From an uncultured delta proteobacterium (GTDB taxonomy: Bacteria > Desulfobacterota > Syntrophorhabdia > Syntrophorhabdales > WCHB1-27), in NCBI GenBank assembly GCA_963810935.1, contig CAWEPK010000016.1, positions 96,001-160,000 on the forward strand: a stretch of 64,000 bases of DNA, read 5' to 3'. Made by a program: the position numbers and the translations under genes. The notes beneath the pieces were generated by a model. That model searched no databases and was not told the DNA's origin. It was given only the letters and a program-made list of their open reading frames with translations. How positions within the stretch are numbered: the first letter of the stretch is position 1; each line of letters begins with the position of its first letter. Below, piece after piece: positions 1 to 64,000 of the stretch.

Positions 1-67
1 CCGAGTCTTTCCCAACTGCTAGTATAACATGAAATACCGCCCTCTTCAATCGGCGGTTGATGTAAGG

Positions 68-295
68 TCAGCGCGTCTGTTTTCCCGTTTTTTCCTGCTG
101 TCTGGGTATTTTCTTGCTGCACGGGTGGTTCTTATGAACGAGCACCTTCTTGCGCTTGCAGAAAAGGGCGGCGAAGGTCCTGCAGCTCCCCGCACCGTCG
201 ATGCCCGACATCTTCGGCATTTCGGCGTAGTCACAGGTGAGGTCGCAAAAATCGAAAAGGGTTTTTCCCGCTTTGCCGGTTGCCATTCCTTTCAA
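68..295 (-). CDS. Small Cys-rich hypothetical protein (possible metal-binding)
   Basis: 75-aa ORF with spaced Cys (CDLTC...SCRT...FCK...HPC). GGGAG SD about 8 nt before TTG; alternative ATG at 286. Confidence 0.55.
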   Translation of the reverse strand: MKGMATGKAGKTLFDFCDLTCDYAEMPKMSGIDGAGSCRTFAALFCKRKKVLVHKNHPCSKKIPRQQEKTGKQTR

Positions 296-300
296 CTTGT

Positions 301-330
301 GGTCTCCCTGCAGCTTGCTGCAGGGAGACC
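301..330. repeat. Perfect palindrome GGTCTCCCTGCAGC-TT-GCTGCAGGGAGACC
   Basis: Perfect 14-nt inverted arms followed by TTTTT on +. Same GC-TT-GC apex as the 431-458 hairpin. Confidence 0.7.
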
Positions 331-348
331 TTTTTCCGCTTCGCTCCG

Positions 349-458
349 TGACAATTATTGGGGTTCAGTACCCCCTCGCCGGGCAAAGCCCGGCGAGCCT
401 CCGCGCTCGGCGCGGCGCTACGCTTGCTTTAATACCCTGCTGCTTGCAGCAGGGTATT
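349..458 (-). repeat. ~110-bp multi-hairpin repeat, copy 1
   Basis: Reverse complement aligns ungapped to 5134-5242. Hairpins at 431-458, 375-397 and 360-374. Confidence 0.8.
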
Positions 459-554
459 TGCTTGGAATCTATCACAAAGCAGTTGAGAGGGCTACAAAAA
501 AATGGTAACGTGTGGAGGTTTTTCAGCGAGGGCTACAGGCAAGGCCGGCAATCT

Positions 555-2126
555 ATGGCGAACAAAAAGACGGTCGAAGAAGCGCTCAGACAGGCGGAGG
601 AGAAGTACCGTAATATATATGAGAACGCTATCGAAGGCATCTTCCAGACGTCGCCGGAAGGACGTTTTATAAGCGCGAACCCCGCCCTGGCCCGTATACT
701 CGGCTACGATTCCCCGGAAGAGTTGATGGAAGGGGTGAGAGACGTAGCGAAGCAGGTTTATATCAGAGAGGGCCAAAGGCAGGAGTACGTGCGCCTCATG
801 GAGGCCGAAGGGCTCGCCCGCAACTTCGAGGCAGAAGTCTGTTGCAGGGACGGGAGCGTCCGGTGGGTCTCGCTGAACGCCAGGGCCGTGCACAATGCAG
901 AGGGCAGCGTACTTTACTACGAAGGCACGATGGAAAGCATCACCGAGCGTAAGAAGCTGGAGGCACAGCTTCTGCACGCCGAGAGGATGCAGAGCGTCGG
1001 CAACCTCGCCGGCGGGGTGGCGCACGACTTCAACAACATACTAACGACCGTCATGGGATATTGCAGCCTTATTTTGATGAAGGCAGGTCCCGATAACCAG
1101 CTTGCGGGCTACGTCAACCAGATCATGGAGGCGGCGGAAAGGGCGAGCGCCCTCACACAGAACCTCCTCGCCTTCAGCCGCAGGCAGCCTATAGAGACAA
1201 AGGCGGTCGACGTCAACGAATCGATGAAGGTCGTCGGAAAGCTCCTGCGAAGGATCATCGGCGAAGACATAGAGCTGAGGACTTCCCTTTCGAAAGAGAA
1301 GCTGACCGTCCTGATCGGCGAGGGTCAGATAGGGCAGATATTGATGAACCTCGCGACGAACGCGAGGGACGCCATGCCGGCAGGCGGCATCCTCAGTATA
1401 AAGACCGAGAAAGTACACCTGGGCGGCGGCGTCGCGAAGGCGTACGACGGCATGGAAGGCGCCTGCGCCTGCATTGAGGTCTCCGATACCGGGAGCGGCA
1501 TGAACGAGAGCGTCAAGGACCAGATATTCGATCCCTTCTTTACGACGAAAGAGGTGGGGAAGGGTACCGGGCTCGGCCTGTCCATCGTCTATGGGATCGT
1601 CAGCCAGAACAAGGGCCGGGTCGATGTCGAAAGCCGGCCGGGCAGCGGCACGACATTCACCATATACCTTCCCCTGACCGAGCCTGCCTCTTCGTCGCTA
1701 ACCCCCGAGGGGAAGGAGGAGCTGCGGGGCGGCAACGAGGTCATACTGGTTGCCGAGGACAATAAGGACGTGAGGCAGATCGTAACCACCGTGTTGCACG
1801 ACTTCGGTTATGTGGTGATAGAAGCCGCCGACGGCGTCGAGGCGGTCGAAAAGTTCAAAGAACAGAAAGAGGCGGTGGACCTGCTGCTCTTCGACATCAT
1901 CATGCCGAGGAAGAACGGCAAAGACGCTTATCTGGAGTTGAAGGAGATAAGGCCCGACATAAGGGCTATCTTTATGAGCGGATACACGGGCGACATCCTG
2001 TCGAGAAAGGGGATCGGAAGGGAAGGGGTCCCGGTTATCTCGAAGCCCGTAGTCATCGAGAAGCTCCTGAGGCAGATCCGCGATATCCTCGACACGAAAC
2101 CCGCCCAGTTGACGCTATTTCCGTAA
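555..2126 (+). CDS. PAS-domain hybrid sensor histidine kinase/response regulator
   Basis: PAS (YRNIYENAIEGIF), H-box AHDFNN, N-box NLATNARDAM, G boxes DTGSGM and GKGTGLGL, C-terminal REC (AEDN, DIIMP, K). ORF track starts at 237, but that extension crosses the repeat; ATG 555 chosen. Confidence 0.9.
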   Translation: MANKKTVEEALRQAEEKYRNIYENAIEGIFQTSPEGRFISANPALARILGYDSPEELMEGVRDVAKQVYIREGQRQEYVRLMEAEGLARNFEAEVCCRDGSVRWVSLNARAVHNAEGSVLYYEGTMESITERKKLEAQLLHAERMQSVGNLAGGVAHDFNNILTTVMGYCSLILMKAGPDNQLAGYVNQIMEAAERASALTQNLLAFSRRQPIETKAVDVNESMKVVGKLLRRIIGEDIELRTSLSKEKLTVLIGEGQIGQILMNLATNARDAMPAGGILSIKTEKVHLGGGVAKAYDGMEGACACIEVSDTGSGMNESVKDQIFDPFFTTKEVGKGTGLGLSIVYGIVSQNKGRVDVESRPGSGTTFTIYLPLTEPASSSLTPEGKEELRGGNEVILVAEDNKDVRQIVTTVLHDFGYVVIEAADGVEAVEKFKEQKEAVDLLLFDIIMPRKNGKDAYLELKEIRPDIRAIFMSGYTGDILSRKGIGREGVPVISKPVVIEKLLRQIRDILDTKPAQLTLFP

Positions 2127-2140
2127 TTAAGTATTCTGCT

Positions 2141-3142
2141 TTACGGGACCAGGACTGCCGCGCCCTGTATGTTGCCGTCGCGCAGGGCGCTCAGCGCCTC
2201 ATTAGCCGCCTCCAGCGGGAATGGGTGCACCTCCGTCCTCACAGGCACCTCCGGCGCCATTGCCAGGAACTCCTCGCCGTCCTGCCTGGTCAAATTCGCC
2301 ACCGAGCGTACCACCCTCTCCTCCCAGAGCAGATGGTAGGGGAATGATGGGATATCGGACATATGGATGCCCGCGCAGACCACCGTACCGCCCCTTGCAG
2401 TGCTTTTAAGCGCCTCGACTACGAGCGGACCGACGGGTGCGAAGATAATGGCTGCATCGAGGGGCACGGGCGGCCTCGACGTCGAATCGCCGGTCCAGAC
2501 AGCGCCCAGGCTCTCCGCGAAGGACCGGGCTTGCGCATCGCCGGGCTTCGTGAAGGCGTAGATTTCTTTGCCCTGGTGGGCGGCAACCTGGGCTATGATG
2601 TGGGCGGCCGCGCCGAACCCGTAAATGCCGAGCTTTGCGATGTCTTTGCCCATCATCCGATACGATCTGTAGCCTATGAGTCCGGCGCATAAAAGCGGCG
2701 CTGCTTCGGTATCGCCGTAAATGGCGGGCAGATGGAAGCAATACCGGTGGTCGGCGACTGTGTACTCGGCATAGCCGCCGTCGATGGTGTAGCCCGTGAA
2801 AAGGGCATTGTCGCACAGGTTTTCATGGCCTGCCCGGCACGGAGGACAATGGCCGCAGGTGAACCCGAGCCACGGGATGCCGATCCGGTCGCCCGTCCGG
2901 AAACCGGAGGCCTTATCGCCCGTTTTGACCACCGTGCCGACGATCTCATGCCCCGGTATTAAAGGAAGCTTGGGGTGGGTAAGCTCACCGTCCACAACAT
3001 GGAGGTCGGTCCTGCAGACGCCGCACGCACGGACCTGCACGAGCACCTGCCCGGGCCCCGGCGCAGGGATTGGGACGTTTCTTGCGGCGAGCGGCCCGCC
3101 CGCCTCTTCGAGCACCATGGCCCGCATTGTTTCGGTCTCCAT
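2141..3142 (-). CDS. Zinc-dependent alcohol dehydrogenase family protein
   Basis: GVCRTD, GHE, structural-Zn CGHCPPC...C, GFGAAA nucleotide-binding variant. Confidence 0.92.
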   Translation of the reverse strand: METETMRAMVLEEAGGPLAARNVPIPAPGPGQVLVQVRACGVCRTDLHVVDGELTHPKLPLIPGHEIVGTVVKTGDKASGFRTGDRIGIPWLGFTCGHCPPCRAGHENLCDNALFTGYTIDGGYAEYTVADHRYCFHLPAIYGDTEAAPLLCAGLIGYRSYRMMGKDIAKLGIYGFGAAAHIIAQVAAHQGKEIYAFTKPGDAQARSFAESLGAVWTGDSTSRPPVPLDAAIIFAPVGPLVVEALKSTARGGTVVCAGIHMSDIPSFPYHLLWEERVVRSVANLTRQDGEEFLAMAPEVPVRTEVHPFPLEAANEALSALRDGNIQGAAVLVP

Positions 3143-3288
3143 GCCTCTCAACTTCCCTTTTGCTACATTTTAAACCGTTTTTGAGGGGTGGACAAGGGCC
3201 GGGGCCGAAGGTGCTCGATCTTTATGATGATAGAAATAAGGCCGGACGCGGATAGCTGCGCCACCCGCGCCCGGCCCGTTGCCCGATA

Positions 3289-4926
3289 TTACTCCGTCTT
3301 GAAGCTTTCGACCGCCTTTTGCAGGTTCGCGGCGAGCACGGAAAGCCCTTTGGCCGCCCCCGAGATATCCTCGGCGGAAGCAAAGTTGTCTTTTGTAATG
3401 CCCGAGATCTGGTTCATGTCCCTAGTTATCTCTTCGGTTGTCGCATACATTTCTTCAATGGCTGTCGCTATCTGGTGCACGTCACTGTAAAGGTTGTCGA
3501 TGCTGGTGATGATATGCTCCAGTGCGGATTGCGCGTGCGATGAATATTCGACTCCCGTCACCACGTTTTCCTTTGCCATGTCCATGGAGCCGACCGTCTT
3601 TTCAACGCCCACCCTGATGGTGGTTATCATATCGCCTATCTCTTTCGTAGAAGCCGAGGTTCTCTCTGCCAGCTTTTTCACCTCGTCCGCCACTACTGCA
3701 AACCCACGCCCGTGCTCTCCGGCGCGGGCCGCCTCTATGGCTGCGTTGAGGGCGAGGAGGTTTGTCTGGTCGGCTATCTCGTTGATCGTCGTCACGATGT
3801 TTCCGATCCGCTCGGACTGTATGCCGAGGTCTTTCACGAAGCCCAGGGCCGTCTCTACAGTCTGGGCAATCACCTTCACCTCACTGATCGCCTTGTCGAC
3901 GACCTCGCGGCCGCCTTTTGCGATCTTGACGGCCTCGCCGGCCGACTGCTCCACCTTGCTGGAATTCTTGGCTATGTCGTCGGAGGTCTGGTTCATCTGC
4001 GTCGAGCCCGCCGCAACCTGGGACGCCCTTTCCACCTGCTCCATGGCATTCTTTGATAGCTTATCCGCCGAAACGCTGAGCTGGGTGCTTGCCGATGCGA
4101 CGTTGGTCGCCGAGAACGTCACTTCTTTGAGAGTCCGGCCTAGATTGGCGTTCATTTCCTGCATGGACCGCGCGAAGATGCCCATCTCATCCTTCCGTTT
4201 AATCGCGTGCTCCGAAACATGTATGGAGAAATCGCCCTTTGCCATCAGGTCTATATGATTGGACGAGCGGAGAATAGGCATCGTGATGCTGTGGGTGATG
4301 GCCTTGGAAAGCCATGCCCCTACGAGGATAGTCAGGAGGCCGAGGACCAGGAAGATCACGCGTGCGGACGAGACGCTTTTCGTTATGCCGGAAAGCTCCC
4401 GGGAGATTACCCCGGCACGGTTCTCCACGATCCGGTCGGCCGTACCCATGTAACTTTCGATTGTCTTTACGGTATCGCCGTATTTGGCCGTTGCTTCGGC
4501 AGTCTGGCCGGACATGGCGAGCTCGATCAGGGCGTTGTTCGCTTCTTTGCCTTTTTGGACATCTTCCCTGAATTTCGTTATCAACTGCCTGCCGGCCTCG
4601 TCGGTCATCGATTTTTCGAGGTATGCCATGTTGGCTATGTAGCCGGCCCTGAGCGCCTCTATCCGTTCCTTCGCTTCTTCCCTGGCGGCGAGGTCCGGGC
4701 TCGTGGTTATGCGCCCTAACTGGAACGTAATATCGGAGAGTGCGGTCCTCATCTCCGTCGCGTTACGGAGGCCGGGGTTTCCCACCTTATCGAGCTGCCT
4801 GACGTCCCCGTTGATACCGGAGACACAGAGCATGCCTATGACGACCATGCCGGCCGCCAGCGCAAGTGTTATGCCGAACGCGATTCCCAGTCTCTGCCCT
4901 ATTTTGGCGTCCGTAAAGAGTCTCAT
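3289..4926 (-). CDS. Methyl-accepting chemotaxis protein
   Basis: Two TM helices around a periplasmic domain, HAMP (DEMG), signalling signature [33 protein letters not shown]. Confidence 0.95.
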
Positions 4927-5028
4927 CCGTGGAGCCCCCTTCAAATAATAGTATTTTCAGCCCCGCCGCCGGTGTCGCTTCTGGCGGTCACATTGTACAC
5001 AATGGAGGCGGTCTGGAAGTTTATCGTC

Positions 5029-5056
5029 TCTTCGGCAGATTCTATTAAGATGGTTA
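5029..5056 (-). promoter_or_regulatory. Possible sigma28 (FliA) promoter for the MCP
   Basis: Minus strand TAAC-N16-GCCGAAGA versus consensus TAAA-N15/16-GCCGATAA, about 100 bp upstream of a chemoreceptor. Confidence 0.3.
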
Positions 5057-5133
5057 ACGGTTTTTTAACAAAAGGCCGGCCGAAAAAAACGCGACCGGGC
5101 TGCGCGTGCCCGGAAGTGCTATTTTTTTAATAG

Positions 5134-5242
5134 ATGACCCGGCTGCAAGCAGCAGGGTCATAAAGCGAGCGTATGCGAAGGCCGAACCGGGAGGCTCCAC
5201 GGGCTTTGCTCGTGGAGGGGGCGCTGAGCCCCGATAATTTCA
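5134..5242 (+). repeat. ~110-bp multi-hairpin repeat, copy 2
   Basis: Matches the reverse complement of 349-458 with compensatory stem changes. Ends about 8 bp before the IS200 left end. Confidence 0.8.
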
Positions 5243-5249
5243 TTCTGGT

Positions 5250-5892
5250 AAACCCCCGGCTCTGCCGGGGGAATCCCGGAGTTTGACAATTCCGGGAATA
5301 TATAGGAAAGCCTCCTGTATCCGTGAACCGTTTAGGCGGTCGGCAGAGTTAAGGAGGCTTTCGGTGGAAGATATTCAGAGCTTATGTCATACGGTATGGG
5401 ATTGCAAGTATCATGTGGTGTGGATTCCGAAGTACCGGAAAAAGGTACTATACGGGAATCTCAGGAAGGAGCTAGGGCCCATCATCAAGGAGGCTGGCGC
5501 GGCAGAAGGAGAGCGAGGTGTTGGAGGGGAAACTGGTAGTGGACCACGTCCACGTGTTGCTCTCGGTTCCCCCAAAGTATGCCGTTGCCCAGGTGGTAGG
5601 CTTTATCAAAGGGAAGAGCGCGATCTACATAGCCCGGATGAGCGGCAGGAGACGCAACTTCGTAGGTCAGAGCTTTTGGGCCAGAGGTTATTGCGTATCG
5701 ACCATAGGGTTGGACGAGCAAGCCATACGAGCGTACATCCAAGCCCAGGAAGAGACAGATCGAAGGCTCGACCAGATGAAACTGTTTGAGAAGGACAAAT
5801 AGCTGCCTTTAGGCAGCTAACGCACAACTAACCGCTTTGAGCGGTTCACGGTTTTAACAAACCCCCGGCTTTGCCGGGGGTAGATGATTGAC
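5250..5892 (+). mobile_element. IS200-like element (IS200/IS605 family, tnpA only)
   Basis: Subterminal hairpins CCCCCGGC-TCT-GCCGGGGG (5253-5271) and CCCCCGGC-TTT-GCCGGGGG (5862-5880) flank a Y1 transposase. No tnpB. Exact ends approximate. Confidence 0.88.
5364..5802 (+). pseudogene. tnpA: Y1 (HUH) transposase TnpA with +1 frameshift
   Basis: SD AAGGAGG then GTG 5364. CKYHVVWIPKYR in one frame; HUH DHVHVL, KGKSA, FWARGY and catalytic YI in the next frame. Extra G near 5493. Confidence 0.85.
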
Positions 5893-5971
5893 AATGAAGC
5901 CGCCGGGCATTAGATAGAAAACGGAGCAGGCTGCATTAACGGAGAAGAAAATGAAGGAGCGGAAGGGGGCA

Positions 5972-6691
5972 ATGGTCTCTGGGCAAGTAACACGAAGACA
6001 TTTTCTGGCGACCTCAGGCACGCTCGCCGCAGTCTTTACCGCTGCCGGGGCGACCGGGCTGCTTTTACGGAGGGAGGCGGCCGGCGAGGAAAAACAGGCG
6101 GATATATCACCCGTGGAAGACCTGATGCGCGAGCACGGGGTATTGAGACGGCTCCTCTTTGTATACGAGAACTGGGTTTTCAGGCTCGCCCGGACGGGGG
6201 AAGACAAAATGGGCACCCTCTTCGAAGCGGCCAACCTTATCCGGTCTTTCGTCGAGGAATACCATGAAAAGCTTGAGGAGGACTACATATTCCCCGTCAT
6301 GAAGAAGGCGGGGAATATGGCGAGCCTGGTGGATGTCCTGCTCGCACAGCACCAGGCGGGAAGGCGCCTTACGGAAAACGTCCTCCGGTTCGCCGGTAGA
6401 AGCTCGGTCAAGGACCTCAGCGGCCGGCGCAGCCTATCGAACAACCTGCTAGAGTTCATCCGCATGTACCGCCCCCACGCTGCACGCGAAGACACCGTGC
6501 TCTTTTCCGCCTTCCGTGGGGCGGTCGAAGAGGGCGAGTATGAAAGGCTCGGCGACCTGTTCGAAAAGAAAGAGGACAGCCTTTTCGGGGAAAAGGGGTT
6601 CGAGCGGGTGGTCGGCCGGGTCGCCTCCATAGAAAAGATGCTCGGCATCTACGACCTCGCCCAGTTCACGCCGCGCAATTACTGGGGCTAG
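5972..6691 (+). CDS. Hemerythrin/HHE cation-binding protein with twin-arginine signal
   Basis: TRRHFL plus hydrophobic stretch. Motifs LMREHG, YHEKLEEDYIFP, QHQAGR, PHAAREDTVLF. Confidence 0.85.
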   Translation: MVSGQVTRRHFLATSGTLAAVFTAAGATGLLLRREAAGEEKQADISPVEDLMREHGVLRRLLFVYENWVFRLARTGEDKMGTLFEAANLIRSFVEEYHEKLEEDYIFPVMKKAGNMASLVDVLLAQHQAGRRLTENVLRFAGRSSVKDLSGRRSLSNNLLEFIRMYRPHAAREDTVLFSAFRGAVEEGEYERLGDLFEKKEDSLFGEKGFERVVGRVASIEKMLGIYDLAQFTPRNYWG

Positions 6692-6715
6692 CGTCGCCCC
6701 CTCCACGAGCAAAGC
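6676..6715 (-). repeat. Partial copy 3 of the structured repeat
   Basis: CGCCCCCTCCACGAGCAAAGC (6695-6715) is the exact 21-nt reverse complement of part of copy 2, preceded by CAATTACTGGGGC as in copy 1. 6689-6708 is repeated directly at 6792-6811. Confidence 0.65.
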
Positions 6716-6841
6716 TCGCCGGGGTACCCGCTTTAGCGGGTCGTCCCCCTCATGAAAAGGAAGAAACGTGTTATCCCTCTGGTTCGGTGGATAGCGTCGC
6801 CCCCTCCACGACAGCCAATTGCGGCGGGCGCGCAAATGCGC

Positions 6842-6878
6842 AAAATAAAGGGACCCTCCGCTTTAGCCGGAGGGTCCC
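6842..6878 (-). terminator. Rho-independent terminator for the decarboxylase genes
   Basis: GGGACCCTCCG/CGGAGGGTCCC 11-bp stem followed by TTTATTTT on the minus strand. Confidence 0.75.
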
Positions 6879-6908
6879 TCGTTAAAAGGCGACCGAAATG
6901 GTGCGTCT

Positions 6909-7415
6909 TTAGGCTTTGCCTGTGGCCTGTTTCTTCGAGAATGCACTCTTCATTATAGCACTGTTGATGTTGAGCAGTACCCAGAGGATGCACAGTACCA
7001 GGAAGACGCCGGCGAACCGGATAAGGAGCGTGCTCAATATCCAGGTGAAGTTATCGCGCACGATCTTGACCGTGGTTGTCGGACCGCCGGTCTTGGAGAT
7101 GCCTATCGAATGCCAGTTGGCCGCGCCCTGGTCCTCGATATACATCTGGTCCTTCCAGTCGCGGTACTTGGTGAACTCGATATTCATCTGCTGGTCTCTG
7201 TAATCCTTCAGCGCATTTTTGTACCAGGCCAGCACTTTGTCGTACGGCTCGTTGTATTCGATGTAGACCGCCGTGCTCTCCGTCTTGACGATTTTGCCGC
7301 CGGCCATCACGGGTGCCCCCCATGGCGCCGTGCCGGAGGCGAAGCCGTAAGAAGAAGCGGGCAGGAGCGCCGCTGCGAGCACCACGACTGCTATTATTGA
7401 TAGTATGGTCTTCAT
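6909..7415 (-). CDS. OadG/GcdD-like (gamma/delta) membrane subunit with N-terminal exported domain
   Basis: Signal peptide, soluble domain, then a C-terminal TM RFAGVFLVLCILWVLL resembling the OadG GxVFxxL anchor. Lies 9 bp downstream of the beta subunit. Confidence 0.55.
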   Translation of the reverse strand: MKTILSIIAVVVLAAALLPASSYGFASGTAPWGAPVMAGGKIVKTESTAVYIEYNEPYDKVLAWYKNALKDYRDQQMNIEFTKYRDWKDQMYIEDQGAANWHSIGISKTGGPTTTVKIVRDNFTWILSTLLIRFAGVFLVLCILWVLLNINSAIMKSAFSKKQATGKA

Positions 7416-7424
7416 TAGCGCCTC

Positions 7425-8579
7425 CTACTCGAACATGGATATGAGCATGCCCGCCGCCGCAGGAGAGCCGATGGAACCGGCAAGGCAGGCGGCCATGGCG
7501 TGCATAAGCAGGTAATTTTTCTTGTCATACTGCTGGCCTATGACCTGGGACAGCCTCGGCGACATGGGGAGGGCCGAGACGCCGCTGTTTCCGATAAGCG
7601 GATTGATCTTCTCTTTTGCTACCAGGTTGATGACCTTTACGGTCAGAATGCCGCCGGCCGTGCAGACGACGAAGTCGAGGAGACCGAGGAGAAAGACCAT
7701 AATAGGCTTATAAGTCAGGAAGATGTGCGCCTGCATCGAAGCGCCGATGCTGAGGCCCAGGAAGATCGTAACGATGTCCATGAGGGAGTTGGAAGCCGTG
7801 TCGGTAAGCCTCTTCACCACGCCGCTGACCCTCATGAGGTTGCCGAACATGAGCATGCCCATAAGGGGCATGACGGCAGGCACCATCAGGGCGATTATCC
7901 CGCCGCATATGAGAGGGAAGAGAACGAGCTCCGTCCTGGAGCACTTTCTCACGATCTTCATCTTGATGAGCCTTTCCTTGCTGCTCGTCATTGCCCGCAT
8001 GATCGGGGCCTGTATGATAGGTACCATGGACATGTAGGAGTATGCGGCCAGTGCGTTTGCTGAGAGAAGGTGGGGCGCCAGCTTCGCCGTCAGGTAAATC
8101 GTGGTAGGGCCGTCCGCGCCGCCGATGATGCCGACCGAGGCTGCCTCTTTAATGGTGAAGCCGGCCATGATCGTCCCGGTGAAGGTCACAAAGACACCCA
8201 ACTGCGCACCCGCACCGATGAGGAGCATCTTGGGGTTCGAGATGAGCGGCTCGAAGTCCGTCATCGCCCCAAGTCCCAGGAATATGAGACAGGGGATCAC
8301 CTCCCAGATGATGCCGTACTTGTAGAAGAACTGGAGCAGTTGCGGGTGGCCCTCCTGAAACCCGAACAGCGGCGTGTTCGGGAAGTTCACGAGAAATATG
8401 CCGAACCCGATCGGCAGAAGAAGCAACGGCTCAAAGTCCTTGACTATGGCCATATACAGGAAGAAACAGCCGACCGCCCACATAAAGACATATTTCCAGC
8501 CGATTACCGTGAAAAGTGCCGGGAAGCCGGTCGTCTGCATTGTGCCGACGAGCAGGTCCCAAATCTCGTTGAAACTCAT
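7425..8579 (-). CDS. Na+-translocating biotin-dependent decarboxylase beta subunit (OadB/GcdB/MmdB family)
   Basis: FEPLLLLPIGFG, GAMTDF, VGIIGGADGPT, AAYSYM, NPLIG..GVSA.P...R motifs; polytopic membrane protein. Confidence 0.95.
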   Translation of the reverse strand: MSFNEIWDLLVGTMQTTGFPALFTVIGWKYVFMWAVGCFFLYMAIVKDFEPLLLLPIGFGIFLVNFPNTPLFGFQEGHPQLLQFFYKYGIIWEVIPCLIFLGLGAMTDFEPLISNPKMLLIGAGAQLGVFVTFTGTIMAGFTIKEAASVGIIGGADGPTTIYLTAKLAPHLLSANALAAYSYMSMVPIIQAPIMRAMTSSKERLIKMKIVRKCSRTELVLFPLICGGIIALMVPAVMPLMGMLMFGNLMRVSGVVKRLTDTASNSLMDIVTIFLGLSIGASMQAHIFLTYKPIMVFLLGLLDFVVCTAGGILTVKVINLVAKEKINPLIGNSGVSALPMSPRLSQVIGQQYDKKNYLLMHAMAACLAGSIGSPAAAGMLISMFE

Positions 8580-8696
8580 GACAAGCTCCTCTCAAAATTT
8601 TTTGATTGGCTCTTTAGACCCATGGAAATCCCCAAGAACGGTTATTCCTGTACGAATGCACGAAAAGCCCGCCGGCAACGTCTATACTAATGAAAA

Positions 8697-8746
8697 TTAT
8701 CACAAACTGTGACAAGCATATATAACATTCCGCAAAGATATGTCAA
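8697..8746 (-). promoter_or_regulatory. Sigma70 promoter plus downstream palindromic operator for the decarboxylase beta gene
   Basis: Minus strand TTGACA (8746-8741), 16 nt, TATATA with extended TG. Inverted repeat TTATCACA-AAC-TGTGACAA at 8697-8715. Confidence 0.45.
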
Positions 8747-8865
8747 TCGATTTTTTTTGAGGAACGGCGATTTTGCAGGCAGGCTGCCGGCGTAAAAGCG
8801 GCGTGAAAAACGAAAGTTGCCATGCGTCTCGAGCCGTCCCTGCCGGAACGCGCTGTTTTTAAGGT

Positions 8866-8894
8866 TTGCTTTTTTTCGCCAAACTATTTATCAT
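8866..8894 (+). promoter_or_regulatory. Sigma70 promoter of the ferredoxin-pyrRBC operon
   Basis: TTGCTT-N17-TATCAT with the ATG 7 nt after the -10 box. Confidence 0.6.
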
Positions 8895-8901
8895 AACCGA
8901 G

Positions 8902-9081
8902 ATGCGGCCGTATATTTCGGAGGAGCTTTGCAAGAAATGCGCGGAGTGCGTAGATTCGTGCCCCTACGAGGTCTTTGCGGACGCTGACGGCGAGGTAACG
9001 GTCAAAAATCCCGAGGACTGCATCGAATGCACGGCATGCGTGGAATCCTGCCCCGAACACGCCATCTCGATGGGTGATTGA
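8902..9081 (+). CDS. 2x[4Fe-4S] ferredoxin
   Basis: Two CxxCxxCxxxCP motifs in 59 aa. Confidence 0.9.
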   Translation: MRPYISEELCKKCAECVDSCPYEVFADADGEVTVKNPEDCIECTACVESCPEHAISMGD

Positions 9082-9615
9082 ATGAGGCGAGTCCTTCTTG
9101 ACGATAAGGCGATAGAGCGGAGCGTCACCAGGATCACCCATGAAATCCTTGAAAAGAACCACGGCTCGAAAGACTTAAGCCTCGTGGGCATCAGGACGAG
9201 AGGCATCTACCTTGCCCACAGGATCAGGCAGAAAATCAAAGAGATCGAGGGAAGGGACCTGCCGGTCGGCGTTCTCGATATAACCATGTACCGGGACGAT
9301 ATCACCAGGCAGAAGGCGACGCTCGCCGTCAAGAAGACGGACATCCCCTTCGACGTTAACAATAAGACCCTTGTCCTCGTCGACGACGTTCTCTACACGG
9401 GACGGACCACGAGGGCGGCGATCGACGCCATTATGGACCTGGGAAGGCCGAAAAAAATACAACTGGCCGTTCTTATCGACCGGGGCTCCAGGGAGCTGCC
9501 TATACAGCCGGATTATACGGGGTTCTCGTGCGGGGCGGCCACGGAAGAAGAGGTCTCGGTGAGGCTTCGCGAAATGGACGGAATGGATGAGGTCCTGCTG
9601 TCGAAAACACCATGA
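9082..9615 (+). CDS. pyrR: PyrR, pyr operon regulator/uracil phosphoribosyltransferase
   Basis: [21 protein letters not shown] loop [22 protein letters not shown]; directly upstream of pyrB. Confidence 0.95.
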
Positions 9616-10535
9616 GCTGGTCACGTAAAGACCTTCTTGGCATAAGGGAGCTGTCGCGGGAAGAGATACTGCTGCTTCTCGATACGGCCGATTCCTTCCG
9701 TGAGGTTTCGCGACGGGACATCAAAAAAGTCCCGACGCTCCGCGGCAAGACGGTCATTATGCTTTTCTACGAGCCGAGCACCAGGACGCGGGTCTCCTTC
9801 GAGATCGCGGCCAAGCGCCTCTCTGCAGACACCATCAGCATATCGGCGAGCACCAGCAGCGCAGTTAAGGGAGAGACGCTCAAGGACACGGCGAGGAACC
9901 TGGAGTCGATGCGCCCTGACGCGGTCATTATCCGGCACAGCATGGCCGGAGCTGCGCACATGCTCTCCGGCGTCCTCGGCTCCTCGGTCGTCAACGCAGG
10001 CGACGGCGCCCACGAGCACCCCACCCAGGCGCTCCTCGACCTGTTCACGATGAGAGAAAAGAAGGGGACCCTGAACGGCCTGCGGATAGCGATTATCGGC
10101 GACGTCGCCCACAGCCGGGTGGCCCGCTCGAATATATTCGCCCTTAGCAAGTTCGACACGGAAATTACGTGCTGTGCTCCCCCGACCATGATCCCCCCGG
10201 GGCTCGAAGACCTGGGAGTCCGGGTGGAATACCGCATCGAAGAGGCGGTGGCCGGCAGGGACGTGATCATGATGCTCCGCATCCAGAAGGAAAGGGGGGG
10301 CACCTCCTTTATACCCTCCATAAAGGAATATTCATCCCTTTACTGCCTCAGGGAGTCCCACCTGAAAAAGGCGAAGGACGACGTCATCATCATGCACCCG
10401 GGACCGATCAACAGAGGGGTTGAGATCGGCGACACCGTGGCGGACGGCCCTTACTCGGTCATCCTCAACCAGGTGGAGAACGGTGTGGCCGTCAGGATGG
10501 CGGTCCTCTTCCTGCTCAGCGGAGGTGAGGGTTGA
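9612..10535 (+). CDS. pyrB: Aspartate carbamoyltransferase catalytic subunit
   Basis: [30 protein letters not shown]. Confidence 0.97.
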
Positions 10536-11815
10536 TCCTCGTCAAGAACGGCAGACTGATAGACCCGTCGAGCGGCCGGGACGAAATCGCCGATATCCTG
10601 ATCGAAGGAGAAACGATAAAGCAGATCGGCAGGAATATCTCCGGCGTTAAGGCCGAGCGCGTAATAGATGCGGCCGGCCTTATTGTAGCGCCGGGCCTGA
10701 TCGACGTGCACACGCATTTGCGGGAGCCGGGCTACGAGTGGAAAGAGACGATAGCCACCGGGACGGCCGCGGCTGCGCGGGGCGGTTTTACATCAGTCGT
10801 CTGCATGGCGAACACGGACCCCGTGAATGACAACAAGAGCGTGACCGAGTACATAATGAAAAAGGCCGGCTCGGAAGGCGCAGTCCGCGTCTTCCCCTGC
10901 GGGGCCATGACGAAAGGGCTCAAAGGCGAGGACCTTGCCGAGATGGGGGAGATGCGCGAGGCCGGCATAGTCGCTGTTTCGGACGACGGGAAGTGGGTGG
11001 GGAATTCCCAGCTCTTCCTGAAAGTCCTTGAATACGCGCGCCTCTTTGACCTGCCCGCTATCTGCCATTGTGAGGACACAAGCTTCAGCGGGGTAGTCCA
11101 CGAGGGGCGCGCCTCGCTCCTTTCCGGCCTGGAAGCGGTCCCGCCGGTAGCCGAGGAGATCGCCGCGCGAAGAGACATCGCCGTAGCGCGGTACGTCGGA
11201 GCGCACGTCCACGTCACGCACATCTCGACCGCCGGGACGGTGGAGATCATGCGGGACGAGAAACGGAAGGCAAAGCCTGCGACCTGCGATACGTGTCCCC
11301 ATTATTTTACGCTAACGGACGCCGCCACTTTGGGCTATGACACGAACACGCGGGTAAACCCGCCCCTGCGCTCACAAGCCGATGTAGAGGCAATCAAGGA
11401 GGGGCTCAAGGACGGGTCCATCGATATCATCGCCACCGACCATGCGCCCCACGATTCCGTCTCGAAGGATGTCGAGTTCGCTATTGCCTCCTCGGGGATT
11501 TCGGGGCTTGAGACAGCTTTGGGCCTGAGCCTCTCCCTCGTTCACGAGGGCGTGCTGGACCTGAAGGCCCTCCTTTCCAAGATGACCTCTAATCCGGCCC
11601 GGCTGCTCGGCCTGCCCTACGGCACGCTGGATGCGGGCAAAACGGCCGACCTTATCGTCTTCTCCGATTCGGCGGAATGGACGGTGGACAGGTCGGCATT
11701 CGTCTCGAAAGGCAGGAACACGCCGTTCCACGGTTGGAAGCTGAAGGGCAGAAACCTTATGACTATGGTGGGCGGAAGGGTCGTGTACAGCGACCTGGAG
11801 CGCAAAGGGAACTAA
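10532..11815 (+). CDS. pyrC: Dihydroorotase
   Basis: [22 protein letters not shown]; overlaps the pyrB stop. Confidence 0.95.
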
Positions 11816-11846
11816 AAAGAGGCCGGACAGGCCCCTCCCGCTTCCG

Positions 11847-12227
11847 TTAGCTTATCGGATCATTATCCAGGGGTTTTGTTTCCCTGCCGAAGCCGTGGTC
11901 CCGGTCATACTGGCGACGCCTGGCCCTGTCTATCCTTACGATGCCCATATAAAAGAAGACCAGAGTGAAAACCAGGAAGAACCTGAAGGGTATCCTTTTC
12001 GGCACGAGTTTCGAGTACGTCGACGGGGCCTTACGGTTAGGGTCGATGGGCTCCGGGCCGTCCGTGCGGACATGGGCGCCTCTTTGCAGGTCTATTGCGA
12101 CGCCGCCGTACAGGTTTTGGAAGATGCTCTTATCCTTTGAATAACCCGAAACGAACGGCAGGACCAAAAGCGGTATGCAGATGCCGATGGCAATGCACAG
12201 TAAGCCGGTTTTCTTTTCTGGGTCCAT
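11847..12227 (-). CDS. Small two-TM hypothetical membrane protein
   Basis: Two hydrophobic segments (GLLCIAIGICIPLLVLPFV and FRFFLVFTLVFFYMGIV); ATG 12227. Confidence 0.6.
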   Translation of the reverse strand: MDPEKKTGLLCIAIGICIPLLVLPFVSGYSKDKSIFQNLYGGVAIDLQRGAHVRTDGPEPIDPNRKAPSTYSKLVPKRIPFRFFLVFTLVFFYMGIVRIDRARRRQYDRDHGFGRETKPLDNDPIS

Positions 12228-12399
12228 ACAGACGACCAATATACCACAAGACCGGCCGCGCACGGTAAAAGTTTTCTTCGCCGGTGCCGGGCAAGGGGCC
12301 GGATTCGCTTGAGCCGCAACAGAAAAATTCGTATGGCGCAATACGACCCACTTATGCTATATTTCTCTAAGTTAATTCATTACAAGGAGCATGGTCGTC

Positions 12400-13125
12400 A
12401 TGGATTGGGGCTCGATATGCAACGTATCCTTTACTACGGATTTCTGGTTAGCCCTTGCCAGCATAATCGTCATCAACATCATTCTGTCAGGCGACAACGC
12501 AGTAGTGATCGCACTGGCCGTGCGCTCTCTCAAAGGCAAACAGAGGCTCCAGGGCATCATACTGGGCACCGGCATGGCCGTGGTGCTCCGCATCATTCTC
12601 ACGTTCTTCTGCGCAAAACTCCTTGAGATAAACTTCCTCAAGTTCCTGGGCGGGTGGCTGATTGCCTGGATCGCGGTGAAGCTTTTTATCGAAGGCACAG
12701 GCGACGACGGGAACCACAAAGAAGTCCATACTCTAGGCAAAGCGGTCGTGACTATACTGGTCGCGGACCTCGTCATGAGCACCGACAACGTGCTGGCTGT
12801 GGCCGGCGCCTGCAAGGGCAACGTGGCGTTGCTGCTTATCGGTCTCGGGACCAGCATCCCGCTTGTCGTATTCGCGAGCGATATACTCTCGCGCCTCATG
12901 GACAAGTACCCCATCATCGTCACGATCGGCGCTGCCGTCCTGGGCAGGGTGGCGGGCGACATGATAGTGGGTGACGCCTTCATAGAGAACACCTTTCACC
13001 CGAGCATCTGGACCAGCTATGCCGTGCAGGCCGTATTCACCGTCGGCGTTATAGTAGTCGGAAAGCTTTGGTTGAAGAGGAAGGCGGCGAAGCTCGGGCG
13101 AGACGCGGACTTGAAAATGGAATAG
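12400..13125 (+). CDS. TerC family (YjbE-like) metal homeostasis membrane protein
   Basis: LSGDNAVVIA and DLVMSTDNVLAVAG motifs; SD AAGGAG at 12384. Confidence 0.92.
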   Translation: MDWGSICNVSFTTDFWLALASIIVINIILSGDNAVVIALAVRSLKGKQRLQGIILGTGMAVVLRIILTFFCAKLLEINFLKFLGGWLIAWIAVKLFIEGTGDDGNHKEVHTLGKAVVTILVADLVMSTDNVLAVAGACKGNVALLLIGLGTSIPLVVFASDILSRLMDKYPIIVTIGAAVLGRVAGDMIVGDAFIENTFHPSIWTSYAVQAVFTVGVIVVGKLWLKRKAAKLGRDADLKME

Positions 13126-13212
13126 GGCGCCCTGGGCCTTCGCTCCTGCGGTGAGCCCGTGCCCCGAAAGTCCGTGCGTTGCGCTGCGATGCAGTCCAAA
13201 TACAATGGAGCC

Positions 13213-13241
13213 TTGACAAAAAGCGCTCCCCACGTTATCAT
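13213..13241 (+). promoter_or_regulatory. Sigma70 promoter of secDF
   Basis: TTGACA-N17-TATCAT about 50 bp upstream of secD. Confidence 0.7.
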
Positions 13242-13292
13242 TTTTTGGGGTTTTCGCAATACCGGAGTCACTAAAGCAAATGAGGTCTCTAA

Positions 13293-14885
13293 GTGCTTAA
13301 GTCATTGAAGCTCAGGGCCGTTCTCATACTCGTGTTCCTCTTTATATCGGTCGTCTACCTCGTGCCTAACGTGGTAAATCTGGAAGGCGCGTGGAAGAAA
13401 TATTTCCCGTCTGAAAAGATACACTTGGGCCTCGACCTCAAGGGAGGCATGCACCTCCTCCTTTCGCTCGACACGAACCGGCTGCTGGATAATATGCTCG
13501 ACAGGAAGTTCAATCAGTTGAAAGAGGGGATGATCCGCGAAGGCATAAGGTTCATAGCCCTGGACAAACGGGCGGACAGGATCGACGTCGTCATAAAGAC
13601 CGAGCAGCGTGAGAAGCTCTATAACCTGCTGGGAAAAGAGATGCCCGACATAAAGGTGACCGGCAGCAAGACGGAAGGCGACAACCTCTCGATCGACCTT
13701 TCCTATTCGGAAAAAGAAGTGGCCAATTTGAAGGACAACGCCGTACACCAGGCGCTGGAGACGATCAGGAACAGGATCGACCAGTTCGGCGTCTCCGAGC
13801 CGGTCATAGTACAGCAGGGGGAGACCAACATACTCGTTCAGCTCCCCGGCATCAAAGACCCCGAAAGGGCGCTGGAGCTGATAGGCAAGACCGCCCAGCT
13901 CGAGTTCAAGCTCGTTGACGAGGAGAACACGTCGAGGGCCGAGTCGGGTCCCGTCCCCGAAGGCGACGAGCGCCTGATGATGAAATCGAGGAACAAGGAA
14001 ACGGGCGTGACCACTACCACCCCGATACTCCTCAAGAAGCAGACCCTGCTTACCGGCGATATGCTGACCGATGCAAGAGTGAGGATAGGGGGCGAGTTCC
14101 GCAACGAGCCGTACGTCGCCCTCGAGTTCAACAGCGAAGGTTCCAGGATATTCGAGAGGGTCACCGGCGAGAACGTGGGCAAGCGCATAGCGATCATCCT
14201 CGACAACACGGTCTATTCCGCACCGGTTGTCAGGGAGAGGATATCGGGCGGCAAGGCGTCGGTCACCGGCGGCTTCACTCCCGACGAGGCAAAGGACCTG
14301 GCCATAGTCCTCCGGGCGGGTGCGCTGCCGGCCCCCGTCAGCGTGATACAGAACATCACCATCGGGCCGACGCTCGGGCAGGACTCGATCAGGAAAGGCG
14401 TGCAGGCAGCCGCACTGGGCGGCCTCCTCGTCATCGTCTTCATGGTCTATTACTACCGGGCTTCAGGCATAGTGGCCGACATAGCGCTCTTCCTGAACCT
14501 GGTATACCTTCTCGGCGCGTTTACGGCCATGCGGGCCACAATGACCCTGCCGGGCATAGCGGGCATCATCCTTACGATAGGCATGGGCGTCGATACGAAC
14601 GTGCTGATCTTCGAGCGCATACGGGAGGAGCTGCGCCTCGGGAAGACGGTGCGCGCCGCCGTAGACGGCGGTTACTCGAAGGCGTGGGTGACCATCTTCG
14701 ACGCGCATATCACCACCCTGATCACCACGTTCATTCTTTTCATATTCGGCACGGGCCCCATAAAGGGCTTTGCAGTTACCCTCGCCATCGGCATCATCAT
14801 CAATCTTTTCACGGCCGTATTCGGCTCGAAAACCATTTTCGACTGGATACTGGCGAGGTATAAACCGAGGAGCCTGAGCATCTGA
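13293..14885 (+). CDS. secD: Protein translocase subunit SecD
   Basis: LGLDLKGG, RIDQFGVSEP, LRAGALPAP, GMGVDTNVLIFERI. Confidence 0.97.
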   Translation: MLKSLKLRAVLILVFLFISVVYLVPNVVNLEGAWKKYFPSEKIHLGLDLKGGMHLLLSLDTNRLLDNMLDRKFNQLKEGMIREGIRFIALDKRADRIDVVIKTEQREKLYNLLGKEMPDIKVTGSKTEGDNLSIDLSYSEKEVANLKDNAVHQALETIRNRIDQFGVSEPVIVQQGETNILVQLPGIKDPERALELIGKTAQLEFKLVDEENTSRAESGPVPEGDERLMMKSRNKETGVTTTTPILLKKQTLLTGDMLTDARVRIGGEFRNEPYVALEFNSEGSRIFERVTGENVGKRIAIILDNTVYSAPVVRERISGGKASVTGGFTPDEAKDLAIVLRAGALPAPVSVIQNITIGPTLGQDSIRKGVQAAALGGLLVIVFMVYYYRASGIVADIALFLNLVYLLGAFTAMRATMTLPGIAGIILTIGMGVDTNVLIFERIREELRLGKTVRAAVDGGYSKAWVTIFDAHITTLITTFILFIFGTGPIKGFAVTLAIGIIINLFTAVFGSKTIFDWILARYKPRSLSI

Positions 14886-15787
14886 TGAAATTTCGAGAGA
14901 TCACGAAAAAGACGAATATAGATTTCATAGGCTTCAGAAACAAGATGTTCATACTTTCGGCTGTTCTGGTCGGCCTGGGCCTGTTCGCGTTCGTCATGAC
15001 AGCAGTCGGCAAAGCGAACCTGAGCGTAGATTTTACGGGTGGGACGGAGCTTCAGATACGGTTCGACCAGCCTACCTCGATCGCGACGTTGCGGAACGCC
15101 CTTGCGAGCGGCGGCGAGGACGTCCAGATACAGGAAGTGGCGGGCAAGAACGACTTCTTCCTGAAAACGAAGCTGATGAACACCGGCACCGAGAAGGTCC
15201 AGGACCGGATATCGGCCATTATCTCGAAGGCCCTCCCCGGCAAGGGTTTCCAGGTGCTCGGCAGCAATATGGTCGGTTCCAGCGTGGGCAAGACCCTGAA
15301 GCAGCACGCCATCATTGCCATAGCCCTCTCCCTCCTCGGGATCGTCATCTATATAGCATGGAGGTTCAATTTCGTTTTCGGCGTCGCCGCGACGATAGCC
15401 ACCTTCCACGACGTGCTGGCCCTCCTCGGCATTTTCTACCTGCTCAATTTCGAGATGAACATCCTCTTCATCACGGCCCTCCTCACGATAGCGGGCTATT
15501 CCCTGACCGACACGGTAGTCGTCTTCGACAGGATCAGGGAGAACATGGCAAAAATGAAGTCGAAATCGGATTTCGGCCACGTCATCAACAATAGCATCAA
15601 TGAGGTATTGAGCAGGACATTGATCACCTCCCTTACTGTCCTGCTGGTCATAGCGGCGCTTCTCTTCCTGGGCGGCCATGTGCTGTTCGATTTCTCGTTT
15701 GCCTTGTTTATCGGTGTGATGGTGGGAACGTATTCGTCCATTTTTGTGGCGAGCCCGTTGATCTATTTGTGGAGGACCAGGAGCTGA
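14885..15787 (+). CDS. secF: Protein translocase subunit SecF
   Basis: VDFTGG, HD, GYSLTDTVVVFDRIRE, GTYSSIFVA. Confidence 0.97.
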   Translation: MKFREITKKTNIDFIGFRNKMFILSAVLVGLGLFAFVMTAVGKANLSVDFTGGTELQIRFDQPTSIATLRNALASGGEDVQIQEVAGKNDFFLKTKLMNTGTEKVQDRISAIISKALPGKGFQVLGSNMVGSSVGKTLKQHAIIAIALSLLGIVIYIAWRFNFVFGVAATIATFHDVLALLGIFYLLNFEMNILFITALLTIAGYSLTDTVVVFDRIRENMAKMKSKSDFGHVINNSINEVLSRTLITSLTVLLVIAALLFLGGHVLFDFSFALFIGVMVGTYSSIFVASPLIYLWRTRS

Positions 15788-15888
15788 CGTACCCTTCGGT
15801 TACTTCGCGCAGGTTCGTGCCTCCCTTCATCCTTGCCGGGCGGCCCCGCCCGGCCAAGCCGGACGTACCGGCAAGAGACTTTGCCTGA

Positions 15889-18147
15889 ATGCAATCTAAG
15901 CTTGAAGACGTATTGAAGGAAAAAGAGAGGGAGCTGAGGCTCTACGAGAAGTTTCTGACCCTCGCCCGTTTCTGCGAGGAAGAGGTCTTCCCGTCGGCAC
16001 AGGTCCCGCTTGCGACCCACGTCGAGGCGCTGAAGGGTTTCATTGAAAAGCTCATCCCCGAGCCGAAGGACCGTCGGGAAGAGATGTTTTCCGGGGAGGT
16101 TTTCATCCTCCTCTGCATGCTTTACCTGCACGACACCGGGGCGGCCTCGGGATATGCCTTCAGCCGGAGCCCGGAGATCGTCAATACGCTCGACCCTCTC
16201 CAGAAGACGTTTTTTCTCAACAACGAGATAGCCGCCCGACTTGAAATGCCCGAGGGGTCCATCGAGCTGATAAATGGGCTGATCTTCTCGATAAAGAAGA
16301 TCCCCATAGAATGGGAGATAGCGGAAGGGCCGAAAAAGGCGATTATTCGCAACGTCCCTATGCTGGGCGGCATTTTCGATTTCGCCCACCTGATGTGGGA
16401 CGTCTTTTCCGACGATGCATGCCACGCGGTCCTGAACAGGGCGCGCAACCCCGGCTTGCGCCCGGGATGCGGGAAGGCGCTGCTTGCCGTTGACAGCAAG
16501 GAAGGGGCGATCTCGGTCTCGTGCGCTCCAGCGTTTCCCTATCAGGCGCACATGTTGGAGCGCATCAGGGAACACGTCGATACGCATTTTGCACGCTTCA
16601 AGGAGGCGGTTAACGGCAGGCTCGGGTTCCAGTACAGGCAAATCCTGTGGGACACCGAACAGCGGCAGGAGGAGGACCACCCCGATTCCGCGGGCCGTTT
16701 CCCTTTCACGGAGCTGGAGGGTCTTCCCTATGTCCGCTGGGGGGAGGCGTCGAGGCTCCTCGACGTACTTTTCAGCCACGGCTGCGCGATCGTTGTAGGC
16801 GATGCGACCACAGGTAAGACGACGATGCTCAACTCCTTCGTGGCGCCGCAGCTCCGCCGCATCTCCCCCAACGTCTTTTACGCGGAGATATGGGACCACC
16901 CGGTCCACGATATAAGAGAGGCCATAGGGAACGTCCATAGCACGGTCGCCGGAGACGCCGTAGATATAATATCGACGTGCAGAAAGCTTATCGTGCAAGG
17001 CGGGGGGCCGTGCTTCTTCATCCTCGACGGATGCGAGCGGTTGAAGGACCTGGAGGCGGATGAGGCGGAGAAGCTTGAAAGGTTTGTCAGGTTCTGCCTG
17101 GAAAACGAGAACGCGTATCTCATAGCAATTGGCGACAAAGAGGACTTCCTCGACTGGCACCGGCCGTTCGCGGAAATGAGCATGTCGGCTATCTTCGAGA
17201 TGAGCCCTATCGTCCGCCCGGAGGCCGAGCTGGCCGCCATGCCTCCCACAGGCGCCGTCCCGCTGGAGATCGTAGACGACAAGGTGGCCGAGGTGATCGA
17301 GCGGCTTGGCGGCGCCGGGGACCTGCCGGAAGTAGTCTCGGTCCTCGCGGGCAACGGCGAGAAGACGCTAAAGCGCTACTCAGAGGAAGAAATATGCTTC
17401 GAGACGCGGGTGCCGCGCAAGCGAGTCCTTAACTGCCTTGAGCTGCTTCAGGAGAAAGGGATCGTCCGCAGGCAGGAAGTCCTGAAGACCGTTTTCTGGA
17501 CGCTTTCAAGCCGCCATTTGAAAGAGCCCCTGCATCGCCGCCTGGGTCTCGACGCCTTCGACTGCAAAAGGCGCCTGCGGGACGCGCTGCGCGAGGCCGC
17601 CGGGGAGTCACGCTTCCTCGATCCGGGCGTCCTCGACACGGTCGAAGACCTTATGGACGGCATGAATTTTACCAAGAGGGAGATGGGGCTGATACTCGCG
17701 AGCATGGTCTACCACGGGAGGGACTGGGTGCGAGGCATCGAAAGGGCCGGGAAGGGCGGTCACGGGTTCGACGGCCAGTTTGCCCTGTTGCTTCTCAACC
17801 ACGACTCGGACCGGATGCGTGAGGCGGCGCTCAGGCTGCTCGCAAAGGCGAAGGACGACGCCCTCATCAACCCGCTGCTCGCCCACCTCAGGAAGGAGAA
17901 ATCGGCCGAGCTGCGCAGGCTCCTTGTCAGGGGTTTCGTCGAGACGGGCAAGAGGAGAAGCATCGTGGCGCTCATGGCCGCCCTCTCCGAGGTGGACGAC
18001 CGGGATGCCAAAGCTTACACCGTCGATTATATCTGCGGACTTCCTCCGAGGACCGCCAGAGACCTGCTCATAGAGATCGCCGACGCAGAGAAGGACCCGG
18101 AGATGATCGACGCGATAGACGGCCGTCTCTCTAGACTCGAGGAATAA
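15889..18147 (+). CDS. Multidomain protein: HD-like N-terminus, STAND-like P-loop NTPase, wHTH, HEAT repeats
   Basis: [15 protein letters not shown], Walker [10 protein letters not shown], Walker [12 protein letters not shown]-like segment, C-terminal HEAT-like helices ([18 protein letters not shown]). Confidence 0.7.
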
Positions 18148-19405
18148 CCTCCATACCGTGCATATACGGCCGCAGGACTTCGGGGACGGCTATCCTGCCG
18201 TCGGGAAGCTGGTAGTTCTCCATCACCGCCATGACAGTGCGGCCGATGGCGAGCCCCGAGCCGTTCAGGGTGTGGACCATCTCCGTCTTCCCCGTCTCCG
18301 TCTTGTACCTGATTTTTGCCCTTCTCGCCTGGAAATCGACGAAATTACTGCACGACGATATCTCCCTGTAAATGTCCTGGCCCGGCAGCCATACCTCGAT
18401 GTCGTATGTCTTCGCCGATGAAAAGCCGAGGTCACCCGTGGAAAGAAGGGAGACGCGGTAATGGATATTCAACCTTTTGAGGACGTCTTCAGCATCTAAT
18501 AACAGGCTCTCGAGGTCCGCAAAGGAGTCCCGGGGCAGGCTGAATTTGACAAGCTCCACCTTGTTGAACTGGTGCTGTCTGGTCAGGCCCCTCGTGTCTT
18601 TGCCGTGCGCCCCGGCCTCTTTCCTGAAGCAGGGCGTATAGGCTACATACTTGACCGGCAGGTCCGCCTCCTTGAGAATCTCGTCCCTGAAGATATTAGT
18701 CACAGGCACTTCGGCCGTGGGGATAAGGAAATAGTCCGGATCGGAGAGCTTGAAGAGCTCCTCCTCGAACTTGGGAAGCTGCCCGGTAGCGGTCATGCTC
18801 TCCCTGTTGACCATGAACGGTGGAAGGACTTCCATATAGCCGTGCTCGCGCACATGGAGGTCGAGCATGAAGTTGATGAGGGCCCGCTCCAAAAGCGCGC
18901 CTCCGGATTTGTAAAGCGTGAACCTCGACCCCGTTATCTTGGCCGCCCTCTTGAAATCGAGTATCCCGAGCGCCTCGCCTAAGTCCCAATGGGCCGCAGG
19001 CGTAAAGTCCAGGGCCGGTTTGGCGCCCCAGACCTTGACTACCTTGTTGTCTTCCTCGCCCGCCCCTACCGGCACCGATTCATCCGGGATGTTCGGTATT
19101 TCCAGGCTCAGCGCCTCCCATTCCGCCTCGACGGATTTCAACTCCTGCTCGCGGACCTCCATCTGCTTGCCCAGCTCGCGCAGCCGCTCGATTTTGTCTT
19201 TCCCATCGGCCCCGCTTTTGCGCAGGCGCGCTATCTCGTCGGAAGTGGCGTTCCGGTCGCTTCGCATCGCCTCGACTTCTTTTATGAGGGTCCTCCTTTT
19301 CTCGTCCAGGCCGATCAGCCTGTCCAGGTCGAAAGAGGCCCCCCGTTTCTTGAGGCTTTCCTTTACTATCTCAGGTCTTTCCCTTATCAGTTTCGGGTCG
19401 AGCAT
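18131..19405 (-). CDS. serS: Serine-tRNA ligase
   Basis: N-terminal coiled coil, [40 protein letters not shown]. Confidence 0.98.
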
Positions 19406-19921
19406 CTAATCCTCCAGCAGTTCCTTGTTGAATTCCAGCGGCTCAAGCAGATACAGAAGGCCGTTTCTCGTATATACGGGCGCCCCGTCCACAAGTAACT
19501 GTACGCGGTTTGCAAGCGGGAAGCTCGCCAGGAATGAGTTGACTATGCTGTATACTACCGTGACCTCTCTTGCCGGTGTCCCGGGGTCGATGAAATCCTT
19601 CGACACGTTTAAGTATAATATACCGTCCTCGCCCACGGCCATCTCGTAAAGCCTGAGCCTGTCGGGTATGGAGCGCCCCTCTTTCAGCTCCCTGAAGAGC
19701 GTTTCCGCCCTTGCTTTGTCGGTTAGCTGCTTTTGTACCTCCACTACCCTTTTTGCCAGCTTTCCCTGGGTGCCCGGGACGAAGATAACGGCAGTGGCGC
19801 CTGCCTTGCTCGCGGGGCCGGATGCGATTTTAGCGGGCCGGCCGTAAAGGAGGCAGACGATGATTATCGCAACCAGGCCAAGAGCAACGTAAACGGGTAA
19901 CGTGAGCTTAAGCTTGCCCAT
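19406..19921 (-). CDS. GerMN domain protein
   Basis: N-terminal TM; YLNVS, VYSIVNSF and VQLLVDG segments typical of GerMN. Confidence 0.7.
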   Translation of the reverse strand: MGKLKLTLPVYVALGLVAIIIVCLLYGRPAKIASGPASKAGATAVIFVPGTQGKLAKRVVEVQKQLTDKARAETLFRELKEGRSIPDRLRLYEMAVGEDGILYLNVSKDFIDPGTPAREVTVVYSIVNSFLASFPLANRVQLLVDGAPVYTRNGLLYLLEPLEFNKELLED

Positions 19922-20471
19922 TGTTCAGCATGCCGAGGAATTGTTCCCCCGTCGCTACGGCGAACAGGGGGTATAGGACCGATTTCCTGTAGGCGTCCAC
20001 GAAATGGGTATGTATTTCGAGACTGAACGCGGCGCTCATGTCTTCGAGGATGATAGTGCGGAAATCGTGGCAGATTGCGTCTATGGCGCTGGCTATGACG
20101 CAAAAATGCGTGTTGATCCCGCCTATCGCCACCGTATCCACCCCCATCGTCCGCAGCGTCTGGTCGAGGTCCGTCTTGAAAAAGGCGCTGAACCTCCTTT
20201 TCGGCAGCATGATGTCCGACTGCTCCGGTTCGAGCAGGGGCGTGACCTGCGCCCCGCTCGTCCCCCTAAGTGCTTGCGGCTTCATCCTGCCCTTGAATAT
20301 GAAATCGCCCTCAAGGAAGCTGTCGCAGGCAAAAATCACGGGGACCGAGGAGGCCCTGCAGCGTTTGAGGAAGCCCCGGACGGACGGCACTATGGCGGAA
20401 ATGGGCGCCGGGACCTTCTCTTGTTCGTACGTATCGTTCAACATATCAATAATGATTACGGCAGGTTTCAT
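19908..20471 (-). CDS. Isochorismatase-family cysteine hydrolase
   Basis: IIDMLND, KRRFSAFF, GINTHFCV (Asp/Lys/Cys triad). Confidence 0.9.
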   Translation of the reverse strand: MKPAVIIIDMLNDTYEQEKVPAPISAIVPSVRGFLKRCRASSVPVIFACDSFLEGDFIFKGRMKPQALRGTSGAQVTPLLEPEQSDIMLPKRRFSAFFKTDLDQTLRTMGVDTVAIGGINTHFCVIASAIDAICHDFRTIILEDMSAAFSLEIHTHFVDAYRKSVLYPLFAVATGEQFLGMLNNGQA

Positions 20472-21259
20472 TGTTTACCAGCCAAAGGTGCCGTTTTTCG
20501 ATTCGTTAGGAAGACGGACCTGAACGTCTCCATTATAACTGCCGCCGTCTCTTCTATCGTCTTCGATTTCAGGGCGGCTATCTCCCGGACAACGCGCTCC
20601 ACAAAGGCAGGCTCGTTCCTCTTCCCCTTTTCGGAGGCGGGCGTAAGAAACGGGGCATCCGTTTCCGAAAGCAGCCTGTCGAGCGGCGCGTAGCGGACGA
20701 CCTTGGCAAGCCCCGCGTTCTGATAGGTCACCGTGCCGGGGACGGAGAGGTACATGCCCATGTCGAGGATCTTGCCGGCAGTTTCCACATCGTACGAGTA
20801 ACAATGTATAACGGTAGTATGGCCGGCCAGGGCCGTTCTCAGTATCTCGAGAGTCTCACGTTTGGCGTTCCGTGAATGTATGACCACCGGCAGCCCGGCC
20901 TCACGGGCAAGCTCTATCTGCCCTCTGAAGGATTCGACCTGGAGCTGGGCCGGTGAATAGTTCCGGTAAAAATCCAGGCCGATCTCCCCGTAAGCGATTA
21001 TCTTTGGATGTGTGAGGTATTCTTTTATGGTTTTTTCGGCTTCCGGAGAATAATCCTTTGCATTATGAGGGTGGATGCCGATGGCGCCGTATATCGAGTC
21101 GTGCTTCTCGATAATGGACACCACCTTCCCGAAATAGGCGGCTTCCGTCCCCACGGTGATCATGCAGGATACGCCGGCCTCGGCAGCCCTGCCGATAACC
21201 TCCGGACGGTCCCTGTCGTAATCCTCGAGCTCGAGGTGACAATGTGAATCTACAAGCAT
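20468..21259 (-). CDS. tatD: TatD family hydrolase
   Basis: DSHCH, GIHPH, GEIGLD, IHSR, HCY, ETDAP. Confidence 0.95.
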   Translation of the reverse strand: MLVDSHCHLELEDYDRDRPEVIGRAAEAGVSCMITVGTEAAYFGKVVSIIEKHDSIYGAIGIHPHNAKDYSPEAEKTIKEYLTHPKIIAYGEIGLDFYRNYSPAQLQVESFRGQIELAREAGLPVVIHSRNAKRETLEILRTALAGHTTVIHCYSYDVETAGKILDMGMYLSVPGTVTYQNAGLAKVVRYAPLDRLLSETDAPFLTPASEKGKRNEPAFVERVVREIAALKSKTIEETAAVIMETFRSVFLTNRKTAPLAGKQ

Positions 21260-21264
21260 GGATA

Positions 21265-21293
21265 TTTATAGCATACTGAGCAAATTCAGGCAA
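21265..21293 (-). promoter_or_regulatory. Sigma70 promoter of the tatD-serS operon
   Basis: Minus strand TTGCCT-N17-TATAAA with extended TG; only 5 nt separate it from the ATG. Confidence 0.55.
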
Positions 21294-21717
21294 TTCAGAC
21301 TTAACGGCGAAAGGACGCCTTTGTATCCATAAAAACGTCCTCTTGACGAATAAGTGGCTCCGCCGTACGCTATAATTCGTAACGTCCGTGTTTGTGCTCG
21401 TGCTTCCGGACATACAGCCGGGCGGGTTCAAGCAGCCGGCCTGCCGCAGGATCAGGAGCAGCCCGGCTCCTTTGCGCAAGTTCCTCAGGAGGCGGCAATA
21501 AAGCACGGTCGGCATGGGGGCGAAGGGTATTAAGGGGACGTACGGAAATGGACTTCCGAAGGGCCGGGCCGGGCGCGTTCGGGTTCCGATTGCCACCCGT
21601 TATATTTAATAGTTTGATGCAGTTATCTTATAATTGTATAAGGTTGTCGCTGTCATATCTTGCAGTTTCCCGGAAGAATATATAATGTATACAGCAGGTT
21701 TGCGGGGCGTGTGAACT

Positions 21718-21734
21718 GCGGCATGTTTTATGCT
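21718..21734 (+). promoter_or_regulatory. Sigma54 (-24/-12) promoter of the Wood-Ljungdahl operon
   Basis: CGGCATGTTTTATGCT with GG(21720-21)-N10-GC(21732-33). AT-rich tract with an IHF-like ATCAA-N4-TTA on the minus strand at about 21607-21618. Confidence 0.65.
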
Positions 21735-21834
21735 TGATGCAGTAAGTTGGAGAACCGGTATTCATGCGTCGAGGCCGTCGTGAAAGCGCGAACAGTGCAA
21801 TAACCCCAGAAACCATTATTTAAGGAGGTCTTGT

Positions 21835-23595
21835 ATGGCGTACGATGCGACAAAAATGGCAGACTGGCAGATTTCCGAGGCTGCTGAAGGGAAAATGAAG
21901 TCGATCTGGCAGTTGGGCGACGAAATGGGGCTCAAGAAAGAGGAGATCCAGCCCTACGGCCGGATAGGTAAGGTCGATTTCATGAAAGTCATCGAACGGC
22001 TGAAGGACAAGCCGGACGGCAAGTACATAGAAGTCACGGCCATTACTCCGACCCCCCTGGGCGAAGGGAAGACGACCGTTTCTATGGGCCTTGTCGAGGG
22101 TATGGGCAAGAGGGGCTGGAACGTAGGCGGCGCCATCCGTCAGCCTTCGGGCGGCCCGACGATGAACGTCAAGGGAAGCGCGGCCGGCGGCGGCAACGCG
22201 CAGGCAATCCCTCTGACTGAGTTTTCTCTCGGCCTCACAGGCGACATAAACAACATTATGAACGCCCACAACCTCGCCATGGTCGCGATGACGTCGCGCA
22301 TGCAGCACGAGAGGAATTACTCGGACGCCGAGCTCGCGAAGAGGAAGCTGAAGAGACTCGATATCGACCCGAAGAACATCCAGATGGGCTGGATCATGGA
22401 CTTCTGCGCCCAGTCGCTCAGGAACATCGTGATCGGCCTGGGCGGCAAGATGGACGGCTACCTCATGCAGTCCCGCTTCGACATAGCGGTCAGCTCCGAG
22501 GTTATGGCGATACTCGCAATCATCCGGGACCTTGCGGACCTCCGCGAAAGACTCGGCAAGATAACCGTCGCATATGACAGGACCGGCAAGCCGGTAACCT
22601 GTAACGACCTCGAAGTGGCCGGCGCCATGACCGCCTTTATGAGGGAGAGCGTCAACCCGACGATCCTCCAGTCCGTCGAGGGGCAGCCTGTCCTCGTCCA
22701 TGCCGGCCCGTTCGCGAACATCGCAGTCGGCCAGTCCTCCATCATAGCCGACCGTGTGGCACTCAAGCTCTTCGATTATAACGTTACGGAGAGTGGGTTC
22801 GCCGCAGACATCGGGTTCGAGAAGTTCTGGAACGTCAAGTCGAGGATCAGCGGCCTGAAACCCAACGTATCGGTCCTCACGACCACGATCCGCGCCCTCA
22901 AGATGCACGGCGGCGGACCGAGGGTTGCCCCGGGCCTCCCGCTGCCCGAAGAGTACAAGAAGGAAAACCTGGGACTCCTCGAAAAAGGCGCGGCCAACAT
23001 GGTCCACCACATAAAGACCATCAAGCAGTCGGGGATGAAGCCCGTCGTCTGCATCAACTGGTTCCACACGGACACGAAGGACGAGATCGCCATGCTGCGG
23101 AAGATCGCTGAAGCCGAAGGCGCCCGCGTGGCCTTATCGACCCACTGGCTGAACGGTGGCGACGGCGCACTCGAGCTTGCCGACGCAGTCCATGACGCGT
23201 GCGAAGAAAAGTCGGATTTCAAGTTCCTTTATCCCCTCGAAATGCCTCTCCGCCAGAGGGTCGAAATGGTGGCGAAGAACGTTTACGGCGCGGACGGCGT
23301 CTCCTGGTCGCCCGAGGCGGAAGCCAAAGCCAAGGCCTTCGAGGCAGACCCCGAAAAGAGAGACTACTACACGATGATGGTCAAGACGCACCTGAGTCTC
23401 TCCCACGACCCGAACCTGAAGGGCGTGCCGAAGGGCTGGGTGCTGCCGGTGAGGGACGTCCTTATCTTCTCCGGCGCCAAGTTCCTCTGCCCCGTGACCG
23501 GCGCGATCAGCCTCATGCCCGGCACGAGCTCCGACCCCGCGTTCAGAAGGATCGACGTGGACGTCAAGACGGGCAAAGTAACGGGTATGTTCTAA
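21835..23595 (+). CDS. fhs: Formate-tetrahydrofolate ligase
   Basis: [44 protein letters not shown]-terminal LMPG. Confidence 0.97.
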
Positions 23596-23701
23596 CGGCA
23601 TAGATGCAAAGGTGCATCCGGTGGAAGGAAAGCCGCCGGGTGCACCTTTCAACACATAAGAAGCATTGGCGCGAAATACGAGATGGAGGGGGTTTTGAGG
23701 G

Positions 23702-24469
23702 ATGGCAAGAGTGGCGGCGCCTGAGATTTTCGCCTTTGCCGGCAAAGGGGGGGTGGGCAAGACTACCGTCAGCGGCATGCTTATTCGCTACCTGGTGGAA
23801 AGGCGCAAGGACGGCCCCGTGCTCGCCGTGGACGCCGACCCCAACGCTAACCTGAACGAGGTCCTTGGCATACGCTCATACGCTACGATAGGTGAAGCGC
23901 GGGAGATGATGAAAGAGGCTGTGCCTTCCGGCATGACCAAAGAAACCTGGATGGAGCTGAAGGTGCATGAGTCCCTTGTCGAAAGCCGGGGGTTCGACCT
24001 CCTGGTGATGGGAAGGCCCGAAGGACAGGGTTGTTACTGCGCGGCCAACACGCTGGTCAAAAAGCACATCGATATCCTCAAAGACAACTATTTTTACATA
24101 GTGGTGGACAATGAGGCGGGCATGGAGCACATGAGCAGGCTCGTTACCCAGGACGTGGACCACCTGTTCGTAATCTCCGATGCGACTTCAAGGGGCCTTT
24201 TGACCGCCCGTAGGATACTGGAGCTTGCGGGGGAGCTCGATCTGCGGATCGGCTGTAAGCACACAATAGTCAATCGAGTGGGGCCGGGGCACGAGGGGCT
24301 GGCCCGGTTGGCCGCAGAAAGGGGCGTTGAGGTGAACGGCATCATCCGCGACGACCCGTCGCTTTTTGCCATGGATGCGGAGGGCGGCAACGTGTTCTCG
24401 ATAGAGAACGGCGTGGCCCTTCACGACGCTTACGATGTTTTTGAAAAAATCCTGAAGGGAAAGGAGTAA
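23702..24469 (+). CDS. cooC: CODH/ACS nickel-insertion ATPase (CooC/AcsF family)
   Basis: AGKGGVGKTT, DADPN, GCYC, DNEAGMEH. Confidence 0.9.
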   Translation: MARVAAPEIFAFAGKGGVGKTTVSGMLIRYLVERRKDGPVLAVDADPNANLNEVLGIRSYATIGEAREMMKEAVPSGMTKETWMELKVHESLVESRGFDLLVMGRPEGQGCYCAANTLVKKHIDILKDNYFYIVVDNEAGMEHMSRLVTQDVDHLFVISDATSRGLLTARRILELAGELDLRIGCKHTIVNRVGPGHEGLARLAAERGVEVNGIIRDDPSLFAMDAEGGNVFSIENGVALHDAYDVFEKILKGKE

Positions 24470-24471
24470 AC

Positions 24472-25359
24472 ATGGCTGCAACTATTATAAGCGGAACCGC
24501 CGTAGCGGCTCAGATAAGGGAAGAGATCAAGAAAGACGTGGATGAGCTCAAGGCGAAGCATAACCTGACTCCAGGGCTTGTCACCATCCTTGTCGGGGAA
24601 AACCCTGCCTCGGTGAGCTATGTCACTGCGAAGCAGAAGACATCGCACGACCTCGGCTTCTATTCGATACAGGACAACCAGCCCGGGGACATCACCGAAG
24701 AGGCGCTCCTGGCCCTTATCGACAGGTACAACAAGGACCCTAAAATTCATGGTATACTTGTTCAGCTTCCCCTGCCGAAGCACGTGAATGAGACGAAAGT
24801 GCTGTACGCCATCGACCCGGATAAGGACGTCGATGCGTTTCATCCCGTCAATGTCGGCAAGCTCGTTATAGGGGAGGCCAATTATTATCCGTGCACTCCG
24901 TACGGTATCCAGCAGCTCCTGGTGAGGAGCGGAGTCAAGACGGACGGCGCGGAGGTTGTTGTCGTGGGCAGGAGCAACATCGTCGGCAAGCCAATCGCCA
25001 ACATGCTTCTCCAGAAGGCAAAAGGGGCCAATGCGACGGTCACCATTTGCCACACGGCGACGAAGGACATGGCCTTCCATACGAAACGGGCGGACATACT
25101 GATAGTCGCCGCGGGCAGGCCGAAGGCGATCACGGGCGACATGGTGAAGGAAGGAGTAGTGGTTATAGACGTAGGCGTCAACCGCATCGGCATGACGCCG
25201 GAAGGCAAGGCGAAGCTGGCCGGAGACGTGGATTTCGAGTCGGTTAAAGAGAAAGCTTCCTTCATCACACCGGTCCCCGGAGGCGTGGGCCCCATGACCA
25301 TCACCATGCTCATGCTTAACACAGTCAAGGCTGCGAAGCTTTTTGGGGGAATAAAGTAA
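24472..25359 (+). CDS. folD: Methylene-THF dehydrogenase/methenyl-THF cyclohydrolase
   Basis: YxxxK, HGILVQLPLP, KDVD, PCTP, GRSNIVGKP, TPVPGGVGPMT. Confidence 0.97.
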   Translation: MAATIISGTAVAAQIREEIKKDVDELKAKHNLTPGLVTILVGENPASVSYVTAKQKTSHDLGFYSIQDNQPGDITEEALLALIDRYNKDPKIHGILVQLPLPKHVNETKVLYAIDPDKDVDAFHPVNVGKLVIGEANYYPCTPYGIQQLLVRSGVKTDGAEVVVVGRSNIVGKPIANMLLQKAKGANATVTICHTATKDMAFHTKRADILIVAAGRPKAITGDMVKEGVVVIDVGVNRIGMTPEGKAKLAGDVDFESVKEKASFITPVPGGVGPMTITMLMLNTVKAAKLFGGIK

Positions 25360-25369
25360 GGAGGAGACA

Positions 25370-25585
25370 ATGGCGGACTACAACTACGAAGAGAAGGAAA
25401 ACTTCGAGGGCAAGAAGGTGAAAGTGCTGGGCGCCACCTACGAGCCGGGCTCAGGCCAGGGAAAAGACGACTGGACGGAAAAGCTCGGCAGCGTAAATGA
25501 AAGGCTCGGTTATTTGAAAACCGCCCTCCGCTACTGGTACAGCGACGACTGGTTCGGCAGCGAGAAGAGGAAGCAGGAGGCATAA
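25370..25585 (+). CDS. Small hypothetical protein inside the Wood-Ljungdahl operon
   Basis: Strong SD AGGAGGAG, 10 bp after the folD stop; aromatic C-terminal RYWYSDDWFGSE. Confidence 0.8.
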   Translation: MADYNYEEKENFEGKKVKVLGATYEPGSGQGKDDWTEKLGSVNERLGYLKTALRYWYSDDWFGSEKRKQEA

Positions 25586-25793
25586 AGGGGCCTGCTTTAG
25601 CGCCTTCGCGGACAGACCCGTCGCACGCGACAAGGCCGGTCCGGGATCTTCCGTAGTTTTTGGCGGGGCGAGGCGCGTAAAGACGGTTTTCGGTTTCGGC
25701 CCGCTCAAAAGAGGCGCGTCAAGCGAGGGGCCGCAGAGAGCGAGCGAAAGCCGTCCTATCATAAAGCGGTAAAGAACCCAATGGAGGTAACCC

Positions 25794-26735
25794 ATGGCTT
25801 TAACGATACCTACGATCAGCTACACAGGTAAGATCAAGGAAGTGACATTAGGCAGCGGCACCTCTTCCGTTACTCTCGGAGGAGAGGCATGTTACCCCTT
25901 CTATACCTTCGAGGGGGCCATGCCCCGTGCGCCCCAGATAGCCTTTGAGGTATGGGACGCCAAGCCGGAAGACTGGCCGGAGTGGGCCGTAGAGCCGTAT
26001 AAAGACGTCATCTCCGACCCGGTTGCCTGGGCGAAGAAGGCAGTTGATGTCTACAAGGCTGAGATGGTCGCCCTGCTCCTCAAGAGCGCAGACCCGAACG
26101 GCGCGAACCGGGACGCCGAGGCCGTTGTTGCAACGGTCAAGGCGGTTGCGGACGCAGTTTCCGTTCCGCTCATCGTCTGGGGCTGCGCGAACGACGAGAA
26201 GGACGCAATCATGCTCCGGCGCGTAGCGGAGGTCTGCGAAGGCAAGAACCTCGCCATCGGCCCCGTGACCGATAAAAACTACAAACAGATAGGGGCCATG
26301 GCCATTGGCTACAACCACGTGGTTATCGCATCCACGCCTATCGACGTCAACCTGGCGAAGCAGCTTAACATCCTCCTCGGCAACCTTGGTGTGCAGGATA
26401 ACCGGCTCCTGATCGACCCGACGACAGGCGGCCTGGGCTACGGCCTCGAATATTCCTATTCGGTGATGGAGCGCGACCGTATGGCCGCCCTCACCCAGGA
26501 AGACGTGAAGCTCCAGACGCCCATCATCTGCAACCTCGGGAACGAGGTATGGAAGACGAAAGAGGCCAAAACCAGGACAGAAGATAATCCCAAGCTCGGC
26601 GACGCGAAGAAAAGGGCCGTCCTTATGGAGTCGGTCGCTGCGATGACGCTCGCCATGGCGGGCGCGGACCTGCTTATCATGAGACACCCTGAATCCATCG
26701 CCTATGCGAGACAGATGTTCAAGGAATTAACGTAA
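25794..26735 (+). CDS. acsD: Corrinoid iron-sulfur protein small subunit (AcsD/CdhD)
   Basis: TIM-barrel CFeSP-small motifs DVNLAKQLN, IDPTTGGLGYGLEYSYS, GADLLIMRHP. Confidence 0.95.
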   Translation: MALTIPTISYTGKIKEVTLGSGTSSVTLGGEACYPFYTFEGAMPRAPQIAFEVWDAKPEDWPEWAVEPYKDVISDPVAWAKKAVDVYKAEMVALLLKSADPNGANRDAEAVVATVKAVADAVSVPLIVWGCANDEKDAIMLRRVAEVCEGKNLAIGPVTDKNYKQIGAMAIGYNHVVIASTPIDVNLAKQLNILLGNLGVQDNRLLIDPTTGGLGYGLEYSYSVMERDRMAALTQEDVKLQTPIICNLGNEVWKTKEAKTRTEDNPKLGDAKKRAVLMESVAAMTLAMAGADLLIMRHPESIAYARQMFKELT

Positions 26736-26745
26736 GGGGGAAACC

Positions 26746-28692
26746 ATGTCGGAAGAAAAGATACGGAGTATAGATAAAGCGACAATCGAGCTTCTGGACA
26801 AGGCGGAAAGAGAGAAGATCTCAACCGCCTTCTTCCGGGCTGAAGATTTGAAGCCCTGTCCCATAGGCGTGGAAGAGAGCTGCTGCAAGATATGCGCGAT
26901 GGGACCGTGCAGGATGCCCAAGCCGAAGAAAGACGACGGAAAGAAGAGAATGGGCGTCTGCGGCGCCACCATCGAGACCGTAGTCGCCAGAAACTTCGCG
27001 CGTAAAGTGGCCGGCGGCTGTGCAGCCCACTCCGACCACGCCCGCGAGGTCGTAGAGACCTTCATCAAGGCGGCCAAGGGCGAGGCCCAGGGCTTCCAGA
27101 TCAAGGATGAAATGAAGCTCCAGGAAGTCGCCCTCGATTTCGGCGTGCCGACCGAGGGTAGGGAGCCGAACGATATCGCCCTGGAAATAGGCGAGAAGGC
27201 CCTTTCGGAGTTCGGCAGGCAGCACGGTGAGGCCGTATACGTCAAGAAGGCCCCCCTCAAGAGACAGGATATCTGGCGGAAGCAAGGCGTAGTCCCCAGG
27301 GGCATCGACCGGGAAGTGGTCGAAGTGATGCACAGGACGCATATGGGCGTGGACCAGGACTACAGGCACATTATGCAGCAGGCCACGCGCTGCGCGCTGG
27401 CGGACGGCTGGTCGGGCTCCATGATCTCGACTGACCTCCAGGACATCATGTTCGGCACGCCTGTGCCGGTAGTGGGCACCTTCAACCTGGGTGTCCTGAA
27501 GGAAGACCAGGTCAACGTCATCATCCACGGACATGAGCCGCTCCTTCCGGAGCTTATGGTTGTCGCGTCCCGCGACCCGGAGATCAAGAAAGAAGTGGAA
27601 AAGGTCGGCGCGAAGGGCATCAACCTTGCCGGCATGTGCTGCTCGGCCAACGAGGTGCTGATGCGTCACGGCGTGCCTGTCGCAGGCAACTTCCTTCAGC
27701 AGGAGCTGGCGCTCGTAACGGGCGCAGTCGAGCTGATGTCGGTCGATGTCCAGTGCGAGATGCAGGGTCTGGCCGACGTCGCCCAGTGCTTCCACACAAA
27801 GCTGATTACGACGTCCGACAGGGCGAAGATGGAAGGCGCCGAGCACTATGAGTTCACCCCGGAGACGGGTCTCGACACTGCAAAGAAGCTGCTGAAGCTC
27901 GCCATAGCCAATTACCCGAACCGGCGTCACAACGTTACGATACCGCAGTATTCGGCGGACGGTGTCGTCGGCTTCTCCCACGAGACGATCAACTACCTGC
28001 TGGGCGGCCTCTTCCGCGCGAGCTACAAGCCGCTCAACGACAACATAATCAACGGCCGCATCAGGGGAGTGGCGGGCGTCGTCGGGTGCAACAACCCGAG
28101 GACCCCTCACGACCAGGGCCATATAGAGATGGTTAAGGAGCTCCTGAAGAACGACGTTGTCGTCCTCACGACGGGCTGCTCCGCAATGGCCTGCGGAAAG
28201 GCCGGCCTGCTCACGCACGAAGCCTCAAAGAAATACTGCGGTCCGGGTCTGGCTGAAGTCTGCGAGACGGTAGGCATACCGCCGGTCCTCCATATGGGCT
28301 CTTGCGTAGACAACTCACGCATCCTGATCGCCGCTACGGCGCTTGTCAAGGAAGGGGGCCTCGGCGATGACATTTCCGACCTGCCTGCGGCGGGCGCGGC
28401 GCCAGAGTGGATGAGCGAGAAGGCCATATCGATCGGCCAGTACTTCGTCGCCTCCGGCGTCTACACGGTCTTTGGCGCCACTTTCCCCAGCTTCGGCAGC
28501 GAGATATTCACGAAGCACCTCTTCGAGGAGCACGAGGACCTGTATAAAGGCATGTGGGCCTTCGAGGTGGACCCGGTAAAGGCCGCCCGTATGATGATCG
28601 CCCATATCGATAAGAAGAGGAAGGCGCTCGGCCTCGACAAGGGCAAAGAGAGGGTGCTGTTCGATATGGCCATGCGCAGGGCCATCGAGTAA
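26746..28692 (+). CDS. cooS: Anaerobic Ni,Fe CO dehydrogenase catalytic subunit (CooS/AcsA)
   Basis: CCKICAMGPC; C-cluster ligands HGHEP, MCCSANE, DVQC, GCNN, TGC, GSCVDN; SEKA. Confidence 0.97.
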   Translation: MSEEKIRSIDKATIELLDKAEREKISTAFFRAEDLKPCPIGVEESCCKICAMGPCRMPKPKKDDGKKRMGVCGATIETVVARNFARKVAGGCAAHSDHAREVVETFIKAAKGEAQGFQIKDEMKLQEVALDFGVPTEGREPNDIALEIGEKALSEFGRQHGEAVYVKKAPLKRQDIWRKQGVVPRGIDREVVEVMHRTHMGVDQDYRHIMQQATRCALADGWSGSMISTDLQDIMFGTPVPVVGTFNLGVLKEDQVNVIIHGHEPLLPELMVVASRDPEIKKEVEKVGAKGINLAGMCCSANEVLMRHGVPVAGNFLQQELALVTGAVELMSVDVQCEMQGLADVAQCFHTKLITTSDRAKMEGAEHYEFTPETGLDTAKKLLKLAIANYPNRRHNVTIPQYSADGVVGFSHETINYLLGGLFRASYKPLNDNIINGRIRGVAGVVGCNNPRTPHDQGHIEMVKELLKNDVVVLTTGCSAMACGKAGLLTHEASKKYCGPGLAEVCETVGIPPVLHMGSCVDNSRILIAATALVKEGGLGDDISDLPAAGAAPEWMSEKAISIGQYFVASGVYTVFGATFPSFGSEIFTKHLFEEHEDLYKGMWAFEVDPVKAARMMIAHIDKKRKALGLDKGKERVLFDMAMRRAIE

Positions 28693-28739
28693 AGGGAATC
28701 GGGTAGTGAGACGGGTAATAGCATAAAGGAGGCAACCAA

Positions 28740-30944
28740 ATGTCAAAGATCATTTGTTCTGCGGCCATAAGAGGGGCGCAGAAGATATTCGATAGGGGCG
28801 AGGCCACGTACAAGGCCACCCTCGCAAAATACGGGCCGGACCAGGAAATAGGCTTTCCCAACACCGCCTACTATCTCCCCATCATTTACTCCATGACCGG
28901 GATGCCGGTAGCCAAGCTGGGCGACATGAAGAAGGTCTTCGATCTCTGCAGGAAGCTCATCCCGGCGCCTGTCAGGGAAACGAACCCTCTGCCTTACCTC
29001 GCCCCCACCCTCGACGCGGGCATGGCAACGTTCTTCGTCGAAGAGATGGTTGAGGCGATCAAGTATCTGGAGACCCCGAACCTTTACGTCAACGGGGAGG
29101 ACCCGATTGATGGGAACATCTGGCTGGGAGCGGCCTCGGACCTCATCTTCAGGAAGAGGGGCGTCGAGTTCGTGGACGGCACCGCGCCTGGCTTCGCAGC
29201 CATCGTGGGCGCTGCGCCCGATTCCCAGACAGCCGCGAAGATCGCGCTGGAGCTCCAGGAGAAGAACCTCTATGTCTTCATGGCGGCGGAAAACAACGGC
29301 AAGAGGTTCGCGGAGCAGCTCGTAGAGGCGGGCGTGCAGATCGGCTGGCCGACGCGGCTGGTCTCCTTCGGCCCGGACATCCACCAGGCCGTATTCGCAA
29401 TCGGCTTCGCGTGCCGCGTTGCAATGGCCTTCGGCGGCATCAAGCCGGGAGACTTCAGAAAGGTCCTCATATACAATAAGGACAGGACATACGCCTTCGT
29501 CATGGCCCTTGGGGACGTGACTGACGAATGGTACGCCAATGCGGCCGGCTGCCTTAACTGGGGCTTTCCGACCATCGCGGACACGCCGATCCCCGAGGCG
29601 CTGCCGACGGGCATCTGCACGTACGAGCACGTCGTCTCGAATATCCCGCATGCGAACATCGTGGAAAAGGCGGTCGAGGTCAGGGGCCTTAAGGTGCAGG
29701 TCACGAAGGTCCCTATCTCCGTCTCCTACGGCCCCGCCTTCGAGGGCGAGCGCGTGCGCGGCGAGGACATCTATCTGGAAGTTGGCGGCGGCAAGACGGT
29801 CGCCGTCGAGTGGACCACTTCAGCCAACATGGAGGACGTTGAAGACGGCCGCGTACAGGTTTTCGGGCCGGAGCTTAAAGACATCACCCCCGGCACGCGC
29901 CTCCACTTCGCCATGGTCGCGGAGGTGGCGGGCAGGAACTTCCAGGAGGATTTCGAGCCGATCCTGGAGAGGCAGAACCACCACCTCATCAATCAGGCCC
30001 AGGGCATCATGCACATAGGTCAGCGCGATATCGCCTGGATCCGCATATCCAAGCAGGCGGTCGAGAAGGGCTTTACGCTGGCCGACATCGGAAAGATCAT
30101 CCATGCCAAGTACCATCAGGACTTTGGCGCGATATTCGACAAGGTCCAGGTGAAGATCTACACGGAAGAGGCGAAGGTCCAGGAAGTGCTCGCGAAGGCG
30201 CGCGCCTCGTACAAGCACAGGGATGACCGCGTCGAGAACATGACCGACGAGACGACGGACACCTTTTACTCCTGCACGCTCTGCCAGTCCTTCGCGCCGA
30301 ACCACGTCTGCGTGGTCGCACCGGAGAGGACGGGTCTGTGCGGGGCTTACAACTGGCTCGACTGCAAAGCCTCCTACGAGATCAACCCTGAGGGGCCGAA
30401 CCAGCCTATAGCCAAGGGCGAGGTACTCGACGCCAGGTACGGCCAATTCAAGGGCGCGAACGACTTCGTCTTCAAGGCATCGAGACAGAAGGTCTCCAAC
30501 GTAAGCTTTTACAGCCTCATGGTCGATCCTATGACGACCTGCGGCTGCTGCGAGTGCATCGCAGCCGTTCTCCCCATGGCGAACGGCATTATGACGGTCG
30601 ACCGCGACTATACAGGGATGACCCCGTGCGGCATGAAGTTCACTACACTTGCCGGCTCCGCGGGCGGCGGCGCGCAGGCGCCGGGCTTCCTGGGACACAG
30701 CAAGTACAACGTCACGCAGAGGAAGTTCCTTAAAGGCGACGGCGGCCTCCTGCGGCTCGTGTGGATGCCCAAGAAGCTGAAAGAAGACCTGCGCGAGCGG
30801 CTGCAGAAGCGCGCGGAAGAGCTGGGCGTGCCCGATCTGCTCGACAGGATCGCTGACGAGACGGTAGCGACGACGGAAGAGGAAGTCATCGCATACTGCA
30901 CTGAGAAGGGGCATCCGGCGCTGACAATGGAATCGATTATGTAG
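28740..30944 (+). CDS. acsB: Acetyl-CoA synthase (AcsB/CdhC)
   Basis: FPNTAYYLP, CTLCQSFAPNHVC, GLCG, A-cluster TCGCCEC. Confidence 0.97.
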   Translation: MSKIICSAAIRGAQKIFDRGEATYKATLAKYGPDQEIGFPNTAYYLPIIYSMTGMPVAKLGDMKKVFDLCRKLIPAPVRETNPLPYLAPTLDAGMATFFVEEMVEAIKYLETPNLYVNGEDPIDGNIWLGAASDLIFRKRGVEFVDGTAPGFAAIVGAAPDSQTAAKIALELQEKNLYVFMAAENNGKRFAEQLVEAGVQIGWPTRLVSFGPDIHQAVFAIGFACRVAMAFGGIKPGDFRKVLIYNKDRTYAFVMALGDVTDEWYANAAGCLNWGFPTIADTPIPEALPTGICTYEHVVSNIPHANIVEKAVEVRGLKVQVTKVPISVSYGPAFEGERVRGEDIYLEVGGGKTVAVEWTTSANMEDVEDGRVQVFGPELKDITPGTRLHFAMVAEVAGRNFQEDFEPILERQNHHLINQAQGIMHIGQRDIAWIRISKQAVEKGFTLADIGKIIHAKYHQDFGAIFDKVQVKIYTEEAKVQEVLAKARASYKHRDDRVENMTDETTDTFYSCTLCQSFAPNHVCVVAPERTGLCGAYNWLDCKASYEINPEGPNQPIAKGEVLDARYGQFKGANDFVFKASRQKVSNVSFYSLMVDPMTTCGCCECIAAVLPMANGIMTVDRDYTGMTPCGMKFTTLAGSAGGGAQAPGFLGHSKYNVTQRKFLKGDGGLLRLVWMPKKLKEDLRERLQKRAEELGVPDLLDRIADETVATTEEEVIAYCTEKGHPALTMESIM

Positions 30945-30955
30945 AAAGGGCAAGG

Positions 30956-31110
30956 CTGCCAGGCAGCGCGTACGCGCTTTAATAGGGAAGATGGTGTAAT
31001 TCCATCACGGACCCGCCGCTGTAAGGGGGGACGATGGCGCAAGATCCACTGGGTAATCCCGGGAAGGTGCGCCGGAGGATGATCCCCGAGTCAGAAGACC
31101 CGCCTGGCAG
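30956..31110 (+). ncRNA. Cobalamin (B12) riboswitch between acsB and acsC
   Basis: AATAGGGAA, GGTGTAATTCC, CCCGCCGCTGTAA, CCACTG...GGGAAGG, B12 box GAGTCAGAAGACCCGCC. Perfect P1 CTGCCAGGC/GCCTGGCAG. Confidence 0.92.
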
Positions 31111-31168
31111 TTCTTACAGACACCCTCCTCGAGGCCTGGGAGAGGAAGCTTAAAAAAAGGAGACTGCT

Positions 31169-32503
31169 ATGGGACTCACAGGTATCCAGATATTCAAGCT
31201 TCTTCCCAAGACCAACTGCGGGGAATGCGGTTACCCCACCTGCCTTGCCTTTGCCATGGCGCTCGCTGCCGGCAAGGCCGAGCTGGAAAAATGCCCGACC
31301 CTCCCGGATGCGGCTAAAGAGCAGCTTGGAGAGGCGAGCGCGCCCCCCATCAGGCAACTCACGATAGGGACGGGCGAATACGCAGTGAAGGTCGGCGGAG
31401 AGACGGTCATGTTCCGCCATGAGAAGACCTTCTTTAATAAGCCCGGTCTGGCCGTCCTTATTACCGACGGGATGGACGACGCGGAAGTGGCCCGCAAACT
31501 CGGTAAAATGGCCGAGCTGCAGTACGAGCGCGTCGGCCTCAACCTGAGGCCGGAGCTGGTTGCCGTTAAAGAAGCAGGCAACAAGACCCGCTTCCTGGAA
31601 ATCGTGAAAAAAGTGGCGGCGACGCCATACAGCATTATCCTTATGTCTTTCGACCCGGCCGCCATGAAAGAGGCGCTCGATATCGCCAAGGACAAAAAGC
31701 CGCTCATTTACGCAGCCACCAAGGACAACACGGACGCGATGGGCGCCTTGGCGAAAGAGTACGCCTGCCCCCTGGCAGTCAAGGGTGAGGGCCTGGAGGC
31801 TCTGGCCGCCCTGTCCGAGAAGCTCATCGGTATGGGCGTCAAGGACCTGATTCTCGACTCCGGCACCAGGACCGTGAAGGAAGCCTTCTCCGACCAGATC
31901 ATGATGAGGAGGGCCGCGCTCCAGTCGCGCTTCAAACCCTTGGGCTTCCCGACTATCGCTCTGCCCTGCGAGATGACGGACGACGTAATGAAAGAGACGC
32001 TGATCGCCTCCCTGTTCATCGCAAAATACGGCGCGATCATAGTCCTGTCCGACTTCGCGGGCGAGAACGTTTTCCCGCTCCTCCTGGAAAGGCTCAACAT
32101 TTACACGGACCCGCAGCGCCCGATGACAACGGATCAGGGCATCTACCCCATCAACAACCCGGACGCGTCCTCGCCGGTCCTTGTGACCTGCAACTTCTCG
32201 CTGACGTACTTCATAGTCACCGGTGAGATAGAGAACTCGCGGGTGCCCACGTGGCTCTGCGTTATGGACACGGAAGGCCTCTCGGTCATGACTGCCTGGG
32301 CCGCCGGCAAGTTTGTCGCCGACACGGTCGGACCCTTCATCAAGAAGTCCGGCATCGCGGACAAGGTCAACCATAAGAAGCTGATAATCCCGGGTTACGC
32401 GGCCGGTATCCTGGGCGACCTCGAAGAAGAGCTGCCCGGGTGGGAGATAACGGTCGGCCCGAGGGAAGCGGCGCACTTACCGGCATTTTTGAAGAACAGG
32501 TGA
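31169..32503 (+). CDS. acsC: Corrinoid iron-sulfur protein large subunit (AcsC/CdhE)
   Basis: LPKTNCGECGYPTCLAFA, FRHEK, IYTDPQRP, TAWAAGKF, GPREA. Confidence 0.97.
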   Translation: MGLTGIQIFKLLPKTNCGECGYPTCLAFAMALAAGKAELEKCPTLPDAAKEQLGEASAPPIRQLTIGTGEYAVKVGGETVMFRHEKTFFNKPGLAVLITDGMDDAEVARKLGKMAELQYERVGLNLRPELVAVKEAGNKTRFLEIVKKVAATPYSIILMSFDPAAMKEALDIAKDKKPLIYAATKDNTDAMGALAKEYACPLAVKGEGLEALAALSEKLIGMGVKDLILDSGTRTVKEAFSDQIMMRRAALQSRFKPLGFPTIALPCEMTDDVMKETLIASLFIAKYGAIIVLSDFAGENVFPLLLERLNIYTDPQRPMTTDQGIYPINNPDASSPVLVTCNFSLTYFIVTGEIENSRVPTWLCVMDTEGLSVMTAWAAGKFVADTVGPFIKKSGIADKVNHKKLIIPGYAAGILGDLEEELPGWEITVGPREAAHLPAFLKNR

Positions 32504-32529
32504 AAATACCTAACCGAACGGGAGGAAAC

Positions 32530-33405
32530 ATGCTGATCATTGGTGAGAACCTGAACGTCATAAATAAGAAGATCGGCCAGGCATTCAAGGACAGAGACCC
32601 GAAGCCCATCCAGGAGATGGCCGAGGCGGAGACGAAGGCCGGCGTCGATATCATCGACCTCAATCTCGGTCCCGCGCGCAAGGCAGGCGCCGAGCTGATG
32701 GCGTTCGTCGTCAAGACCGTGCAGGAAGTCACGGACACCACGCTTTGCCTCGATACGACGAACATCGAGGCGATAGAGGCGGGACTCGCGGCCTGTAAGA
32801 ACCGGCCGCTCATAAACTCCATCTCGGCGAGGCCGGAGAGGATGGAGGCGCTGATCCCCATCGCCAAGAAGTACAACGCCCCGTTCATTGCCCTCTGCCT
32901 CGGCGTAGACGGCATACCGCGCGACGCGAACGAGAGGGGTCTCCTTGTCGCGGAGCACCTTGCCAAGGCAGCAGAGTACAGCGTGTCGGAAGAAGACATG
33001 TGGATTGACCCCATAGTCCTTCCGATCAATACACAGCAGATACAGGTGCAGGGCTGCACCGAGTTCATGATGATGCTCGGCGACATCGCCCCGACCTGCA
33101 AGTCGACGTGCGGCCTTTCCAACATCTCGAACGGCGCGCCGGAGCACCTGCGCCCGGTCCTGAACAGGTGCTACGCCATTTTCCTGAAGCGTTACGGCAT
33201 GTACTCGGCCATCGCGGATGCGTTCGACATGGAGCTGCAGGCAATAGCCAAGGGCAAGATGGCCGATATGGAAGCCCTGGTATACAAGGTCATGGACGGC
33301 GAGGCGCTTCCTTCGAGCCTGTCGAAGGAGGAAACGGTCTACGTCAAGACCACACGGGTCCTCCTGGGTCAGACGCTTTACTCCGACTCGTGGCTCGAGC
33401 TTTAA
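32530..33405 (+). CDS. acsE: Methyl-THF:CFeSP methyltransferase (AcsE)
   Basis: Pterin-binding barrel IIGENLN, IDLN, LINSIS, GLSNISNG. SD GGAGG before ATG 32530. Confidence 0.92.
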   Translation: MLIIGENLNVINKKIGQAFKDRDPKPIQEMAEAETKAGVDIIDLNLGPARKAGAELMAFVVKTVQEVTDTTLCLDTTNIEAIEAGLAACKNRPLINSISARPERMEALIPIAKKYNAPFIALCLGVDGIPRDANERGLLVAEHLAKAAEYSVSEEDMWIDPIVLPINTQQIQVQGCTEFMMMLGDIAPTCKSTCGLSNISNGAPEHLRPVLNRCYAIFLKRYGMYSAIADAFDMELQAIAKGKMADMEALVYKVMDGEALPSSLSKEETVYVKTTRVLLGQTLYSDSWLEL

Positions 33406-33414
33406 CGGTGCAAC

Positions 33415-33942
33415 ATGGATGACGCGAGCTTTCTGAAAGAGATAGAGCGGGAGAGCAAAGAGCAGGTGTCGTCCTGCTACCAGTGCTACCGGTGCACGAA
33501 CGGCTGCCCGGTCGTGCAGGAGATGGACATCCTGCCTCATCGGGTTATCCGCTACATAATGCTCGGCGAGAAGGAGAAGGTGCTCTCCTGCAAGACCATC
33601 TGGTCCTGCCTCCAGTGCTACACGTGCAGCGTGCGCTGTCCCAACGATATCCACGTGGGCCATGTGTTCGATACAGCGCGGAAGATCGCGGTCCGGGAAG
33701 GGAAGGCGACGTCCGACGTCTGGACGTTCGACGAGCTTTTCCTCGACAGCGTCAAGAAGCACGGCAGGCTGTATGAGCTGGGGTCCGTCATGTCCTACAA
33801 GATAAAGAAGAAGGATTTCTTCTCCGACACCAAAATGGGCATGGATATGATGAAAAAGGGGAGGATGGGCCTCTTTCCGCACAACATAAAAGACAGGGCC
33901 GGCTTGAAAAAGGCACTGGAGCGCATAGGCCGCAAGGCCTAA
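33415..33942 (+). CDS. hdrC: Heterodisulfide reductase subunit C-like
   Basis: CYQCYRCTNGCP and CLQCYTCSVRCP; GRLYE. Confidence 0.92.
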   Translation: MDDASFLKEIERESKEQVSSCYQCYRCTNGCPVVQEMDILPHRVIRYIMLGEKEKVLSCKTIWSCLQCYTCSVRCPNDIHVGHVFDTARKIAVREGKATSDVWTFDELFLDSVKKHGRLYELGSVMSYKIKKKDFFSDTKMGMDMMKKGRMGLFPHNIKDRAGLKKALERIGRKA

Positions 33943-34040
33943 AGGATGTGTTAGAATATATAGCTTAAGACAAAAGACCTATCGCGGCCGGGTTCGGTCG
34001 AAGGGCAGCGAGACCGGCCGCCAAAACAAGGTGGTTCTAT

Positions 34041-34898
34041 ATGGTGACGCTTACGTACTATCCCGGTTGCTCCCTCAAGACGGGGAGCAAGTTTTACGAG
34101 ACCTCGATCCGGAAGGTGTTCAACAACTACGGCATCGAGCTCAAGGAGCTTAATGACTGGTCATGCTGCGGGGCGTCGGCCGCCCATACAGTCGACGAGG
34201 AGGTCGCCCATGTCCTCGTGGCGCGCAACCTCGCAATCGCCGAGAAGGAAGAGCTGAACTTTTTCGCCCCCTGCTCGGCCTGCTACAGCCGCTCTAAAAT
34301 CACCAACGATACCATACGGAACGACGCCGCCTTGCAGGACGAGGTTAACGGCGCCATCGCGCCCCTTCAATGCACGGGCTCGTTAGAGGTGAAGAACATC
34401 GTCGAGGTGCTCGACGATCACGTGGGCGTCTCGGCCATTGCCGCAAAGCGCCGTTTCGACCTGTCGGGGCTGCGGGTGGTCCCCTATTACGGCTGTGTGC
34501 TTACGCGGCTCATGCGGGTAAAGCCGTACGATGACAGGGAAAACCCGACGAGCATGGACGACCTGATAGAGGCATGCGGCGCGGCCGTCCTGCGCTGGCC
34601 CTTCAAGATGGAATGCTGCGGCGCGTCGAAGACGTTGACCGACAAGGGTATGACGGTCCGCCTTTCGGAACGCATAATGGAAAGAGCGATCAAATCCGGC
34701 GCGGACGCGATAGTAACGCCGTGCCCCCTATGCCAGATGAACCTCGACCTGCTGCCTTCGCTCGGAAGCATAAAACCTGCCATACCTATCCTGTTCCTGT
34801 CTGAGGTTTTCGAGCTTGCCCTATATGGCAGTATGGTGGGCATGGCCTCTCACCTCGTGGCCGCAGACGGGGTACTGAAGAAAATCAAGGAGGTATGA
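34041..34898 (+). CDS. hdrB: Heterodisulfide reductase subunit B-like
   Basis: Two CCG domains: YYPGC..CCG..CSAC and YYGC..CCG..CPLC. Confidence 0.93.
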   Translation: MVTLTYYPGCSLKTGSKFYETSIRKVFNNYGIELKELNDWSCCGASAAHTVDEEVAHVLVARNLAIAEKEELNFFAPCSACYSRSKITNDTIRNDAALQDEVNGAIAPLQCTGSLEVKNIVEVLDDHVGVSAIAAKRRFDLSGLRVVPYYGCVLTRLMRVKPYDDRENPTSMDDLIEACGAAVLRWPFKMECCGASKTLTDKGMTVRLSERIMERAIKSGADAIVTPCPLCQMNLDLLPSLGSIKPAIPILFLSEVFELALYGSMVGMASHLVAADGVLKKIKEV

Positions 34899-34902
34899 GG
34901 CC

Positions 34903-35253
34903 ATGGAGAGGCAAGAGGCCCTCGAATATATCAAGGCCCAGGACCCGGAAAGCGGCGAGCGCCTCAAGCGCTTGATAGAACGGAAGTCCCTGCTCCTTGA
35001 CAAGAACATCTACGGCGAGCGCTTCACGGAGCGCCAGTTCGACATGGTCTTCGACCCGCTTTTGCGCTCTGCCTACGAGAAGGCACGGATACTCGAGCTC
35101 CTGAGCGGCGGGGACCGTACGGTTGCATCGCTGGCGCATGACCTGTCGATGGGCAAGGAACGCGTCTTCAACCACCTGAAGGACCTGATCAAGAAGAACA
35201 TGGTTGAGATCGCCGGTTTCAAAGACAGGCACCCCGTTTTCAAAAAGAGGTAA
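34903..35253 (+). CDS. Small winged-helix-like protein
   Basis: SD AGGAGG. C-terminal RILELL...TVASLAHDLSMGKERVFNHLKDL resembles an ArsR-type wHTH. Translationally coupled to hdrL (TAATG). Confidence 0.75.
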   Translation: MERQEALEYIKAQDPESGERLKRLIERKSLLLDKNIYGERFTERQFDMVFDPLLRSAYEKARILELLSGGDRTVASLAHDLSMGKERVFNHLKDLIKKNMVEIAGFKDRHPVFKKR

Positions 35254-38200
35254 TGAGGATTATGGATAAGGTCGGCAAGGTACTGGTCATCGGCGGCGGC
35301 ATCGGGGGTATGGAAGCTTCCCTCAACCTCGTAGAGGCCGGCTTCAAGGTCTACCTGGTGGACGAGAAGGCGAACATCGGCGGAAAGATGGCGCAGCTCG
35401 ACAAGACGTTCCCGACGAACGACTGCTCCATGTGCATTATGGCCCCGAAGCTGGTCGAGGTGGGCCGTAACGTAAACGTCGAGCTGCTCATGAGCAGCGA
35501 GGTGGTGGCCCTCGATGGCGAGCCGGGTAATTTCACGGCCACGATCAAGAGGCGTCCGCGAAGGATCGTGAAGGAGAAGTGCACTTCGTGCGGACTCTGC
35601 GCGCCTTACTGCCCGCTGGAAGTACCGGCGGACTACAACGAAGGGCTTTCGCGGAGAAGCGGCGCTTTCATCAACTTCCCCCAGGCCATCCCCTCCACTT
35701 ATTCGATAGACCGGGAGATACCGCCCTGCGTCAACAGGTGCCCGATCAACCTTAACGCGCGTGACTACGTCGGCCTTATAGCGGAAGGCCGTTTCCTCGA
35801 AGCCCTCGACGTCATACGGGAAAGGCTGCCGTTCCCGGCTACGATAGGCCGTATCTGCAACCACCCTTGCGAGGATGTTTGCCTGAGGGGCGAGAAGGTC
35901 GATCAGCCGCTTGCCATCTGCGCGCTGAAGCGCTTCGTAGCGGACTACGAAGTAGGGCGGCGCGAGATGCCCCTGCCGGAAGTCGGAGAAGACAAAGGGA
36001 AGAAAGTCGCGGTAGTCGGCGGCGGCCCGTCGGGCATGGAGTGCGCCATCGAGCTGCGGAAGGCGGGTTACGGCGTCACGATTTTCGAAGCCCACGAAAA
36101 ACTGGGCGGCATGCTTTACTGGGGCATCCCCGCGTACCGCCTGCCCAAGGACGTGCTCGACCGCGAGACCGCAATCGTAGGGCGCCTGGGCATAGACGTA
36201 AGGTACAATACCCGCGTCGGCAAGGATATCTCCCTTAAGGACATTAAGGCTTCCTTTGACGCGGTATACGTTGGCTGCGGCGCGCAGGGCGGCCGGAAGA
36301 TCGGCCTTGAGAACGAAGACGCTGAAGGCGTCATGACCGGCGTCGAGTTCCTCCGCCTGTCGAACGAGAAGCAGCCCATCGATGTCCATGGCAAAGTCGT
36401 CGTGGTAGGCGGCGGAAACGTCGCGGTAGACGTTGCCCTGACCGTGCGCCGTATGGGTGCGGCCGAAGTCCACATGGTCTGCCTCGAAAAATCGGAGGAA
36501 ATGCCGGCCAGCAAATGGGAGATCGAGCAGACCATCGAAGAGGGCGTAAAGGTCCATCCTTCGTGGGGGCCTCACACGATAAAGACAGAGAACGGGCACG
36601 TCACGGCGATGGAGTTCAAGCGGTGCACGAGCGTCTTCGATGAGCTGGGCCGGTTCAACCCGTCGTACGACGACAACATAAGGAAGGTCTACGGCGCGGA
36701 CATGGTGATCCTCGCCATCGGCCAGTCGACCGAGACCGAATTCCTGAAAGAGCTGCCGGAAGTGGAGCTTATGCGTGGCGGCTGGATAAAGGCGGACCCC
36801 CTTTCCCTGGAGACCGGGGTTACAGGGGTATTCGCGGGTGGCGACATCGTGACGGGTCCCAAGATGGCTATCGATGCAGTCAGCCAGGGACGCGAGGCCG
36901 CGGAGTCGATTAAGCGCTATCTCGAAGGCAGGGACCTGAAAGAAGGGCGCATGGCGAAGGAGACGGCGCTGGTCGTGGACGTCCCGGAAGATATCCGGCG
37001 GCGGCCGCGCGCGGTTGTCCCTTCGATGCCCGTCGAGGCCAGGAAAGGCTTCGAGGAAGTAGACCTCGCGTTCGACGAGGCTGTTGCGAAGCTGGAAGCC
37101 GAGCGCTGCCTCTCGTGCAGGCGCTGCCTCGGCTGCAAGCTCTGTGAGGAGGCCTGCAAGCCGGGCGCCATCGACTATCTGCAGGGGCCTGAAGAGGTTA
37201 AGGTCAACGTAGGCAGCGTGGTGCTCGCCACGGGCCTTGAAGAATACGACGCGAGCCTTCGGCCGGAGCTTGGCTACGGGATGTACCCGAACGTAGTCAC
37301 GAGCACGGAGTTCGAGAGGATACTCTCGGCCACCGGGCCCACGTCCAGCATGGTAATGCGCCCCTCTGACGGGAAACTTCCCGTAAAGGTGGCGTGGCTC
37401 CAGTGTGTAGGCAGCAGGGACAAGACCAACGAGTACTGCTCGTCCGTCTGCTGCATGTACGCCACGAAAGAGGCGATCATAGCCAGGGAGCACCAGAACG
37501 ACATAGAGCCCACCATTTTCTACATGGACATCCGGGCCTTCGGCAAGGGGTTCGAGCAGTACTACGAGAGGGCGAAACACGAGCACGGTGTACGCTACGT
37601 GAAATCGTCCATATCGCGCATACTGGAAGACCCCGACACATCCGACCTGGAAGTCGTCTACACCGATGAGGACGGACAGCTTAAATCTGAGATTTTCGAC
37701 ATGGCGGTCCTGTCGGTCGGCATGAGGCCCGCACGGAACCTGCCGGCCCTGGCCCGGGCCCTCGGCATCGGCCTCAACGAATACGGTTTCGTCAAGTCGG
37801 CCCCGAGCAACCCCCTGGTCACCACGCGGGAAGGCATCTACGTGAGCGGCGCGTCGGAATCGCCCAAGGATATCCCCGAGACCGTGACGCAGGCATCGGG
37901 CGCAGCGTGCGAGGCCGCCTCCATCATAGCGGAGGCGCGCGGCAAGGACCTCGTAGTGATGCCCTTGCCGGAAGAGCGGGAGGTCGCACAGAGCGACGAG
38001 CCGAGGATCGGCGTCTTTATATGCCACTGCGGCGTCAACATAGGCAGTGTGGTCAACGTGCCGGCCGTGAAGGAATACGCTCGTACGTTGCCCAACGTCG
38101 TCGTCGCGGACGAGAACCTCTTCACCTGCTCGCAGGATACGCAGGAAAAGATGAAGCAGTTCATCCAGGAGCAAAACCTTAATAGAGTGATCGTGGCGTC

Positions 38201-39662
38201 CTGCTCGCCAAGGACGCACGAGTTCCTGTTCCGGACGACCATACGCGAGGCGGGCCTCAACAAGTACCTCTTCGAGATGGCCAATATCCGCGACCAGTGC
38301 TCCTGGGTCCATATGAAAGACAAGGAGAACGCCACCGAAAAGGCGAAAACGCTCGTCAGGATGGCGGTAGCGAACGCCAACTACATCAAGCCCCTCAAAG
38401 AGGTCTCCATAGGCGTCAACAAGACAGCGCTGGTCGTCGGCGGCGGCCTTGCCGGCATGACGGCGGCCCTCAAGTTCGCGCGGCAGAACTTCGAGGTCTA
38501 TCTCGCCGAAAAGACGGCGGAGCTCGGCGGCAACCTGCGCCACATATTCACGACGCTCGACGGCGTTGACGTCAGGGAATTCATGGCGAACCTTACGGAG
38601 CAGGTGGTAAGTCACCCCCTGATACACGTACTGACGGAGACGGAAGTGGTCGAGCATGCCGGCTTCAAGGGTAATTTCGAATCCGGCCTGCGGGACATCA
38701 GGGCGAACAAGGTGACCGCGCTCAAGCACGGCATCGTCGTGGTGGCTACGGGCGGCGAGGAATGGAAGCCAAAAGGCCAGTACGCCTACGGAGAGGACGA
38801 GCGGGTCATGACGCAGATGGAGCTGGAGGCGCTCATTGCCGGCAGCAAGGCGCCAAAGGCCGGCCGCGTTACCATGATCCAGTGCGTAGGGTCGAGGAAC
38901 GACGAGCGGCCTTACTGTAGCCGTGTCTGCTGTTCCAACGCGGTAAAGAACGCCTTGCAGCTCAAGCACGCCTCGCCGGACCTCGACGTGGTTATCCTGT
39001 TCAGAGACATAATGACATACGGTTTCCTGGAGAAGTATTACCTGGCCGCGCGCCGGGCGGGGGTGAGGTTCGTCCGCTACGAGAAGGAGAGGCCGCCGGT
39101 CCTCGCAAAGAGCAACGGCAAGCTGACGCTCACCTGCTACGACCCGGCGATCATGGAAGACGTTACGTTCGATACGGACCGGCTGGTCCTTTCCGCGGCC
39201 ACGATACCCATAGAGAACGAGGCGCTGGCCAACCTCCTCAAAGTCCCGAGGACTGCGGAAGGGTTCTTCCTTGAGGCGCATATGAAGCTGCGCCCGGTCG
39301 ATTTCGCTTCAGACGGCATCTACCTGTGCGGCCTCGCCCATTCGCCCAAGAACATACGGGAGACCATCACGCAGGCGGAGGCGGCCGTCGCCAAGGCGTG
39401 CACGCTCCTGTCCAAGGAGCAGATCCTCGTCGGCGGCGTGGTAGCCGAAGTCCAGGGAGACAAGTGCGCTGCCTGCCTCACGTGCGTCAGGGCATGTCCT
39501 TACGGCGTGCCGGTCATAAACGCCAAGGGCGAGGCGGAGATCGATATCAGTAAGTGCAAAGGGTGCGGGAGCTGTGTGGCCGAATGCCCAGCCAAGGCGA
39601 TAGACCTGATGCACTACCGCGACGTCCAGATAATCGAAAAGTCGGGCGCCTTAGTCTCGTAA
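35253..39662 (+). CDS. hdrA: Large HdrA-like flavoprotein (HdrL type): tandem HdrA modules with inserted GltD/NfnB-like NAD(P)H module
   Basis: GGGIGG, DKTFPTNDCSMC; insert PPCVNRCP..GRICNHPCEDVC..GGGPSG..GGGNVAVD; CVGSRD..YCSSVCCMY; second module CHCG..SCSPRTH..GGGLAG..YCSRVCC; C-terminal ferredoxin. Start may be 35262. Confidence 0.93.
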   Translation: MRIMDKVGKVLVIGGGIGGMEASLNLVEAGFKVYLVDEKANIGGKMAQLDKTFPTNDCSMCIMAPKLVEVGRNVNVELLMSSEVVALDGEPGNFTATIKRRPRRIVKEKCTSCGLCAPYCPLEVPADYNEGLSRRSGAFINFPQAIPSTYSIDREIPPCVNRCPINLNARDYVGLIAEGRFLEALDVIRERLPFPATIGRICNHPCEDVCLRGEKVDQPLAICALKRFVADYEVGRREMPLPEVGEDKGKKVAVVGGGPSGMECAIELRKAGYGVTIFEAHEKLGGMLYWGIPAYRLPKDVLDRETAIVGRLGIDVRYNTRVGKDISLKDIKASFDAVYVGCGAQGGRKIGLENEDAEGVMTGVEFLRLSNEKQPIDVHGKVVVVGGGNVAVDVALTVRRMGAAEVHMVCLEKSEEMPASKWEIEQTIEEGVKVHPSWGPHTIKTENGHVTAMEFKRCTSVFDELGRFNPSYDDNIRKVYGADMVILAIGQSTETEFLKELPEVELMRGGWIKADPLSLETGVTGVFAGGDIVTGPKMAIDAVSQGREAAESIKRYLEGRDLKEGRMAKETALVVDVPEDIRRRPRAVVPSMPVEARKGFEEVDLAFDEAVAKLEAERCLSCRRCLGCKLCEEACKPGAIDYLQGPEEVKVNVGSVVLATGLEEYDASLRPELGYGMYPNVVTSTEFERILSATGPTSSMVMRPSDGKLPVKVAWLQCVGSRDKTNEYCSSVCCMYATKEAIIAREHQNDIEPTIFYMDIRAFGKGFEQYYERAKHEHGVRYVKSSISRILEDPDTSDLEVVYTDEDGQLKSEIFDMAVLSVGMRPARNLPALARALGIGLNEYGFVKSAPSNPLVTTREGIYVSGASESPKDIPETVTQASGAACEAASIIAEARGKDLVVMPLPEEREVAQSDEPRIGVFICHCGVNIGSVVNVPAVKEYARTLPNVVVADENLFTCSQDTQEKMKQFIQEQNLNRVIVASCSPRTHEFLFRTTIREAGLNKYLFEMANIRDQCSWVHMKDKENATEKAKTLVRMAVANANYIKPLKEVSIGVNKTALVVGGGLAGMTAALKFARQNFEVYLAEKTAELGGNLRHIFTTLDGVDVREFMANLTEQVVSHPLIHVLTETEVVEHAGFKGNFESGLRDIRANKVTALKHGIVVVATGGEEWKPKGQYAYGEDERVMTQMELEALIAGSKAPKAGRVTMIQCVGSRNDERPYCSRVCCSNAVKNALQLKHASPDLDVVILFRDIMTYGFLEKYYLAARRAGVRFVRYEKERPPVLAKSNGKLTLTCYDPAIMEDVTFDTDRLVLSAATIPIENEALANLLKVPRTAEGFFLEAHMKLRPVDFASDGIYLCGLAHSPKNIRETITQAEAAVAKACTLLSKEQILVGGVVAEVQGDKCAACLTCVRACPYGVPVINAKGEAEIDISKCKGCGSCVAECPAKAIDLMHYRDVQIIEKSGALVS

Positions 39663-39674
39663 AGGAGGAGCATA

Positions 39675-40100
39675 ATGTCGTTCGAGCCGAATATCATAGC
39701 GTTTTGCTGCGAGTACTGAGCGTACACGGCTGCGGACCTGGCAGGTTCGATGCGATTGACCTATCCGACGAACGTTAAGATCGTCAAGGTGCCATGCACG
39801 GGAAGAGTCGATATCATACACATGCTGAAGGCGTTAGAGAACGGCGCTGACGGCGTTTTTGTAGCGGGCTGTCTCGAGGGGGAATGCCATTTCCTGAAAG
39901 GCAACCTCCGCGCCAAGAAGCGCGTGGCGCGCGTACAGGAGCTACTGAACGAGTGCGGCGTCGGGGGAGACCGCGTAGTGATGTACAACCTTTCCTCCGC
40001 CCAGGGACAGCGGTTTGCCGAGATAGCGCGGGAAATGACCGAGAAAGTGCGGCAGCTCGGCCCGAATCCGGCAAAGAACGGGAAGGCAAGAAAACAGTAA
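39675..40100 (+). CDS. mvhD: MvhD/FlpD [2Fe-2S] subunit, selenoprotein (TGA 39717-39719 = Sec)
   Basis: SD AGGAGGAG, then MSFEPNIIAFCCEY-U-AYTAADLAG in frame with the track ORF at 39750. TGA aligns with the Cys of CNWC in the paralog at 50234. Confidence 0.9.
39732..39753 (+). promoter_or_regulatory. Putative bacterial SECIS of mvhD
   Basis: GGACCT-GGC-AGGTTC stem-loop with a G-first loop about 20 nt after the UGA. Confidence 0.6.
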
Positions 40101-40113
40101 AGAGGGAGATATC

Positions 40114-40782
40114 ATGATTGTAGCGAACAGGAAACCTTTTGAGGAGATCGTGGAGATGTTGAAACCGTACAGCAAGATCGTTCTCCTCGGCTGCAATGAA
40201 TGCGTTACGGTCTGCGCTACAGGCGGGGCCAAAGAGGTGGCCGTGCTCGCTTCCGAGCTGCGCATGCACCGCGAAAAAGAAGGCAATCCCATCGAGATCG
40301 TGGAGCACACGCCGGAGCGGAACTGCGATCCCGAATACGTGGACAGCCTTGGGCCGATGATCGCCGAGGCCCAGGCCGTTCTCTCCATGGCGTGCGGCTG
40401 CGGCATTCAGTTCGTGGGCGAGAAGTACCGCGATAAGCGCGTCCTGCCGGGCGTCAATACGACCTTCTACGGCGTCGCGGAGGAGCAGGGGGTCTGGTCG
40501 GAGCGCTGCCAGGGCTGCGGCAACTGCATCCTCGATAAGACACTCGGCGTTTGCCCCATCGCCCGGTGCGCGAAGAGCCTCTTCAACGGTCCCTGCGGTG
40601 GCTCCCACGGAGGAAAATGCGAAGTGAGCGACGAGATACCCTGCGGCTGGCAGCTTGTCGTTGACCGTTATAAAGAGCTGAACATGCTCGATAAATACAT
40701 GGAGATCCAGCCGCTGAAAGACTGGTCGACGGCCAGGGACGGCGGCCCGAGGAAAAGGGTTAGGGAGGATCTGAAGCTATGA
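40114..40782 (+). CDS. metV: Methylene-THF reductase small Fe-S/Zn subunit MetV
   Basis: GCNECVTVC, RCQGCGNC, CPIARCAKSLFNGPCGG, CGW; overlaps metF. Confidence 0.92.
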   Translation: MIVANRKPFEEIVEMLKPYSKIVLLGCNECVTVCATGGAKEVAVLASELRMHREKEGNPIEIVEHTPERNCDPEYVDSLGPMIAEAQAVLSMACGCGIQFVGEKYRDKRVLPGVNTTFYGVAEEQGVWSERCQGCGNCILDKTLGVCPIARCAKSLFNGPCGGSHGGKCEVSDEIPCGWQLVVDRYKELNMLDKYMEIQPLKDWSTARDGGPRKRVREDLKL

Positions 40783-41699
40783 GCGCAAGCAACCTCGAAA
40801 AAGTGCTGAAAGGCGGCAATTTTGCGGTCACCTCGGAGTGCGGTCCACCGAGGGGGGCGGACCCCGAACCCGTGCGCAAGAAGGGTGGCTACCTGAAGGG
40901 CTACGTGGACGCCGTCAACGTCACGGACAACCAGACGAGCGTTGTCAGGATGTCCAGCATCGGCGCCGCAGTCCTCCTGAAACAGATGGGTTTCGACCCC
41001 ATTATGCAGATGGTCTGCCGCGATCGCAACAGGATCGCGCTGCAAAGCGACATCCTCGGCGCCTCGGCCCTGGGTCTCGACAATGTCCTCTGCCTGTCCG
41101 GCGACCATCAGAAGTTCGGCGACCATCCTACGGCCAAAAATGTTTTTGACATAGACTCGATGCAGCTCATCGGGACTATAAAGGGATTGAGGGACGACGG
41201 AAGGTTCCTGGGCGGCGAAGAGGTGAAGGGGGGTAAGCCGGACATGTTCATAGGCTGCGCGGAGAACCCCTTTGCAGACCCGTTCGAGATCAGGGCGATG
41301 CGCCTTGCGAAGAAGGCTGCCTGCGGCGCCCAGTTCGTCCAGACCCAGTGCATCTTTAACGTGCCCAAGTTCGAGAAATGGATGGAGATGGTGCGCGACC
41401 TGGGTGTGCATGAAAAAATATATATCCTTGCCGGGATCACGCCGTGCAAGTCGATAGGCATGGCCCGCTACATGCAGAAGTCGGTGCCCGGCATGGACGT
41501 GCCCGAGGAATTGATAACCCGCCTCAAGGGCGTGCCCAAGGAGAAGGTGGTCGAGGAAGGGATTAAGATATGCATAGAGACGATCGAGCAGGTGCGGGCG
41601 ATCAAGGGGGTTGCAGGCGTCCACATAATGGCCATTGAATGGGAAGAAAAGGTCGCGGAGATCGTGCAGGCGGCCAAGCTTTACCCGCGCCCCTCGTGA
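40779..41699 (+). CDS. metF: Methylenetetrahydrofolate reductase MetF
   Basis: TSECGPP, NVTDNQ, CRDRNRIAL, LSGDH, FVQTQ. Confidence 0.95.
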   Translation: MSASNLEKVLKGGNFAVTSECGPPRGADPEPVRKKGGYLKGYVDAVNVTDNQTSVVRMSSIGAAVLLKQMGFDPIMQMVCRDRNRIALQSDILGASALGLDNVLCLSGDHQKFGDHPTAKNVFDIDSMQLIGTIKGLRDDGRFLGGEEVKGGKPDMFIGCAENPFADPFEIRAMRLAKKAACGAQFVQTQCIFNVPKFEKWMEMVRDLGVHEKIYILAGITPCKSIGMARYMQKSVPGMDVPEELITRLKGVPKEKVVEEGIKICIETIEQVRAIKGVAGVHIMAIEWEEKVAEIVQAAKLYPRPS

Positions 41700-41720
41700 G
41701 ATAAAAAAACTGTGAATAGT

Positions 41721-41760
41721 TAAGGCCCGTGAAGGCAAAAGCCTTCACGGGCCTTACTTT
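41721..41760. terminator. Terminator hairpin between convergent metF and the sigma54 activator
   Basis: TAAGGCCCGTGAAGGC-AAAA-GCCTTCACGGGCCTTA, perfect 16-bp stem. Confidence 0.8.
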
Positions 41761-41789
41761 AAGGTTAGATAGTTCTATGTGCGCGGCCT

Positions 41790-43367
41790 TCAGCCCCGTT
41801 TGCGGGCGCGGCCGAAGGGAATGCCGAGCTTCTGCATGCGGTACCGCAGGGTGGCCGGGTTCATGCCGAGTACCGAGGCCGCCCCGTTTTTCCCTTCGAT
41901 TTTTCCCCCGGTGGTCTCCATTACGTACCTGATGTGGCGTGCCTCCACGTCGTCCAGCCTGAGCCTGCCCGGCTCCTCGGCGCCGTTGCTCGCGACGTCG
42001 GCAAGGTGGGGTGCGCCTTCCGAAAAGGCAGGCGGCGTTTCTTTATCGCCGTGGCCTGCTATGTCATCGAACGTCAGTTGTTTGCCGTCGCACTGTATAA
42101 GTGCCCGCTCGACCACATTGGCCACCTCGCGGACGTTGCCCGGCCACTCGTATTTTATGAGACGGTCGATGGAGCCCGGCGCAAGGGCAGGCATGGAGTG
42201 GAAGCCGAGCTCCCGCGCCTTCTTCTCGATGAAATGCTCGACCAGGGCCGGTATGTCCCCTCTGCGCTCGCGCAGCGGCGGGATGCGGATAGGATAAACC
42301 CTCAGCCGGTAATATAGGTCGTCCCTGAAGGAGCCTTCCGCAACCAGTTTTTCGAGGCTTCTGTGGGTCGCGGAGAGGATACGTATGTCTACCTTTATGG
42401 GCTGCGACCCGCCCACGCGCTCGATCTCCTTCTCCTGAAGCACCCGCAGGAGCCTTACCTGGGCCGGGGGCGGCAACTCCCCCACCTCGTCTAAGAAGAT
42501 CGTGCCTTTGTCGGCCCGTTCGAAGCGGCCTCTCCTTTCGGTAAGGGCGCCCGTGAAGGCTCCTTTTTCATGGCCGAAAAGCTCGCTGTCGATGAGGGAT
42601 TCGGGGATGGCCCCGCAGTTTACCGTTATCATCGGCCCTGCGCTTCTTGGGGAAAGATTATGGATGGCGTTGGCTACGATCTCCTTGCCGGTCCCTGTCT
42701 CGCCCACGAGCAAGACCGGGCTGGACAGGGGCGCTACCCTGTATACCTGTTCCATCACATCTTTAAGACCGAAGTTGGTCCCTACAATTTGGGCGCCTAC
42801 GGTTCTCCGCAGCTCGTTATGCAGGTACCTGTTGTCGTCGGCCAGTTTTTCTTTCAGTTTCAGCAGCTCCAGGTACTGGCGGCTGTTGGCCAGGGCGATC
42901 CCCACGGGCTCGTTGACGATCGACCACAGGTCGCCGTGCTCCTCTGTGTACCTGCCTTTTCCGTCTGCCCGTACGATGAGGGAGCCGATGAATTTGCTCT
43001 GGATAATGAGGCGTGCGACTATGATCGAAGATTCAGGCCATTTTAGCTGTAAGCCGACCTCTTTGATTATGGAGTCCTGCAGGAAGTCGCTTTTGATGCG
43101 GACCCTTCTGAACTGCTGAACGTTCTCCAGCTCGTTCCTGACGAAAACGGGCATGGGCACGCCGTCGGAACCCGTAGAAAAACCTTTTTCGTCAGCCCGC
43201 GCGAAAATTTCAAGCACTCCCAACGACTGATTATATACAGTCAGAATCAACTCGTCGGCCGGCATTGCCTCCCGGATGAAGAGCAGACACCGCCACAGGG
43301 CTTCTCCTATATTAAGGCTTCCGCAGATACGAAAAATGAATTCGCGAAAGAAATCGTTCTTATTCAT
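41790..43367 (-). CDS. Sigma54-dependent enhancer-binding protein (GAF-like, AAA+, HTH; FhlA-like)
   Basis: GETGTGKE, ELFGHEKGAFTGA, FLDEVG, WPGNVRE, C-terminal HTH. Confidence 0.95.
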   Translation of the reverse strand: MNKNDFFREFIFRICGSLNIGEALWRCLLFIREAMPADELILTVYNQSLGVLEIFARADEKGFSTGSDGVPMPVFVRNELENVQQFRRVRIKSDFLQDSIIKEVGLQLKWPESSIIVARLIIQSKFIGSLIVRADGKGRYTEEHGDLWSIVNEPVGIALANSRQYLELLKLKEKLADDNRYLHNELRRTVGAQIVGTNFGLKDVMEQVYRVAPLSSPVLLVGETGTGKEIVANAIHNLSPRSAGPMITVNCGAIPESLIDSELFGHEKGAFTGALTERRGRFERADKGTIFLDEVGELPPPAQVRLLRVLQEKEIERVGGSQPIKVDIRILSATHRSLEKLVAEGSFRDDLYYRLRVYPIRIPPLRERRGDIPALVEHFIEKKARELGFHSMPALAPGSIDRLIKYEWPGNVREVANVVERALIQCDGKQLTFDDIAGHGDKETPPAFSEGAPHLADVASNGAEEPGRLRLDDVEARHIRYVMETTGGKIEGKNGAASVLGMNPATLRYRMQKLGIPFGRARKRG

Positions 43368-43567
43368 CGGCTTTCCCGATCACCGTAAATCGAGAATCCC
43401 CCCTGATTAACCGCTTACTGTACCGTTTTTAGGATGAGCAGTTGTGTTTTCTCACGTGCCCATTAATCTACAACATATCTTCTAATTATGATAGATAATT
43501 CTGCAATATTTAATAGTATCCCTTGTTTGCTTCCCTCCAGATCAAAGACGCCGGTAACTTCTATACT

Positions 43568-43584
43568 TTGGCACGTTTTATGCT
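43568..43584 (+). promoter_or_regulatory. Sigma54 (-24/-12) promoter of the acyl-CoA ligase/GNAT-hdr-mvh operon
   Basis: TTGGCACGTTTTATGCT, near consensus TGGCACG-N4-TTGC; divergent from the activator. Confidence 0.85.
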
Positions 43585-43596
43585 GCTTACTCATGG

Positions 43597-43881
43597 ATGC
43601 TGTGGATGGAGATGATCCGTCTAAGAACCACGCCGTCTCAACTGGATGGAGTTGCCCGCCTGATCTCCGATAACATCAGGCAGGCAACCGGAGAATCGGG
43701 ACTCCTCCGGGTCCGGATGTACCACAGCGCTGAGTATCAGACCGATCTGGCGCTCAGCTTTACCTGGGAGACCAATGTGATGCAGCAAAAGGGGAGCCGG
43801 GCGGGCTTGAGCATCAGCGAGGCGCTCAAGAACTTCGGGCTTGTAGAGCACTCGATATGGATGGAAAGAGAGCCGGCTTGA
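43597..43881 (+). CDS. Small hypothetical protein, first gene of the sigma54 operon
   Basis: 94-aa ORF filling the gap between the promoter and the ligase/GNAT gene; globular-looking sequence ending LKNFGLVEHSIWME. Confidence 0.65.
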   Translation: MLWMEMIRLRTTPSQLDGVARLISDNIRQATGESGLLRVRMYHSAEYQTDLALSFTWETNVMQQKGSRAGLSISEALKNFGLVEHSIWMEREPA

Positions 43882-43916
43882 GCAAAGGCCCTATCGCCGG
43901 TACATAGGGGAGCTGC

Positions 43917-46643
43917 ATGGGGGACATAAGAAAAATGTTCGAGCCGAAAACTATCGCGGTTTTCGGCGATATGGACGCGGATGGTTCTGTAGAAAAGATT
44001 CTGCTTGCCAACCTGCTTCTTTCCAACAGTCATAAGACCTTTTGGGTACACGCCGAAGAAAACGGCGGAGAACCCGCAAAGAAGGCGAAAAAAGGAACAA
44101 AACCTAAAACATTGGTGGTGAGCCCTACGGGCGAATCCATCTTCGACCTGAGTTCCTATCCCGAGGTGGCGGCCATACCGGAAAAGATAGACCTGGCCGT
44201 AATTGCAACCCCCGCGCCAGGCGTCCCTCAGATTGTTGAGGAATGCGGAAAAGCCGGGGTGGAGGGCATAGCTATCCTCTCGGGCGGCTTCAGGGAGGCG
44301 GGAGAGGAAGGGGCAAGGCTCGAGGAGGCCGTCAGCCGTATAGCCAGGGGCTACGGTATGCCGATACTGGGGCCGAACAGGGGCAGCATCATAAGGCCGA
44401 GCATAGGCCTCAATACGTCGATCTTCGACGTGCAGCCCGACGAGGGGAACATTGCGTTCATCTCGCAGAGCGCCTCTGTCGCCCGCGTAGTCCTTGACTG
44501 GGCGGCAAACGCCCACGTCGGCTTCAGCATGGTGATTTCGCTCGGCTCGATGGCCGACATAGACTTTGGCGACCTCATCGATTTTCTCGGCGAAGACCCT
44601 TTGACGCGCAGCATCATGATCTACATGGAGTCGATCGGCAACGCACGCAAGTTCATGAGCGCCGCGCGCAGTTTCGCTAGGAGCAAGCCGATCGTAGTAG
44701 TGAGATCGGGCCAGTTCAAAGAGAGCGCCCGTGCTTCTCATTCACACACCGGGTCCCTTGCGGGCTACGATAAGGCGTACGAGGTGGCCTTCAGGCGGGC
44801 CGGGGTCGTCCGGGTCCGGGAGATTATGGACCTCTTTAACGCGGCTGAGGTGCTCCATTCCAAAAACCTGCCCGGGGGGCCCTCCCTGGCAATAGTCACG
44901 AACGCCGGCGGCCTGGGTGTTATGGCTACAGACATACTCATCGGCTTCGGGGGCAAGTTGGCTCCGCTGTCGGATAAAAGCATAGACGACCTGGACCTCT
45001 TCCTGCCGCCGCACTGGAGCAGGAACAACCCCGTTGACCTTTTCGGGGACGCGGACATCGAAAGGTACACGAAGGCGGTCAACGTCTGTCTCGCGGACAG
45101 GTGCGTGGACGGCATTCTGATTATCTATGCCTCCAGCACGGCCGCCGACCCTAAGGACCTGGCCGTGGCTGTGGCGGAGATCGCCAAGCAGGCGACGAAG
45201 CCCGTGATCGTCACCTGGATGGGCGGTCCCAGCGTCGGGGAAGGAAAGAAGGCATTCAAGGATATACGGATACCTGTCTACGAAACGCCGGAAGAGGCCA
45301 TAAAGACGTACCTTTACATGTACCGGTATAAGCGGAACCTGGAGCTCCTGTACGAAACCCCGGCGGATTTGAGGGTAGACCAGGGACCGCCGAAGAACAA
45401 CTTGAAGGCGTTCATACGGCGCAGCCTCAAAGAAGGGAAAAGCGTCTTTACCGAGGCGGAGTCGAAGAACTTCCTGAACAGCTACGGGATCCCGAGCACC
45501 ACCCCGTTTATGGCGGACAGCGCCGGGATCGCCGCTAACTGGGCGGAGAGGGTGGGCTACCCCGTAGTCCTGAAAGTCGTCTCCTCCGATATCCTTCGCA
45601 GGAGCGAGGTGGGCGGCACCGTGGCGGTCTATGCGCCGAGCCTGCTGAGGTCCGAATACGAAGCGCTTCTGAAGAGGGTCGCGGAGAACCGCCCGGACGC
45701 CAAAATCGCGGGTGTGACCGTCGAAAAGATGGTCGAGAACATCGAAACGCAGATCGCTTTAGGGGCTGACAAGGATCACGATTTCGGGTGTATCATATAC
45801 TTCGGCACGGGTGGTATAGGTTCTGACGTGTACCGGGATATCTCGTTCGGGATACCGCCCCTCAACCAGACCCTCGCCAGGCTCCTCATGGAGGAGACTG
45901 AGGTGTACAGGGTATTGAAGGGACTTGGGTCCAAAAAGCCCGCTGACTTGCGCGAGATCGAGCAGATTATCGTCCGCTTCTCCGACCTCGTGATCGATTT
46001 CCCGGAGATATCACAAGTAAACATTAACCCGATAGTCATCTCGAACGGCAAGCCGCTTGTGGTTAACGCCCAGATCATACTGGAGACCGGGGAGGTCGGC
46101 CAGTATCCCCACGTAGTCATCACGCCTTACCCGACCCGTTACGTCAGCCAGTGGCACTTCGAGGACGGCAGGCAGGTTCTGCTGCGGCCCGTAAAGCCGG
46201 AGGACGAGCCGCTTGAGCACGACCTGCTCAGCTCCCTGTCGGAAGCTACGATGAGGGCGCGGTTCTTCTCGATAATCAAGGACATCTCCCACGAGATGCT
46301 GATCCGCTACTGCAACATCGATTACGACCGGGAAATGGCCATAGTAGCGGAGGTGCGCGAGAACGAGAAAAGAAAGATGATAGGCATAGCGAGGCTGATC
46401 GTAGACAGACAGTTCAAGTCCGGGGAGTTCGCCGTCCTCGTCCACGATGACTACCAGGGCAAAGGACTCGGCCTTAAGCTCGTCGACGTGCTTATAGGCA
46501 TTGCTGAAGATAAAGGGCTGGGCGGTATCTACGGTGAGATATTGACGGAAAACGAAAAGATGATCGCGGTATGCAGAAAGCTCGGATTTACCATCGAGAG
46601 GTCAGACGAGGAAGTGACCAGAGTCAACCTCGAGCTGCGATAA
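43917..46643 (+). CDS. Acyl-CoA synthetase (NDP-forming)-like/GNAT acetyltransferase fusion (Pat/PatZ-type)
   Basis: SGGFRE, ISQS, SHTGSLAG, TNAGGLG, NPVD, ATP-grasp GYPVVLKV and INP; C-terminal GNAT IDYDREMA, QGKGLG. Confidence 0.92.
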   Translation: MGDIRKMFEPKTIAVFGDMDADGSVEKILLANLLLSNSHKTFWVHAEENGGEPAKKAKKGTKPKTLVVSPTGESIFDLSSYPEVAAIPEKIDLAVIATPAPGVPQIVEECGKAGVEGIAILSGGFREAGEEGARLEEAVSRIARGYGMPILGPNRGSIIRPSIGLNTSIFDVQPDEGNIAFISQSASVARVVLDWAANAHVGFSMVISLGSMADIDFGDLIDFLGEDPLTRSIMIYMESIGNARKFMSAARSFARSKPIVVVRSGQFKESARASHSHTGSLAGYDKAYEVAFRRAGVVRVREIMDLFNAAEVLHSKNLPGGPSLAIVTNAGGLGVMATDILIGFGGKLAPLSDKSIDDLDLFLPPHWSRNNPVDLFGDADIERYTKAVNVCLADRCVDGILIIYASSTAADPKDLAVAVAEIAKQATKPVIVTWMGGPSVGEGKKAFKDIRIPVYETPEEAIKTYLYMYRYKRNLELLYETPADLRVDQGPPKNNLKAFIRRSLKEGKSVFTEAESKNFLNSYGIPSTTPFMADSAGIAANWAERVGYPVVLKVVSSDILRRSEVGGTVAVYAPSLLRSEYEALLKRVAENRPDAKIAGVTVEKMVENIETQIALGADKDHDFGCIIYFGTGGIGSDVYRDISFGIPPLNQTLARLLMEETEVYRVLKGLGSKKPADLREIEQIIVRFSDLVIDFPEISQVNINPIVISNGKPLVVNAQIILETGEVGQYPHVVITPYPTRYVSQWHFEDGRQVLLRPVKPEDEPLEHDLLSSLSEATMRARFFSIIKDISHEMLIRYCNIDYDREMAIVAEVRENEKRKMIGIARLIVDRQFKSGEFAVLVHDDYQGKGLGLKLVDVLIGIAEDKGLGGIYGEILTENEKMIAVCRKLGFTIERSDEEVTRVNLELR

Positions 46644-46700
46644 AGGTACGGTCAAACCGCGTCTTCGCGGATCAGTATTTATCATAAGGAGACCAGTGAG

Positions 46701-47351
46701 ATGAAGAGTCCTAGACCTGCACCGTATAGCCCTTCCGACTCCGGCGCCCGCCCCTCGCTTCTTTATGAAGTGAGGAAGGTGCTGAAGTACCAGTCGGAGC
46801 TGAACCCGGAGTTCGGCATTGACGTGGCCCGTAAGGCCCATGGGGAGAGCCTGCTGGGATGTATCCAGTGCGGTACGTGCTCGGGTACATGCCCGGTGAG
46901 CCATTACATGGACTATTCGCCGAGGAAGATCATCGCCATGGTCCGCTCAGGGTTCGAGGAAGAAGTCCTGACGAGCACTACCATCTGGCTTTGCGCCTCC
47001 TGCTACCAGTGCACTGTAGACTGCCCGAAGCAGATCAGGATCACGGACATCATGTATGCCCTTAAGCAGAAGGCGATTGCGCGCCACCTCTATCCGGCCA
47101 AGTTCCCGGTGCCCATCATGGCGGAGGAGTTCTACAAGAATGTTGCGAAGAACGGCAGGAACTCCGAAGGCACCCTCATGATAAACATGGCGCGGAGGAC
47201 GAGTATTTTCAATCTCTTCAAGTATACACGCCTCGGGATGAAGCTCTTCACGACGGGCAGGATGGCGCTTCGGGAAGAGGGCATCAAGAACAAGGAACAG
47301 CTCCGCGCGCTTCTGCGGGGCGTAGAAAAGGCTGAGGAGGAAGCGAGATGA
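46701..47351 (+). CDS. hdrC: Heterodisulfide reductase subunit C
   Basis: CIQCGTCSGTCP and CASCYQCTVDCP. Confidence 0.93.
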   Translation: MKSPRPAPYSPSDSGARPSLLYEVRKVLKYQSELNPEFGIDVARKAHGESLLGCIQCGTCSGTCPVSHYMDYSPRKIIAMVRSGFEEEVLTSTTIWLCASCYQCTVDCPKQIRITDIMYALKQKAIARHLYPAKFPVPIMAEEFYKNVAKNGRNSEGTLMINMARRTSIFNLFKYTRLGMKLFTTGRMALREEGIKNKEQLRALLRGVEKAEEEAR

Positions 47352-48229
47352 AATATCTCTATTACCCAGGCTGTTCCCTGAAGAGTACCGGAAAGCCTTA
47401 CGAGGAATCGTTGAAGGCGGTCTTCTCCGCGCTCGGCGTGCCGCTCGAAGAGCTCGACGACTGGAACTGTTGCGGCGCCACGGCTTACATGGCAGTGGAC
47501 GAGGTCAAGTCCTTCGCCCTCTCCGCGCGCAACCTGGCTCTCGCCGAGAAGCAGGGCGAGCCCGCAGATAACGGCCATGTCCAGCTCGTCGCCCCGTGTT
47601 CCGCCTGCTATGCCCTTTCCCTGAAGACGCAGCACTACCTTGATGAGAACCTGGACATCAGGAAGAAGGTCGACCGGGGCCTGCAGGAGGCCGGTCTCAC
47701 GTATGAAGGGAAGGTCGATGTGCGCCACCCCCTCGACGTTTTGATGAACGACATCGGGACGGACAAAATAAAGGAGGCGGTCAAATCGCCTGTCGGAAAC
47801 AATGTGGCATGTTATTACGGGTGCCAGATCGTCAGGCCCTATGCCACTTTCGACAACCAGGCAAACCCGACCAGCCTCGACGATATGATGAAGGCCATAG
47901 GGGCCACGCCCGTGCCCTGGGCGATGAAGACGCGCTGCTGCGGCGGGACGCTCGTGGGCACGATAAGGGACGTCGGCTTCCGCCTCAACTACCTTATTCT
48001 CAAAGAAGCGGAGAGGAGAGGGGCCGATACCGTCGCCACCACCTGCCCCTTGTGCCAGTTCGGCCTGGAGTGCTTCCAGCCCGACATGAACGCAAACTAC
48101 AGAGGCGGCGTGGACATGCCGGTGGTCTACTTTACCCAGTTGCTGGGCGTCGCCCTCGGCATTCCCGAGAACAAGCTGGGCATGCAACGGCTCTTCGTGC
48201 CGTACAAGAAGGCTCAAATAGGAGGTTAG
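47348..48229 (+). CDS. hdrB: Heterodisulfide reductase subunit B
   Basis: YYPGC..WNCCG..CSAC and YYGC..CCGG..CPLC. Confidence 0.94.
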   Translation: MKYLYYPGCSLKSTGKPYEESLKAVFSALGVPLEELDDWNCCGATAYMAVDEVKSFALSARNLALAEKQGEPADNGHVQLVAPCSACYALSLKTQHYLDENLDIRKKVDRGLQEAGLTYEGKVDVRHPLDVLMNDIGTDKIKEAVKSPVGNNVACYYGCQIVRPYATFDNQANPTSLDDMMKAIGATPVPWAMKTRCCGGTLVGTIRDVGFRLNYLILKEAERRGADTVATTCPLCQFGLECFQPDMNANYRGGVDMPVVYFTQLLGVALGIPENKLGMQRLFVPYKKAQIGG

Positions 48230-48232
48230 CCA

Positions 48233-50221
48233 ATGGCAGCGAATGGATTACCAAGAATTGGGGTCTATGTGTGCGAATGCGGCACGAACATCGCCGCCAC
48301 CGTAGACGGAGAGGCCCTGGCCGAATTTGCCTCCACCCTTCCGGGTGTGGCCGTTGCCAGGAAATACAAGTATATCTGCTCGGAGCCGGGGCAGCAGATG
48401 ATCCAGCAGGACATCAAGGATCAAAATATAGAAAGGGTTGTCGTCGCTTCCTGCTCGCCCAGGATGCACGAGTCGACGTTCCAGACGGCCCTTGAGAAAG
48501 CCGGGCTTAACCCGTTCTATTTCGCCATGGTCAACATCAGGGAGCACGTTTCCTGGGTCGTCAAGGACAAAGATATGGCGACGGCGAAGGCGAAGAGGCT
48601 CATCAGGGCCGCAGTATCGAGGGTGCTGCTCCAGCAGGAGCTTTTCTCCCGGAAGGACACCGTCACGCCCAAGGCCCTTGTGGTGGGCGGGGGCATCGCA
48701 GGCATCCAGGCGGCCCTTAACATCGCCGATGCCGGCTACCGGGTTTACCTGGTCGAGCGGAAACCTTCTATAGGGGGCCACATGGCCCAGCTCGACAAGA
48801 CGTTCCCGACACTAGACTGTAGTACCTGAATTCTCGGCCCCAAAATGATGGATGCCGGTCGGCATCCGAACATCACCCTTCTAACGAACAGTGAAGTTAC
48901 GAATGTATCGGGCTATGTGGGCAACTACAAAGTGACCGTGAAGAAGAAGCCGCGCTATATCAAAGAAGAGCTTTGCGTGGGCTGCCTCCAGTGCATCGAC
49001 GGATGCACCTATAAAGAGGCGAAGTTCGCCGACGAGTTTCAGATGGGCCTCGGCAAGCGCAAGCCTATATACCTGCCTTTCCCTCAGGCAACCCCGCAGG
49101 TCGTGCTCATCGACCCGGGCCGCTGCATCCAGTTAAAGACGGGCAAATGCAAGAAAACCTGCGCCACGGCCTGCGACAGGAATGCCATCGACTTCGAGCA
49201 AAAGGAAGAGACATTAGAGGTGGACGTCGGCGCCATCGTCATCGCTACGGGCTTCGAGATGTTCGATGCAGCGAGACTCCCGCAGTACGGCTACGGCATT
49301 TATCCTAACGTTTACACCGGCCTCGAAGTCGAGAGGCTCACGAGCGCCTCGGGGCCTACCGGCGGCGAGGTGGTCTTGCGGGACGGCACGCATCCGAAGA
49401 GCGTCGCCATCATACACTGCGTCGGCTCCCGCGACGAGAAGACGAACCGCTGGTGCTCCAGGGTCTGCTGCATGTATTCCCTGAAGCTTGCCCACATGGT
49501 GAAAGACCACACGGGCGCCGAGGTCTACAACTTCTATATCGACATGCGTACGCCTGGAAAGGGCTACGAAGAGTTTTACGACAAGCTGCTCGCCGAGGGC
49601 GTCCATTTCATACGCGGCCGCGTTGCCGAGGTGACCGACTGGGCAATCAGTCAGGAAGAAATCGGGAAGCTCGTTATCAGGGCGGAGGATACACTGATCG
49701 GCGTTGTAAGAAGGATACCTGTCGATATGGTCATCCTTTCCACAGGGCTTCAGCCGCAGGAAGACGCCGCGCAAGTGGCGTCCATGTTCACCATAAGCCG
49801 CTCCGCGGACGGGTTCTTCGCGGAGGCGCACCCGAAGCTGCGGCCGGTCGAAACGAACACGGAGGGGGTCTACCTTGCGGGTTGCGCCCAGGGGCCAAGG
49901 GACGTGCCTGACACTGTCGCCCATGCCGGGGCCGCGGCTTCTATGGCGGTCGCACTTCTCAACAGGGGGGAGGTGACTATATCGCCGACTGTGGCGTCGG
50001 TCGACGAGAAGCTGTGCAGCGCCTGCAAGACGTGTCTCTCTGTCTGTCCCTTCCAGGCGATTACCTTCGACGGTGAAAAGAAGCTGGCTAAGGTTAACAG
50101 CGCCCTGTGCAAGGGCTGCGGTACGTGCGTCGCTACCTGTCCTGCGGCGGCAATTTCAGACGCCCATTTCTCGGTCGAGCAGATCGTCGCACAGATAGAA
50201 GGGCTTCTCAAAACTGCTTAA
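48233..50221 (+). CDS. hdrA: Heterodisulfide reductase subunit A, selenoprotein (TGA 48827-48829 = Sec)
   Basis: Track ORFs 48233-48829 and 48845-50221 are in frame, joined by DKTFPTLDCST-U-ILGPKMM. TGA aligns with Cys in DCSMC-IMAPK of the paralog. Confidence 0.92.
48850..48867 (+). promoter_or_regulatory. Putative bacterial SECIS of hdrA
   Basis: GGATGCC-GGTC-GGCATCC perfect 7-bp stem with a G-first loop 27 nt after the UGA. Confidence 0.7.
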
Positions 50222-50233
50222 AGGAGCACGATG

Positions 50234-50665
50234 ATGATATTCGAACCAAGAATAATCGCCTTCCTCTGCAACTGGTGTACCTATACAGCAGCAGATGCCG
50301 CAGGCGTCGCCCGTCTGGAGCAGCCCGGAAACATAGACGCTATAAGAGTTATGTGTACGGGCAGGATAGAGCCCATGTTCGTAATGAAGGCATTTGCCGA
50401 AGGGGCGGACGGGGTTATTGTTTCCGGCTGCCACCCCCCGGGAGACTGCCATTACACGAACGGCAACTTCAAGACCTTCCGCCGCATGCCTCTCTTAGAG
50501 ACGCTCCTTTCCGAGTTCGGCATTGAGAAGGGGAGGTTCCACTGGGGCTGGATATCCGGCGCCGAGGCGCCCAAGTGGGCGCAGCTAGCCCGGACTTTCA
50601 CCGAACAGGTACGCGAGCTGGGGCCGCTTGACTGGAAAGCCCAGCTCGCGAGCAAGGAGGATTAG
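50234..50665 (+). CDS. mvhD: MvhD [2Fe-2S] subunit (Cys form)
   Basis: FLCNWCTYTAAD, MCTGR, SGCHPPGDCHY. Start is 50231 or 50234. Confidence 0.93.
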   Translation: MIFEPRIIAFLCNWCTYTAADAAGVARLEQPGNIDAIRVMCTGRIEPMFVMKAFAEGADGVIVSGCHPPGDCHYTNGNFKTFRRMPLLETLLSEFGIEKGRFHWGWISGAEAPKWAQLARTFTEQVRELGPLDWKAQLASKED

Positions 50666-50666
50666 C

Positions 50667-51626
50667 ATGGCTGATAAACTAAAGCTCGCCCTGTACTGGG
50701 CTGCATCTTGCGGCGGCTGCGATATAGCCATTGTCGAGCTGCGCGAGAAGATACTCGTTGTCGACCAGGTAGCCGACATCGTCTTCTGGCCGGTCGCCGT
50801 AGATGCGAAGTATAAGGACGTGGAGGCCATGCCCGACGGCCATATCGATGTCTGCCTTTTCAACGGGGCAATCCGCACGAGCGAGAACGAGCACCTGGCC
50901 CACCTCCTGCGGAAGAAATCGAAGGTCCTCGTTGCGTTCGGCTCCTGCGCGAACGAAGGCTGCATGCCCGGCCTGGCCAACCTTTACGACAGGCAGTCGA
51001 TTTTCGACTATGCCTATCTGGAGTCTCCCTCTGTGGACAACCCCGACAAGGTCGTCCCGCAGACGCATAACAATATGCCGGAAGGGGAGATAGAGATACC
51101 GAAGTTTTACCAGACGGTGAAGACATTATCACAGGTCGTCGACGTGGACTACCACATACCCGGCTGTCCCCCGCAGGCCCCCCAGATATGGGCCGTGATA
51201 GAGGCGATAGTGCAGGGTAAGCTGCCTGAGAAAGGGAGCGTGGTAGGCGCAAACGATAAGACAGTCTGCGACGAGTGCAAGCATGAGCGCAAGGAGAAGG
51301 CGATAAAGAAGTTTTACCGCACCTACGAGATCATCCCCGACTCCACGCAATGCCTTTTCGATCAGGGCCTGATCTGCGCGGGACCGGCCACGAGGGGCGG
51401 CTGCGGCGCGCTTTGCACCAAGGTCGACGTGCCCTGCCGTGGCTGCTACGGCGCCCCGCCCCACGTCGTGGACCAGGGCGCTGCCCTGATGTCTGCCGTG
51501 GCGTCCGTCGTGGATGCGGATACGGAAGAGGAGGCCGCGCGCATCGTGGGCGAGATTGCCGACCCTATCGGGACCTTCTACCGCTTCGGTCTCCCGGCGT
51601 CGCTCTTACACCGGCGGAAGATGTGA
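50667..51626 (+). CDS. mvhG: Group 3c [NiFe] hydrogenase small subunit MvhG
   Basis: ASCGGC, GSCA, PGCPP, VCDEC, C.GPATRGGCG..C....PCRGC; SD AAGGAGG. Confidence 0.93.
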   Translation: MADKLKLALYWAASCGGCDIAIVELREKILVVDQVADIVFWPVAVDAKYKDVEAMPDGHIDVCLFNGAIRTSENEHLAHLLRKKSKVLVAFGSCANEGCMPGLANLYDRQSIFDYAYLESPSVDNPDKVVPQTHNNMPEGEIEIPKFYQTVKTLSQVVDVDYHIPGCPPQAPQIWAVIEAIVQGKLPEKGSVVGANDKTVCDECKHERKEKAIKKFYRTYEIIPDSTQCLFDQGLICAGPATRGGCGALCTKVDVPCRGCYGAPPHVVDQGAALMSAVASVVDADTEEEAARIVGEIADPIGTFYRFGLPASLLHRRKM

Positions 51627-51666
51627 TGCAGACGCAGGGTCCGAAGACTGCTATAAGGAGAGCGCT

Positions 51667-53131
51667 ATGAAGAAGATAAGCATTGATCCCGTGACCCGGC
51701 TCGAAGGACACGGAAGGATAGACATCTTCCTCGACGACCAGGGCGAGGTGGCCAATGCCTATATGGTCATCCCCGAGCTTAGGGGTTTCGAGAAATTCTC
51801 CCAGGGGAGGCGGGTCGAAGAACTGACGGACATTACGCCCCGCATCTGCGGCGTCTGTCCCGAGGCGCACCACCTCGCCGCAACCAAGGCCACCGACGAG
51901 GTGTTCCACGTCGAGCCGCCGCCGACGGCAAAGAAGCTGAGAGAGCTTTTTTACTCCGCCTTTTACGTAGCGGACCACACGGTCCACTTCTATATCCTGG
52001 GCGGGCCCGACTTCGTGATGGGCCCCGACGCCCCCGTGGCAGAGAGGAACATCCTCGGCGTGATCCACAAGGTCGGCGTTGAGATAGGCTCGAAGGTGAT
52101 CGAAGCCAGGGGCAAGGCGATGGACATCATCGGCATGCTTGGCGGCAGGAAGGTCCATCCCACCTTCGGCATCGCCGGAGGCGTCATGAAGGGCCTCACC
52201 GAAGAGGAGAGGAAGCAGGTGGAGCAGACCGCCGGGGACTCGATAGAGTTCGCGCTGTTCACCCTGAAGCTCTTCAAGGACATCGTCCTTGCAAACAAGG
52301 ACTACCTCGACCTGATCATGTCGCCTATTTTCACCATGCCCACGTACTATATGGGTATGGTGGACGACAACAACAAGGTGAACTTCTACGACGGGAAGAT
52401 AAGGGTAGTAGACCCGGACGGCAAGGAGTTCGTAAAGTACGCGCCGAAGGATTACCTGTACAACGTGGCAGAGCGCGTGGAGCCGTGGACGTACCTGAAG
52501 TTCCCGTACCTTAAGAATGTGGGCTGGAAGGGCCTTACTCTGGGCAAAGACTCCGGGGTGTACCAGGCAACGCCGCTCTCGCGCCTCAATGCTGTCGGAC
52601 GGTATGGCTACGTCCTTGGCGCAGCAGGCATATGAGGAGATGTACAAGACCTTCGGCCATAAGCCCGTGCACAATCTCCTTGCTACACATTGGGCGCGCC
52701 TGATCGAGTTGCTCTATGCAGCCGAGCGCCTGCAGGAGCTGGCCAAAGACAAGACCATCACAGACACGAAGATCCGCAACATACCCACGGAGAAGCCGAC
52801 GGAAGGCGTCGGCATCGTCGAGGCGCCCAGAGGGACGCTTACGCACCACTATGTAACCGATGAGAAGGGCATCGTAACGAAGGCGAACCTTATCGTGGGC
52901 ACGACCAACAACTACGCGCCCATCTCGATTGCCATAAAGCAGGCGGCGCAGGGGCTTATCAAGAAGGGCGTGGAGGTGACGGAAGGGATACTCAACCGTG
53001 TCGAGATGGCCTTCCGGCTTTACGATCCATGCTTCGGCTGTGCCACGCATACACTGCCGGGCAGGATGCCCCTGGTCATTAATATAATGGACCCGAGCGG
53101 CGAAGTGGTAAGACAGATTAAAAGGGATTAG
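51667..53131 (+). CDS. mvhA: Group 3c [NiFe] hydrogenase large subunit MvhA, interrupted by +1 frameshift near 52594
   Basis: TRLEGHG, L1 RICGVC, EAPRGTL.H, L2 YDPCFGCATH plus cleavable tail. Removing one base gives continuous LNASDGMAT. Confidence 0.88.
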
Positions 53132-53149
53132 GGAGTTTACCCGGTAGAC

Positions 53150-53189
53150 AAGAACAGCCCGCTTTCCGGTAGAAGCGGGCTGTTCTTTT
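53150..53189 (+). terminator. Rho-independent terminator after mvhA (possibly bidirectional)
   Basis: AAGAACAGCCCGCTT/AAGCGGGCTGTTCTT 15-bp stem ending in a T-run. Confidence 0.8.
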
Positions 53190-53215
53190 ATATGGGCCGG
53201 CCTGCGTGCGCGGGG

Positions 53216-55105
53216 CTACGCCTTGAAACGCATGTCCAGCAGGTACTCCGTCCGGAGGGTCTTGCGCTTCAGGTCGAACTCCGCCTTCTCTAAGAGGCGG
53301 AGGGCCGGCTCGTTTTCTTTGGCGATCTTCGCAGTGAAGCCAAGGAGGCCGCGCCTGCGCGCTATGCGCTTCAGGTACCAGAGTATCTCCGTTCCCACGC
53401 CCAGGTTGCGGCTGTCCTCCCTTACGAGCACCGCGAGCTCGGCGATGTGCCGGTCATCGCTGACGACGTATTTGCCTAAGCCGACGAGCTTCTCTTCGTT
53501 GTCGCGCTTGAGGAGCGCAAGTATGGCCATCTCCCGCGTATAATCTATGAGTCCCGATTCGTCGGGCTCATGGAGGGCGTGGAGGAACTTGCTGCACGTC
53601 TCTCCGTACGTCTCGACAGGGAGCGGGGATAGTAGCTCCCTGAGCATCGCCTCATCGGTCGCCTTTACGGGTCTCAGGAAGATCTCAAGGCCGGTTTTGG
53701 TCTTGCGCCGCGCCTCCAGGTGCTCGGGATAGAGGCCCTTCTTGCCCAGCGCGTAAATGCGGCTCTCGTAGACCAGGCTCTGTTTTTTCGCCTGCTCGAG
53801 CAGCGCAGGCTGAAAGGCGGGATGAGCTATGGCGATGAGGGACATCGCCCTTTCCCGGAGGTTCCTCCCGTGGATGTACGCTATACCGTATTCAGTGATG
53901 ACGTAATGTATGTCGCCCCGCGTCAGGGTGACCCCGGCGCCCTCTTTCAGGGAAGGCACGATCCTCGATACCGTCCCGTTGCGGGCCGTAGACGGGAGGA
54001 CCAGGATGCTCTTTCCGTAAGGCGCCATGGCCGCGCCCCGCATGAAATCGGCCTGGCCCCCGATACCGCTGTAGAAGCTGCTGCCGAGGGATTCGGACGT
54101 GGCCTGGCCCGTGAGGTCGATCTCCAGGGCGCTATTGATGGCGGTCATATTGTTTATCTGCGAGATGACAGACGGGCTGTTCGTATAATCTATTGTCTTG
54201 AACTCGAAGGTGGGGTTGTCGTTAACGTATGCATAGGTGTTCTTCTTGCCCATGCAGAACGCGGCGACGGTCTTGCCCGTATCGATGTTCTTACGTTTGT
54301 TGTTGACGACCCCTTTTCTCATCAGGTCCACCAGGCCGTCCGTCAAAAGCTCCGTGTGGACGCCCAAATCGTGCTTCGTACTGAGGTACGAGATGACGGC
54401 CGAAGGTATGCTTCCGTAGCCGACCTGTATCGTGTCGCCGTCCTCCACGATGTTGCTCACGTATTTCCCCATGCGCCTGACCGTCTCGTCGGGACGGTCC
54501 GTCTCGTACTCTAAAAGCGGCTCGTCGTGGGTCAGCAGGAAGTCCACCTGGCCGATATGGACGAAGCTGTCCCCGTGGACGCGCGGCATATTGGAGTTGA
54601 CCTGGGCGATTACGAGCGATGCAAGCTGCACGGCTTCCTTAACTATATCGACGCTGATGCCCAGGCTCATATACCCGTGCTCGTCCGGCGGCGACGTCTG
54701 TATGAGCGCCACGTCGATGGGGATGGTATGGCGCCTGAGCAGGGCGGGTACCTGCGAGAGAAATATGGGTATGTAATTTGCCTCGCCCTTGTTGACGGCA
54801 TCACGCGCGTCCTTCCCGATAAAGAAGGAGCTGCGGCGGAAATTACTCCCGAACTTTTCAGAAACCTGCGGGTCTACGCCGAGCGTCCAGATATGAAGCG
54901 CCTCCGCATAGGAAAACGTAAGCGGGTGCGACTCCACGTAACGTATCAGCGCGTTCACCAGGTACTGCGGCTCTCCGCACGCCGTGCCGATGAAAATCCT
55001 GTCGCCTGCCTGGATTTGGCTGAATATCTGGTCTTCCGGAATAAACTTCTCCGGATAGGTCTTCATCATCTTACGCATGACCGAGCCTTCCTGCCTGCTT
55101 TGCAC
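53216..55105 (-). CDS. Acetyl-CoA hydrolase/CoA-transferase fused to C-terminal GNAT domain
   Basis: DVALIQTSPPDEHGYMSLG, catalytic HTE, GIGGQADF, VITEYGIA; GNAT IDYTREMA, RNLGVG. Start is 55105 or 55078. Confidence 0.9.
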   Translation of the reverse strand: MQSRQEGSVMRKMMKTYPEKFIPEDQIFSQIQAGDRIFIGTACGEPQYLVNALIRYVESHPLTFSYAEALHIWTLGVDPQVSEKFGSNFRRSSFFIGKDARDAVNKGEANYIPIFLSQVPALLRRHTIPIDVALIQTSPPDEHGYMSLGISVDIVKEAVQLASLVIAQVNSNMPRVHGDSFVHIGQVDFLLTHDEPLLEYETDRPDETVRRMGKYVSNIVEDGDTIQVGYGSIPSAVISYLSTKHDLGVHTELLTDGLVDLMRKGVVNNKRKNIDTGKTVAAFCMGKKNTYAYVNDNPTFEFKTIDYTNSPSVISQINNMTAINSALEIDLTGQATSESLGSSFYSGIGGQADFMRGAAMAPYGKSILVLPSTARNGTVSRIVPSLKEGAGVTLTRGDIHYVITEYGIAYIHGRNLRERAMSLIAIAHPAFQPALLEQAKKQSLVYESRIYALGKKGLYPEHLEARRKTKTGLEIFLRPVKATDEAMLRELLSPLPVETYGETCSKFLHALHEPDESGLIDYTREMAILALLKRDNEEKLVGLGKYVVSDDRHIAELAVLVREDSRNLGVGTEILWYLKRIARRRGLLGFTAKIAKENEPALRLLEKAEFDLKRKTLRTEYLLDMRFKA

Positions 55106-55288
55106 GACTTAAGCTCCTTCCTTGATCGGCCCTATGAAAAGGTAACGCAGCATCTGAAGTGTACCACTATACCGAAGACTTTTATATCTGCAAATGGGCG
55201 TGGCGCGCCGGCCGGCAAGCGCGTTTTTTCTTTTGCCTTTAAGCGTGTCGCCGCACAGGCGATAAATATCTTTGGGGAGATACGCTCG

Positions 55289-57430
55289 ATGTACGAAACC
55301 CGACCACGAAAGGAGCACCCGCAGGGCGCGATAACCGTGCTTTACGCCGCGATACCGGCCGGCGCAGAAGGGCAGGGGCCTGACGGCGCACATGGTGGCC
55401 CTGCCGACCACAAGGGCCTGGAGACGCTCTCGAGGATCGCGGCGGAAAAAGGGGGGACTATAGTCAGGAAGGGCGACTATACCCTTCTTGCCTGCTTCAC
55501 CGACCCCGTCGGGGCGGTCAGGGCCGCGATCTTGATGCAGGGCGGCCCGCCGGTAGAAGGGGGCGGCGAGTGCTCGTCGGAGGTGCGGATCGTGCTTCAT
55601 CACGGCAGCGGGTCCTTCAGCGACGGGGCCATCCACGGCGACATTGCCGTTTTCGCGGCGGAGGCCGGGCGCATTGCGAAGGCAGGCCGCATCTACGTCT
55701 CTTCCGCCGTCTCGGTCGCCGTAAGGGACGTTAAGGCGGTCGAGCTGAAGCCCGTGGACGTGACTCAGCGGTTGCTTTCCGGGCACCGGGCCTTCTACGA
55801 TCTGGTCTGGCGCGGCGATGCCGACGCAGCCGGCGCCGGACAGGACGGCCCTGTCTTCTTCGCCCACAGCCGGGCCCTGCTCGAAGGAGACTACCGCCCG
55901 TGTTTTTACTGTGGGGCGCGAAGACATCCCGCGAGCGATTGCCCATCGAAGCACCTGCTCTACCGGACCCGTGGACTGGCTGGACTCGGCCGTTTATCGA
56001 TCGGCGAGATCAACGAGCGTTTTGCGCAATATCTCGACAGTGCGGAGGGGGAAAGGCTTTCCGTGCCTGCGGATGCGGATATCGATATGGTAGACCCCGT
56101 CTATCTCGTCCCTTTAGCCTTTTACGAGCTGAGAAAGGCCTTCCAGATACGTTTCATGAACGTCATATGGAGCGCTTCGCCGAGAGACGAGTGGTATAAG
56201 GTCAGGGAAGTCGGAAGGGAGACTTCGGCCAAGGGCGGCGTGCTCTGGATCGCCCGCGACTGCATTCGCGTCTCCGACCTGAACGAAGCGGAAAAACTCT
56301 TAATGCGGTACGGCAGGCAGAACCGGGATGACTACAGGGCGGCGTGCGGGCTGGCCTTCATAAAAATGGAGCGGGAGGAATACAGGGACGCTTGCGACCT
56401 TTTCCGTGAGGCCCTCGAACAGGCCGTGAGTCCCGCCCAGAAGACATATTTACATCTCCTTATGTCCCGCATCTGGGAGCTGCTGGAGAAGCGTGACAAG
56501 TCGCTGGAGGCGCTAAAAGAAGCAATCAGGATCGAGCCTTACTGTCTGGAGGCGAAATTCGAGGATGCGGCCCGCCATTTTCAATTGGGGCGGCAGACGG
56601 ACGGCCTCAACCGGCTTATCAAGCTGCTCAAGCTCTCACACGAATTCTATCTCCCGGCCCTCATCTCCCCCGAGTTGGCCGAATTCCGCCCGGCCATCGC
56701 CTCCGAGCTCGACAAGCTCCGCGTGGAGGTCCTGATAGGGGCGCGGGAGGCGGCAAAAGAGGCGGACGCCGCCGTAGCCGGGCTTACGCGGTTTCTCGGG
56801 ACCGGAGACGAGGGAGCGGCGGAGGTATTGTCGATACAGGAGCACCTTCACGGGCTGCTGGCCAAGCCGGAGGCGTTCCTTTTATGTCGCGAGGCAATGT
56901 ACACGGCGCAGCGCATCGTGGGCGACTGCCGTGCAATCGAGATAGAGCGTGCAGGCGACGTCCGGAAAGTAGTTAAAGAGCTTTCAGAGCGTGCCGGAGC
57001 GATGGTCAGGGGAGTTTCGGCTGCCGCCAGGATGGGGTTGCAAGTCCGTCCCATCCAGGAGCGCCTGAAGGGAGTCGAGGGAGACCTGAGCCGGCGCGAG
57101 CCTTTTGCCCGCTGCCTGGAGCAGTGCGTGCAGTTGTCGCGGGAGCTGGACGGGGCCGAAGAAGTGGCGAGACGATGGAAGGAGCGAGTCGAGCTATTAC
57201 GCGCCTGCGGTACGTTTCTTACGGACCTTTGTTTTGTCCTTTTTGTGACCGTTATAACCGGCCTGGTGCTCTTCCCCGGTGTCCTTCACTGCCTTGACGC
57301 GCTCAATTCAGGTTGGGGGCTCTCATCGGTCGAGCTGTGGCCCGTTCAGAAATCCGTCCTTATCATCGGGGCCGTCCTCGCGGTAGGGCTTGCCATCGGC
57401 CACGCCTTCATGGGCAGGCTAAGGGCTTAA
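55289..57430 (+). CDS. Degenerate class III nucleotide-cyclase-like domain, CCHC knuckle, TPR repeats, two C-terminal TMs
   Basis: SD GGGGAG then ATG 55289. GGTIVRKGD..LLACF..AV.AA..MQ, VRIVLHHG; CFYCGARRHPASDC; TPR-like helices; hydrophobic C-terminus. Confidence 0.7.
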   Translation: MYETRPRKEHPQGAITVLYAAIPAGAEGQGPDGAHGGPADHKGLETLSRIAAEKGGTIVRKGDYTLLACFTDPVGAVRAAILMQGGPPVEGGGECSSEVRIVLHHGSGSFSDGAIHGDIAVFAAEAGRIAKAGRIYVSSAVSVAVRDVKAVELKPVDVTQRLLSGHRAFYDLVWRGDADAAGAGQDGPVFFAHSRALLEGDYRPCFYCGARRHPASDCPSKHLLYRTRGLAGLGRLSIGEINERFAQYLDSAEGERLSVPADADIDMVDPVYLVPLAFYELRKAFQIRFMNVIWSASPRDEWYKVREVGRETSAKGGVLWIARDCIRVSDLNEAEKLLMRYGRQNRDDYRAACGLAFIKMEREEYRDACDLFREALEQAVSPAQKTYLHLLMSRIWELLEKRDKSLEALKEAIRIEPYCLEAKFEDAARHFQLGRQTDGLNRLIKLLKLSHEFYLPALISPELAEFRPAIASELDKLRVEVLIGAREAAKEADAAVAGLTRFLGTGDEGAAEVLSIQEHLHGLLAKPEAFLLCREAMYTAQRIVGDCRAIEIERAGDVRKVVKELSERAGAMVRGVSAAARMGLQVRPIQERLKGVEGDLSRREPFARCLEQCVQLSRELDGAEEVARRWKERVELLRACGTFLTDLCFVLFVTVITGLVLFPGVLHCLDALNSGWGLSSVELWPVQKSVLIIGAVLAVGLAIGHAFMGRLRA

Positions 57431-57635
57431 AGGCGTGACCAGGTCGAAATATTAGCAGTCCCTCCGGCGCCTGATTTACCGTCGTTTACATTAAACAATG
57501 ACTCTGATATCATTTATACTCATAATTTTCAATGCCTTATGGCGAGGACAGGACGGGGATGGGCGGTTGCCCGGGTGACCGGGCGTGTGGACGGTTGTCC
57601 GCACGGTAATTGGTCCGTATTTTAAGGGAGACGCC

Positions 57636-60627
57636 ATGAAAGAAGGAAAAAACCGGAAAGAAATAAAGGGGCGCGCGCTGGTTAAGGAGACCGGGCAGCC
57701 CGAAAAGCGGAGTAAGGCGGCGCAGGTTGCGGAGGCGCGAGCCGAAAAAGGCGCCGCCGAGGAAGAAAGGCTGCCGGTCATCGGCATAGGCGCATCAGCC
57801 GGGGGGCTTGAGGCCTTCGAGCTCTTTTTCCGCAATTTACCTGTGGACACAAACGCCTCCTTCGTGCTCATCCAGCACCTTGGCCCCGATCAGCCGAGCA
57901 TTTTGCGCGACCTGGTGGACCGCTTCACCAAGCTGCCCGTGCACGAGGCTAGCGAGGGCATGAAGATCCAGCCGAACCACGTGTACGTCATCCCGGTGAA
58001 GGTCTATATGGCGCTGGACGACGGCATCCTCAGGCTCACTGAGCGCACCGGGGTGCGCCCCCATATCCCTATGCCCATCGATTTCTTTTTCCGCTCCCTT
58101 GCAAGGGAGCGAGGGGAAAAGGCCGTGGCGATCCTCCTTTCGGGGACCGGGACGGACGGCACGCTGGGCATCCGGGACATAAACGGCGCGGGCGGTGTCA
58201 CCATGGTCCAGGAGCCGAGCGATTCCCGCTTCCCAGGCATGCCTGAAAGCGCGATAAACTCCGGCCACGTCGATTACGTGCTGCCTGCCGCAAAAATGGG
58301 CGACCAGCTCAAGCAGGTCCTCGACCAGCTCCTGCCTGCTGCGGCCCGCAAGCGGCCGACCCCGCCCACGAAGCTCGAGAGCGTCCTCAGCCGCATCCTT
58401 ACCCTGGTCCGTGTGCAGACGCATCATGATTTCTCGCACTACAAGAAGAGCACCATCGTCAGAAGGATTGAGCGGCGCATGCTCCTCCACGCCATATCGG
58501 ACGCGGAAGGATATGTGCGCTACCTGGAGCAGCACAGGGAAGAGGTGCTCCTCCTTTTCAACGAATTCCTGATCCGCGTCACGAGCTTCTTCCGCGACCC
58601 GGACGCCTTTGAGACGCTCAAGCGCGACGTCCTGCCGCGCCTCATGGACGGCAAGCCCGAGGACTACACGGTCCGTATCTGGGTCCCCGGCTGCTCCACG
58701 GGCGAGGAAGCTTACTCGATTGCGATGGCCTTTTACGAATATCTCGACGGGCACAAGAGAGGCAACGAGATTCAAATATTCGGGACGGACATAGACACGG
58801 CCGCAGTCGACAGGGCGCGCACTGGCGCTTATCCCGCCAATATCGCGGGCGATGTAAGCGAGGAGCGCCTTCGTCGCTTTTTCATAAGAGATGACAACGG
58901 CTATCGGGTGAAGAAGGATGTGCGGGAGAAGATCGTTTTCGCGGTCCAGGACATTATCAAGGACCCGCCCTTCACGCGCCTCGATCTGCTCTCGTGCAGG
59001 AATGTCCTCATCTATCTGGATTCCGAGCTTCAGAACCGCGTCATACCGCTCTTTCACTACAGCCTGAAGCCGGGAGGCATACTTTTGCTGGGACCTTCCG
59101 AAGGTATTGCCTCCTTCTCGGACCTTTTCGAGGCTGTCGATAAGAAGTGGAAGGTTTTCGACGCCCGCATCTCCACTACGGCCAGACCGGCCCTGCCGGA
59201 GGCCCTCACGTGGACGCCGTTCAAGGGCAGGTCCAAAGAGCAGGCGGACCAGAGACCGAGCGAGGTGATCATTGCCGACGTGATCCGCAGGCGCTTGCTT
59301 CGCCATTTCACCCCTCCCGCGGTCGTCGTCGATGAAAGAGGGAATATCGTTTTCATCCAGGGAGAGACGGGTAAATATCTTCAGCCCCCCGAGGGCTCTC
59401 CCCACATGAACGTCTTCGACATGGCGCGGGAGGGCATGCGCACGGAGGCACGCCTGGCTCTGGCGAACGCCGCCGAGCAGAAGAAAGAGGTAGTTTACAA
59501 CGACCTGCCGGTCAAGACCAACGGCGGGATACAGCGCGTGACCCTGCGGGTCCTTCCCCTTTCGGACCCCGGCACGGAGGGCATGTATCTCATAATCTTC
59601 GAGGAAGCAAAAGCCTCCGGCGAGAAAGAAGCCAAGGAGAAGCGCGCAGGCACGAAGCACGAGGTAAAGCTCGTCGAACACCTGCGGGAAGAGCTTCGCC
59701 TGACCAAGGAGCACCTGCAGGCGACGGTCGAGGAGTTACAATCCTCGAACGAAGAGCTCGAGGTCGGCCAACGAAGAGCTCCAATCGACGAACGAAGAAG
59801 TGCAGTCGACGAACGAGGAACTTGAGACGTCGCGTGAAGAGCTGCAATCCGTTAACGAAGAGCTCGTCACGGTGAACGCCGAGCTGCAATCGAAGATCGA
59901 GCAGCTTTCCAGGACCGAGGTAGACATGAAGAACCTCCTGGAAGGCATGAGGGTCGCAACCGTCTTCATCGACAGCAACCTGCGCGTCGTCCGTTTCACT
60001 GAAGAGGCGATCAAGCTTATCAACCTCATACCAACCGACGTGGGCAGGCCGCTGTCGGACATCGTCACCAAAGTGAAGTACGATAAGATGATCGAGGATG
60101 CAGCGTCCGTCCTCCAGACGCTCCAGTACAGAGAGACCGACGTCCAGCTCGATAACGGCGAATGGTATCACATGCGTATCATGCCTTACAAAAACCAGGA
60201 GCAGGTAATCCAGGGCGTTGTTCTAACTTTCAGCGTTGCCGGGCAGCGGACGCTGGTGGAGAAGCTGATTGCCTCGATGCAGGAATTTGCAGCGGACATG
60301 GTGGAAGGCTCGCCGAACCCGACTGCCGCCCTCGATAGCGATTTCAGGGTCGTTGCCGCAAACGGCGCGTTCTGCGAGTTATTCAAGGTGACGGGGGACG
60401 GTTGCTCCGGCCGGACCGTCTTCAGCGTGACTGCGGGCCGCATCGAAGAAAAAGAGTCGAAGGAGCTTCTCCAGAGCAAGTTCGGCCGGAAGGACAGGAC
60501 TATCAATGGGACGGTCCGCTTTAAGGGCGACGGGGCGGTGCAAAGCCTTGCCGTCGGCCTGCGAAAGATAGAGGCCATCGACAAAAGGCTGCCTTCCATT
60601 TTGCTGAGCATGAAGCCGGCGGGATAG
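57636..60627 (+). CDS. CheB/CheR fusion with coiled coil and PAS domains, +1 frameshift near 59760
   Basis: CheB GIGASAGG, IQH, SGTGTDG; CheR VTSFFRD, GCSTGEEAYS, SCRNVLIY. The ELQSxNE heptads continue after removing one G. Confidence 0.88.
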
Positions 60628-60825
60628 AAGGCGTGACATTCTTGCCGACTGGTCTTGGCGTAATTTAGTAGACTTCCGTCTCTGACATTTCCGCACCATA
60701 GAAACGCCCAAAAGATCAAGGACGATACTCGCACCGTTTCCGGATATGACGCTATCCAGCCGGGTGGAACCGGGTCCGCCGTTATTTGACAATTTCGGGA
60801 AGCGGACCCAGGTTAATCGTAAAGC

Positions 60826-62712
60826 ATGAGCAGACGGATATGCCTTATCAGTGAGCACGCCTCACCCCTTGCTGCAATCGGCGGCGTCGACAGCGGCGGC
60901 CAGAACATCTACGTGGGCCATGTGGCGAGGAGCCTTGCCAGGGCCGGCCATAAAGTGGACGTCTTCACGCGCCGCGAGAACACGGGCCTCAACGATATAG
61001 TCGAGTGGAAGGACGGGGTCAGGGTAGTCCACGTGAAGGCCGGTCCCCGGCGATATGTGAGGAAAGAAGAGCTTCTCCCCTACATGGGGGAATTCACCGA
61101 CTATTGCCTTCGGTTCATCAAGGCCGGAAATGACTACGATATCATCCATGCGAACTTCTGGATGTCGGGGCTTGTGGCTGCGGAGCTGAAGCAGAGGCTG
61201 GGCCTCCCCTTCATCGTCACCTTTCATGCCCTCGGCCGCGTCCGGCGGCTCTACCAGCAGGAGGCGGACGACTTCCCTGACGAGCGTTTCCTGATAGAGG
61301 AGCGCATCATTGCCGAGGCGGACGCCATTATTGCCGAATGCCCCCAGGACTATGAAGATCTGACGTCACTCTATAACGCGGACCCCGCGAAGGTGACGAT
61401 CATTCCGTGCGGCTTCGACCCGGAGGAATTCTGGCCGATGAACAGGTTTTCGGCAAGAAAGGAGCTGGGGCTTCGCGCAGATGAGTTCATCGTCCTCCAG
61501 CTCGGCCGCATCGTCCCCAGGAAAGGCATAGACACGGTCATCCGCGGCTTTGCCCGGTTCCTGCAGGGACACAGGGCGCCCGCCCGCCTCCTCGTGGTGG
61601 GAGGGGAATCGGACGGCCGTCAGGGCAGCGGTCAACCGGAGATGGAGCGACTTCGGGGGATCGCGGCCGGCAAAGGCATCGAGCCCTACGTGTCATTCCT
61701 CGGGAAAAGGGGCAGGGACCGGCTTCGTTACTACTATAACGCCTCGGACGTCTTCGTCACCATGCCGTGGTACGAGCCTTTCGGCATCACCCCCGTTGAG
61801 GCCATGGCGTGCGGCGTGCCCGTGATCGGGGCCGAGGTCGGCGGCATAAAGTACAGCGTTGTCGATGGCGAGACGGGTTTCCTGGCGCCGCCCAACGACC
61901 ATGAAAGGATTGCCGAGATCCTCTCCACCCTTCGCGCGCGCCCGGAGTTGCGGGAGGACCTCGGGCAGGAGGGCGTAAAGAGGGCCAACCGGCACTTTAC
62001 CTGGCAGAAAGTGGCGGTCTCCATTGAGGCGCTTGTGCATGAAGTCCTCGCCGGGGAAAGAAAGAAGCCCCAAACCGCTGGATGGCAGCACCGGATGATC
62101 GGAGACGGCTTCGCCTCGGTCATGGAGGTGATGCGCAAATCGCAGGCCCTCCTTCATTCGCCCATCATAGCGGCTGCGGACGCCGTCGGCGCCTGCTTCC
62201 GGAGGGGCGGGAAGGTCCTTGTCTGCGGCAACGGCGGGAGCGCCGCGGACACCCAGCATTTCGTGGGAGAGCTGGTCGGCCATTTCAAAAGCCGCACACG
62301 GCCGGGCTTGCCGGCCCTCGCCCTGACGGCCGATTCCGCCATCCTTACCGCATGCTCCAACGACATGGGCTATGAGCAGGTCTTTGCGAGGCAGGTGGAG
62401 GCGCTCGGTCAGCCGCAAGACCTCCTAGTCGTGATCAGCACGAGCGGACAGTCTCCCAATCTCATAAAGGCCTGTGAACAGGCCCACCGGATGGGGATCT
62501 CCTGCCTTGCACTCCTCGGAAGCGACGGCGGGGAGCTGGCCTCTATGGCCGATATCGTGGTTCTCGTGCCGGCCTCCGACAGGCAAAGGGTCCAGGAGGT
62601 CCAGCTTTTTGCCCTGCACCTTATATCCGGCCTCGTCGAGGAGCAAGTGGTCATGAGCCGGTCCGAAGCCTTCGAGGACCGCGATGACGTCGCGTTAACG
62701 GTCGGCCCATAG
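60826..62712 (+). CDS. GT4 (MshA-like) glycosyltransferase fused to GmhA-like SIS phosphoheptose isomerase
   Basis: DSGGQNIYV, PRKG, YEPFGITPVEAMACG; C-terminal CGNGGSAAD, ND.GY, STSG.S.N, RVQE...H. Confidence 0.9.
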   Translation: MSRRICLISEHASPLAAIGGVDSGGQNIYVGHVARSLARAGHKVDVFTRRENTGLNDIVEWKDGVRVVHVKAGPRRYVRKEELLPYMGEFTDYCLRFIKAGNDYDIIHANFWMSGLVAAELKQRLGLPFIVTFHALGRVRRLYQQEADDFPDERFLIEERIIAEADAIIAECPQDYEDLTSLYNADPAKVTIIPCGFDPEEFWPMNRFSARKELGLRADEFIVLQLGRIVPRKGIDTVIRGFARFLQGHRAPARLLVVGGESDGRQGSGQPEMERLRGIAAGKGIEPYVSFLGKRGRDRLRYYYNASDVFVTMPWYEPFGITPVEAMACGVPVIGAEVGGIKYSVVDGETGFLAPPNDHERIAEILSTLRARPELREDLGQEGVKRANRHFTWQKVAVSIEALVHEVLAGERKKPQTAGWQHRMIGDGFASVMEVMRKSQALLHSPIIAAADAVGACFRRGGKVLVCGNGGSAADTQHFVGELVGHFKSRTRPGLPALALTADSAILTACSNDMGYEQVFARQVEALGQPQDLLVVISTSGQSPNLIKACEQAHRMGISCLALLGSDGGELASMADIVVLVPASDRQRVQEVQLFALHLISGLVEEQVVMSRSEAFEDRDDVALTVGP

Positions 62713-62787
62713 CACGAACCCCGCAGCATTCACGGTCCGGTTCTTCCGAATGAAAACCTGGGGGAGAAGCGTTAATTTGTTTATGAG

Positions 62788-63369
62788 GTGCACCCGCCAG
62801 ACGTTATGACTTTTGGGTATCTGGTCTCACAATTTGGCTACCCGGCGGTGCTCCTCGGCACAGCGGCGGAAGGAGAGCTGATCCTGTTTGCGGGCGGCCT
62901 TGCGGCACAGGGGGGACACCTGAAGCTCCAGTGGGTCATAGCTGCGGCTTTTCTGGGAAGCCTGCTGGGGGATATGTCTTATTTCCTCCTGGGACGATTG
63001 AAGGGGAAAAAATTCCTGAAGAGGCGCCCTCGTTGGAAGGTCGGGGTCGAAAAAGCGTTGGTGCTTCTTGAGAGACACCAAAAACTCTCGGTCATCGGAC
63101 TTCGTTTCATGTCGGGCCTTCGGACGGTAACGCCCTTTGCGCTCGGCCTGACTTCGATCAGTATCCCTCGTTTTTTTATGCTCGACATGATAGGAGCGCT
63201 CGGATGGTCAATCGGCGGCTCTCTTGTCGGGTACGCCTTGGGTATGGCGGCACAGGCAATCGGCATCGACGTGAAGAAGTACGAGCATTGGATCATCCTG
63301 GGGATGCTATGCGCCGGGGCCCTGGTCGTGATGATCGGCTTCCTGCGGGGAAGGCGCGCGAGAGGGTAA
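62788..63369 (+). CDS. DedA family membrane protein
   Basis: EGE..L..GG, GS.LGD..Y.LGR, RF..GLR motifs. Confidence 0.88.
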   Translation: MHPPDVMTFGYLVSQFGYPAVLLGTAAEGELILFAGGLAAQGGHLKLQWVIAAAFLGSLLGDMSYFLLGRLKGKKFLKRRPRWKVGVEKALVLLERHQKLSVIGLRFMSGLRTVTPFALGLTSISIPRFFMLDMIGALGWSIGGSLVGYALGMAAQAIGIDVKKYEHWIILGMLCAGALVVMIGFLRGRRARG

Positions 63370-63416
63370 AGGTCGTCTCTCTACCATTACCCTCCCATCG
63401 CGATTCTCATCTCCTC

Positions 63417-64000
63417 CTATCTCCGTTCTTCTCCGTGTTTTTCGCCTCGTCCCTGTCGTTCCTCGACTCGGGGTTGAGCATGCCCGGCCTGCGGTTGTCC
63501 GTGGAAGTCGGCCTTCCCCTGGTATCCTTGTTGCCGTACAGCCTGTTGCTGAGGCCGGGGCGGGGAGCCCATACCTTGTTTCTGCCAGTACCCGCTGTTG
63601 TGCCACCCCTTCCAGTTCTGCTGGAGCTGAGCGTGGGAGACCCTCTGGAAGTTCCAGGGCTGCCCGTGCCAGTTGTGGCTGGCATAATATCCTCTCCATC
63701 CGGGGTCCACTTTGGCGTAGAAGCCTGGAACATGGTTGAAGTGAGCCCATCCGCGGTCATAGTAACGGGAACGGTACCAGCGGCCTTCCCACGGACGCCA
63801 CCACCACCCGTTGTAGAAGAACAGGTCGACGCCGGCGACCTCGGGGGCAACGTAGACGTCCGGGGCGCCGGGAAGCACCACTACTGCGGGAGGGGCCTGC
63901 ACGACGACGGGCGGCGGCAGGGGAATCCCGATGTTTACGCTGACGCCCACCTGTGCCCCCGCCGTAAAGGGAGCGACGACCGCCAACGCCAAAAAGATCG
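63417..64000 (-). CDS. Secreted Pro/Trp-rich hypothetical protein (5' end outside window)
   Basis: Frame is open to the window edge. Signal-like ...AGA-QVGVSVNIGIP, Pro-rich segment, YNGWWWRPWEGRWY, low-complexity Q/G/R/E tail. Confidence 0.75.
   Translation of the reverse strand, partial: IFLALAVVAPFTAGAQVGVSVNIGIPLPPPVVVQAPPAVVVLPGAPDVYVAPEVAGVDLFFYNGWWWRPWEGRWYRSRYYDRGWAHFNHVPGFYAKVDPGWRGYYASHNWHGQPWNFQRVSHAQLQQNWKGWHNSGYWQKQGMGSPPRPQQQAVRQQGYQGKADFHGQPQAGHAQPRVEERQGRGEKHGEERR

Follow-up and report, generated by a model that had tools for sequence, protein, structure and literature searches.

Two putative sigma-54-dependent energy-metabolism operons, one combining Wood–Ljungdahl genes with an HdrL-type methylene-tetrahydrofolate reductase cassette, in a Syntrophorhabdales bacterium

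The characterised precedent for the reductase principle considered here is the MetFV-HdrABC-MvhD complex of Moorella, whose second electron acceptor is marked '?' in the part of PMC5861303 available to us. The same part of that source deals with the methanogen MvhADG-HdrABC complex, the published frame for the hydrogenase operon described below, and HdrL has been defined as a fusion of HdrA and glutamate synthase followed by mvhD (PMC2702500, seen in excerpt). A sequence-only reading of the present DNA had taken as established that MetVF-Hdr-MvhD complexes are proposed flavin-bifurcating methylene-tetrahydrofolate (methylene-THF) reductases and that MvhAGD-HdrABC bifurcates electrons from H2 to ferredoxin and a disulfide in methanogens, and both statements are correct.

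The window, the whole stretch of DNA analysed, comprises 64 000 nt (C16:96001–160000) of a 4.06-Mb metagenome-assembled genome that is 93.5 % complete and 7.1 % contaminated. Genes in the window were called from Pfam and NCBIfam profile scans (Table 1), and genes elsewhere were located by whole-genome family searches. The scans recovered every gene named by the sequence-only reading at 21835–53131, with the fhs start and the mvhA stop exactly as placed there, and also bore out the co-oriented run, fhs–metF and hdrC2–mvhA lying on the plus strand and only the activator gene on the minus strand. Beyond that account, the region holds a riboswitch, ORFs of 116 and 71 aa, two selenocysteine codons, orf94, a gene for an Acd-like/GNAT protein and a frame break in mvhA. 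To judge by the relatives of its HdrL, the genome is that of a Syntrophorhabdales bacterium, here from soil. We think it rather probable that the region comprises two energy-metabolism operons dependent on sigma-54, operon A encoding Wood–Ljungdahl enzymes and an HdrL-type reductase and operon B an Hdr-Mvh complex.

Table 1. Positions of genes and regulatory features in and beside the two operons
Feature	Position	Strand	Evidence or remark
10-mer ATTTAATAGT, copy 1	21604..21613	+	~115 nt upstream of fhs promoter
Sigma-54-type -24/-12 promoter GGCATGTTTTATGC	21720..21733	+	~100 nt 5' of fhs ATG
fhs, formate-tetrahydrofolate ligase	21835..23595	+	PF01268, 723 bits; ATG at 21835
CooC/AcsF-like P-loop nickel-insertion ATPase	23702..24469	+	PF01656, CbiA/MinD-type (Pfam)
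folD, methylene-THF dehydrogenase/cyclohydrolase	24472..25359	+	PF02882, PF00763
71-aa conserved ORF 3' of folD	25370..25585	+	family-less
acsD, small subunit, corrinoid iron-sulfur protein	25794..26735	+	NF003377, 534.7 bits, above cut-off
acsA/cooS, CO dehydrogenase catalytic subunit	26746..28692	+	TIGR01702, 631 bits, above cut-off
acsB, acetyl-CoA synthase	28740..30944	+	NF040764, 1070 bits, above cut-off
Cobalamin riboswitch	30944..31168	+	RF00174; aptamer 30944-31121, then expression platform
acsC, large corrinoid-binding subunit, corrinoid iron-sulfur protein	31169..32503	+	NF003195, 636 bits, above cut-off
acsE, methyl-THF:corrinoid methyltransferase	32440..33405 (ORF)	+	PF00809; NF005719, 229.6 bits
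hdrC1	33415..33942	+	TIGR03290-like; two CX2CX2CX3C motifs
hdrB1	34041..34898	+	PF02754 (CCG) twice; both C..CC..CxxC motifs complete
116-aa winged-helix ORF	34903..35253	+	PF01022, weak
hdrL, 1469 aa	35253..39662	+	Pfam, NCBIfam, PDB matches
mvhD1, selenoprotein	39675..40100	+	PF02662 with TGA=U, 172.9 bits
metV	40114..40782	+	PF12225
metF, methylene-THF reductase catalytic subunit	40779..41699	+	PF02219
Sigma-54-dependent transcriptional activator	41790..43367	-	PF00158 (AAA+), 233.7 bits; PF02954 (Fis-type HTH)
10-mer ATTTAATAGT, copy 2	43508..43517	+	~60 nt upstream of orf94 promoter
Sigma-54-type promoter GGCACGTTTTATGC	43570..43583	+	14 nt 5' of orf94 ATG
orf94, small protein	43597..43881	+	ABM-like PF03992, E 0.016, below cut-off
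908-aa ADP-forming acyl-CoA synthetase-like protein, C-terminal GNAT	43917..46643	+	PF13549, PF13607, PF13380, PF13302
hdrC2	46701..47351	+	Pfam, NCBIfam, cysteine motifs
hdrB2	47348..48229	+	ten cysteines of two CCG motifs
hdrA2, selenoprotein	48233..50221	+	NF040770 with TGA=U, 857 bits, residues 8-659
mvhD2, cysteine form	50231..50665	+	PF02662, 161.6 bits
mvhG, [NiFe]-hydrogenase small subunit	50667..51626	+	PF01058; NF045875 VhuG, 245.6 bits, below cut-off
mvhA, [NiFe]-hydrogenase large subunit, frame-broken	51667..53131	+	NF041785 VhuA matches both halves
Acetyl-CoA hydrolase/transferase-GNAT fusion, flanking	53216..55105	-	PF13336, PF02550, PF00583

Operon A would encode the Wood–Ljungdahl pathway without formate dehydrogenase, FdhA being encoded elsewhere. 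The CooC/AcsF-like ATPase is so named because of its gene context; its NCBIfam matches are weak and MinD-like only. The 71-aa ORF matched no family in the Pfam scan and is 70–97 % identical in all nine related loci that extend to its position. In acsE, the NF005719 match begins at residue 31 of the ORF, and the real start probably lies near 32530. The sequence-only reading had remarked that genes for formate dehydrogenase, RACo, Pta/Ack, Hyp proteins and a hydrogenase protease are missing from the window, and those found in the genome indeed map outside it: FdhA above the family cut-off on contigs C2 and C8 (both selenocysteine genes, with a further weak match at C16:202129), RACo on C9, C12 and at C16:183469, acetate kinase on C10 and C12, HypD on C8, and the sole HycI protease on C2, beside a paralogous mvhDGA. 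PTA_PTB was found nowhere in the genome by family search, nor were Rnf, Sat or AprA, so that the organism may be a sulfite reducer, a syntroph or an acetogen.

The run hdrC-hdrB-wHTH-hdrL-mvhD-metV-metF that closes operon A is complete in at least 31 of the 79 loci retrieved with HdrL as query and is common in Syntrophorhabdales. The sequence-only reading had taken an arrangement both widespread and already characterised in the taxon to speak against it; the hdrCB-hdrL-mvhD-metVF cassette is widespread there and its principle has been characterised in Moorella (PMC5861303), but a literature search found no characterisation of it in Syntrophorhabdales. HdrL itself consists of an HdrA-like N-terminus (FPTNDCSMCIM at 53–63), an NfnB/GltD-like NAD(P)H module (~150–630), a middle part that again resembles HdrA, and a complete HdrA; residues 155–630 match 9N5U, the GltD-like part of 8OH5_C and the NfnB-type chains 4YLF_B and 5JCA_L, and the remainder matches the HdrA of PDB entry 5ODC with 642 bits. 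The in-frame TGA of mvhD1 (39717–39719) lies in the motif FCCEYU and, read as selenocysteine, gives a protein spanning PF02662 positions 1–123 of 123; of 43 homologous loci, 32 have TGA at this codon and the other 11 TGC/TGT. No relative of solved structure was found for MetV by sequence search. The 116-aa winged-helix ORF, which overlaps the start of hdrL by a single base, always lies between hdrB and hdrL and has homologues in 42 of the 79 loci. Its product has a unique N-terminal helical part, with N35, E39 and Q45 invariant in the alignment, and its AF2 model (pLDDT 93.6) gave only generic, ArsR/SmtB-type fold matches. We hypothesize that MetVF-HdrCB-HdrL-MvhD is most likely a flavin-based bifurcating or confurcating enzyme that links the methylene-/methyl-THF couple with NAD(P)H and ferredoxin, which may run in either direction and which, since HdrL has an NAD(P)H module of its own, would need no H2-derived thiol.

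The two operons are headed by the same type of promoter. The window contains two copies of the core GGCAYRYTTTATGC, where 0.00 would be expected, and the genome, in which rpoN is also present, contains three; the third copy lies upstream of an unrelated small secreted protein, and the motif therefore marks sigma-54 promoters and not one regulon. Upstream of fhs the core is conserved and its flanks are variable in the window and four related genomes (G002–G005), while nine of the 14 motif positions of the orf94 promoter are invariant in the window and G001–G004, the other five showing no change beyond transitions (C/T, G/A) or what the degenerate consensus allows. The same core precedes hdrC2 in G003–G005, where the Hdr-Mvh operon stands alone. 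Because near-identical promoters head fhs, orf94 and the stand-alone hdrC2, co-regulation is likely, and to judge from these promoters both operons probably respond to sigma-54 together, yet as separable units. The 10-mer ATTTAATAGT, noticed post hoc, has just two occurrences genome-wide, upstream of the fhs and orf94 promoters, the copy at 43508 falling within a conserved AT-rich block, and may be an activator or IHF site. The N-terminal 190 aa of the activator encoded between the operons gave no Pfam match at E<=0.05.

The most unusual part of the region is a B12 riboswitch ahead of the corrinoid-protein gene acsC. Lying between acsB and acsC, it scores 117.8 bits (gathering score 31.5), and its platform, as read from the alignment, contains the acsC ribosome-binding site AAGGAGA as well as a P13-like hairpin, CUCCU-CGAGGCCU-GGGAG. 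It was present at the same location in all six relatives scanned (12 loci by blastn) and in none of 40 other Desulfobacterota acsC loci. In addition to the promoter, it would gate expression from acsC onward.

Operon B would encode, together with orf94 and the Acd-like/GNAT protein, a methanogen-type H2:ferredoxin/disulfide bifurcating hydrogenase-Hdr complex. The six genes hdrC2B2A2-mvhDGA form a conserved operon in all five relatives, and both HdrB and both HdrC proteins of the region retain every cluster-binding cysteine. The in-frame TGA of hdrA2 (48827–48829, in DCSTU-ILGPKM) is conserved in five of five sequences and covered by short-read contigs with zero differences; a hairpin lies 23 nt 3' of it (fold z = -1.57), and tRNA-Sec genes are present in the genome. 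The VhuG match of mvhG begins at ORF residue 14. In the assembly, one extra T at ~52593 splits mvhA, and if this frameshift is real, Mvh would be a pseudogene here, H2 metabolism would proceed via the intact mvhDGA-hycI on C2, which lies beside fdhA, and HdrCBA2 would use another donor or be idle. We consider this rather unlikely. No further frame break was seen among the ~27 window genes read, and no exact-match short-read contig spans the site; however, the frame is intact in all five relatives, the contigs of all three runs covering the site lack the extra T (although, as they differ from the window at 16–20 other positions, they may be from sister strains), the remainder of mvhA is undamaged, with the Ni-binding DPCFGCATH kept before a cleavable tail, and the 97 %-identical G001 has many frame breaks that resemble consensus errors.

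The two operons adjoin in only three of six genomes (the window, G001 and G002); in G003–G005 the Hdr-Mvh operon is 1 Mb distant or on another contig. The functional link that the sequence-only reading had inferred is partly supported: it has in its favour the common promoter core, the complete CCG motifs of both HdrB proteins and the presence of DsrC, and against it this limited adjacency, the NAD(P)H module of HdrL and the frame break in mvhA. The neighbourhood might even be incidental: operon B, with its Acd-like/GNAT gene and the CoA-transferase/GNAT gene that flanks it, would then be an acetyl-CoA/acetylation-linked or sulfite-respiration module that came to lie beside operon A in one sublineage. 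Between the activator gene and hdrC2 lie orf94, kept together with the activator and acd genes in relatives, and the 908-aa protein, which has a Pat-like architecture (TIGR02717 445 bits, below cut-off) and retains the stretch SHTGSLAG, which we take to be the site of the catalytic histidine; the flanking gene stays beside mvhA in G001 and G002. Such a history is consistent with G003 and G004, which keep activator-orf94-acd by metF, inverted, with hdrCBA-mvhDGA elsewhere under its own promoter, and with the extra acd paralogue inserted between metF and the activator in G002, but the shared core at fhs and the restriction of the 10-mer to these two promoters argue against it, and we regard it as unlikely.

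A thiol/disulfide carrier common to both operons is possible on the gene content, with DsrC the obvious candidate. The genome encodes a true DsrC beside dsrAB, with both C-terminal cysteines (ending ...GACKIAGLPKPTGCV), and DsrC would be the likely bacterial substrate of the operon B complex; since dsrAB is present twice with identical scores, dsrC is on a contig other than the window's and contamination is 7.1 %, it is uncertain that DsrC belongs to this organism. HdrCB1 would then reduce or oxidize DsrC at the methyl-/methylene-THF step and HdrCBA2-MvhDGA would, in either direction, couple H2 with DsrC and ferredoxin, opening a route from the Wood–Ljungdahl methyl branch to H2 or sulfite. 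Such an exchange accords with the complete CCG motifs of both HdrB proteins, the common promoter type, the adjacency in three genomes and the '?' at the second acceptor in the excerpt of PMC5861303, but seems quite improbable to us given the operons' separation in the other three, the NAD(P)H site that HdrL supplies and the other contig bearing dsrC, and the choice of these two Hdr modules as partners is arbitrary, as at least three more Hdr/MvhD loci and another mvhDGA exist in the genome.

We thus return to two putatively sigma-54-dependent operons whose enzymes are all of known kinds, the unusual feature being their control by a B12 riboswitch and shared sigma-54 promoters. Operon B specifies the same kind of H2:ferredoxin/disulfide complex as methanogen MvhADG-HdrABC, but the NCBIfam scores for HdrA, HdrB, HdrC, VhuA and VhuG all fall short of the equivalog cut-offs, which makes these proteins relatives of the methanogen enzymes and not orthologues. 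Compared with the Moorella MetFV-HdrABC-MvhD complex, the reductase of operon A is a variant in which HdrL, with its built-in NfnB/GltD-like NAD(P)H module, replaces HdrA, MvhD contains selenocysteine and the gene for a small winged-helix protein is included.

The enzymes encoded by both operons belong to known kinds or are variants of them, and what was found here beyond print is a cobalamin riboswitch before acsC, predicted sigma-54 control of the whole set and a winged-helix protein associated with HdrL. In PMC12827605, hdr, metV, metF and Syntrophorhabd all go unmentioned. The gene list and exact end coordinates of the sequence-only reading agree with the ORF listing and with Pfam and NCBIfam scans. 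Operon A, the Wood–Ljungdahl set, runs on the + strand through fhs, a CooC-like ATPase gene, folD, a 71-aa ORF, acsD, acsA, acsB, the riboswitch, acsC, acsE, hdrC, hdrB, a 116-aa winged-helix ORF, hdrL (1469 aa), mvhD, metV and metF; the intergenic gaps from acsD to metF are −64 to 98 nt, and the widest gap of the operon (208 nt) lies 3' of the 71-aa ORF. The last seven genes, hdrC to metF, are here called the cassette; metV (PF12225) and metF (PF02219) are adjacent with a 4-nt overlap, and mvhD, an HdrA-type flavoprotein gene, hdrB and hdrC are present in the same run. After metF come a sigma-54 activator gene on the − strand and then operon B on the + strand, comprising orf94, a 908-aa Acd-like/GNAT gene, hdrC, hdrB, hdrA, mvhD, mvhG and mvhA (the suffixes 1 and 2 denote the operon A and operon B copies, respectively).

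Features of the window discussed in the text, in window positions
Feature	Position	Strand	Remarks
168-aa ORF	5283–5789		
752-aa ORF	15889–18147		between secF and serS
Sigma-54 promoter core GGCAYRYTTTATGC	21720		~100 nt 5' of fhs
71-aa ORF	25370–25585	+	between folD and acsD; Shine–Dalgarno sequence; no family
Cobalamin riboswitch (RF00174) and platform	30944–31168	+	inside acs operon, directly 5' of acsC
116-aa winged-helix ORF	34903–35253	+	last base is first base of hdrL
mvhD1, start with TGA read as U	39675	+	
mvhD1 ORF as listed	39750–40100	+	N-terminus missing
Sigma-54 activator gene	41790–43367	−	after metF
Sigma-54 promoter core GGCAYRYTTTATGC	43570		5' of orf94
Acd-like protein with C-terminal GNAT, 908 aa	43917–46643	+	
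In-frame TGA of hdrA2	48827–48829	+	
Extra T in mvhA	~52593	+	
CoA-transferase/hydrolase-like protein with C-terminal GNAT, 629 aa	53216–55105		

The 71-aa ORF is 70–97% conserved in all nine relatives whose sequence reaches the site. In the 908-aa protein Pfam places Acd-like domains ahead of a C-terminal GNAT domain, and the TIGR02717 score is below the cut-off; this domain order is predicted to give the architecture of a Pat-type protein acetyltransferase/ADP-forming acyl-CoA synthetase. A full-length paralogue (50% identity) lies at C7:111501-114167 of the source genome, and two acetyl-CoA-handling enzymes with C-terminal GNAT fusions, the 908-aa and 629-aa proteins, bracket operon B. Elsewhere in the window, the 752-aa ORF had no Pfam or NCBIfam match, and of the IS200-type Y1 transposase profile the 168-aa ORF covers positions 1–35 alone, a complete copy being present on contig C3 (L137 5219-5737).

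HdrL is made up of four parts. The N-terminus is HdrA-like and carries FPTNDCSMCIM; the next part (about residues 155–630) has matches among GltD chains, the GltD-like part of 8OH5_C and NfnB-type chains (4YLF_B, 5JCA_L); an HdrA-like middle follows; and last comes a full HdrA, for which chain A of 5ODC (642 bits) is the closest solved relative. Against NF040770 the protein scores 959 bits, under the cut-off of 1100. Every cluster-binding cysteine is kept in HdrB1 and HdrC1, and for MetV no solved relative was found by sequence. The NAD(P)H site would be supplied in cis by HdrL, and bifurcation or confurcation in a MetVF–HdrL complex would involve NAD(P)H, the folate couple and ferredoxin.

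HdrL was used to fetch 79 loci from the genome collection, and the 116-aa winged-helix protein is encoded in 42 of them, every time between hdrB and hdrL. It is also present in two loci (L065 and L070) in which HdrL is followed by mvhDGA and not by metVF, and it therefore goes with HdrL rather than with MetVF. The protein is free of cysteine, the motif GNxYGExxTxRQF shows little or no variation, and the AF2 model has a pLDDT of 93.6. No named family was found with Foldseek or a profile search on the PDB, or in a protein atlas, which returned only generic ArsR/SmtB-type domains, the resemblance being confined to the C-terminal half, and unnamed clusters; some of these atlas clusters are archaeal (Thorarchaeota and Bathyarchaeota). 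The predicted complex of the protein with HdrL residues 1–620, run without controls, scored 0.00. We regard the protein as a candidate small subunit or a candidate operon-internal regulator.

The closest HdrL loci (97–63% identity) are from MAGs titled Syntrophorhabdales, Syntrophorhabdaceae or 'delta proteobacterium'. The whole seven-gene cassette is found in at least 31 of the 79 loci, contig ends cutting many others, and acs genes stand directly upstream of it in only 12, which make up the closest clade. The six genes hdrC2B2A2-mvhDGA form a unit conserved in all five relatives (G001–G005), yet it lies behind the Wood–Ljungdahl operon in three genomes alone (the window, G001 and G002); in G003 and G005 the two are on different contigs, and in G004 about 1 Mb separates them on one contig. 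The activator–orf94–acd unit lies beside metF in G003 and G004, but inverted. The cassette is thus ordinary for the order and the juxtaposition a feature of the sublineage, so that the arrangement picked out in the sequence-only reading is widespread in the taxon as regards the cassette but not as regards the adjacency of the two operons.

A sigma-54 promoter core, GGCAYRYTTTATGC, precedes both fhs and orf94. The motif was refined post hoc from the best match of a generic consensus scan and then tested, giving two matches in the window against 0.00 expected (100 shuffles) and three in the genome; the generic scan itself was at chance (49 matches against 54 expected), as were scans for sigma-70 promoters and terminators. 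The core is conserved in five genomes before fhs (the window, G002, G003, G004 and G005), in five before orf94, and before hdrC2 in the three genomes where the hdrC2 operon stands alone. It is absent from the 57-nt gap between acd and hdrC2 in the window and G002, in which hdrC2 is likely to be transcribed by read-through from the orf94 promoter. The predicted promoters have GG-N10-GC spacing in a TGGCAC/TTGC-like context, rpoN is present in the genome, and an activator gene is adjacent. The 10-mer ATTTAATAGT, singled out post hoc, has only two copies in the genome, each upstream of one of the fhs and orf94 promoters. Since the third genomic copy of GGCAYRYTTTATGC precedes an unrelated 80-aa secreted Lys/Ala/Pro-rich ORF, the core marks a promoter class and not one regulon. 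To our knowledge, sigma-54 control of a Wood–Ljungdahl operon is uncommon.

The cobalamin riboswitch matches RF00174 over its full length (model positions 1–189) with 117.8 bits against a gathering threshold of 31.5; the aptamer begins at the acsB stop codon and stops 47 nt 5' of acsC. It is present in all six relatives scanned (108–117 bits) and in 12 loci by similarity, and the 13 genomes that have it all belong to the clade of the window. AcsC was found in 197 of 301 sampled Desulfobacterota genomes, and no RF00174 match was obtained in the 510 nt 5' of acsC in any of 40 further genomes drawn from these 197 (eight from other families of the same order and 32 from other families). Directly after the aptamer the platform forms a 5-bp P13-like hairpin, CUCC(U/C)-loop-GGGAG, whose loop, CG(A/C)GG, is able to pair with CCCG of L5 around one bulged base and whose 5' strand is complementary to the acsC Shine–Dalgarno sequence. 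The platform of three loci (L007, L008 and L010, about 5640-5775) differs from that of the other nine sequences, a strong 11-bp hairpin (CUCUAGCGAGC...GCUCGCUAGAG) following the P13-like hairpin, GGGGAGG coming next and the ATG having another context. The L5 loop reads (A/G)CCCG, near the UCCCG consensus of corrinoid riboswitches, and a full-length aptamer with a short P13-like hairpin is shared with the repressing metE switch of P. megaterium and the activating cobT switch of A. halodurans, as described in the available part of PMC10653944. Unlike those switches, the one reported here is operon-internal, has a P13 5' strand complementary to the Shine–Dalgarno sequence and stands before the gene for a corrinoid-dependent protein, acsC being neither a B12 synthesis or uptake gene nor one for a B12-independent isozyme. 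Were ligand binding to stabilize the P13-like hairpin, as in the models in the available part of that paper (PMC10653944), the acsC Shine–Dalgarno sequence would be freed and the switch would activate. These platform features suggest an activating riboswitch, while RNAfold accessibility of the ribosome-binding site, with and without enforced P13, did not shift consistently across the 12 sequences modelled (for L012 the start codon was mis-picked). The 3' strand of P1 was read by eye as complementary to the RBS spacer, a reading dropped because not all relatives keep it. A literature search did not find a cobalamin riboswitch before acsC in print, and its position before a corrinoid-protein gene represents an unusual regulatory logic. 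The corrinoid riboswitches known earlier all repress, and one natural activating example is reported in the accessible text of PMC10653944; by that account the acsC switch, if ligand-activated, would be only the second.

Two genes of the operons contain an in-frame TGA. The mvhD1 ORF as listed lacks its N-terminus, and read from the upstream start with TGA as U it begins MSFEPNIIAFCCEYU and covers the whole FlpD profile; across 43 homologous loci this site is TGA in 32 and TGC/TGT in 11, a classic Sec/Cys pattern. hdrA2 consists of two same-frame ORFs joined by a TGA in the motif DCSTU-ILGPKM. This TGA is kept in all five sequences and is covered by short-read contigs without any difference, the HdrL motif has Cys at the position equivalent to the Sec site, and a 7-bp hairpin, weak by its fold score (z = −1.57), lies 23 nt 3' of the TGA. 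MvhD1 and HdrA2 are thus both predicted selenoproteins, having an in-frame TGA aligned with Cys in a genome with tRNA-Sec. ARAGORN identified three tRNA-Sec genes (C4:30323-30418, C6:4921-5016 and C11:126660-126755), one at the extreme end of a 30-kb contig and another on an 8-kb contig, and, with 7% contamination in the MAG, assembly or strain duplication may explain them. A different kind of interruption is seen in mvhA, which is split over two frames by one extra T. The extra T is absent from all five relatives, and the contigs of all three short-read runs covering the site have one base fewer (in run X1 the site is without cover), although these contigs, with 16–20 other differences from the window, may come from sister strains. 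An assembly error is in our judgement the probable cause of the frame break.

The source genome (G000; 4.06 Mb, 21 contigs, 93.5% complete, 7.1% contaminated) supplies much of what the window lacks. The absence of fdh, RACo, ack/pta, hyp and hydrogenase protease genes from the window, remarked on in the sequence-only reading, holds, and family searches of the genome place these functions elsewhere; PTA_PTB was not found anywhere in the 93.5%-complete genome. The wider search proposed in that reading recovered fdh, RACo, HypD, dsrAB and dsrC but not Rnf. FdhA with an in-frame TGA occurs twice (C2:11812 and C8:482315), and the C2 copy adjoins a second, intact mvhDGA accompanied by the only HycI of the genome. 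The region C2:11812-19221, on a 30-kb contig, brings together the selenocysteine fdhA, mvhD-mvhG-mvhA and this HycI-type protease, and can be read from its predicted gene products as a formate/H2 module, a paralogue of operon B. As for hydrogenase maturation, HypD, the hyp gene searched for, is on C8 and the one HycI is on C2 beside the paralogous mvhA. A third hdrCBA-mvhD is on C7 and HdrL-like genes are on C1, C8 and C12; RACo was found three times, acetate kinase twice and Complex1_49kDa at three loci. A second metVF on C3 (C3:27978-29900; L137 16470-18378), 48% and 60% identical to the window pair, is followed 3' on the same strand by GltB-like genes (Glu_synthase FMN domain, GXGXG and GATase) and not by Hdr genes. 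The dsrAB genes are present twice, and DsrC has both C-terminal cysteines. The two dsrAB copies (C8:662483-664640 and C10:306073-308231) have equal scores of 566.6 bits, with dsrC found beside the C10 copy only, and represent either a true duplication or strain redundancy. Rnf and ATP sulfurylase (Sat) were not found, nor AprA over the cut-off, in this 93.5%-complete genome. From these presences and absences the organism (as a 93.5%-complete, 7.1%-contaminated MAG) looks like a sulfite-type respirer or a syntroph with a Wood–Ljungdahl pathway, and resembles neither a classical Rnf acetogen nor a full sulfate reducer.

It was proposed in the sequence-only reading that the two Hdr modules share a thiol/disulfide carrier. 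This is possible, in that the genome offers DsrC as a concrete candidate and the sigma-54 promoters argue for co-regulation, but the operons are unlinked in half the relatives and HdrL has an NAD(P)H module of its own. A fuller scheme would join all of these elements in one sigma-54 regulon, with DsrC or a protein thiol linking the HdrCB of the reductase to HdrCBA–Mvh, electrons from the methyl-THF/methylene-THF step of the reversed pathway, which is awkward thermodynamically, passing together with reduced ferredoxin to H2 or sulfite, and an activating B12 switch before acsC restricting synthesis of the corrinoid half to times when B12 is sensed; taken as a whole, we consider this scheme improbable.

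Operon B resembles methanogen MvhADG–HdrABC (PDB 5ODC and 8RVU families) in its six genes for HdrABC, MvhD and both hydrogenase subunits, the small and large subunits being of the group-3 [NiFe] type. The DCSxU site of its HdrA has Sec, which is also the case in some methanogens. It differs in being bacterial, in the order hdrCBA-mvhDGA, in the Acd-like/GNAT gene that precedes it in this clade, and in the broken frame of mvhA in the window. Scores against the methanogen NCBIfam equivalogs are all under the cut-offs (VhuA 264 and 110 bits against 800, VhuG 246 against 450, HdrA 622 against 1400), and the substrate is probably DsrC, CoM/CoB metabolism not being expected. For Desulfovibrio, an FlxABCD–HdrABC system with NADH as donor through Flx has reportedly been proposed, bacterial HdrABC being thought to act on DsrC. 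Operon B is like this proposal in pairing a bacterial HdrABC with DsrC as candidate in place of CoM-S-S-CoB, whereas in the window the donor role falls to Mvh hydrogenase in operon B or to MetVF/HdrL in operon A and not to Flx. In the available text on Desulfobacterium autotrophicum HRM2 (PMC2702500), HdrL is defined as an HdrA/glutamate-synthase fusion with mvhD next to it, HdrL1 adjoins dsrABC, and the authors considered HdrL unique to that organism. It is in fact widespread, with 391 tblastn-confirmed stretches in the genome collection. HdrL followed by mvhD, and Sec forms of Hdr and MvhD proteins, are common to HRM2, on that same text (PMC2702500), and the window, but HdrL of the window is tied to metVF and hdrCB.

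The coupling of the methylene-/methyl-THF step to energy conservation is still open in Hdr-type acetogens, complete-oxidizing sulfate reducers and syntrophic acetate oxidizers. On gene content, the closest characterized system is the MetFV–HdrABC–MvhD methylene-THF reductase of Moorella thermoacetica, for which the accessible part of PMC5861303 gives NADH as the donor and methylene-H4F as one acceptor, a question mark standing for the second. Both systems, as far as that part of the source (PMC5861303) extends, have metF, metV, mvhD, an HdrA-type flavoprotein gene, hdrB and hdrC, in both these genes close out the acs gene cluster, and the CCG motifs of HdrB are kept. The window differs from Moorella in that HdrA gives way to a 1469-aa HdrL that has a second HdrA-like part as well as an NfnB/GltD-like NAD(P)H module, in the selenocysteine of MvhD, in the conserved winged-helix protein encoded between hdrB and hdrL, and in the predicted sigma-54 promoter and internal B12 riboswitch of the operon that encodes the putative complex. 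The clade presents a natural variant in which HdrL has an explicit NAD(P)H module, MvhD a selenocysteine and the locus a candidate extra small subunit, conserved over dozens of genomes, and these conserved features recommend it for expression and structural studies.

Follow-up and report, generated by a model that had tools for sequence, protein, structure and literature searches.

By sequence and covariance model, the element found between acsB and acsC in the window (the whole 64-kb stretch of DNA that was analysed) is confirmed as a genuine cobalamin riboswitch. If all routes of action are summed, the most likely reading is that of an ON switch, towards which we lean slightly; its direction is unproven. 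As the underlying mechanism we tentatively propose that the inserted element acts on acsC translation initiation by means of a kissing interaction that involves the hairpin P13. This explanation stems from structural modeling, and we credit it with somewhat less than an even chance.

The riboswitch and its operon setting

In the search with Rfam covariance models, RF00174 (Cobalamin) was the sole match in the 64-kb window, located at positions 30944-31121 of the + strand. With a score of 117.8 bits (gathering threshold 31.5; E-value 6.6e-29), the aptamer is far past chance expectation. The alignment spans positions 1-189 of the 189 model positions and is not truncated, which bears out the original prediction of a full B12 aptamer between the two genes. 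The conserved core motifs AGUCAGAAGACCCGCC, UCCACUGG, and GGUGUAAUUCC align to RF00174 consensus columns (B12 box, GGGAA, GCCACUG-like, L4 T-loop). Moreover, the acsB-acsC spacer has the layout of RF00174 riboswitches, i.e. an L5 loop and a downstream P13 with a pairable loop. The following features were located:

28740..30944, + strand: acsB (CODH/ACS alpha/beta subunit); ACS_CODH_B_C, CdhC, CODH_A_N; NF040764, 1069.8 bits
30942-30944, + strand: acsB stop codon TAG, 7 nt upstream of the outer P1 pairs
30944..31121, + strand: cobalamin aptamer RF00174, full length, with P6 extension
30952..30964, + strand: P1 5' strand; extension AAGG at 30952-30955, core CUGCCAGGC at 30956-30964
31011..31015, + strand: L5 loop ACCCG, the aptamer half of the kissing loop; closing pairs G31009-G31010 / C31016-C31017
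31089..31104, + strand: B12 box AGUCAGAAGACCCGCC, by alignment to the consensus
31102..31115, + strand: P1 3' strand; core GCCUGGCAG at 31102-31110, U31111 bulged, extension UCUU at 31112-31115
31107-31115, + strand: GCAGTTCTT, the candidate anti-Shine-Dalgarno sequence of the original prediction, within the P1 3' strand region
31116..31122, + strand: J1/13 linker ACAGACA
31123..31145, + strand: P13 hairpin; 5' strand CCCUCCU at 31123-31129 (anti-SD-like), 3' strand GGGAG-A-GG at 31138-31145 (SD-like)
31130-31137, + strand: L13 loop CGAGGCCU
31146..31157, + strand: A-rich linker AAGCUUAAAAAA from P13 to the SD, without a pyrimidine tract usable as anti-SD
31158..31163, + strand: acsC Shine-Dalgarno sequence (SD) AGGAGA; GGAG at 31159-31162, ATG 6 nt further
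31169..32503, + strand: acsC, start ATG at 31169; FeS and CdhD (Pfam); NF003195, 635.7 bits
32530..33405, + strand: acsE (methyl-THF:corrinoid/Fe-S protein methyltransferase); Pterin_bind; 26 nt downstream of acsC, own SD GGGAGGA

The strings on which the prediction had been built, namely GCCTGGCAG (31102-31110, P1 3' strand), GCAGTTCTT (31107-31115), and AAGGAGACTGC (31157-31167), were all found in place. The location within an operon and the unusual target, i.e. the corrinoid-carrying subunit, had also been stated correctly. For acsE, the family matches are under the curated cut-offs (NF005719, 229.6 bits versus 259; NF040758, 184.4 bits versus 370); this gene is probably co-transcribed with acsC. 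All 19 sequencing runs found to contain the stretch are of DNA.

A U-tailed terminator is absent, as had been claimed: within 30500-31600, no terminator-like site was detected on the + strand, and one match was found on the - strand inside acsC (shuffle mean 1.0). Due to the lack of a terminator, the element most likely acts on the translation initiation of acsC. CUCCU at 31125-31129, on the 5' side of P13, is complementary to the acsC SD. The segment from P13 to the SD offers no sequence that could pair with the SD, i.e. no OFF-type sequestor.

P13, the proposed kissing loop and access to the acsC start site

According to the account given in PMC10653944, characterized cobalamin riboswitches signal via P13, the kissing-loop partner. 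The hairpin with CTCCT at 31123-31145, which had been described as a second anti-SD, does exist and folds at -7.2 to -7.4 kcal/mol; its identity, however, is that of P13. In the kiss-competent register, a value of -7.2 kcal/mol was obtained. Among 16 orthologues, P13 is paired in 94.6% of 111 cells, compared with 54-70% for slid controls; compensatory covariation was not observed, as 0 pairs were changed on both sides in these sequences. L5 reads RCCCG throughout the aligned sequences shown, and the consensus published for cobalamin riboswitches in PMC10653944 is UCCCG. Owing to this invariance, the kiss is beyond covariation testing. L13 begins with CG(N)GG, where N is A, C, or G among the orthologues; a variable N is expected of a bulged kiss onto an invariant CCCG. 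Published kissing loops combine CCG in L5 with CGG in L13, and bulged versions are known. For the window, a kiss of four pairs and a bulge is proposed:

C31130-G31015, G31131-C31014, A31132 bulged, G31133-C31013, G31134-C31012

Loops of the type CG(N)GG also follow other cobalamin aptamers that bear terminators. An anti-SD-like 5' strand of P13 likewise occurs in some terminator-type riboswitches, e.g. at locus L116; the complementarity of P13 and SD is thus partly automatic.

In the proposed ON mechanism, binding of a corrinoid would let L13 (CGAGG) kiss L5 (CCCG), which would lock P13 shut. In the locked state, the anti-SD CUCCU of the 5' strand would be occupied, the SD look-alike GGGAGAGG would constitute the 3' strand, and the real SD, 13 nt further on, would stay free. 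Without ligand, P13 may open and its 5' strand may pair with the SD; in the g3-type orthologues, which belong to a sister genus, the P13 loop would additionally pair with a stretch just upstream of the SD. Polarity may extend the effect to acsE and downstream genes, and the synthesis of apo-protein would be matched to the supply of the cofactor. The genome holds CbiC and CbiD, which indicates that it makes B12.

In the g3-type orthologues, the sequestor consists of the helix alpha:SD (P13 5' strand with SD; 6 bp, 100% paired) and of a pairing L13/beta:pre-SD of up to 8 bp, i.e. 12-14 bp in total. Among eight distinct sequences, it is paired in 94.5% of 109 cells versus 36-59% if slid, and it is mutually exclusive with P13. 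The energy penalty for enforcing the kiss-competent P13 is +3.8 to +8.0 kcal/mol for seven of the eight sequences and +0.8 to +1.1 kcal/mol for L019. The enforced P13 lifts the unpaired probability of the SD from 0.00-0.16 to 0.58-0.96 in six sequences; for the other two, the values are 0.11 and 0.22. Because the sequestor excludes P13, a B12-dependent locking of P13 would free the SD, which is the logic of an ON switch. Note that the sequestor shows no covariation, the SD being invariant, and that its MFEs are no more stable than those of shuffles (z-values of 0.1-0.3). Rows with the P13 3' strand GGGAA (L010, L014, L017) gave artefactual constrained energies and were left out of the folding results.

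In the window, which belongs to genus g1, P13 and alpha:SD are near isoenergetic with P13 slightly ahead (ddG of -1.2 kcal/mol), and the unpaired probability of the SD is 0.40 if folded freely versus 0.39 with P13 enforced. For both g1 and g2, SD accessibility is equal in every state, i.e. no switch is predicted, neither at 37°C nor at 15°C; in g1, the SD is open to about 40%. The platform of the window is less structured than shuffles (z-value of +1.57; equal or better folding in 191 of 200 shuffles), and the start site looks constitutively open in these models. The helix alpha:SD is paired in 85.4% of cells; covariation was not found for it and, given the invariant SD, cannot occur. As the predicted effect is small in the genus of the window, the switch there may be a weak dimmer, or kinetic effects or tertiary contacts may underlie it.

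The identical accessibility in all states of g1 and g2 also fits a reading without ligand control of translation initiation. The element would then influence another step, e.g. Rho-dependent termination, processing, or the stability of the acsC-acsE part of the transcript, or would only uncouple acsC from the translation of acsB; alternatively, it would be a recently inserted aptamer with little regulatory output in g1. In line with this, RNAalifold yielded no useful consensus for the 16 short platforms: its structure of -6.2 kcal/mol with 9 pairs contains neither P13 nor a conserved SD-sequestering helix nor a conserved helix between P13 and SD. Furthermore, the insertion breaks a junction of 12-18 nt that would permit translational coupling, and in other lineages this junction took up unrelated insertions. 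In contrast, the aptamer and P13 are conserved over four genera and 23 distinct sequences whereas the neighbouring inserted hairpins vary freely. This contrast argues that ligand sensing and P13 are jointly under selection. The sequestor of the g3-type sequences is conserved, too. We regard a lack of ligand control at this step as unlikely.

The original prediction had explained the ON switch by an exchange of P1 strands: without ligand, 31107-31115 would pair with 31157-31167, and a ligand-stabilized P1 would withdraw this partner. ON is still the most plausible sign; the route via P1, however, fared less well. The complementarity is real, and the alternative helix amounts to -7.7 kcal/mol, but the duplex of the window (-9.6 kcal/mol) does not stand out from 300 dinucleotide shuffles (-7.2 ± 2.6 kcal/mol; z-value of -0.95; 19% as good). 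P1 comprises 9 G+C-rich pairs (-17.7 kcal/mol) plus a 4-pair extension (-20.9 kcal/mol in all), and the full-length ensemble favors P1 by 6.4 kcal/mol without any ligand. Bistability of P1 and the alternative helix is thus not predicted. The self-fold of the P1 5' strand (GCTGC-CAG-GCAGC, 30955-30967), also part of the prediction, forms at -5.6 kcal/mol, but retains only three pairs in g2, as read from the alignment. If the P1 3' strand is freed in the window, SD accessibility is cut from 0.40 to 0.23, and terminating ribosomes should open the outer P1 pairs because the acsB stop is located 7 nt before them. In g2, the outer CAGUCUU pairs about equally with AAGACUG of the P1 5' strand and GAGACUG of the SD region; the five of 23 sequences that outdo at least 95% of shuffles (L010, L011, L014, L016, L129) all belong to g2. 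With respect to conservation, 73.6% of cells (16 short orthologous platforms) are paired for this helix, versus 31-57% if slid. However, double-sided changes occur at only two pairs, the central pair (columns 7-75) holds in just 7 of 16 sequences, and in L008, as read from the alignment, both partners of this pair are changed to a U.C mismatch, with P1 kept by wobble pairs. Moreover, two of the four genera lack the pairing or show it weakly, namely g6 and g3 (all eight g3-type sequences). Characterized cobalamin riboswitches signal by the kissing loop and not by P1, and the complementarity may have been inherited, as the 5' flank resembles the SD region. Taken together, an exchange of P1 strands seems highly improbable.

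In a classical OFF switch, the B12-docked P13 would hinder 30S loading at acsC, either because a standby site is blocked or because the SD-like GGGAGAGG, a possible aid in ribosome recruitment, is hidden. Such a function would conform to all tested cobalamin riboswitches but one, and the start region of the window is unstructured by default (z-value of +1.57), like that of docking-type riboswitches whose RBS is open without ligand. In addition, P13 ends merely 13 nt ahead of the SD in the short forms. However, the SD lies outside P13 and L13, and no sequestor hairpin is located between P13 and SD. The long forms of g3 contain 60-100 nt of extra hairpins at this site, and their aptamers still score 112-119 bits; this finding speaks against steric occlusion as a shared mechanism and for long-range pairing. 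There is also no obvious logic in repressing the cofactor-carrying subunit in a B12 producer whose cob/cbi operons should already be B12-repressed. For these reasons, we give an OFF switch a low probability.

Distribution and origin of the insertion

The riboswitch constitutes an insertion of about 215 nt between the acsB stop and the acsC SD. Spacers bearing it comprise 224-309 nt, whereas those of the nearest relatives without the element comprise 12-18 nt and keep the same AAAGGAGAC SD. Of the 92 loci listed, nearly all have an AGGAG-type SD before acsC, among them those of relatives that lack the riboswitch. We picture that a common ancestor of a few Syntrophorhabdales genera may have acquired the aptamer, with its P6 extension, in front of a pre-existing acsC SD. 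The aptamer 5' flank resembles the SD region, with 6 of the 23 sequences being better than 95% of shuffles (≤0.05); as a sign of a possible target-site duplication, this likeness is a lead only. At the same junction, unrelated insertions are found in other lineages, namely a 23S_rRNA_IVP gene and an HTH/transposase-like ORF.

Within the loci surveyed, the element was detected in just four genera, all of a single uncultured Syntrophorhabdales family (23 distinct sequences). Of 20 related loci, 17 retain the aptamer, with scores of 104-128 bits. When the 80 best AcsC loci of species-representative genomes were searched with nhmmer, nine proved to carry the element. It is absent in the other 71, of which 20 were rechecked with Rfam (0 positive); for the remaining 51, the screen consisted of an nhmmer profile specific to the family plus a B12-box pattern. 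The phylum was also sampled with 300 genomes, 31 of which contained look-alikes of the aptamer core; none of these reached into the platform, and none of the 11 best look-alike loci adjoins acsB or acsC. Note that both the AcsC-locus survey and this sample stay within the phylum. A search of the 116-nt spacer in a g5 genome for traces of the riboswitch matched the acsB end and nothing else. In the literature, we found no paper on a cobalamin riboswitch ahead of acsC.

Comparison with known riboswitches and meaning

The textbook role of cobalamin riboswitches is to repress genes of B12 supply, and the known activator controls a synthesis gene. The original prediction was correct in stating that most of them repress: all characterized cases but one are repressors, and the sole natural activating corrinoid riboswitch in print, that of Alkalihalobacillus halodurans cobT (Procknow et al. 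2023, mBio, PMC10653944), is transcriptional. There, the ligand is described to stabilize P13 by a bulged L5-L13 kiss, and P13 is exclusive with the blocking structure; the same is predicted for acsC, where this exclusivity is clear in the g3-type orthologues but only proposed for the window. As far as PMC10653944 reports, the cobT riboswitch blocks by an intrinsic terminator, forms part of a 5' leader whose gene serves B12 synthesis, and shows its best response with cobinamide. In contrast, the acsC element has no terminator, its blocker would be the anti-SD:SD helix, and it is intercistronic, preceding a subunit of a corrinoid-dependent enzyme. By this analogy, it would be the translational counterpart of the A. 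halodurans activating riboswitch. It could well be, although we stop just short of even confidence, the first intra-operonic cobalamin riboswitch that activates translation: B12 would lock the anti-SD in P13 and turn on AcsC, and probably AcsE, only with cofactor and separately from the upstream CODH/ACS. Such a switch would have arisen near ready-made as an aptamer-P13 module landed before a strong SD.

In riboswitches of the btuB/env8 type, the RBS is located in or next to P13/L13, and the targets are B12 uptake genes. E. coli btuB and env8HyCbl resemble the predicted acsC switch in having a cobalamin aptamer, an L5-L13 kiss, no terminator, and control at the RBS level, as described in PMC10907184 and PMC10653944; the env8 kissing loop, with its bulge and mismatch, is similar to that of the acsC element. 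According to PMC10907184, docking occludes the RBS itself, whereas the acsC SD lies 13 nt past P13, and 80-120 nt past it in the long forms of g3. At acsC, the RBS is thus neither in P13/L13 nor in a P13-dependent hairpin, and the P13 3' strand, unlike the RBS of btuB/env8, is an SD look-alike without a start codon behind it. The element lies between two cistrons and not in a 5' leader, and its target, a corrinoid-binding subunit, is neither a product of B12 uptake or synthesis genes nor a B12-independent isozyme.

Four other RF00174 riboswitches exist in the same genome (G000):

C7:97536-97724
C7:97805-98009
C8:771178-771379
C9:349586-349769

These copies share an L5 of (A/U)CCCG, and the P13 loops of two of the four start with (U)CGUGG. 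Downstream of each lie a G+C hairpin and a U-run, which is the layout of a terminator-type repressor; only the acsC copy has no terminator and lies inside an operon. One copy precedes an ORF which we take to be a CbiM-like cobalt transporter, and another precedes what is presumably a CobU/CobP-like P-loop ORF upstream of CbiC and CbiD. The remaining two precede a small Fer4-like ORF (Pfam matches weak, below cut-off) and a small unnamed ORF.

In Enterococcus and Listeria, ethanolamine-utilisation genes are activated by B12 by way of the B12-riboswitch-controlled sRNAs EutX/Rli55, on which PMC11477304 touches. Here too, a cobalamin aptamer gives positive B12 control of a B12-dependent pathway, as is predicted for acsC. 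EutX/Rli55 act indirectly, as the riboswitch-terminated sRNA sponges a regulator protein, whereas a cis effect on the corrinoid protein's own mRNA is predicted for the acsC element.

If the element is an ON switch, the regulatory sign could flip merely by where an aptamer-P13 module lands relative to the SD. A natural series is available for comparison, which consists of loci without insert (12-18 nt), those with a short platform (g1, g2, g6, short g3-like), and those with a long platform and a strong sequestor (g3). The element could also yield parts for translational B12-inducible biosensors. For the organisms themselves, a B12 sensor in the acs operon, directly before the corrinoid-holding protein, points to a matching of cofactor to apoenzyme in the Wood-Ljungdahl pathway of uncultured syntrophs of peat and soil.

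The cobalamin aptamer in the acs operon

On the + strand of the window, a Wood-Ljungdahl gene cluster is complete, and the riboswitch lies between its acsB and acsC genes.

Wood-Ljungdahl genes and riboswitch elements (window coordinates)
21835-23595, +, fhs
23702-24469, +, cooC-like
24472-25359, +, folD
25794-26735, +, acsD
26746-28692, +, acsA
28740-30944, +, acsB
30952-30955 (AAGG) with 31112-31115 (UCUU), +, outer P1 extension; whole P1 -20.9 kcal/mol
30956-30964 with 31102-31110, +, P1, 9 pairs, -17.7 kcal/mol
31123-31145, +, hairpin read as P13, after a 7-nt linker; -7.2 kcal/mol in the loop-free register; loop begins CGAGG
12 nt between P13 and the acsC SD, +, A-rich linker
31158-31163, +, acsC Shine-Dalgarno sequence (SD) AGGAGA
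31169-32503, +, acsC, ATG at 31169
32530-33405, +, acsE
33415-39662, +, HdrC-, HdrB- and HdrA-like genes
40779-41699, +, metF-like

Downstream of the HdrC- and HdrB-like genes, region 34903-39662 encodes a 116-aa ORF with an ArsR-type HTH, whose stop is overlapped by the ATG of a 1469-aa HdrA-like ORF containing several pyridine-nucleotide-disulphide oxidoreductase/FAD domains plus 4Fe-4S domains.

The 224-nt acsB-acsC spacer contains the sole Rfam match in the window, RF00174 (Cobalamin) at 30944-31121, with 117.8 bits (gathering threshold 31.5) over model positions 1-189 of 189. The aptamer of the original prediction is thus borne out, and every sequence string quoted there was found in its place. 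As also predicted, no terminator-like site was found on the + strand around the riboswitch, nor was a promoter-like one. P1 as drawn is supported by a compensatory C-G to U-A change (5' CAGGU, 3' ACCUG) in the P1 core of a short metagenomic form (L125:366-631). As the acsB stop ends 7 nt ahead of the outer P1 pairs, these should open at each terminating ribosome.

In the original prediction, the hairpin at 31123-31145 holds a second anti-SD. CCCUCCU on the 5' side of its stem does look like an anti-SD, and GGGAGAGG on the 3' side like an SD, though no start codon stands behind the latter. However, we read the hairpin as more than that, namely as P13/L13, the signalling element of characterised cobalamin riboswitches, because its loop is CG(N)GG across orthologues (N = A, C or G), L5 is RCCCG in all sequences aligned, and CG(N)GG loops also occur behind other cobalamin aptamers, ones that have terminators. 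Procknow et al. (PMC10653944) likewise give an L5 consensus UCCCG, and describe kissing loops with a bulge as well as functional pairing of L5 CCG with L13 CGG.

Distribution and origin of the element

In a blastn survey of 60 relatives with window region 30900-31260, followed by Rfam scans, 17 of 20 loci scanned carried the aptamer between acsB and acsC (104-128 bits), all in genera of the window's own family: 3/3 in the window's genus g1, 7/7 in g2, 1/1 in g6 and 6/6 in g3. It was absent from three loci of genus g5 and from 9/9 loci of the neighbouring family f4. Among the best 80 AcsC loci of species-representative genomes, nhmmer found the element in 9 and not in 71; an Rfam rescan of 20 of these 71 detected no aptamer. 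A 300-genome phylum sample gave aptamer-core look-alikes in 31 genomes, none reaching into this platform, and none of the best 11 look-alike loci was near acsB or acsC. In one metagenome scan, 10 of 24 loci were of the acsC type; the distinct sequences now total 23.

The nearest riboswitch-free relatives have an identical AAAGGAGAC SD, but their acsC ATG follows the acsB stop after only 12-18 nt; spacers with the riboswitch measure 224-309 nt. Judged from these junctions, the riboswitch is therefore most simply a ~215-nt insertion between the acsB stop codon and a pre-existing acsC SD. The aptamer's 5' flank (30945-30964, AAAGGGCAAGGCUGCC) resembles the SD region (31151-31171, AAAGGAGACUGCU), which may reflect duplication of the target site, although statistical support is weak (6/23 sequences at <=0.05). 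Such resemblances occur in other genera too, sometimes with genus-specific flanks. In other lineages, the junction spans 540-607 nt and holds unrelated inserted ORFs (L066:753-1061, also L028; L077:701-1048; L098), namely one for a protein of the 23S_rRNA_IVP family (115 bits) and one that is HTH/transposase-like; Rfam matched nothing in L028, L072 or L077. Insertion at the acsB-acsC junction seems to recur.

Pairing of the acsC Shine-Dalgarno region

Originally, the tail of the P1 3' strand (31107-31115) was proposed to pair with the SD region (31157-31167), so that ligand-stabilised P1 would free the SD. The complementarity GCAGUUCUU:AAGGAGACUGC exists, but does not exceed chance in the window: with the left arm widened to 31107-31122 it gave -9.6 kcal/mol versus -7.2 +/- 2.6 for shuffles (z -0.95). 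The exact 9-nt segment reaches -7.7 kcal/mol versus -17.7 to -20.9 for P1, and constrained folding spoke against the exchange, P1 being ahead by 6.4 kcal/mol in full-length ensembles without ligand. Conservation was found in part: in 16 short orthologous platforms, 73.6% of cells are paired (slid controls 31-57%) and two pairs changed on both sides, but in g6 and in 8/8 g3-type sequences the helix is weak or missing altogether. Some g2 sequences form it well; there, CAGUCUU can pair with either AAGACUG (P1 5' strand) or GAGACUG (SD region); 5/23 sequences beat 95% of shuffles. On this evidence an ON switch through P1 exchange is improbable and is kept as a minor rival, which might contribute in g2. 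Given the faint likeness of the aptamer's 5' flank to the SD region, some of the complementarity may go back to a duplication where the element inserted.

An ON switch acting through P13 and the kissing loop (L5-L13 pairing) is quite possible, if short of probable; it is modelled on the g3-type set (n=8), in which two short forms come from metagenomes and six long ones have additional hairpins totalling 60-100 nt. In 8/8, the P13 5' strand UCUCCU is complementary to AGGAGA, and the adjacent L13/3'-strand AGGUUGGG pairs with UCCAAUCU directly upstream of the SD. This two-helix sequestor, 94.5% paired over 109 cells versus 36-59% when slid, and P13 are mutually exclusive. In the energy model, the sequestor is the ground state, the SD being unpaired with a probability of 0.00-0.16. 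When P13 is forced into its kiss-competent form, 7/8 sequences pay 3.8-8.0 kcal/mol; SD accessibility then rises to 0.58-0.96 in six of the eight, and the remaining two reach 0.11 and 0.22. A ligand-dependent kiss locking P13 would exclude the sequestor, free the SD and turn translation ON, since the two structures cannot coexist and enforced P13 opens the SD. Such a switch would do in translation what the A. halodurans cobT activator does in transcription, where P13 excludes a terminator. Because the long g3 forms keep the aptamer at 112-119 bits despite their insertions, mechanisms requiring P13 beside the SD are disfavoured. The stable 60-100 nt hairpin modules between P13 and SD (L018-L023) differ between species and resemble insertions of small repeats; L019 has two copies of one unit (CCGGGUACCCGCUUGCGGGUGUCCC-like).

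For g1 and g2, the model predicts no switch: SD accessibility is ~0.40 with or without enforced P13, and the energy gap between P13 and the helix pairing its 5' strand with the SD is small, -3.5 to +1.6 kcal/mol (-1.2 in the window). The window's acsC initiation region (31116-31189) is less stable than 191/200 dinucleotide shuffles (z +1.57); computed thus, it resembles a start site that is open at all times, which would fit selection for accessibility. No compensatory covariation was seen in the platform helices, RNAalifold found no SD-sequestering consensus, and by MFE the g3 sequestors do not surpass shuffles in stability (z 0.1-0.3). As some terminator-type relatives (e.g. L116) also carry an anti-SD-like P13 strand, complementarity of this strand to the SD comes in part automatically. 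The ligand might exert no direct control of initiation, the element acting through stability, Rho or uncoupling or being a weak relic; we consider this unlikely. An OFF switch appears equally unlikely: its usual build is not evident, as P13/L13 does not include the SD, and the stretch from P13 to the SD offers the latter no pairing partner.

Gene context and direction of control

The genome holds five RF00174 elements in all. The four others have a terminator-type layout, with a G+C hairpin and a U-run behind each, and precede CbiM-like, CobU-like, small ferredoxin-like and small unnamed ORFs; the first two names are our assumption, and we take both to be B12-supply genes. Two of these riboswitches are arranged back to back, one on each strand with 80 nt between them (C7:97536-97724, -, and C7:97805-98009, +; L002/L003), each with hairpin and U-run, one leading to a presumably CbiM-like membrane ORF and the other to a 30-aa ORF. 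Another terminator-type riboswitch (C8:771178-771379 = L004:1501-1702) precedes a 98-aa cysteine-rich ORF (L004:1784-2080) with weak Fer4 matches only, below Pfam cut-offs, and thus no obvious B12 gene. In small samples of related genomes, CbiC and CbiD are present in g1 (3/3), g2 (3/3), g3 (2/3) and g6 (1/1); riboswitch-free g5 has CbiD in 0/2 and CbiC in 1/2.

This context favours the ON direction, because the target is the corrinoid-carrying subunit, CbiC and CbiD occur in the organism and its riboswitch-bearing relatives, and the other four B12 switches have the layout of terminator-type repressors, two of them ahead of B12-supply-like ORFs. The full-text literature searches, within the texts they covered, did not turn up a cobalamin riboswitch in an acs operon or in front of acsC. 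The sole activating corrinoid riboswitch described in print acts on transcription (PMC10653944). The interest of the acsC riboswitch would lie mainly in its target and in the possible sign of its regulation.
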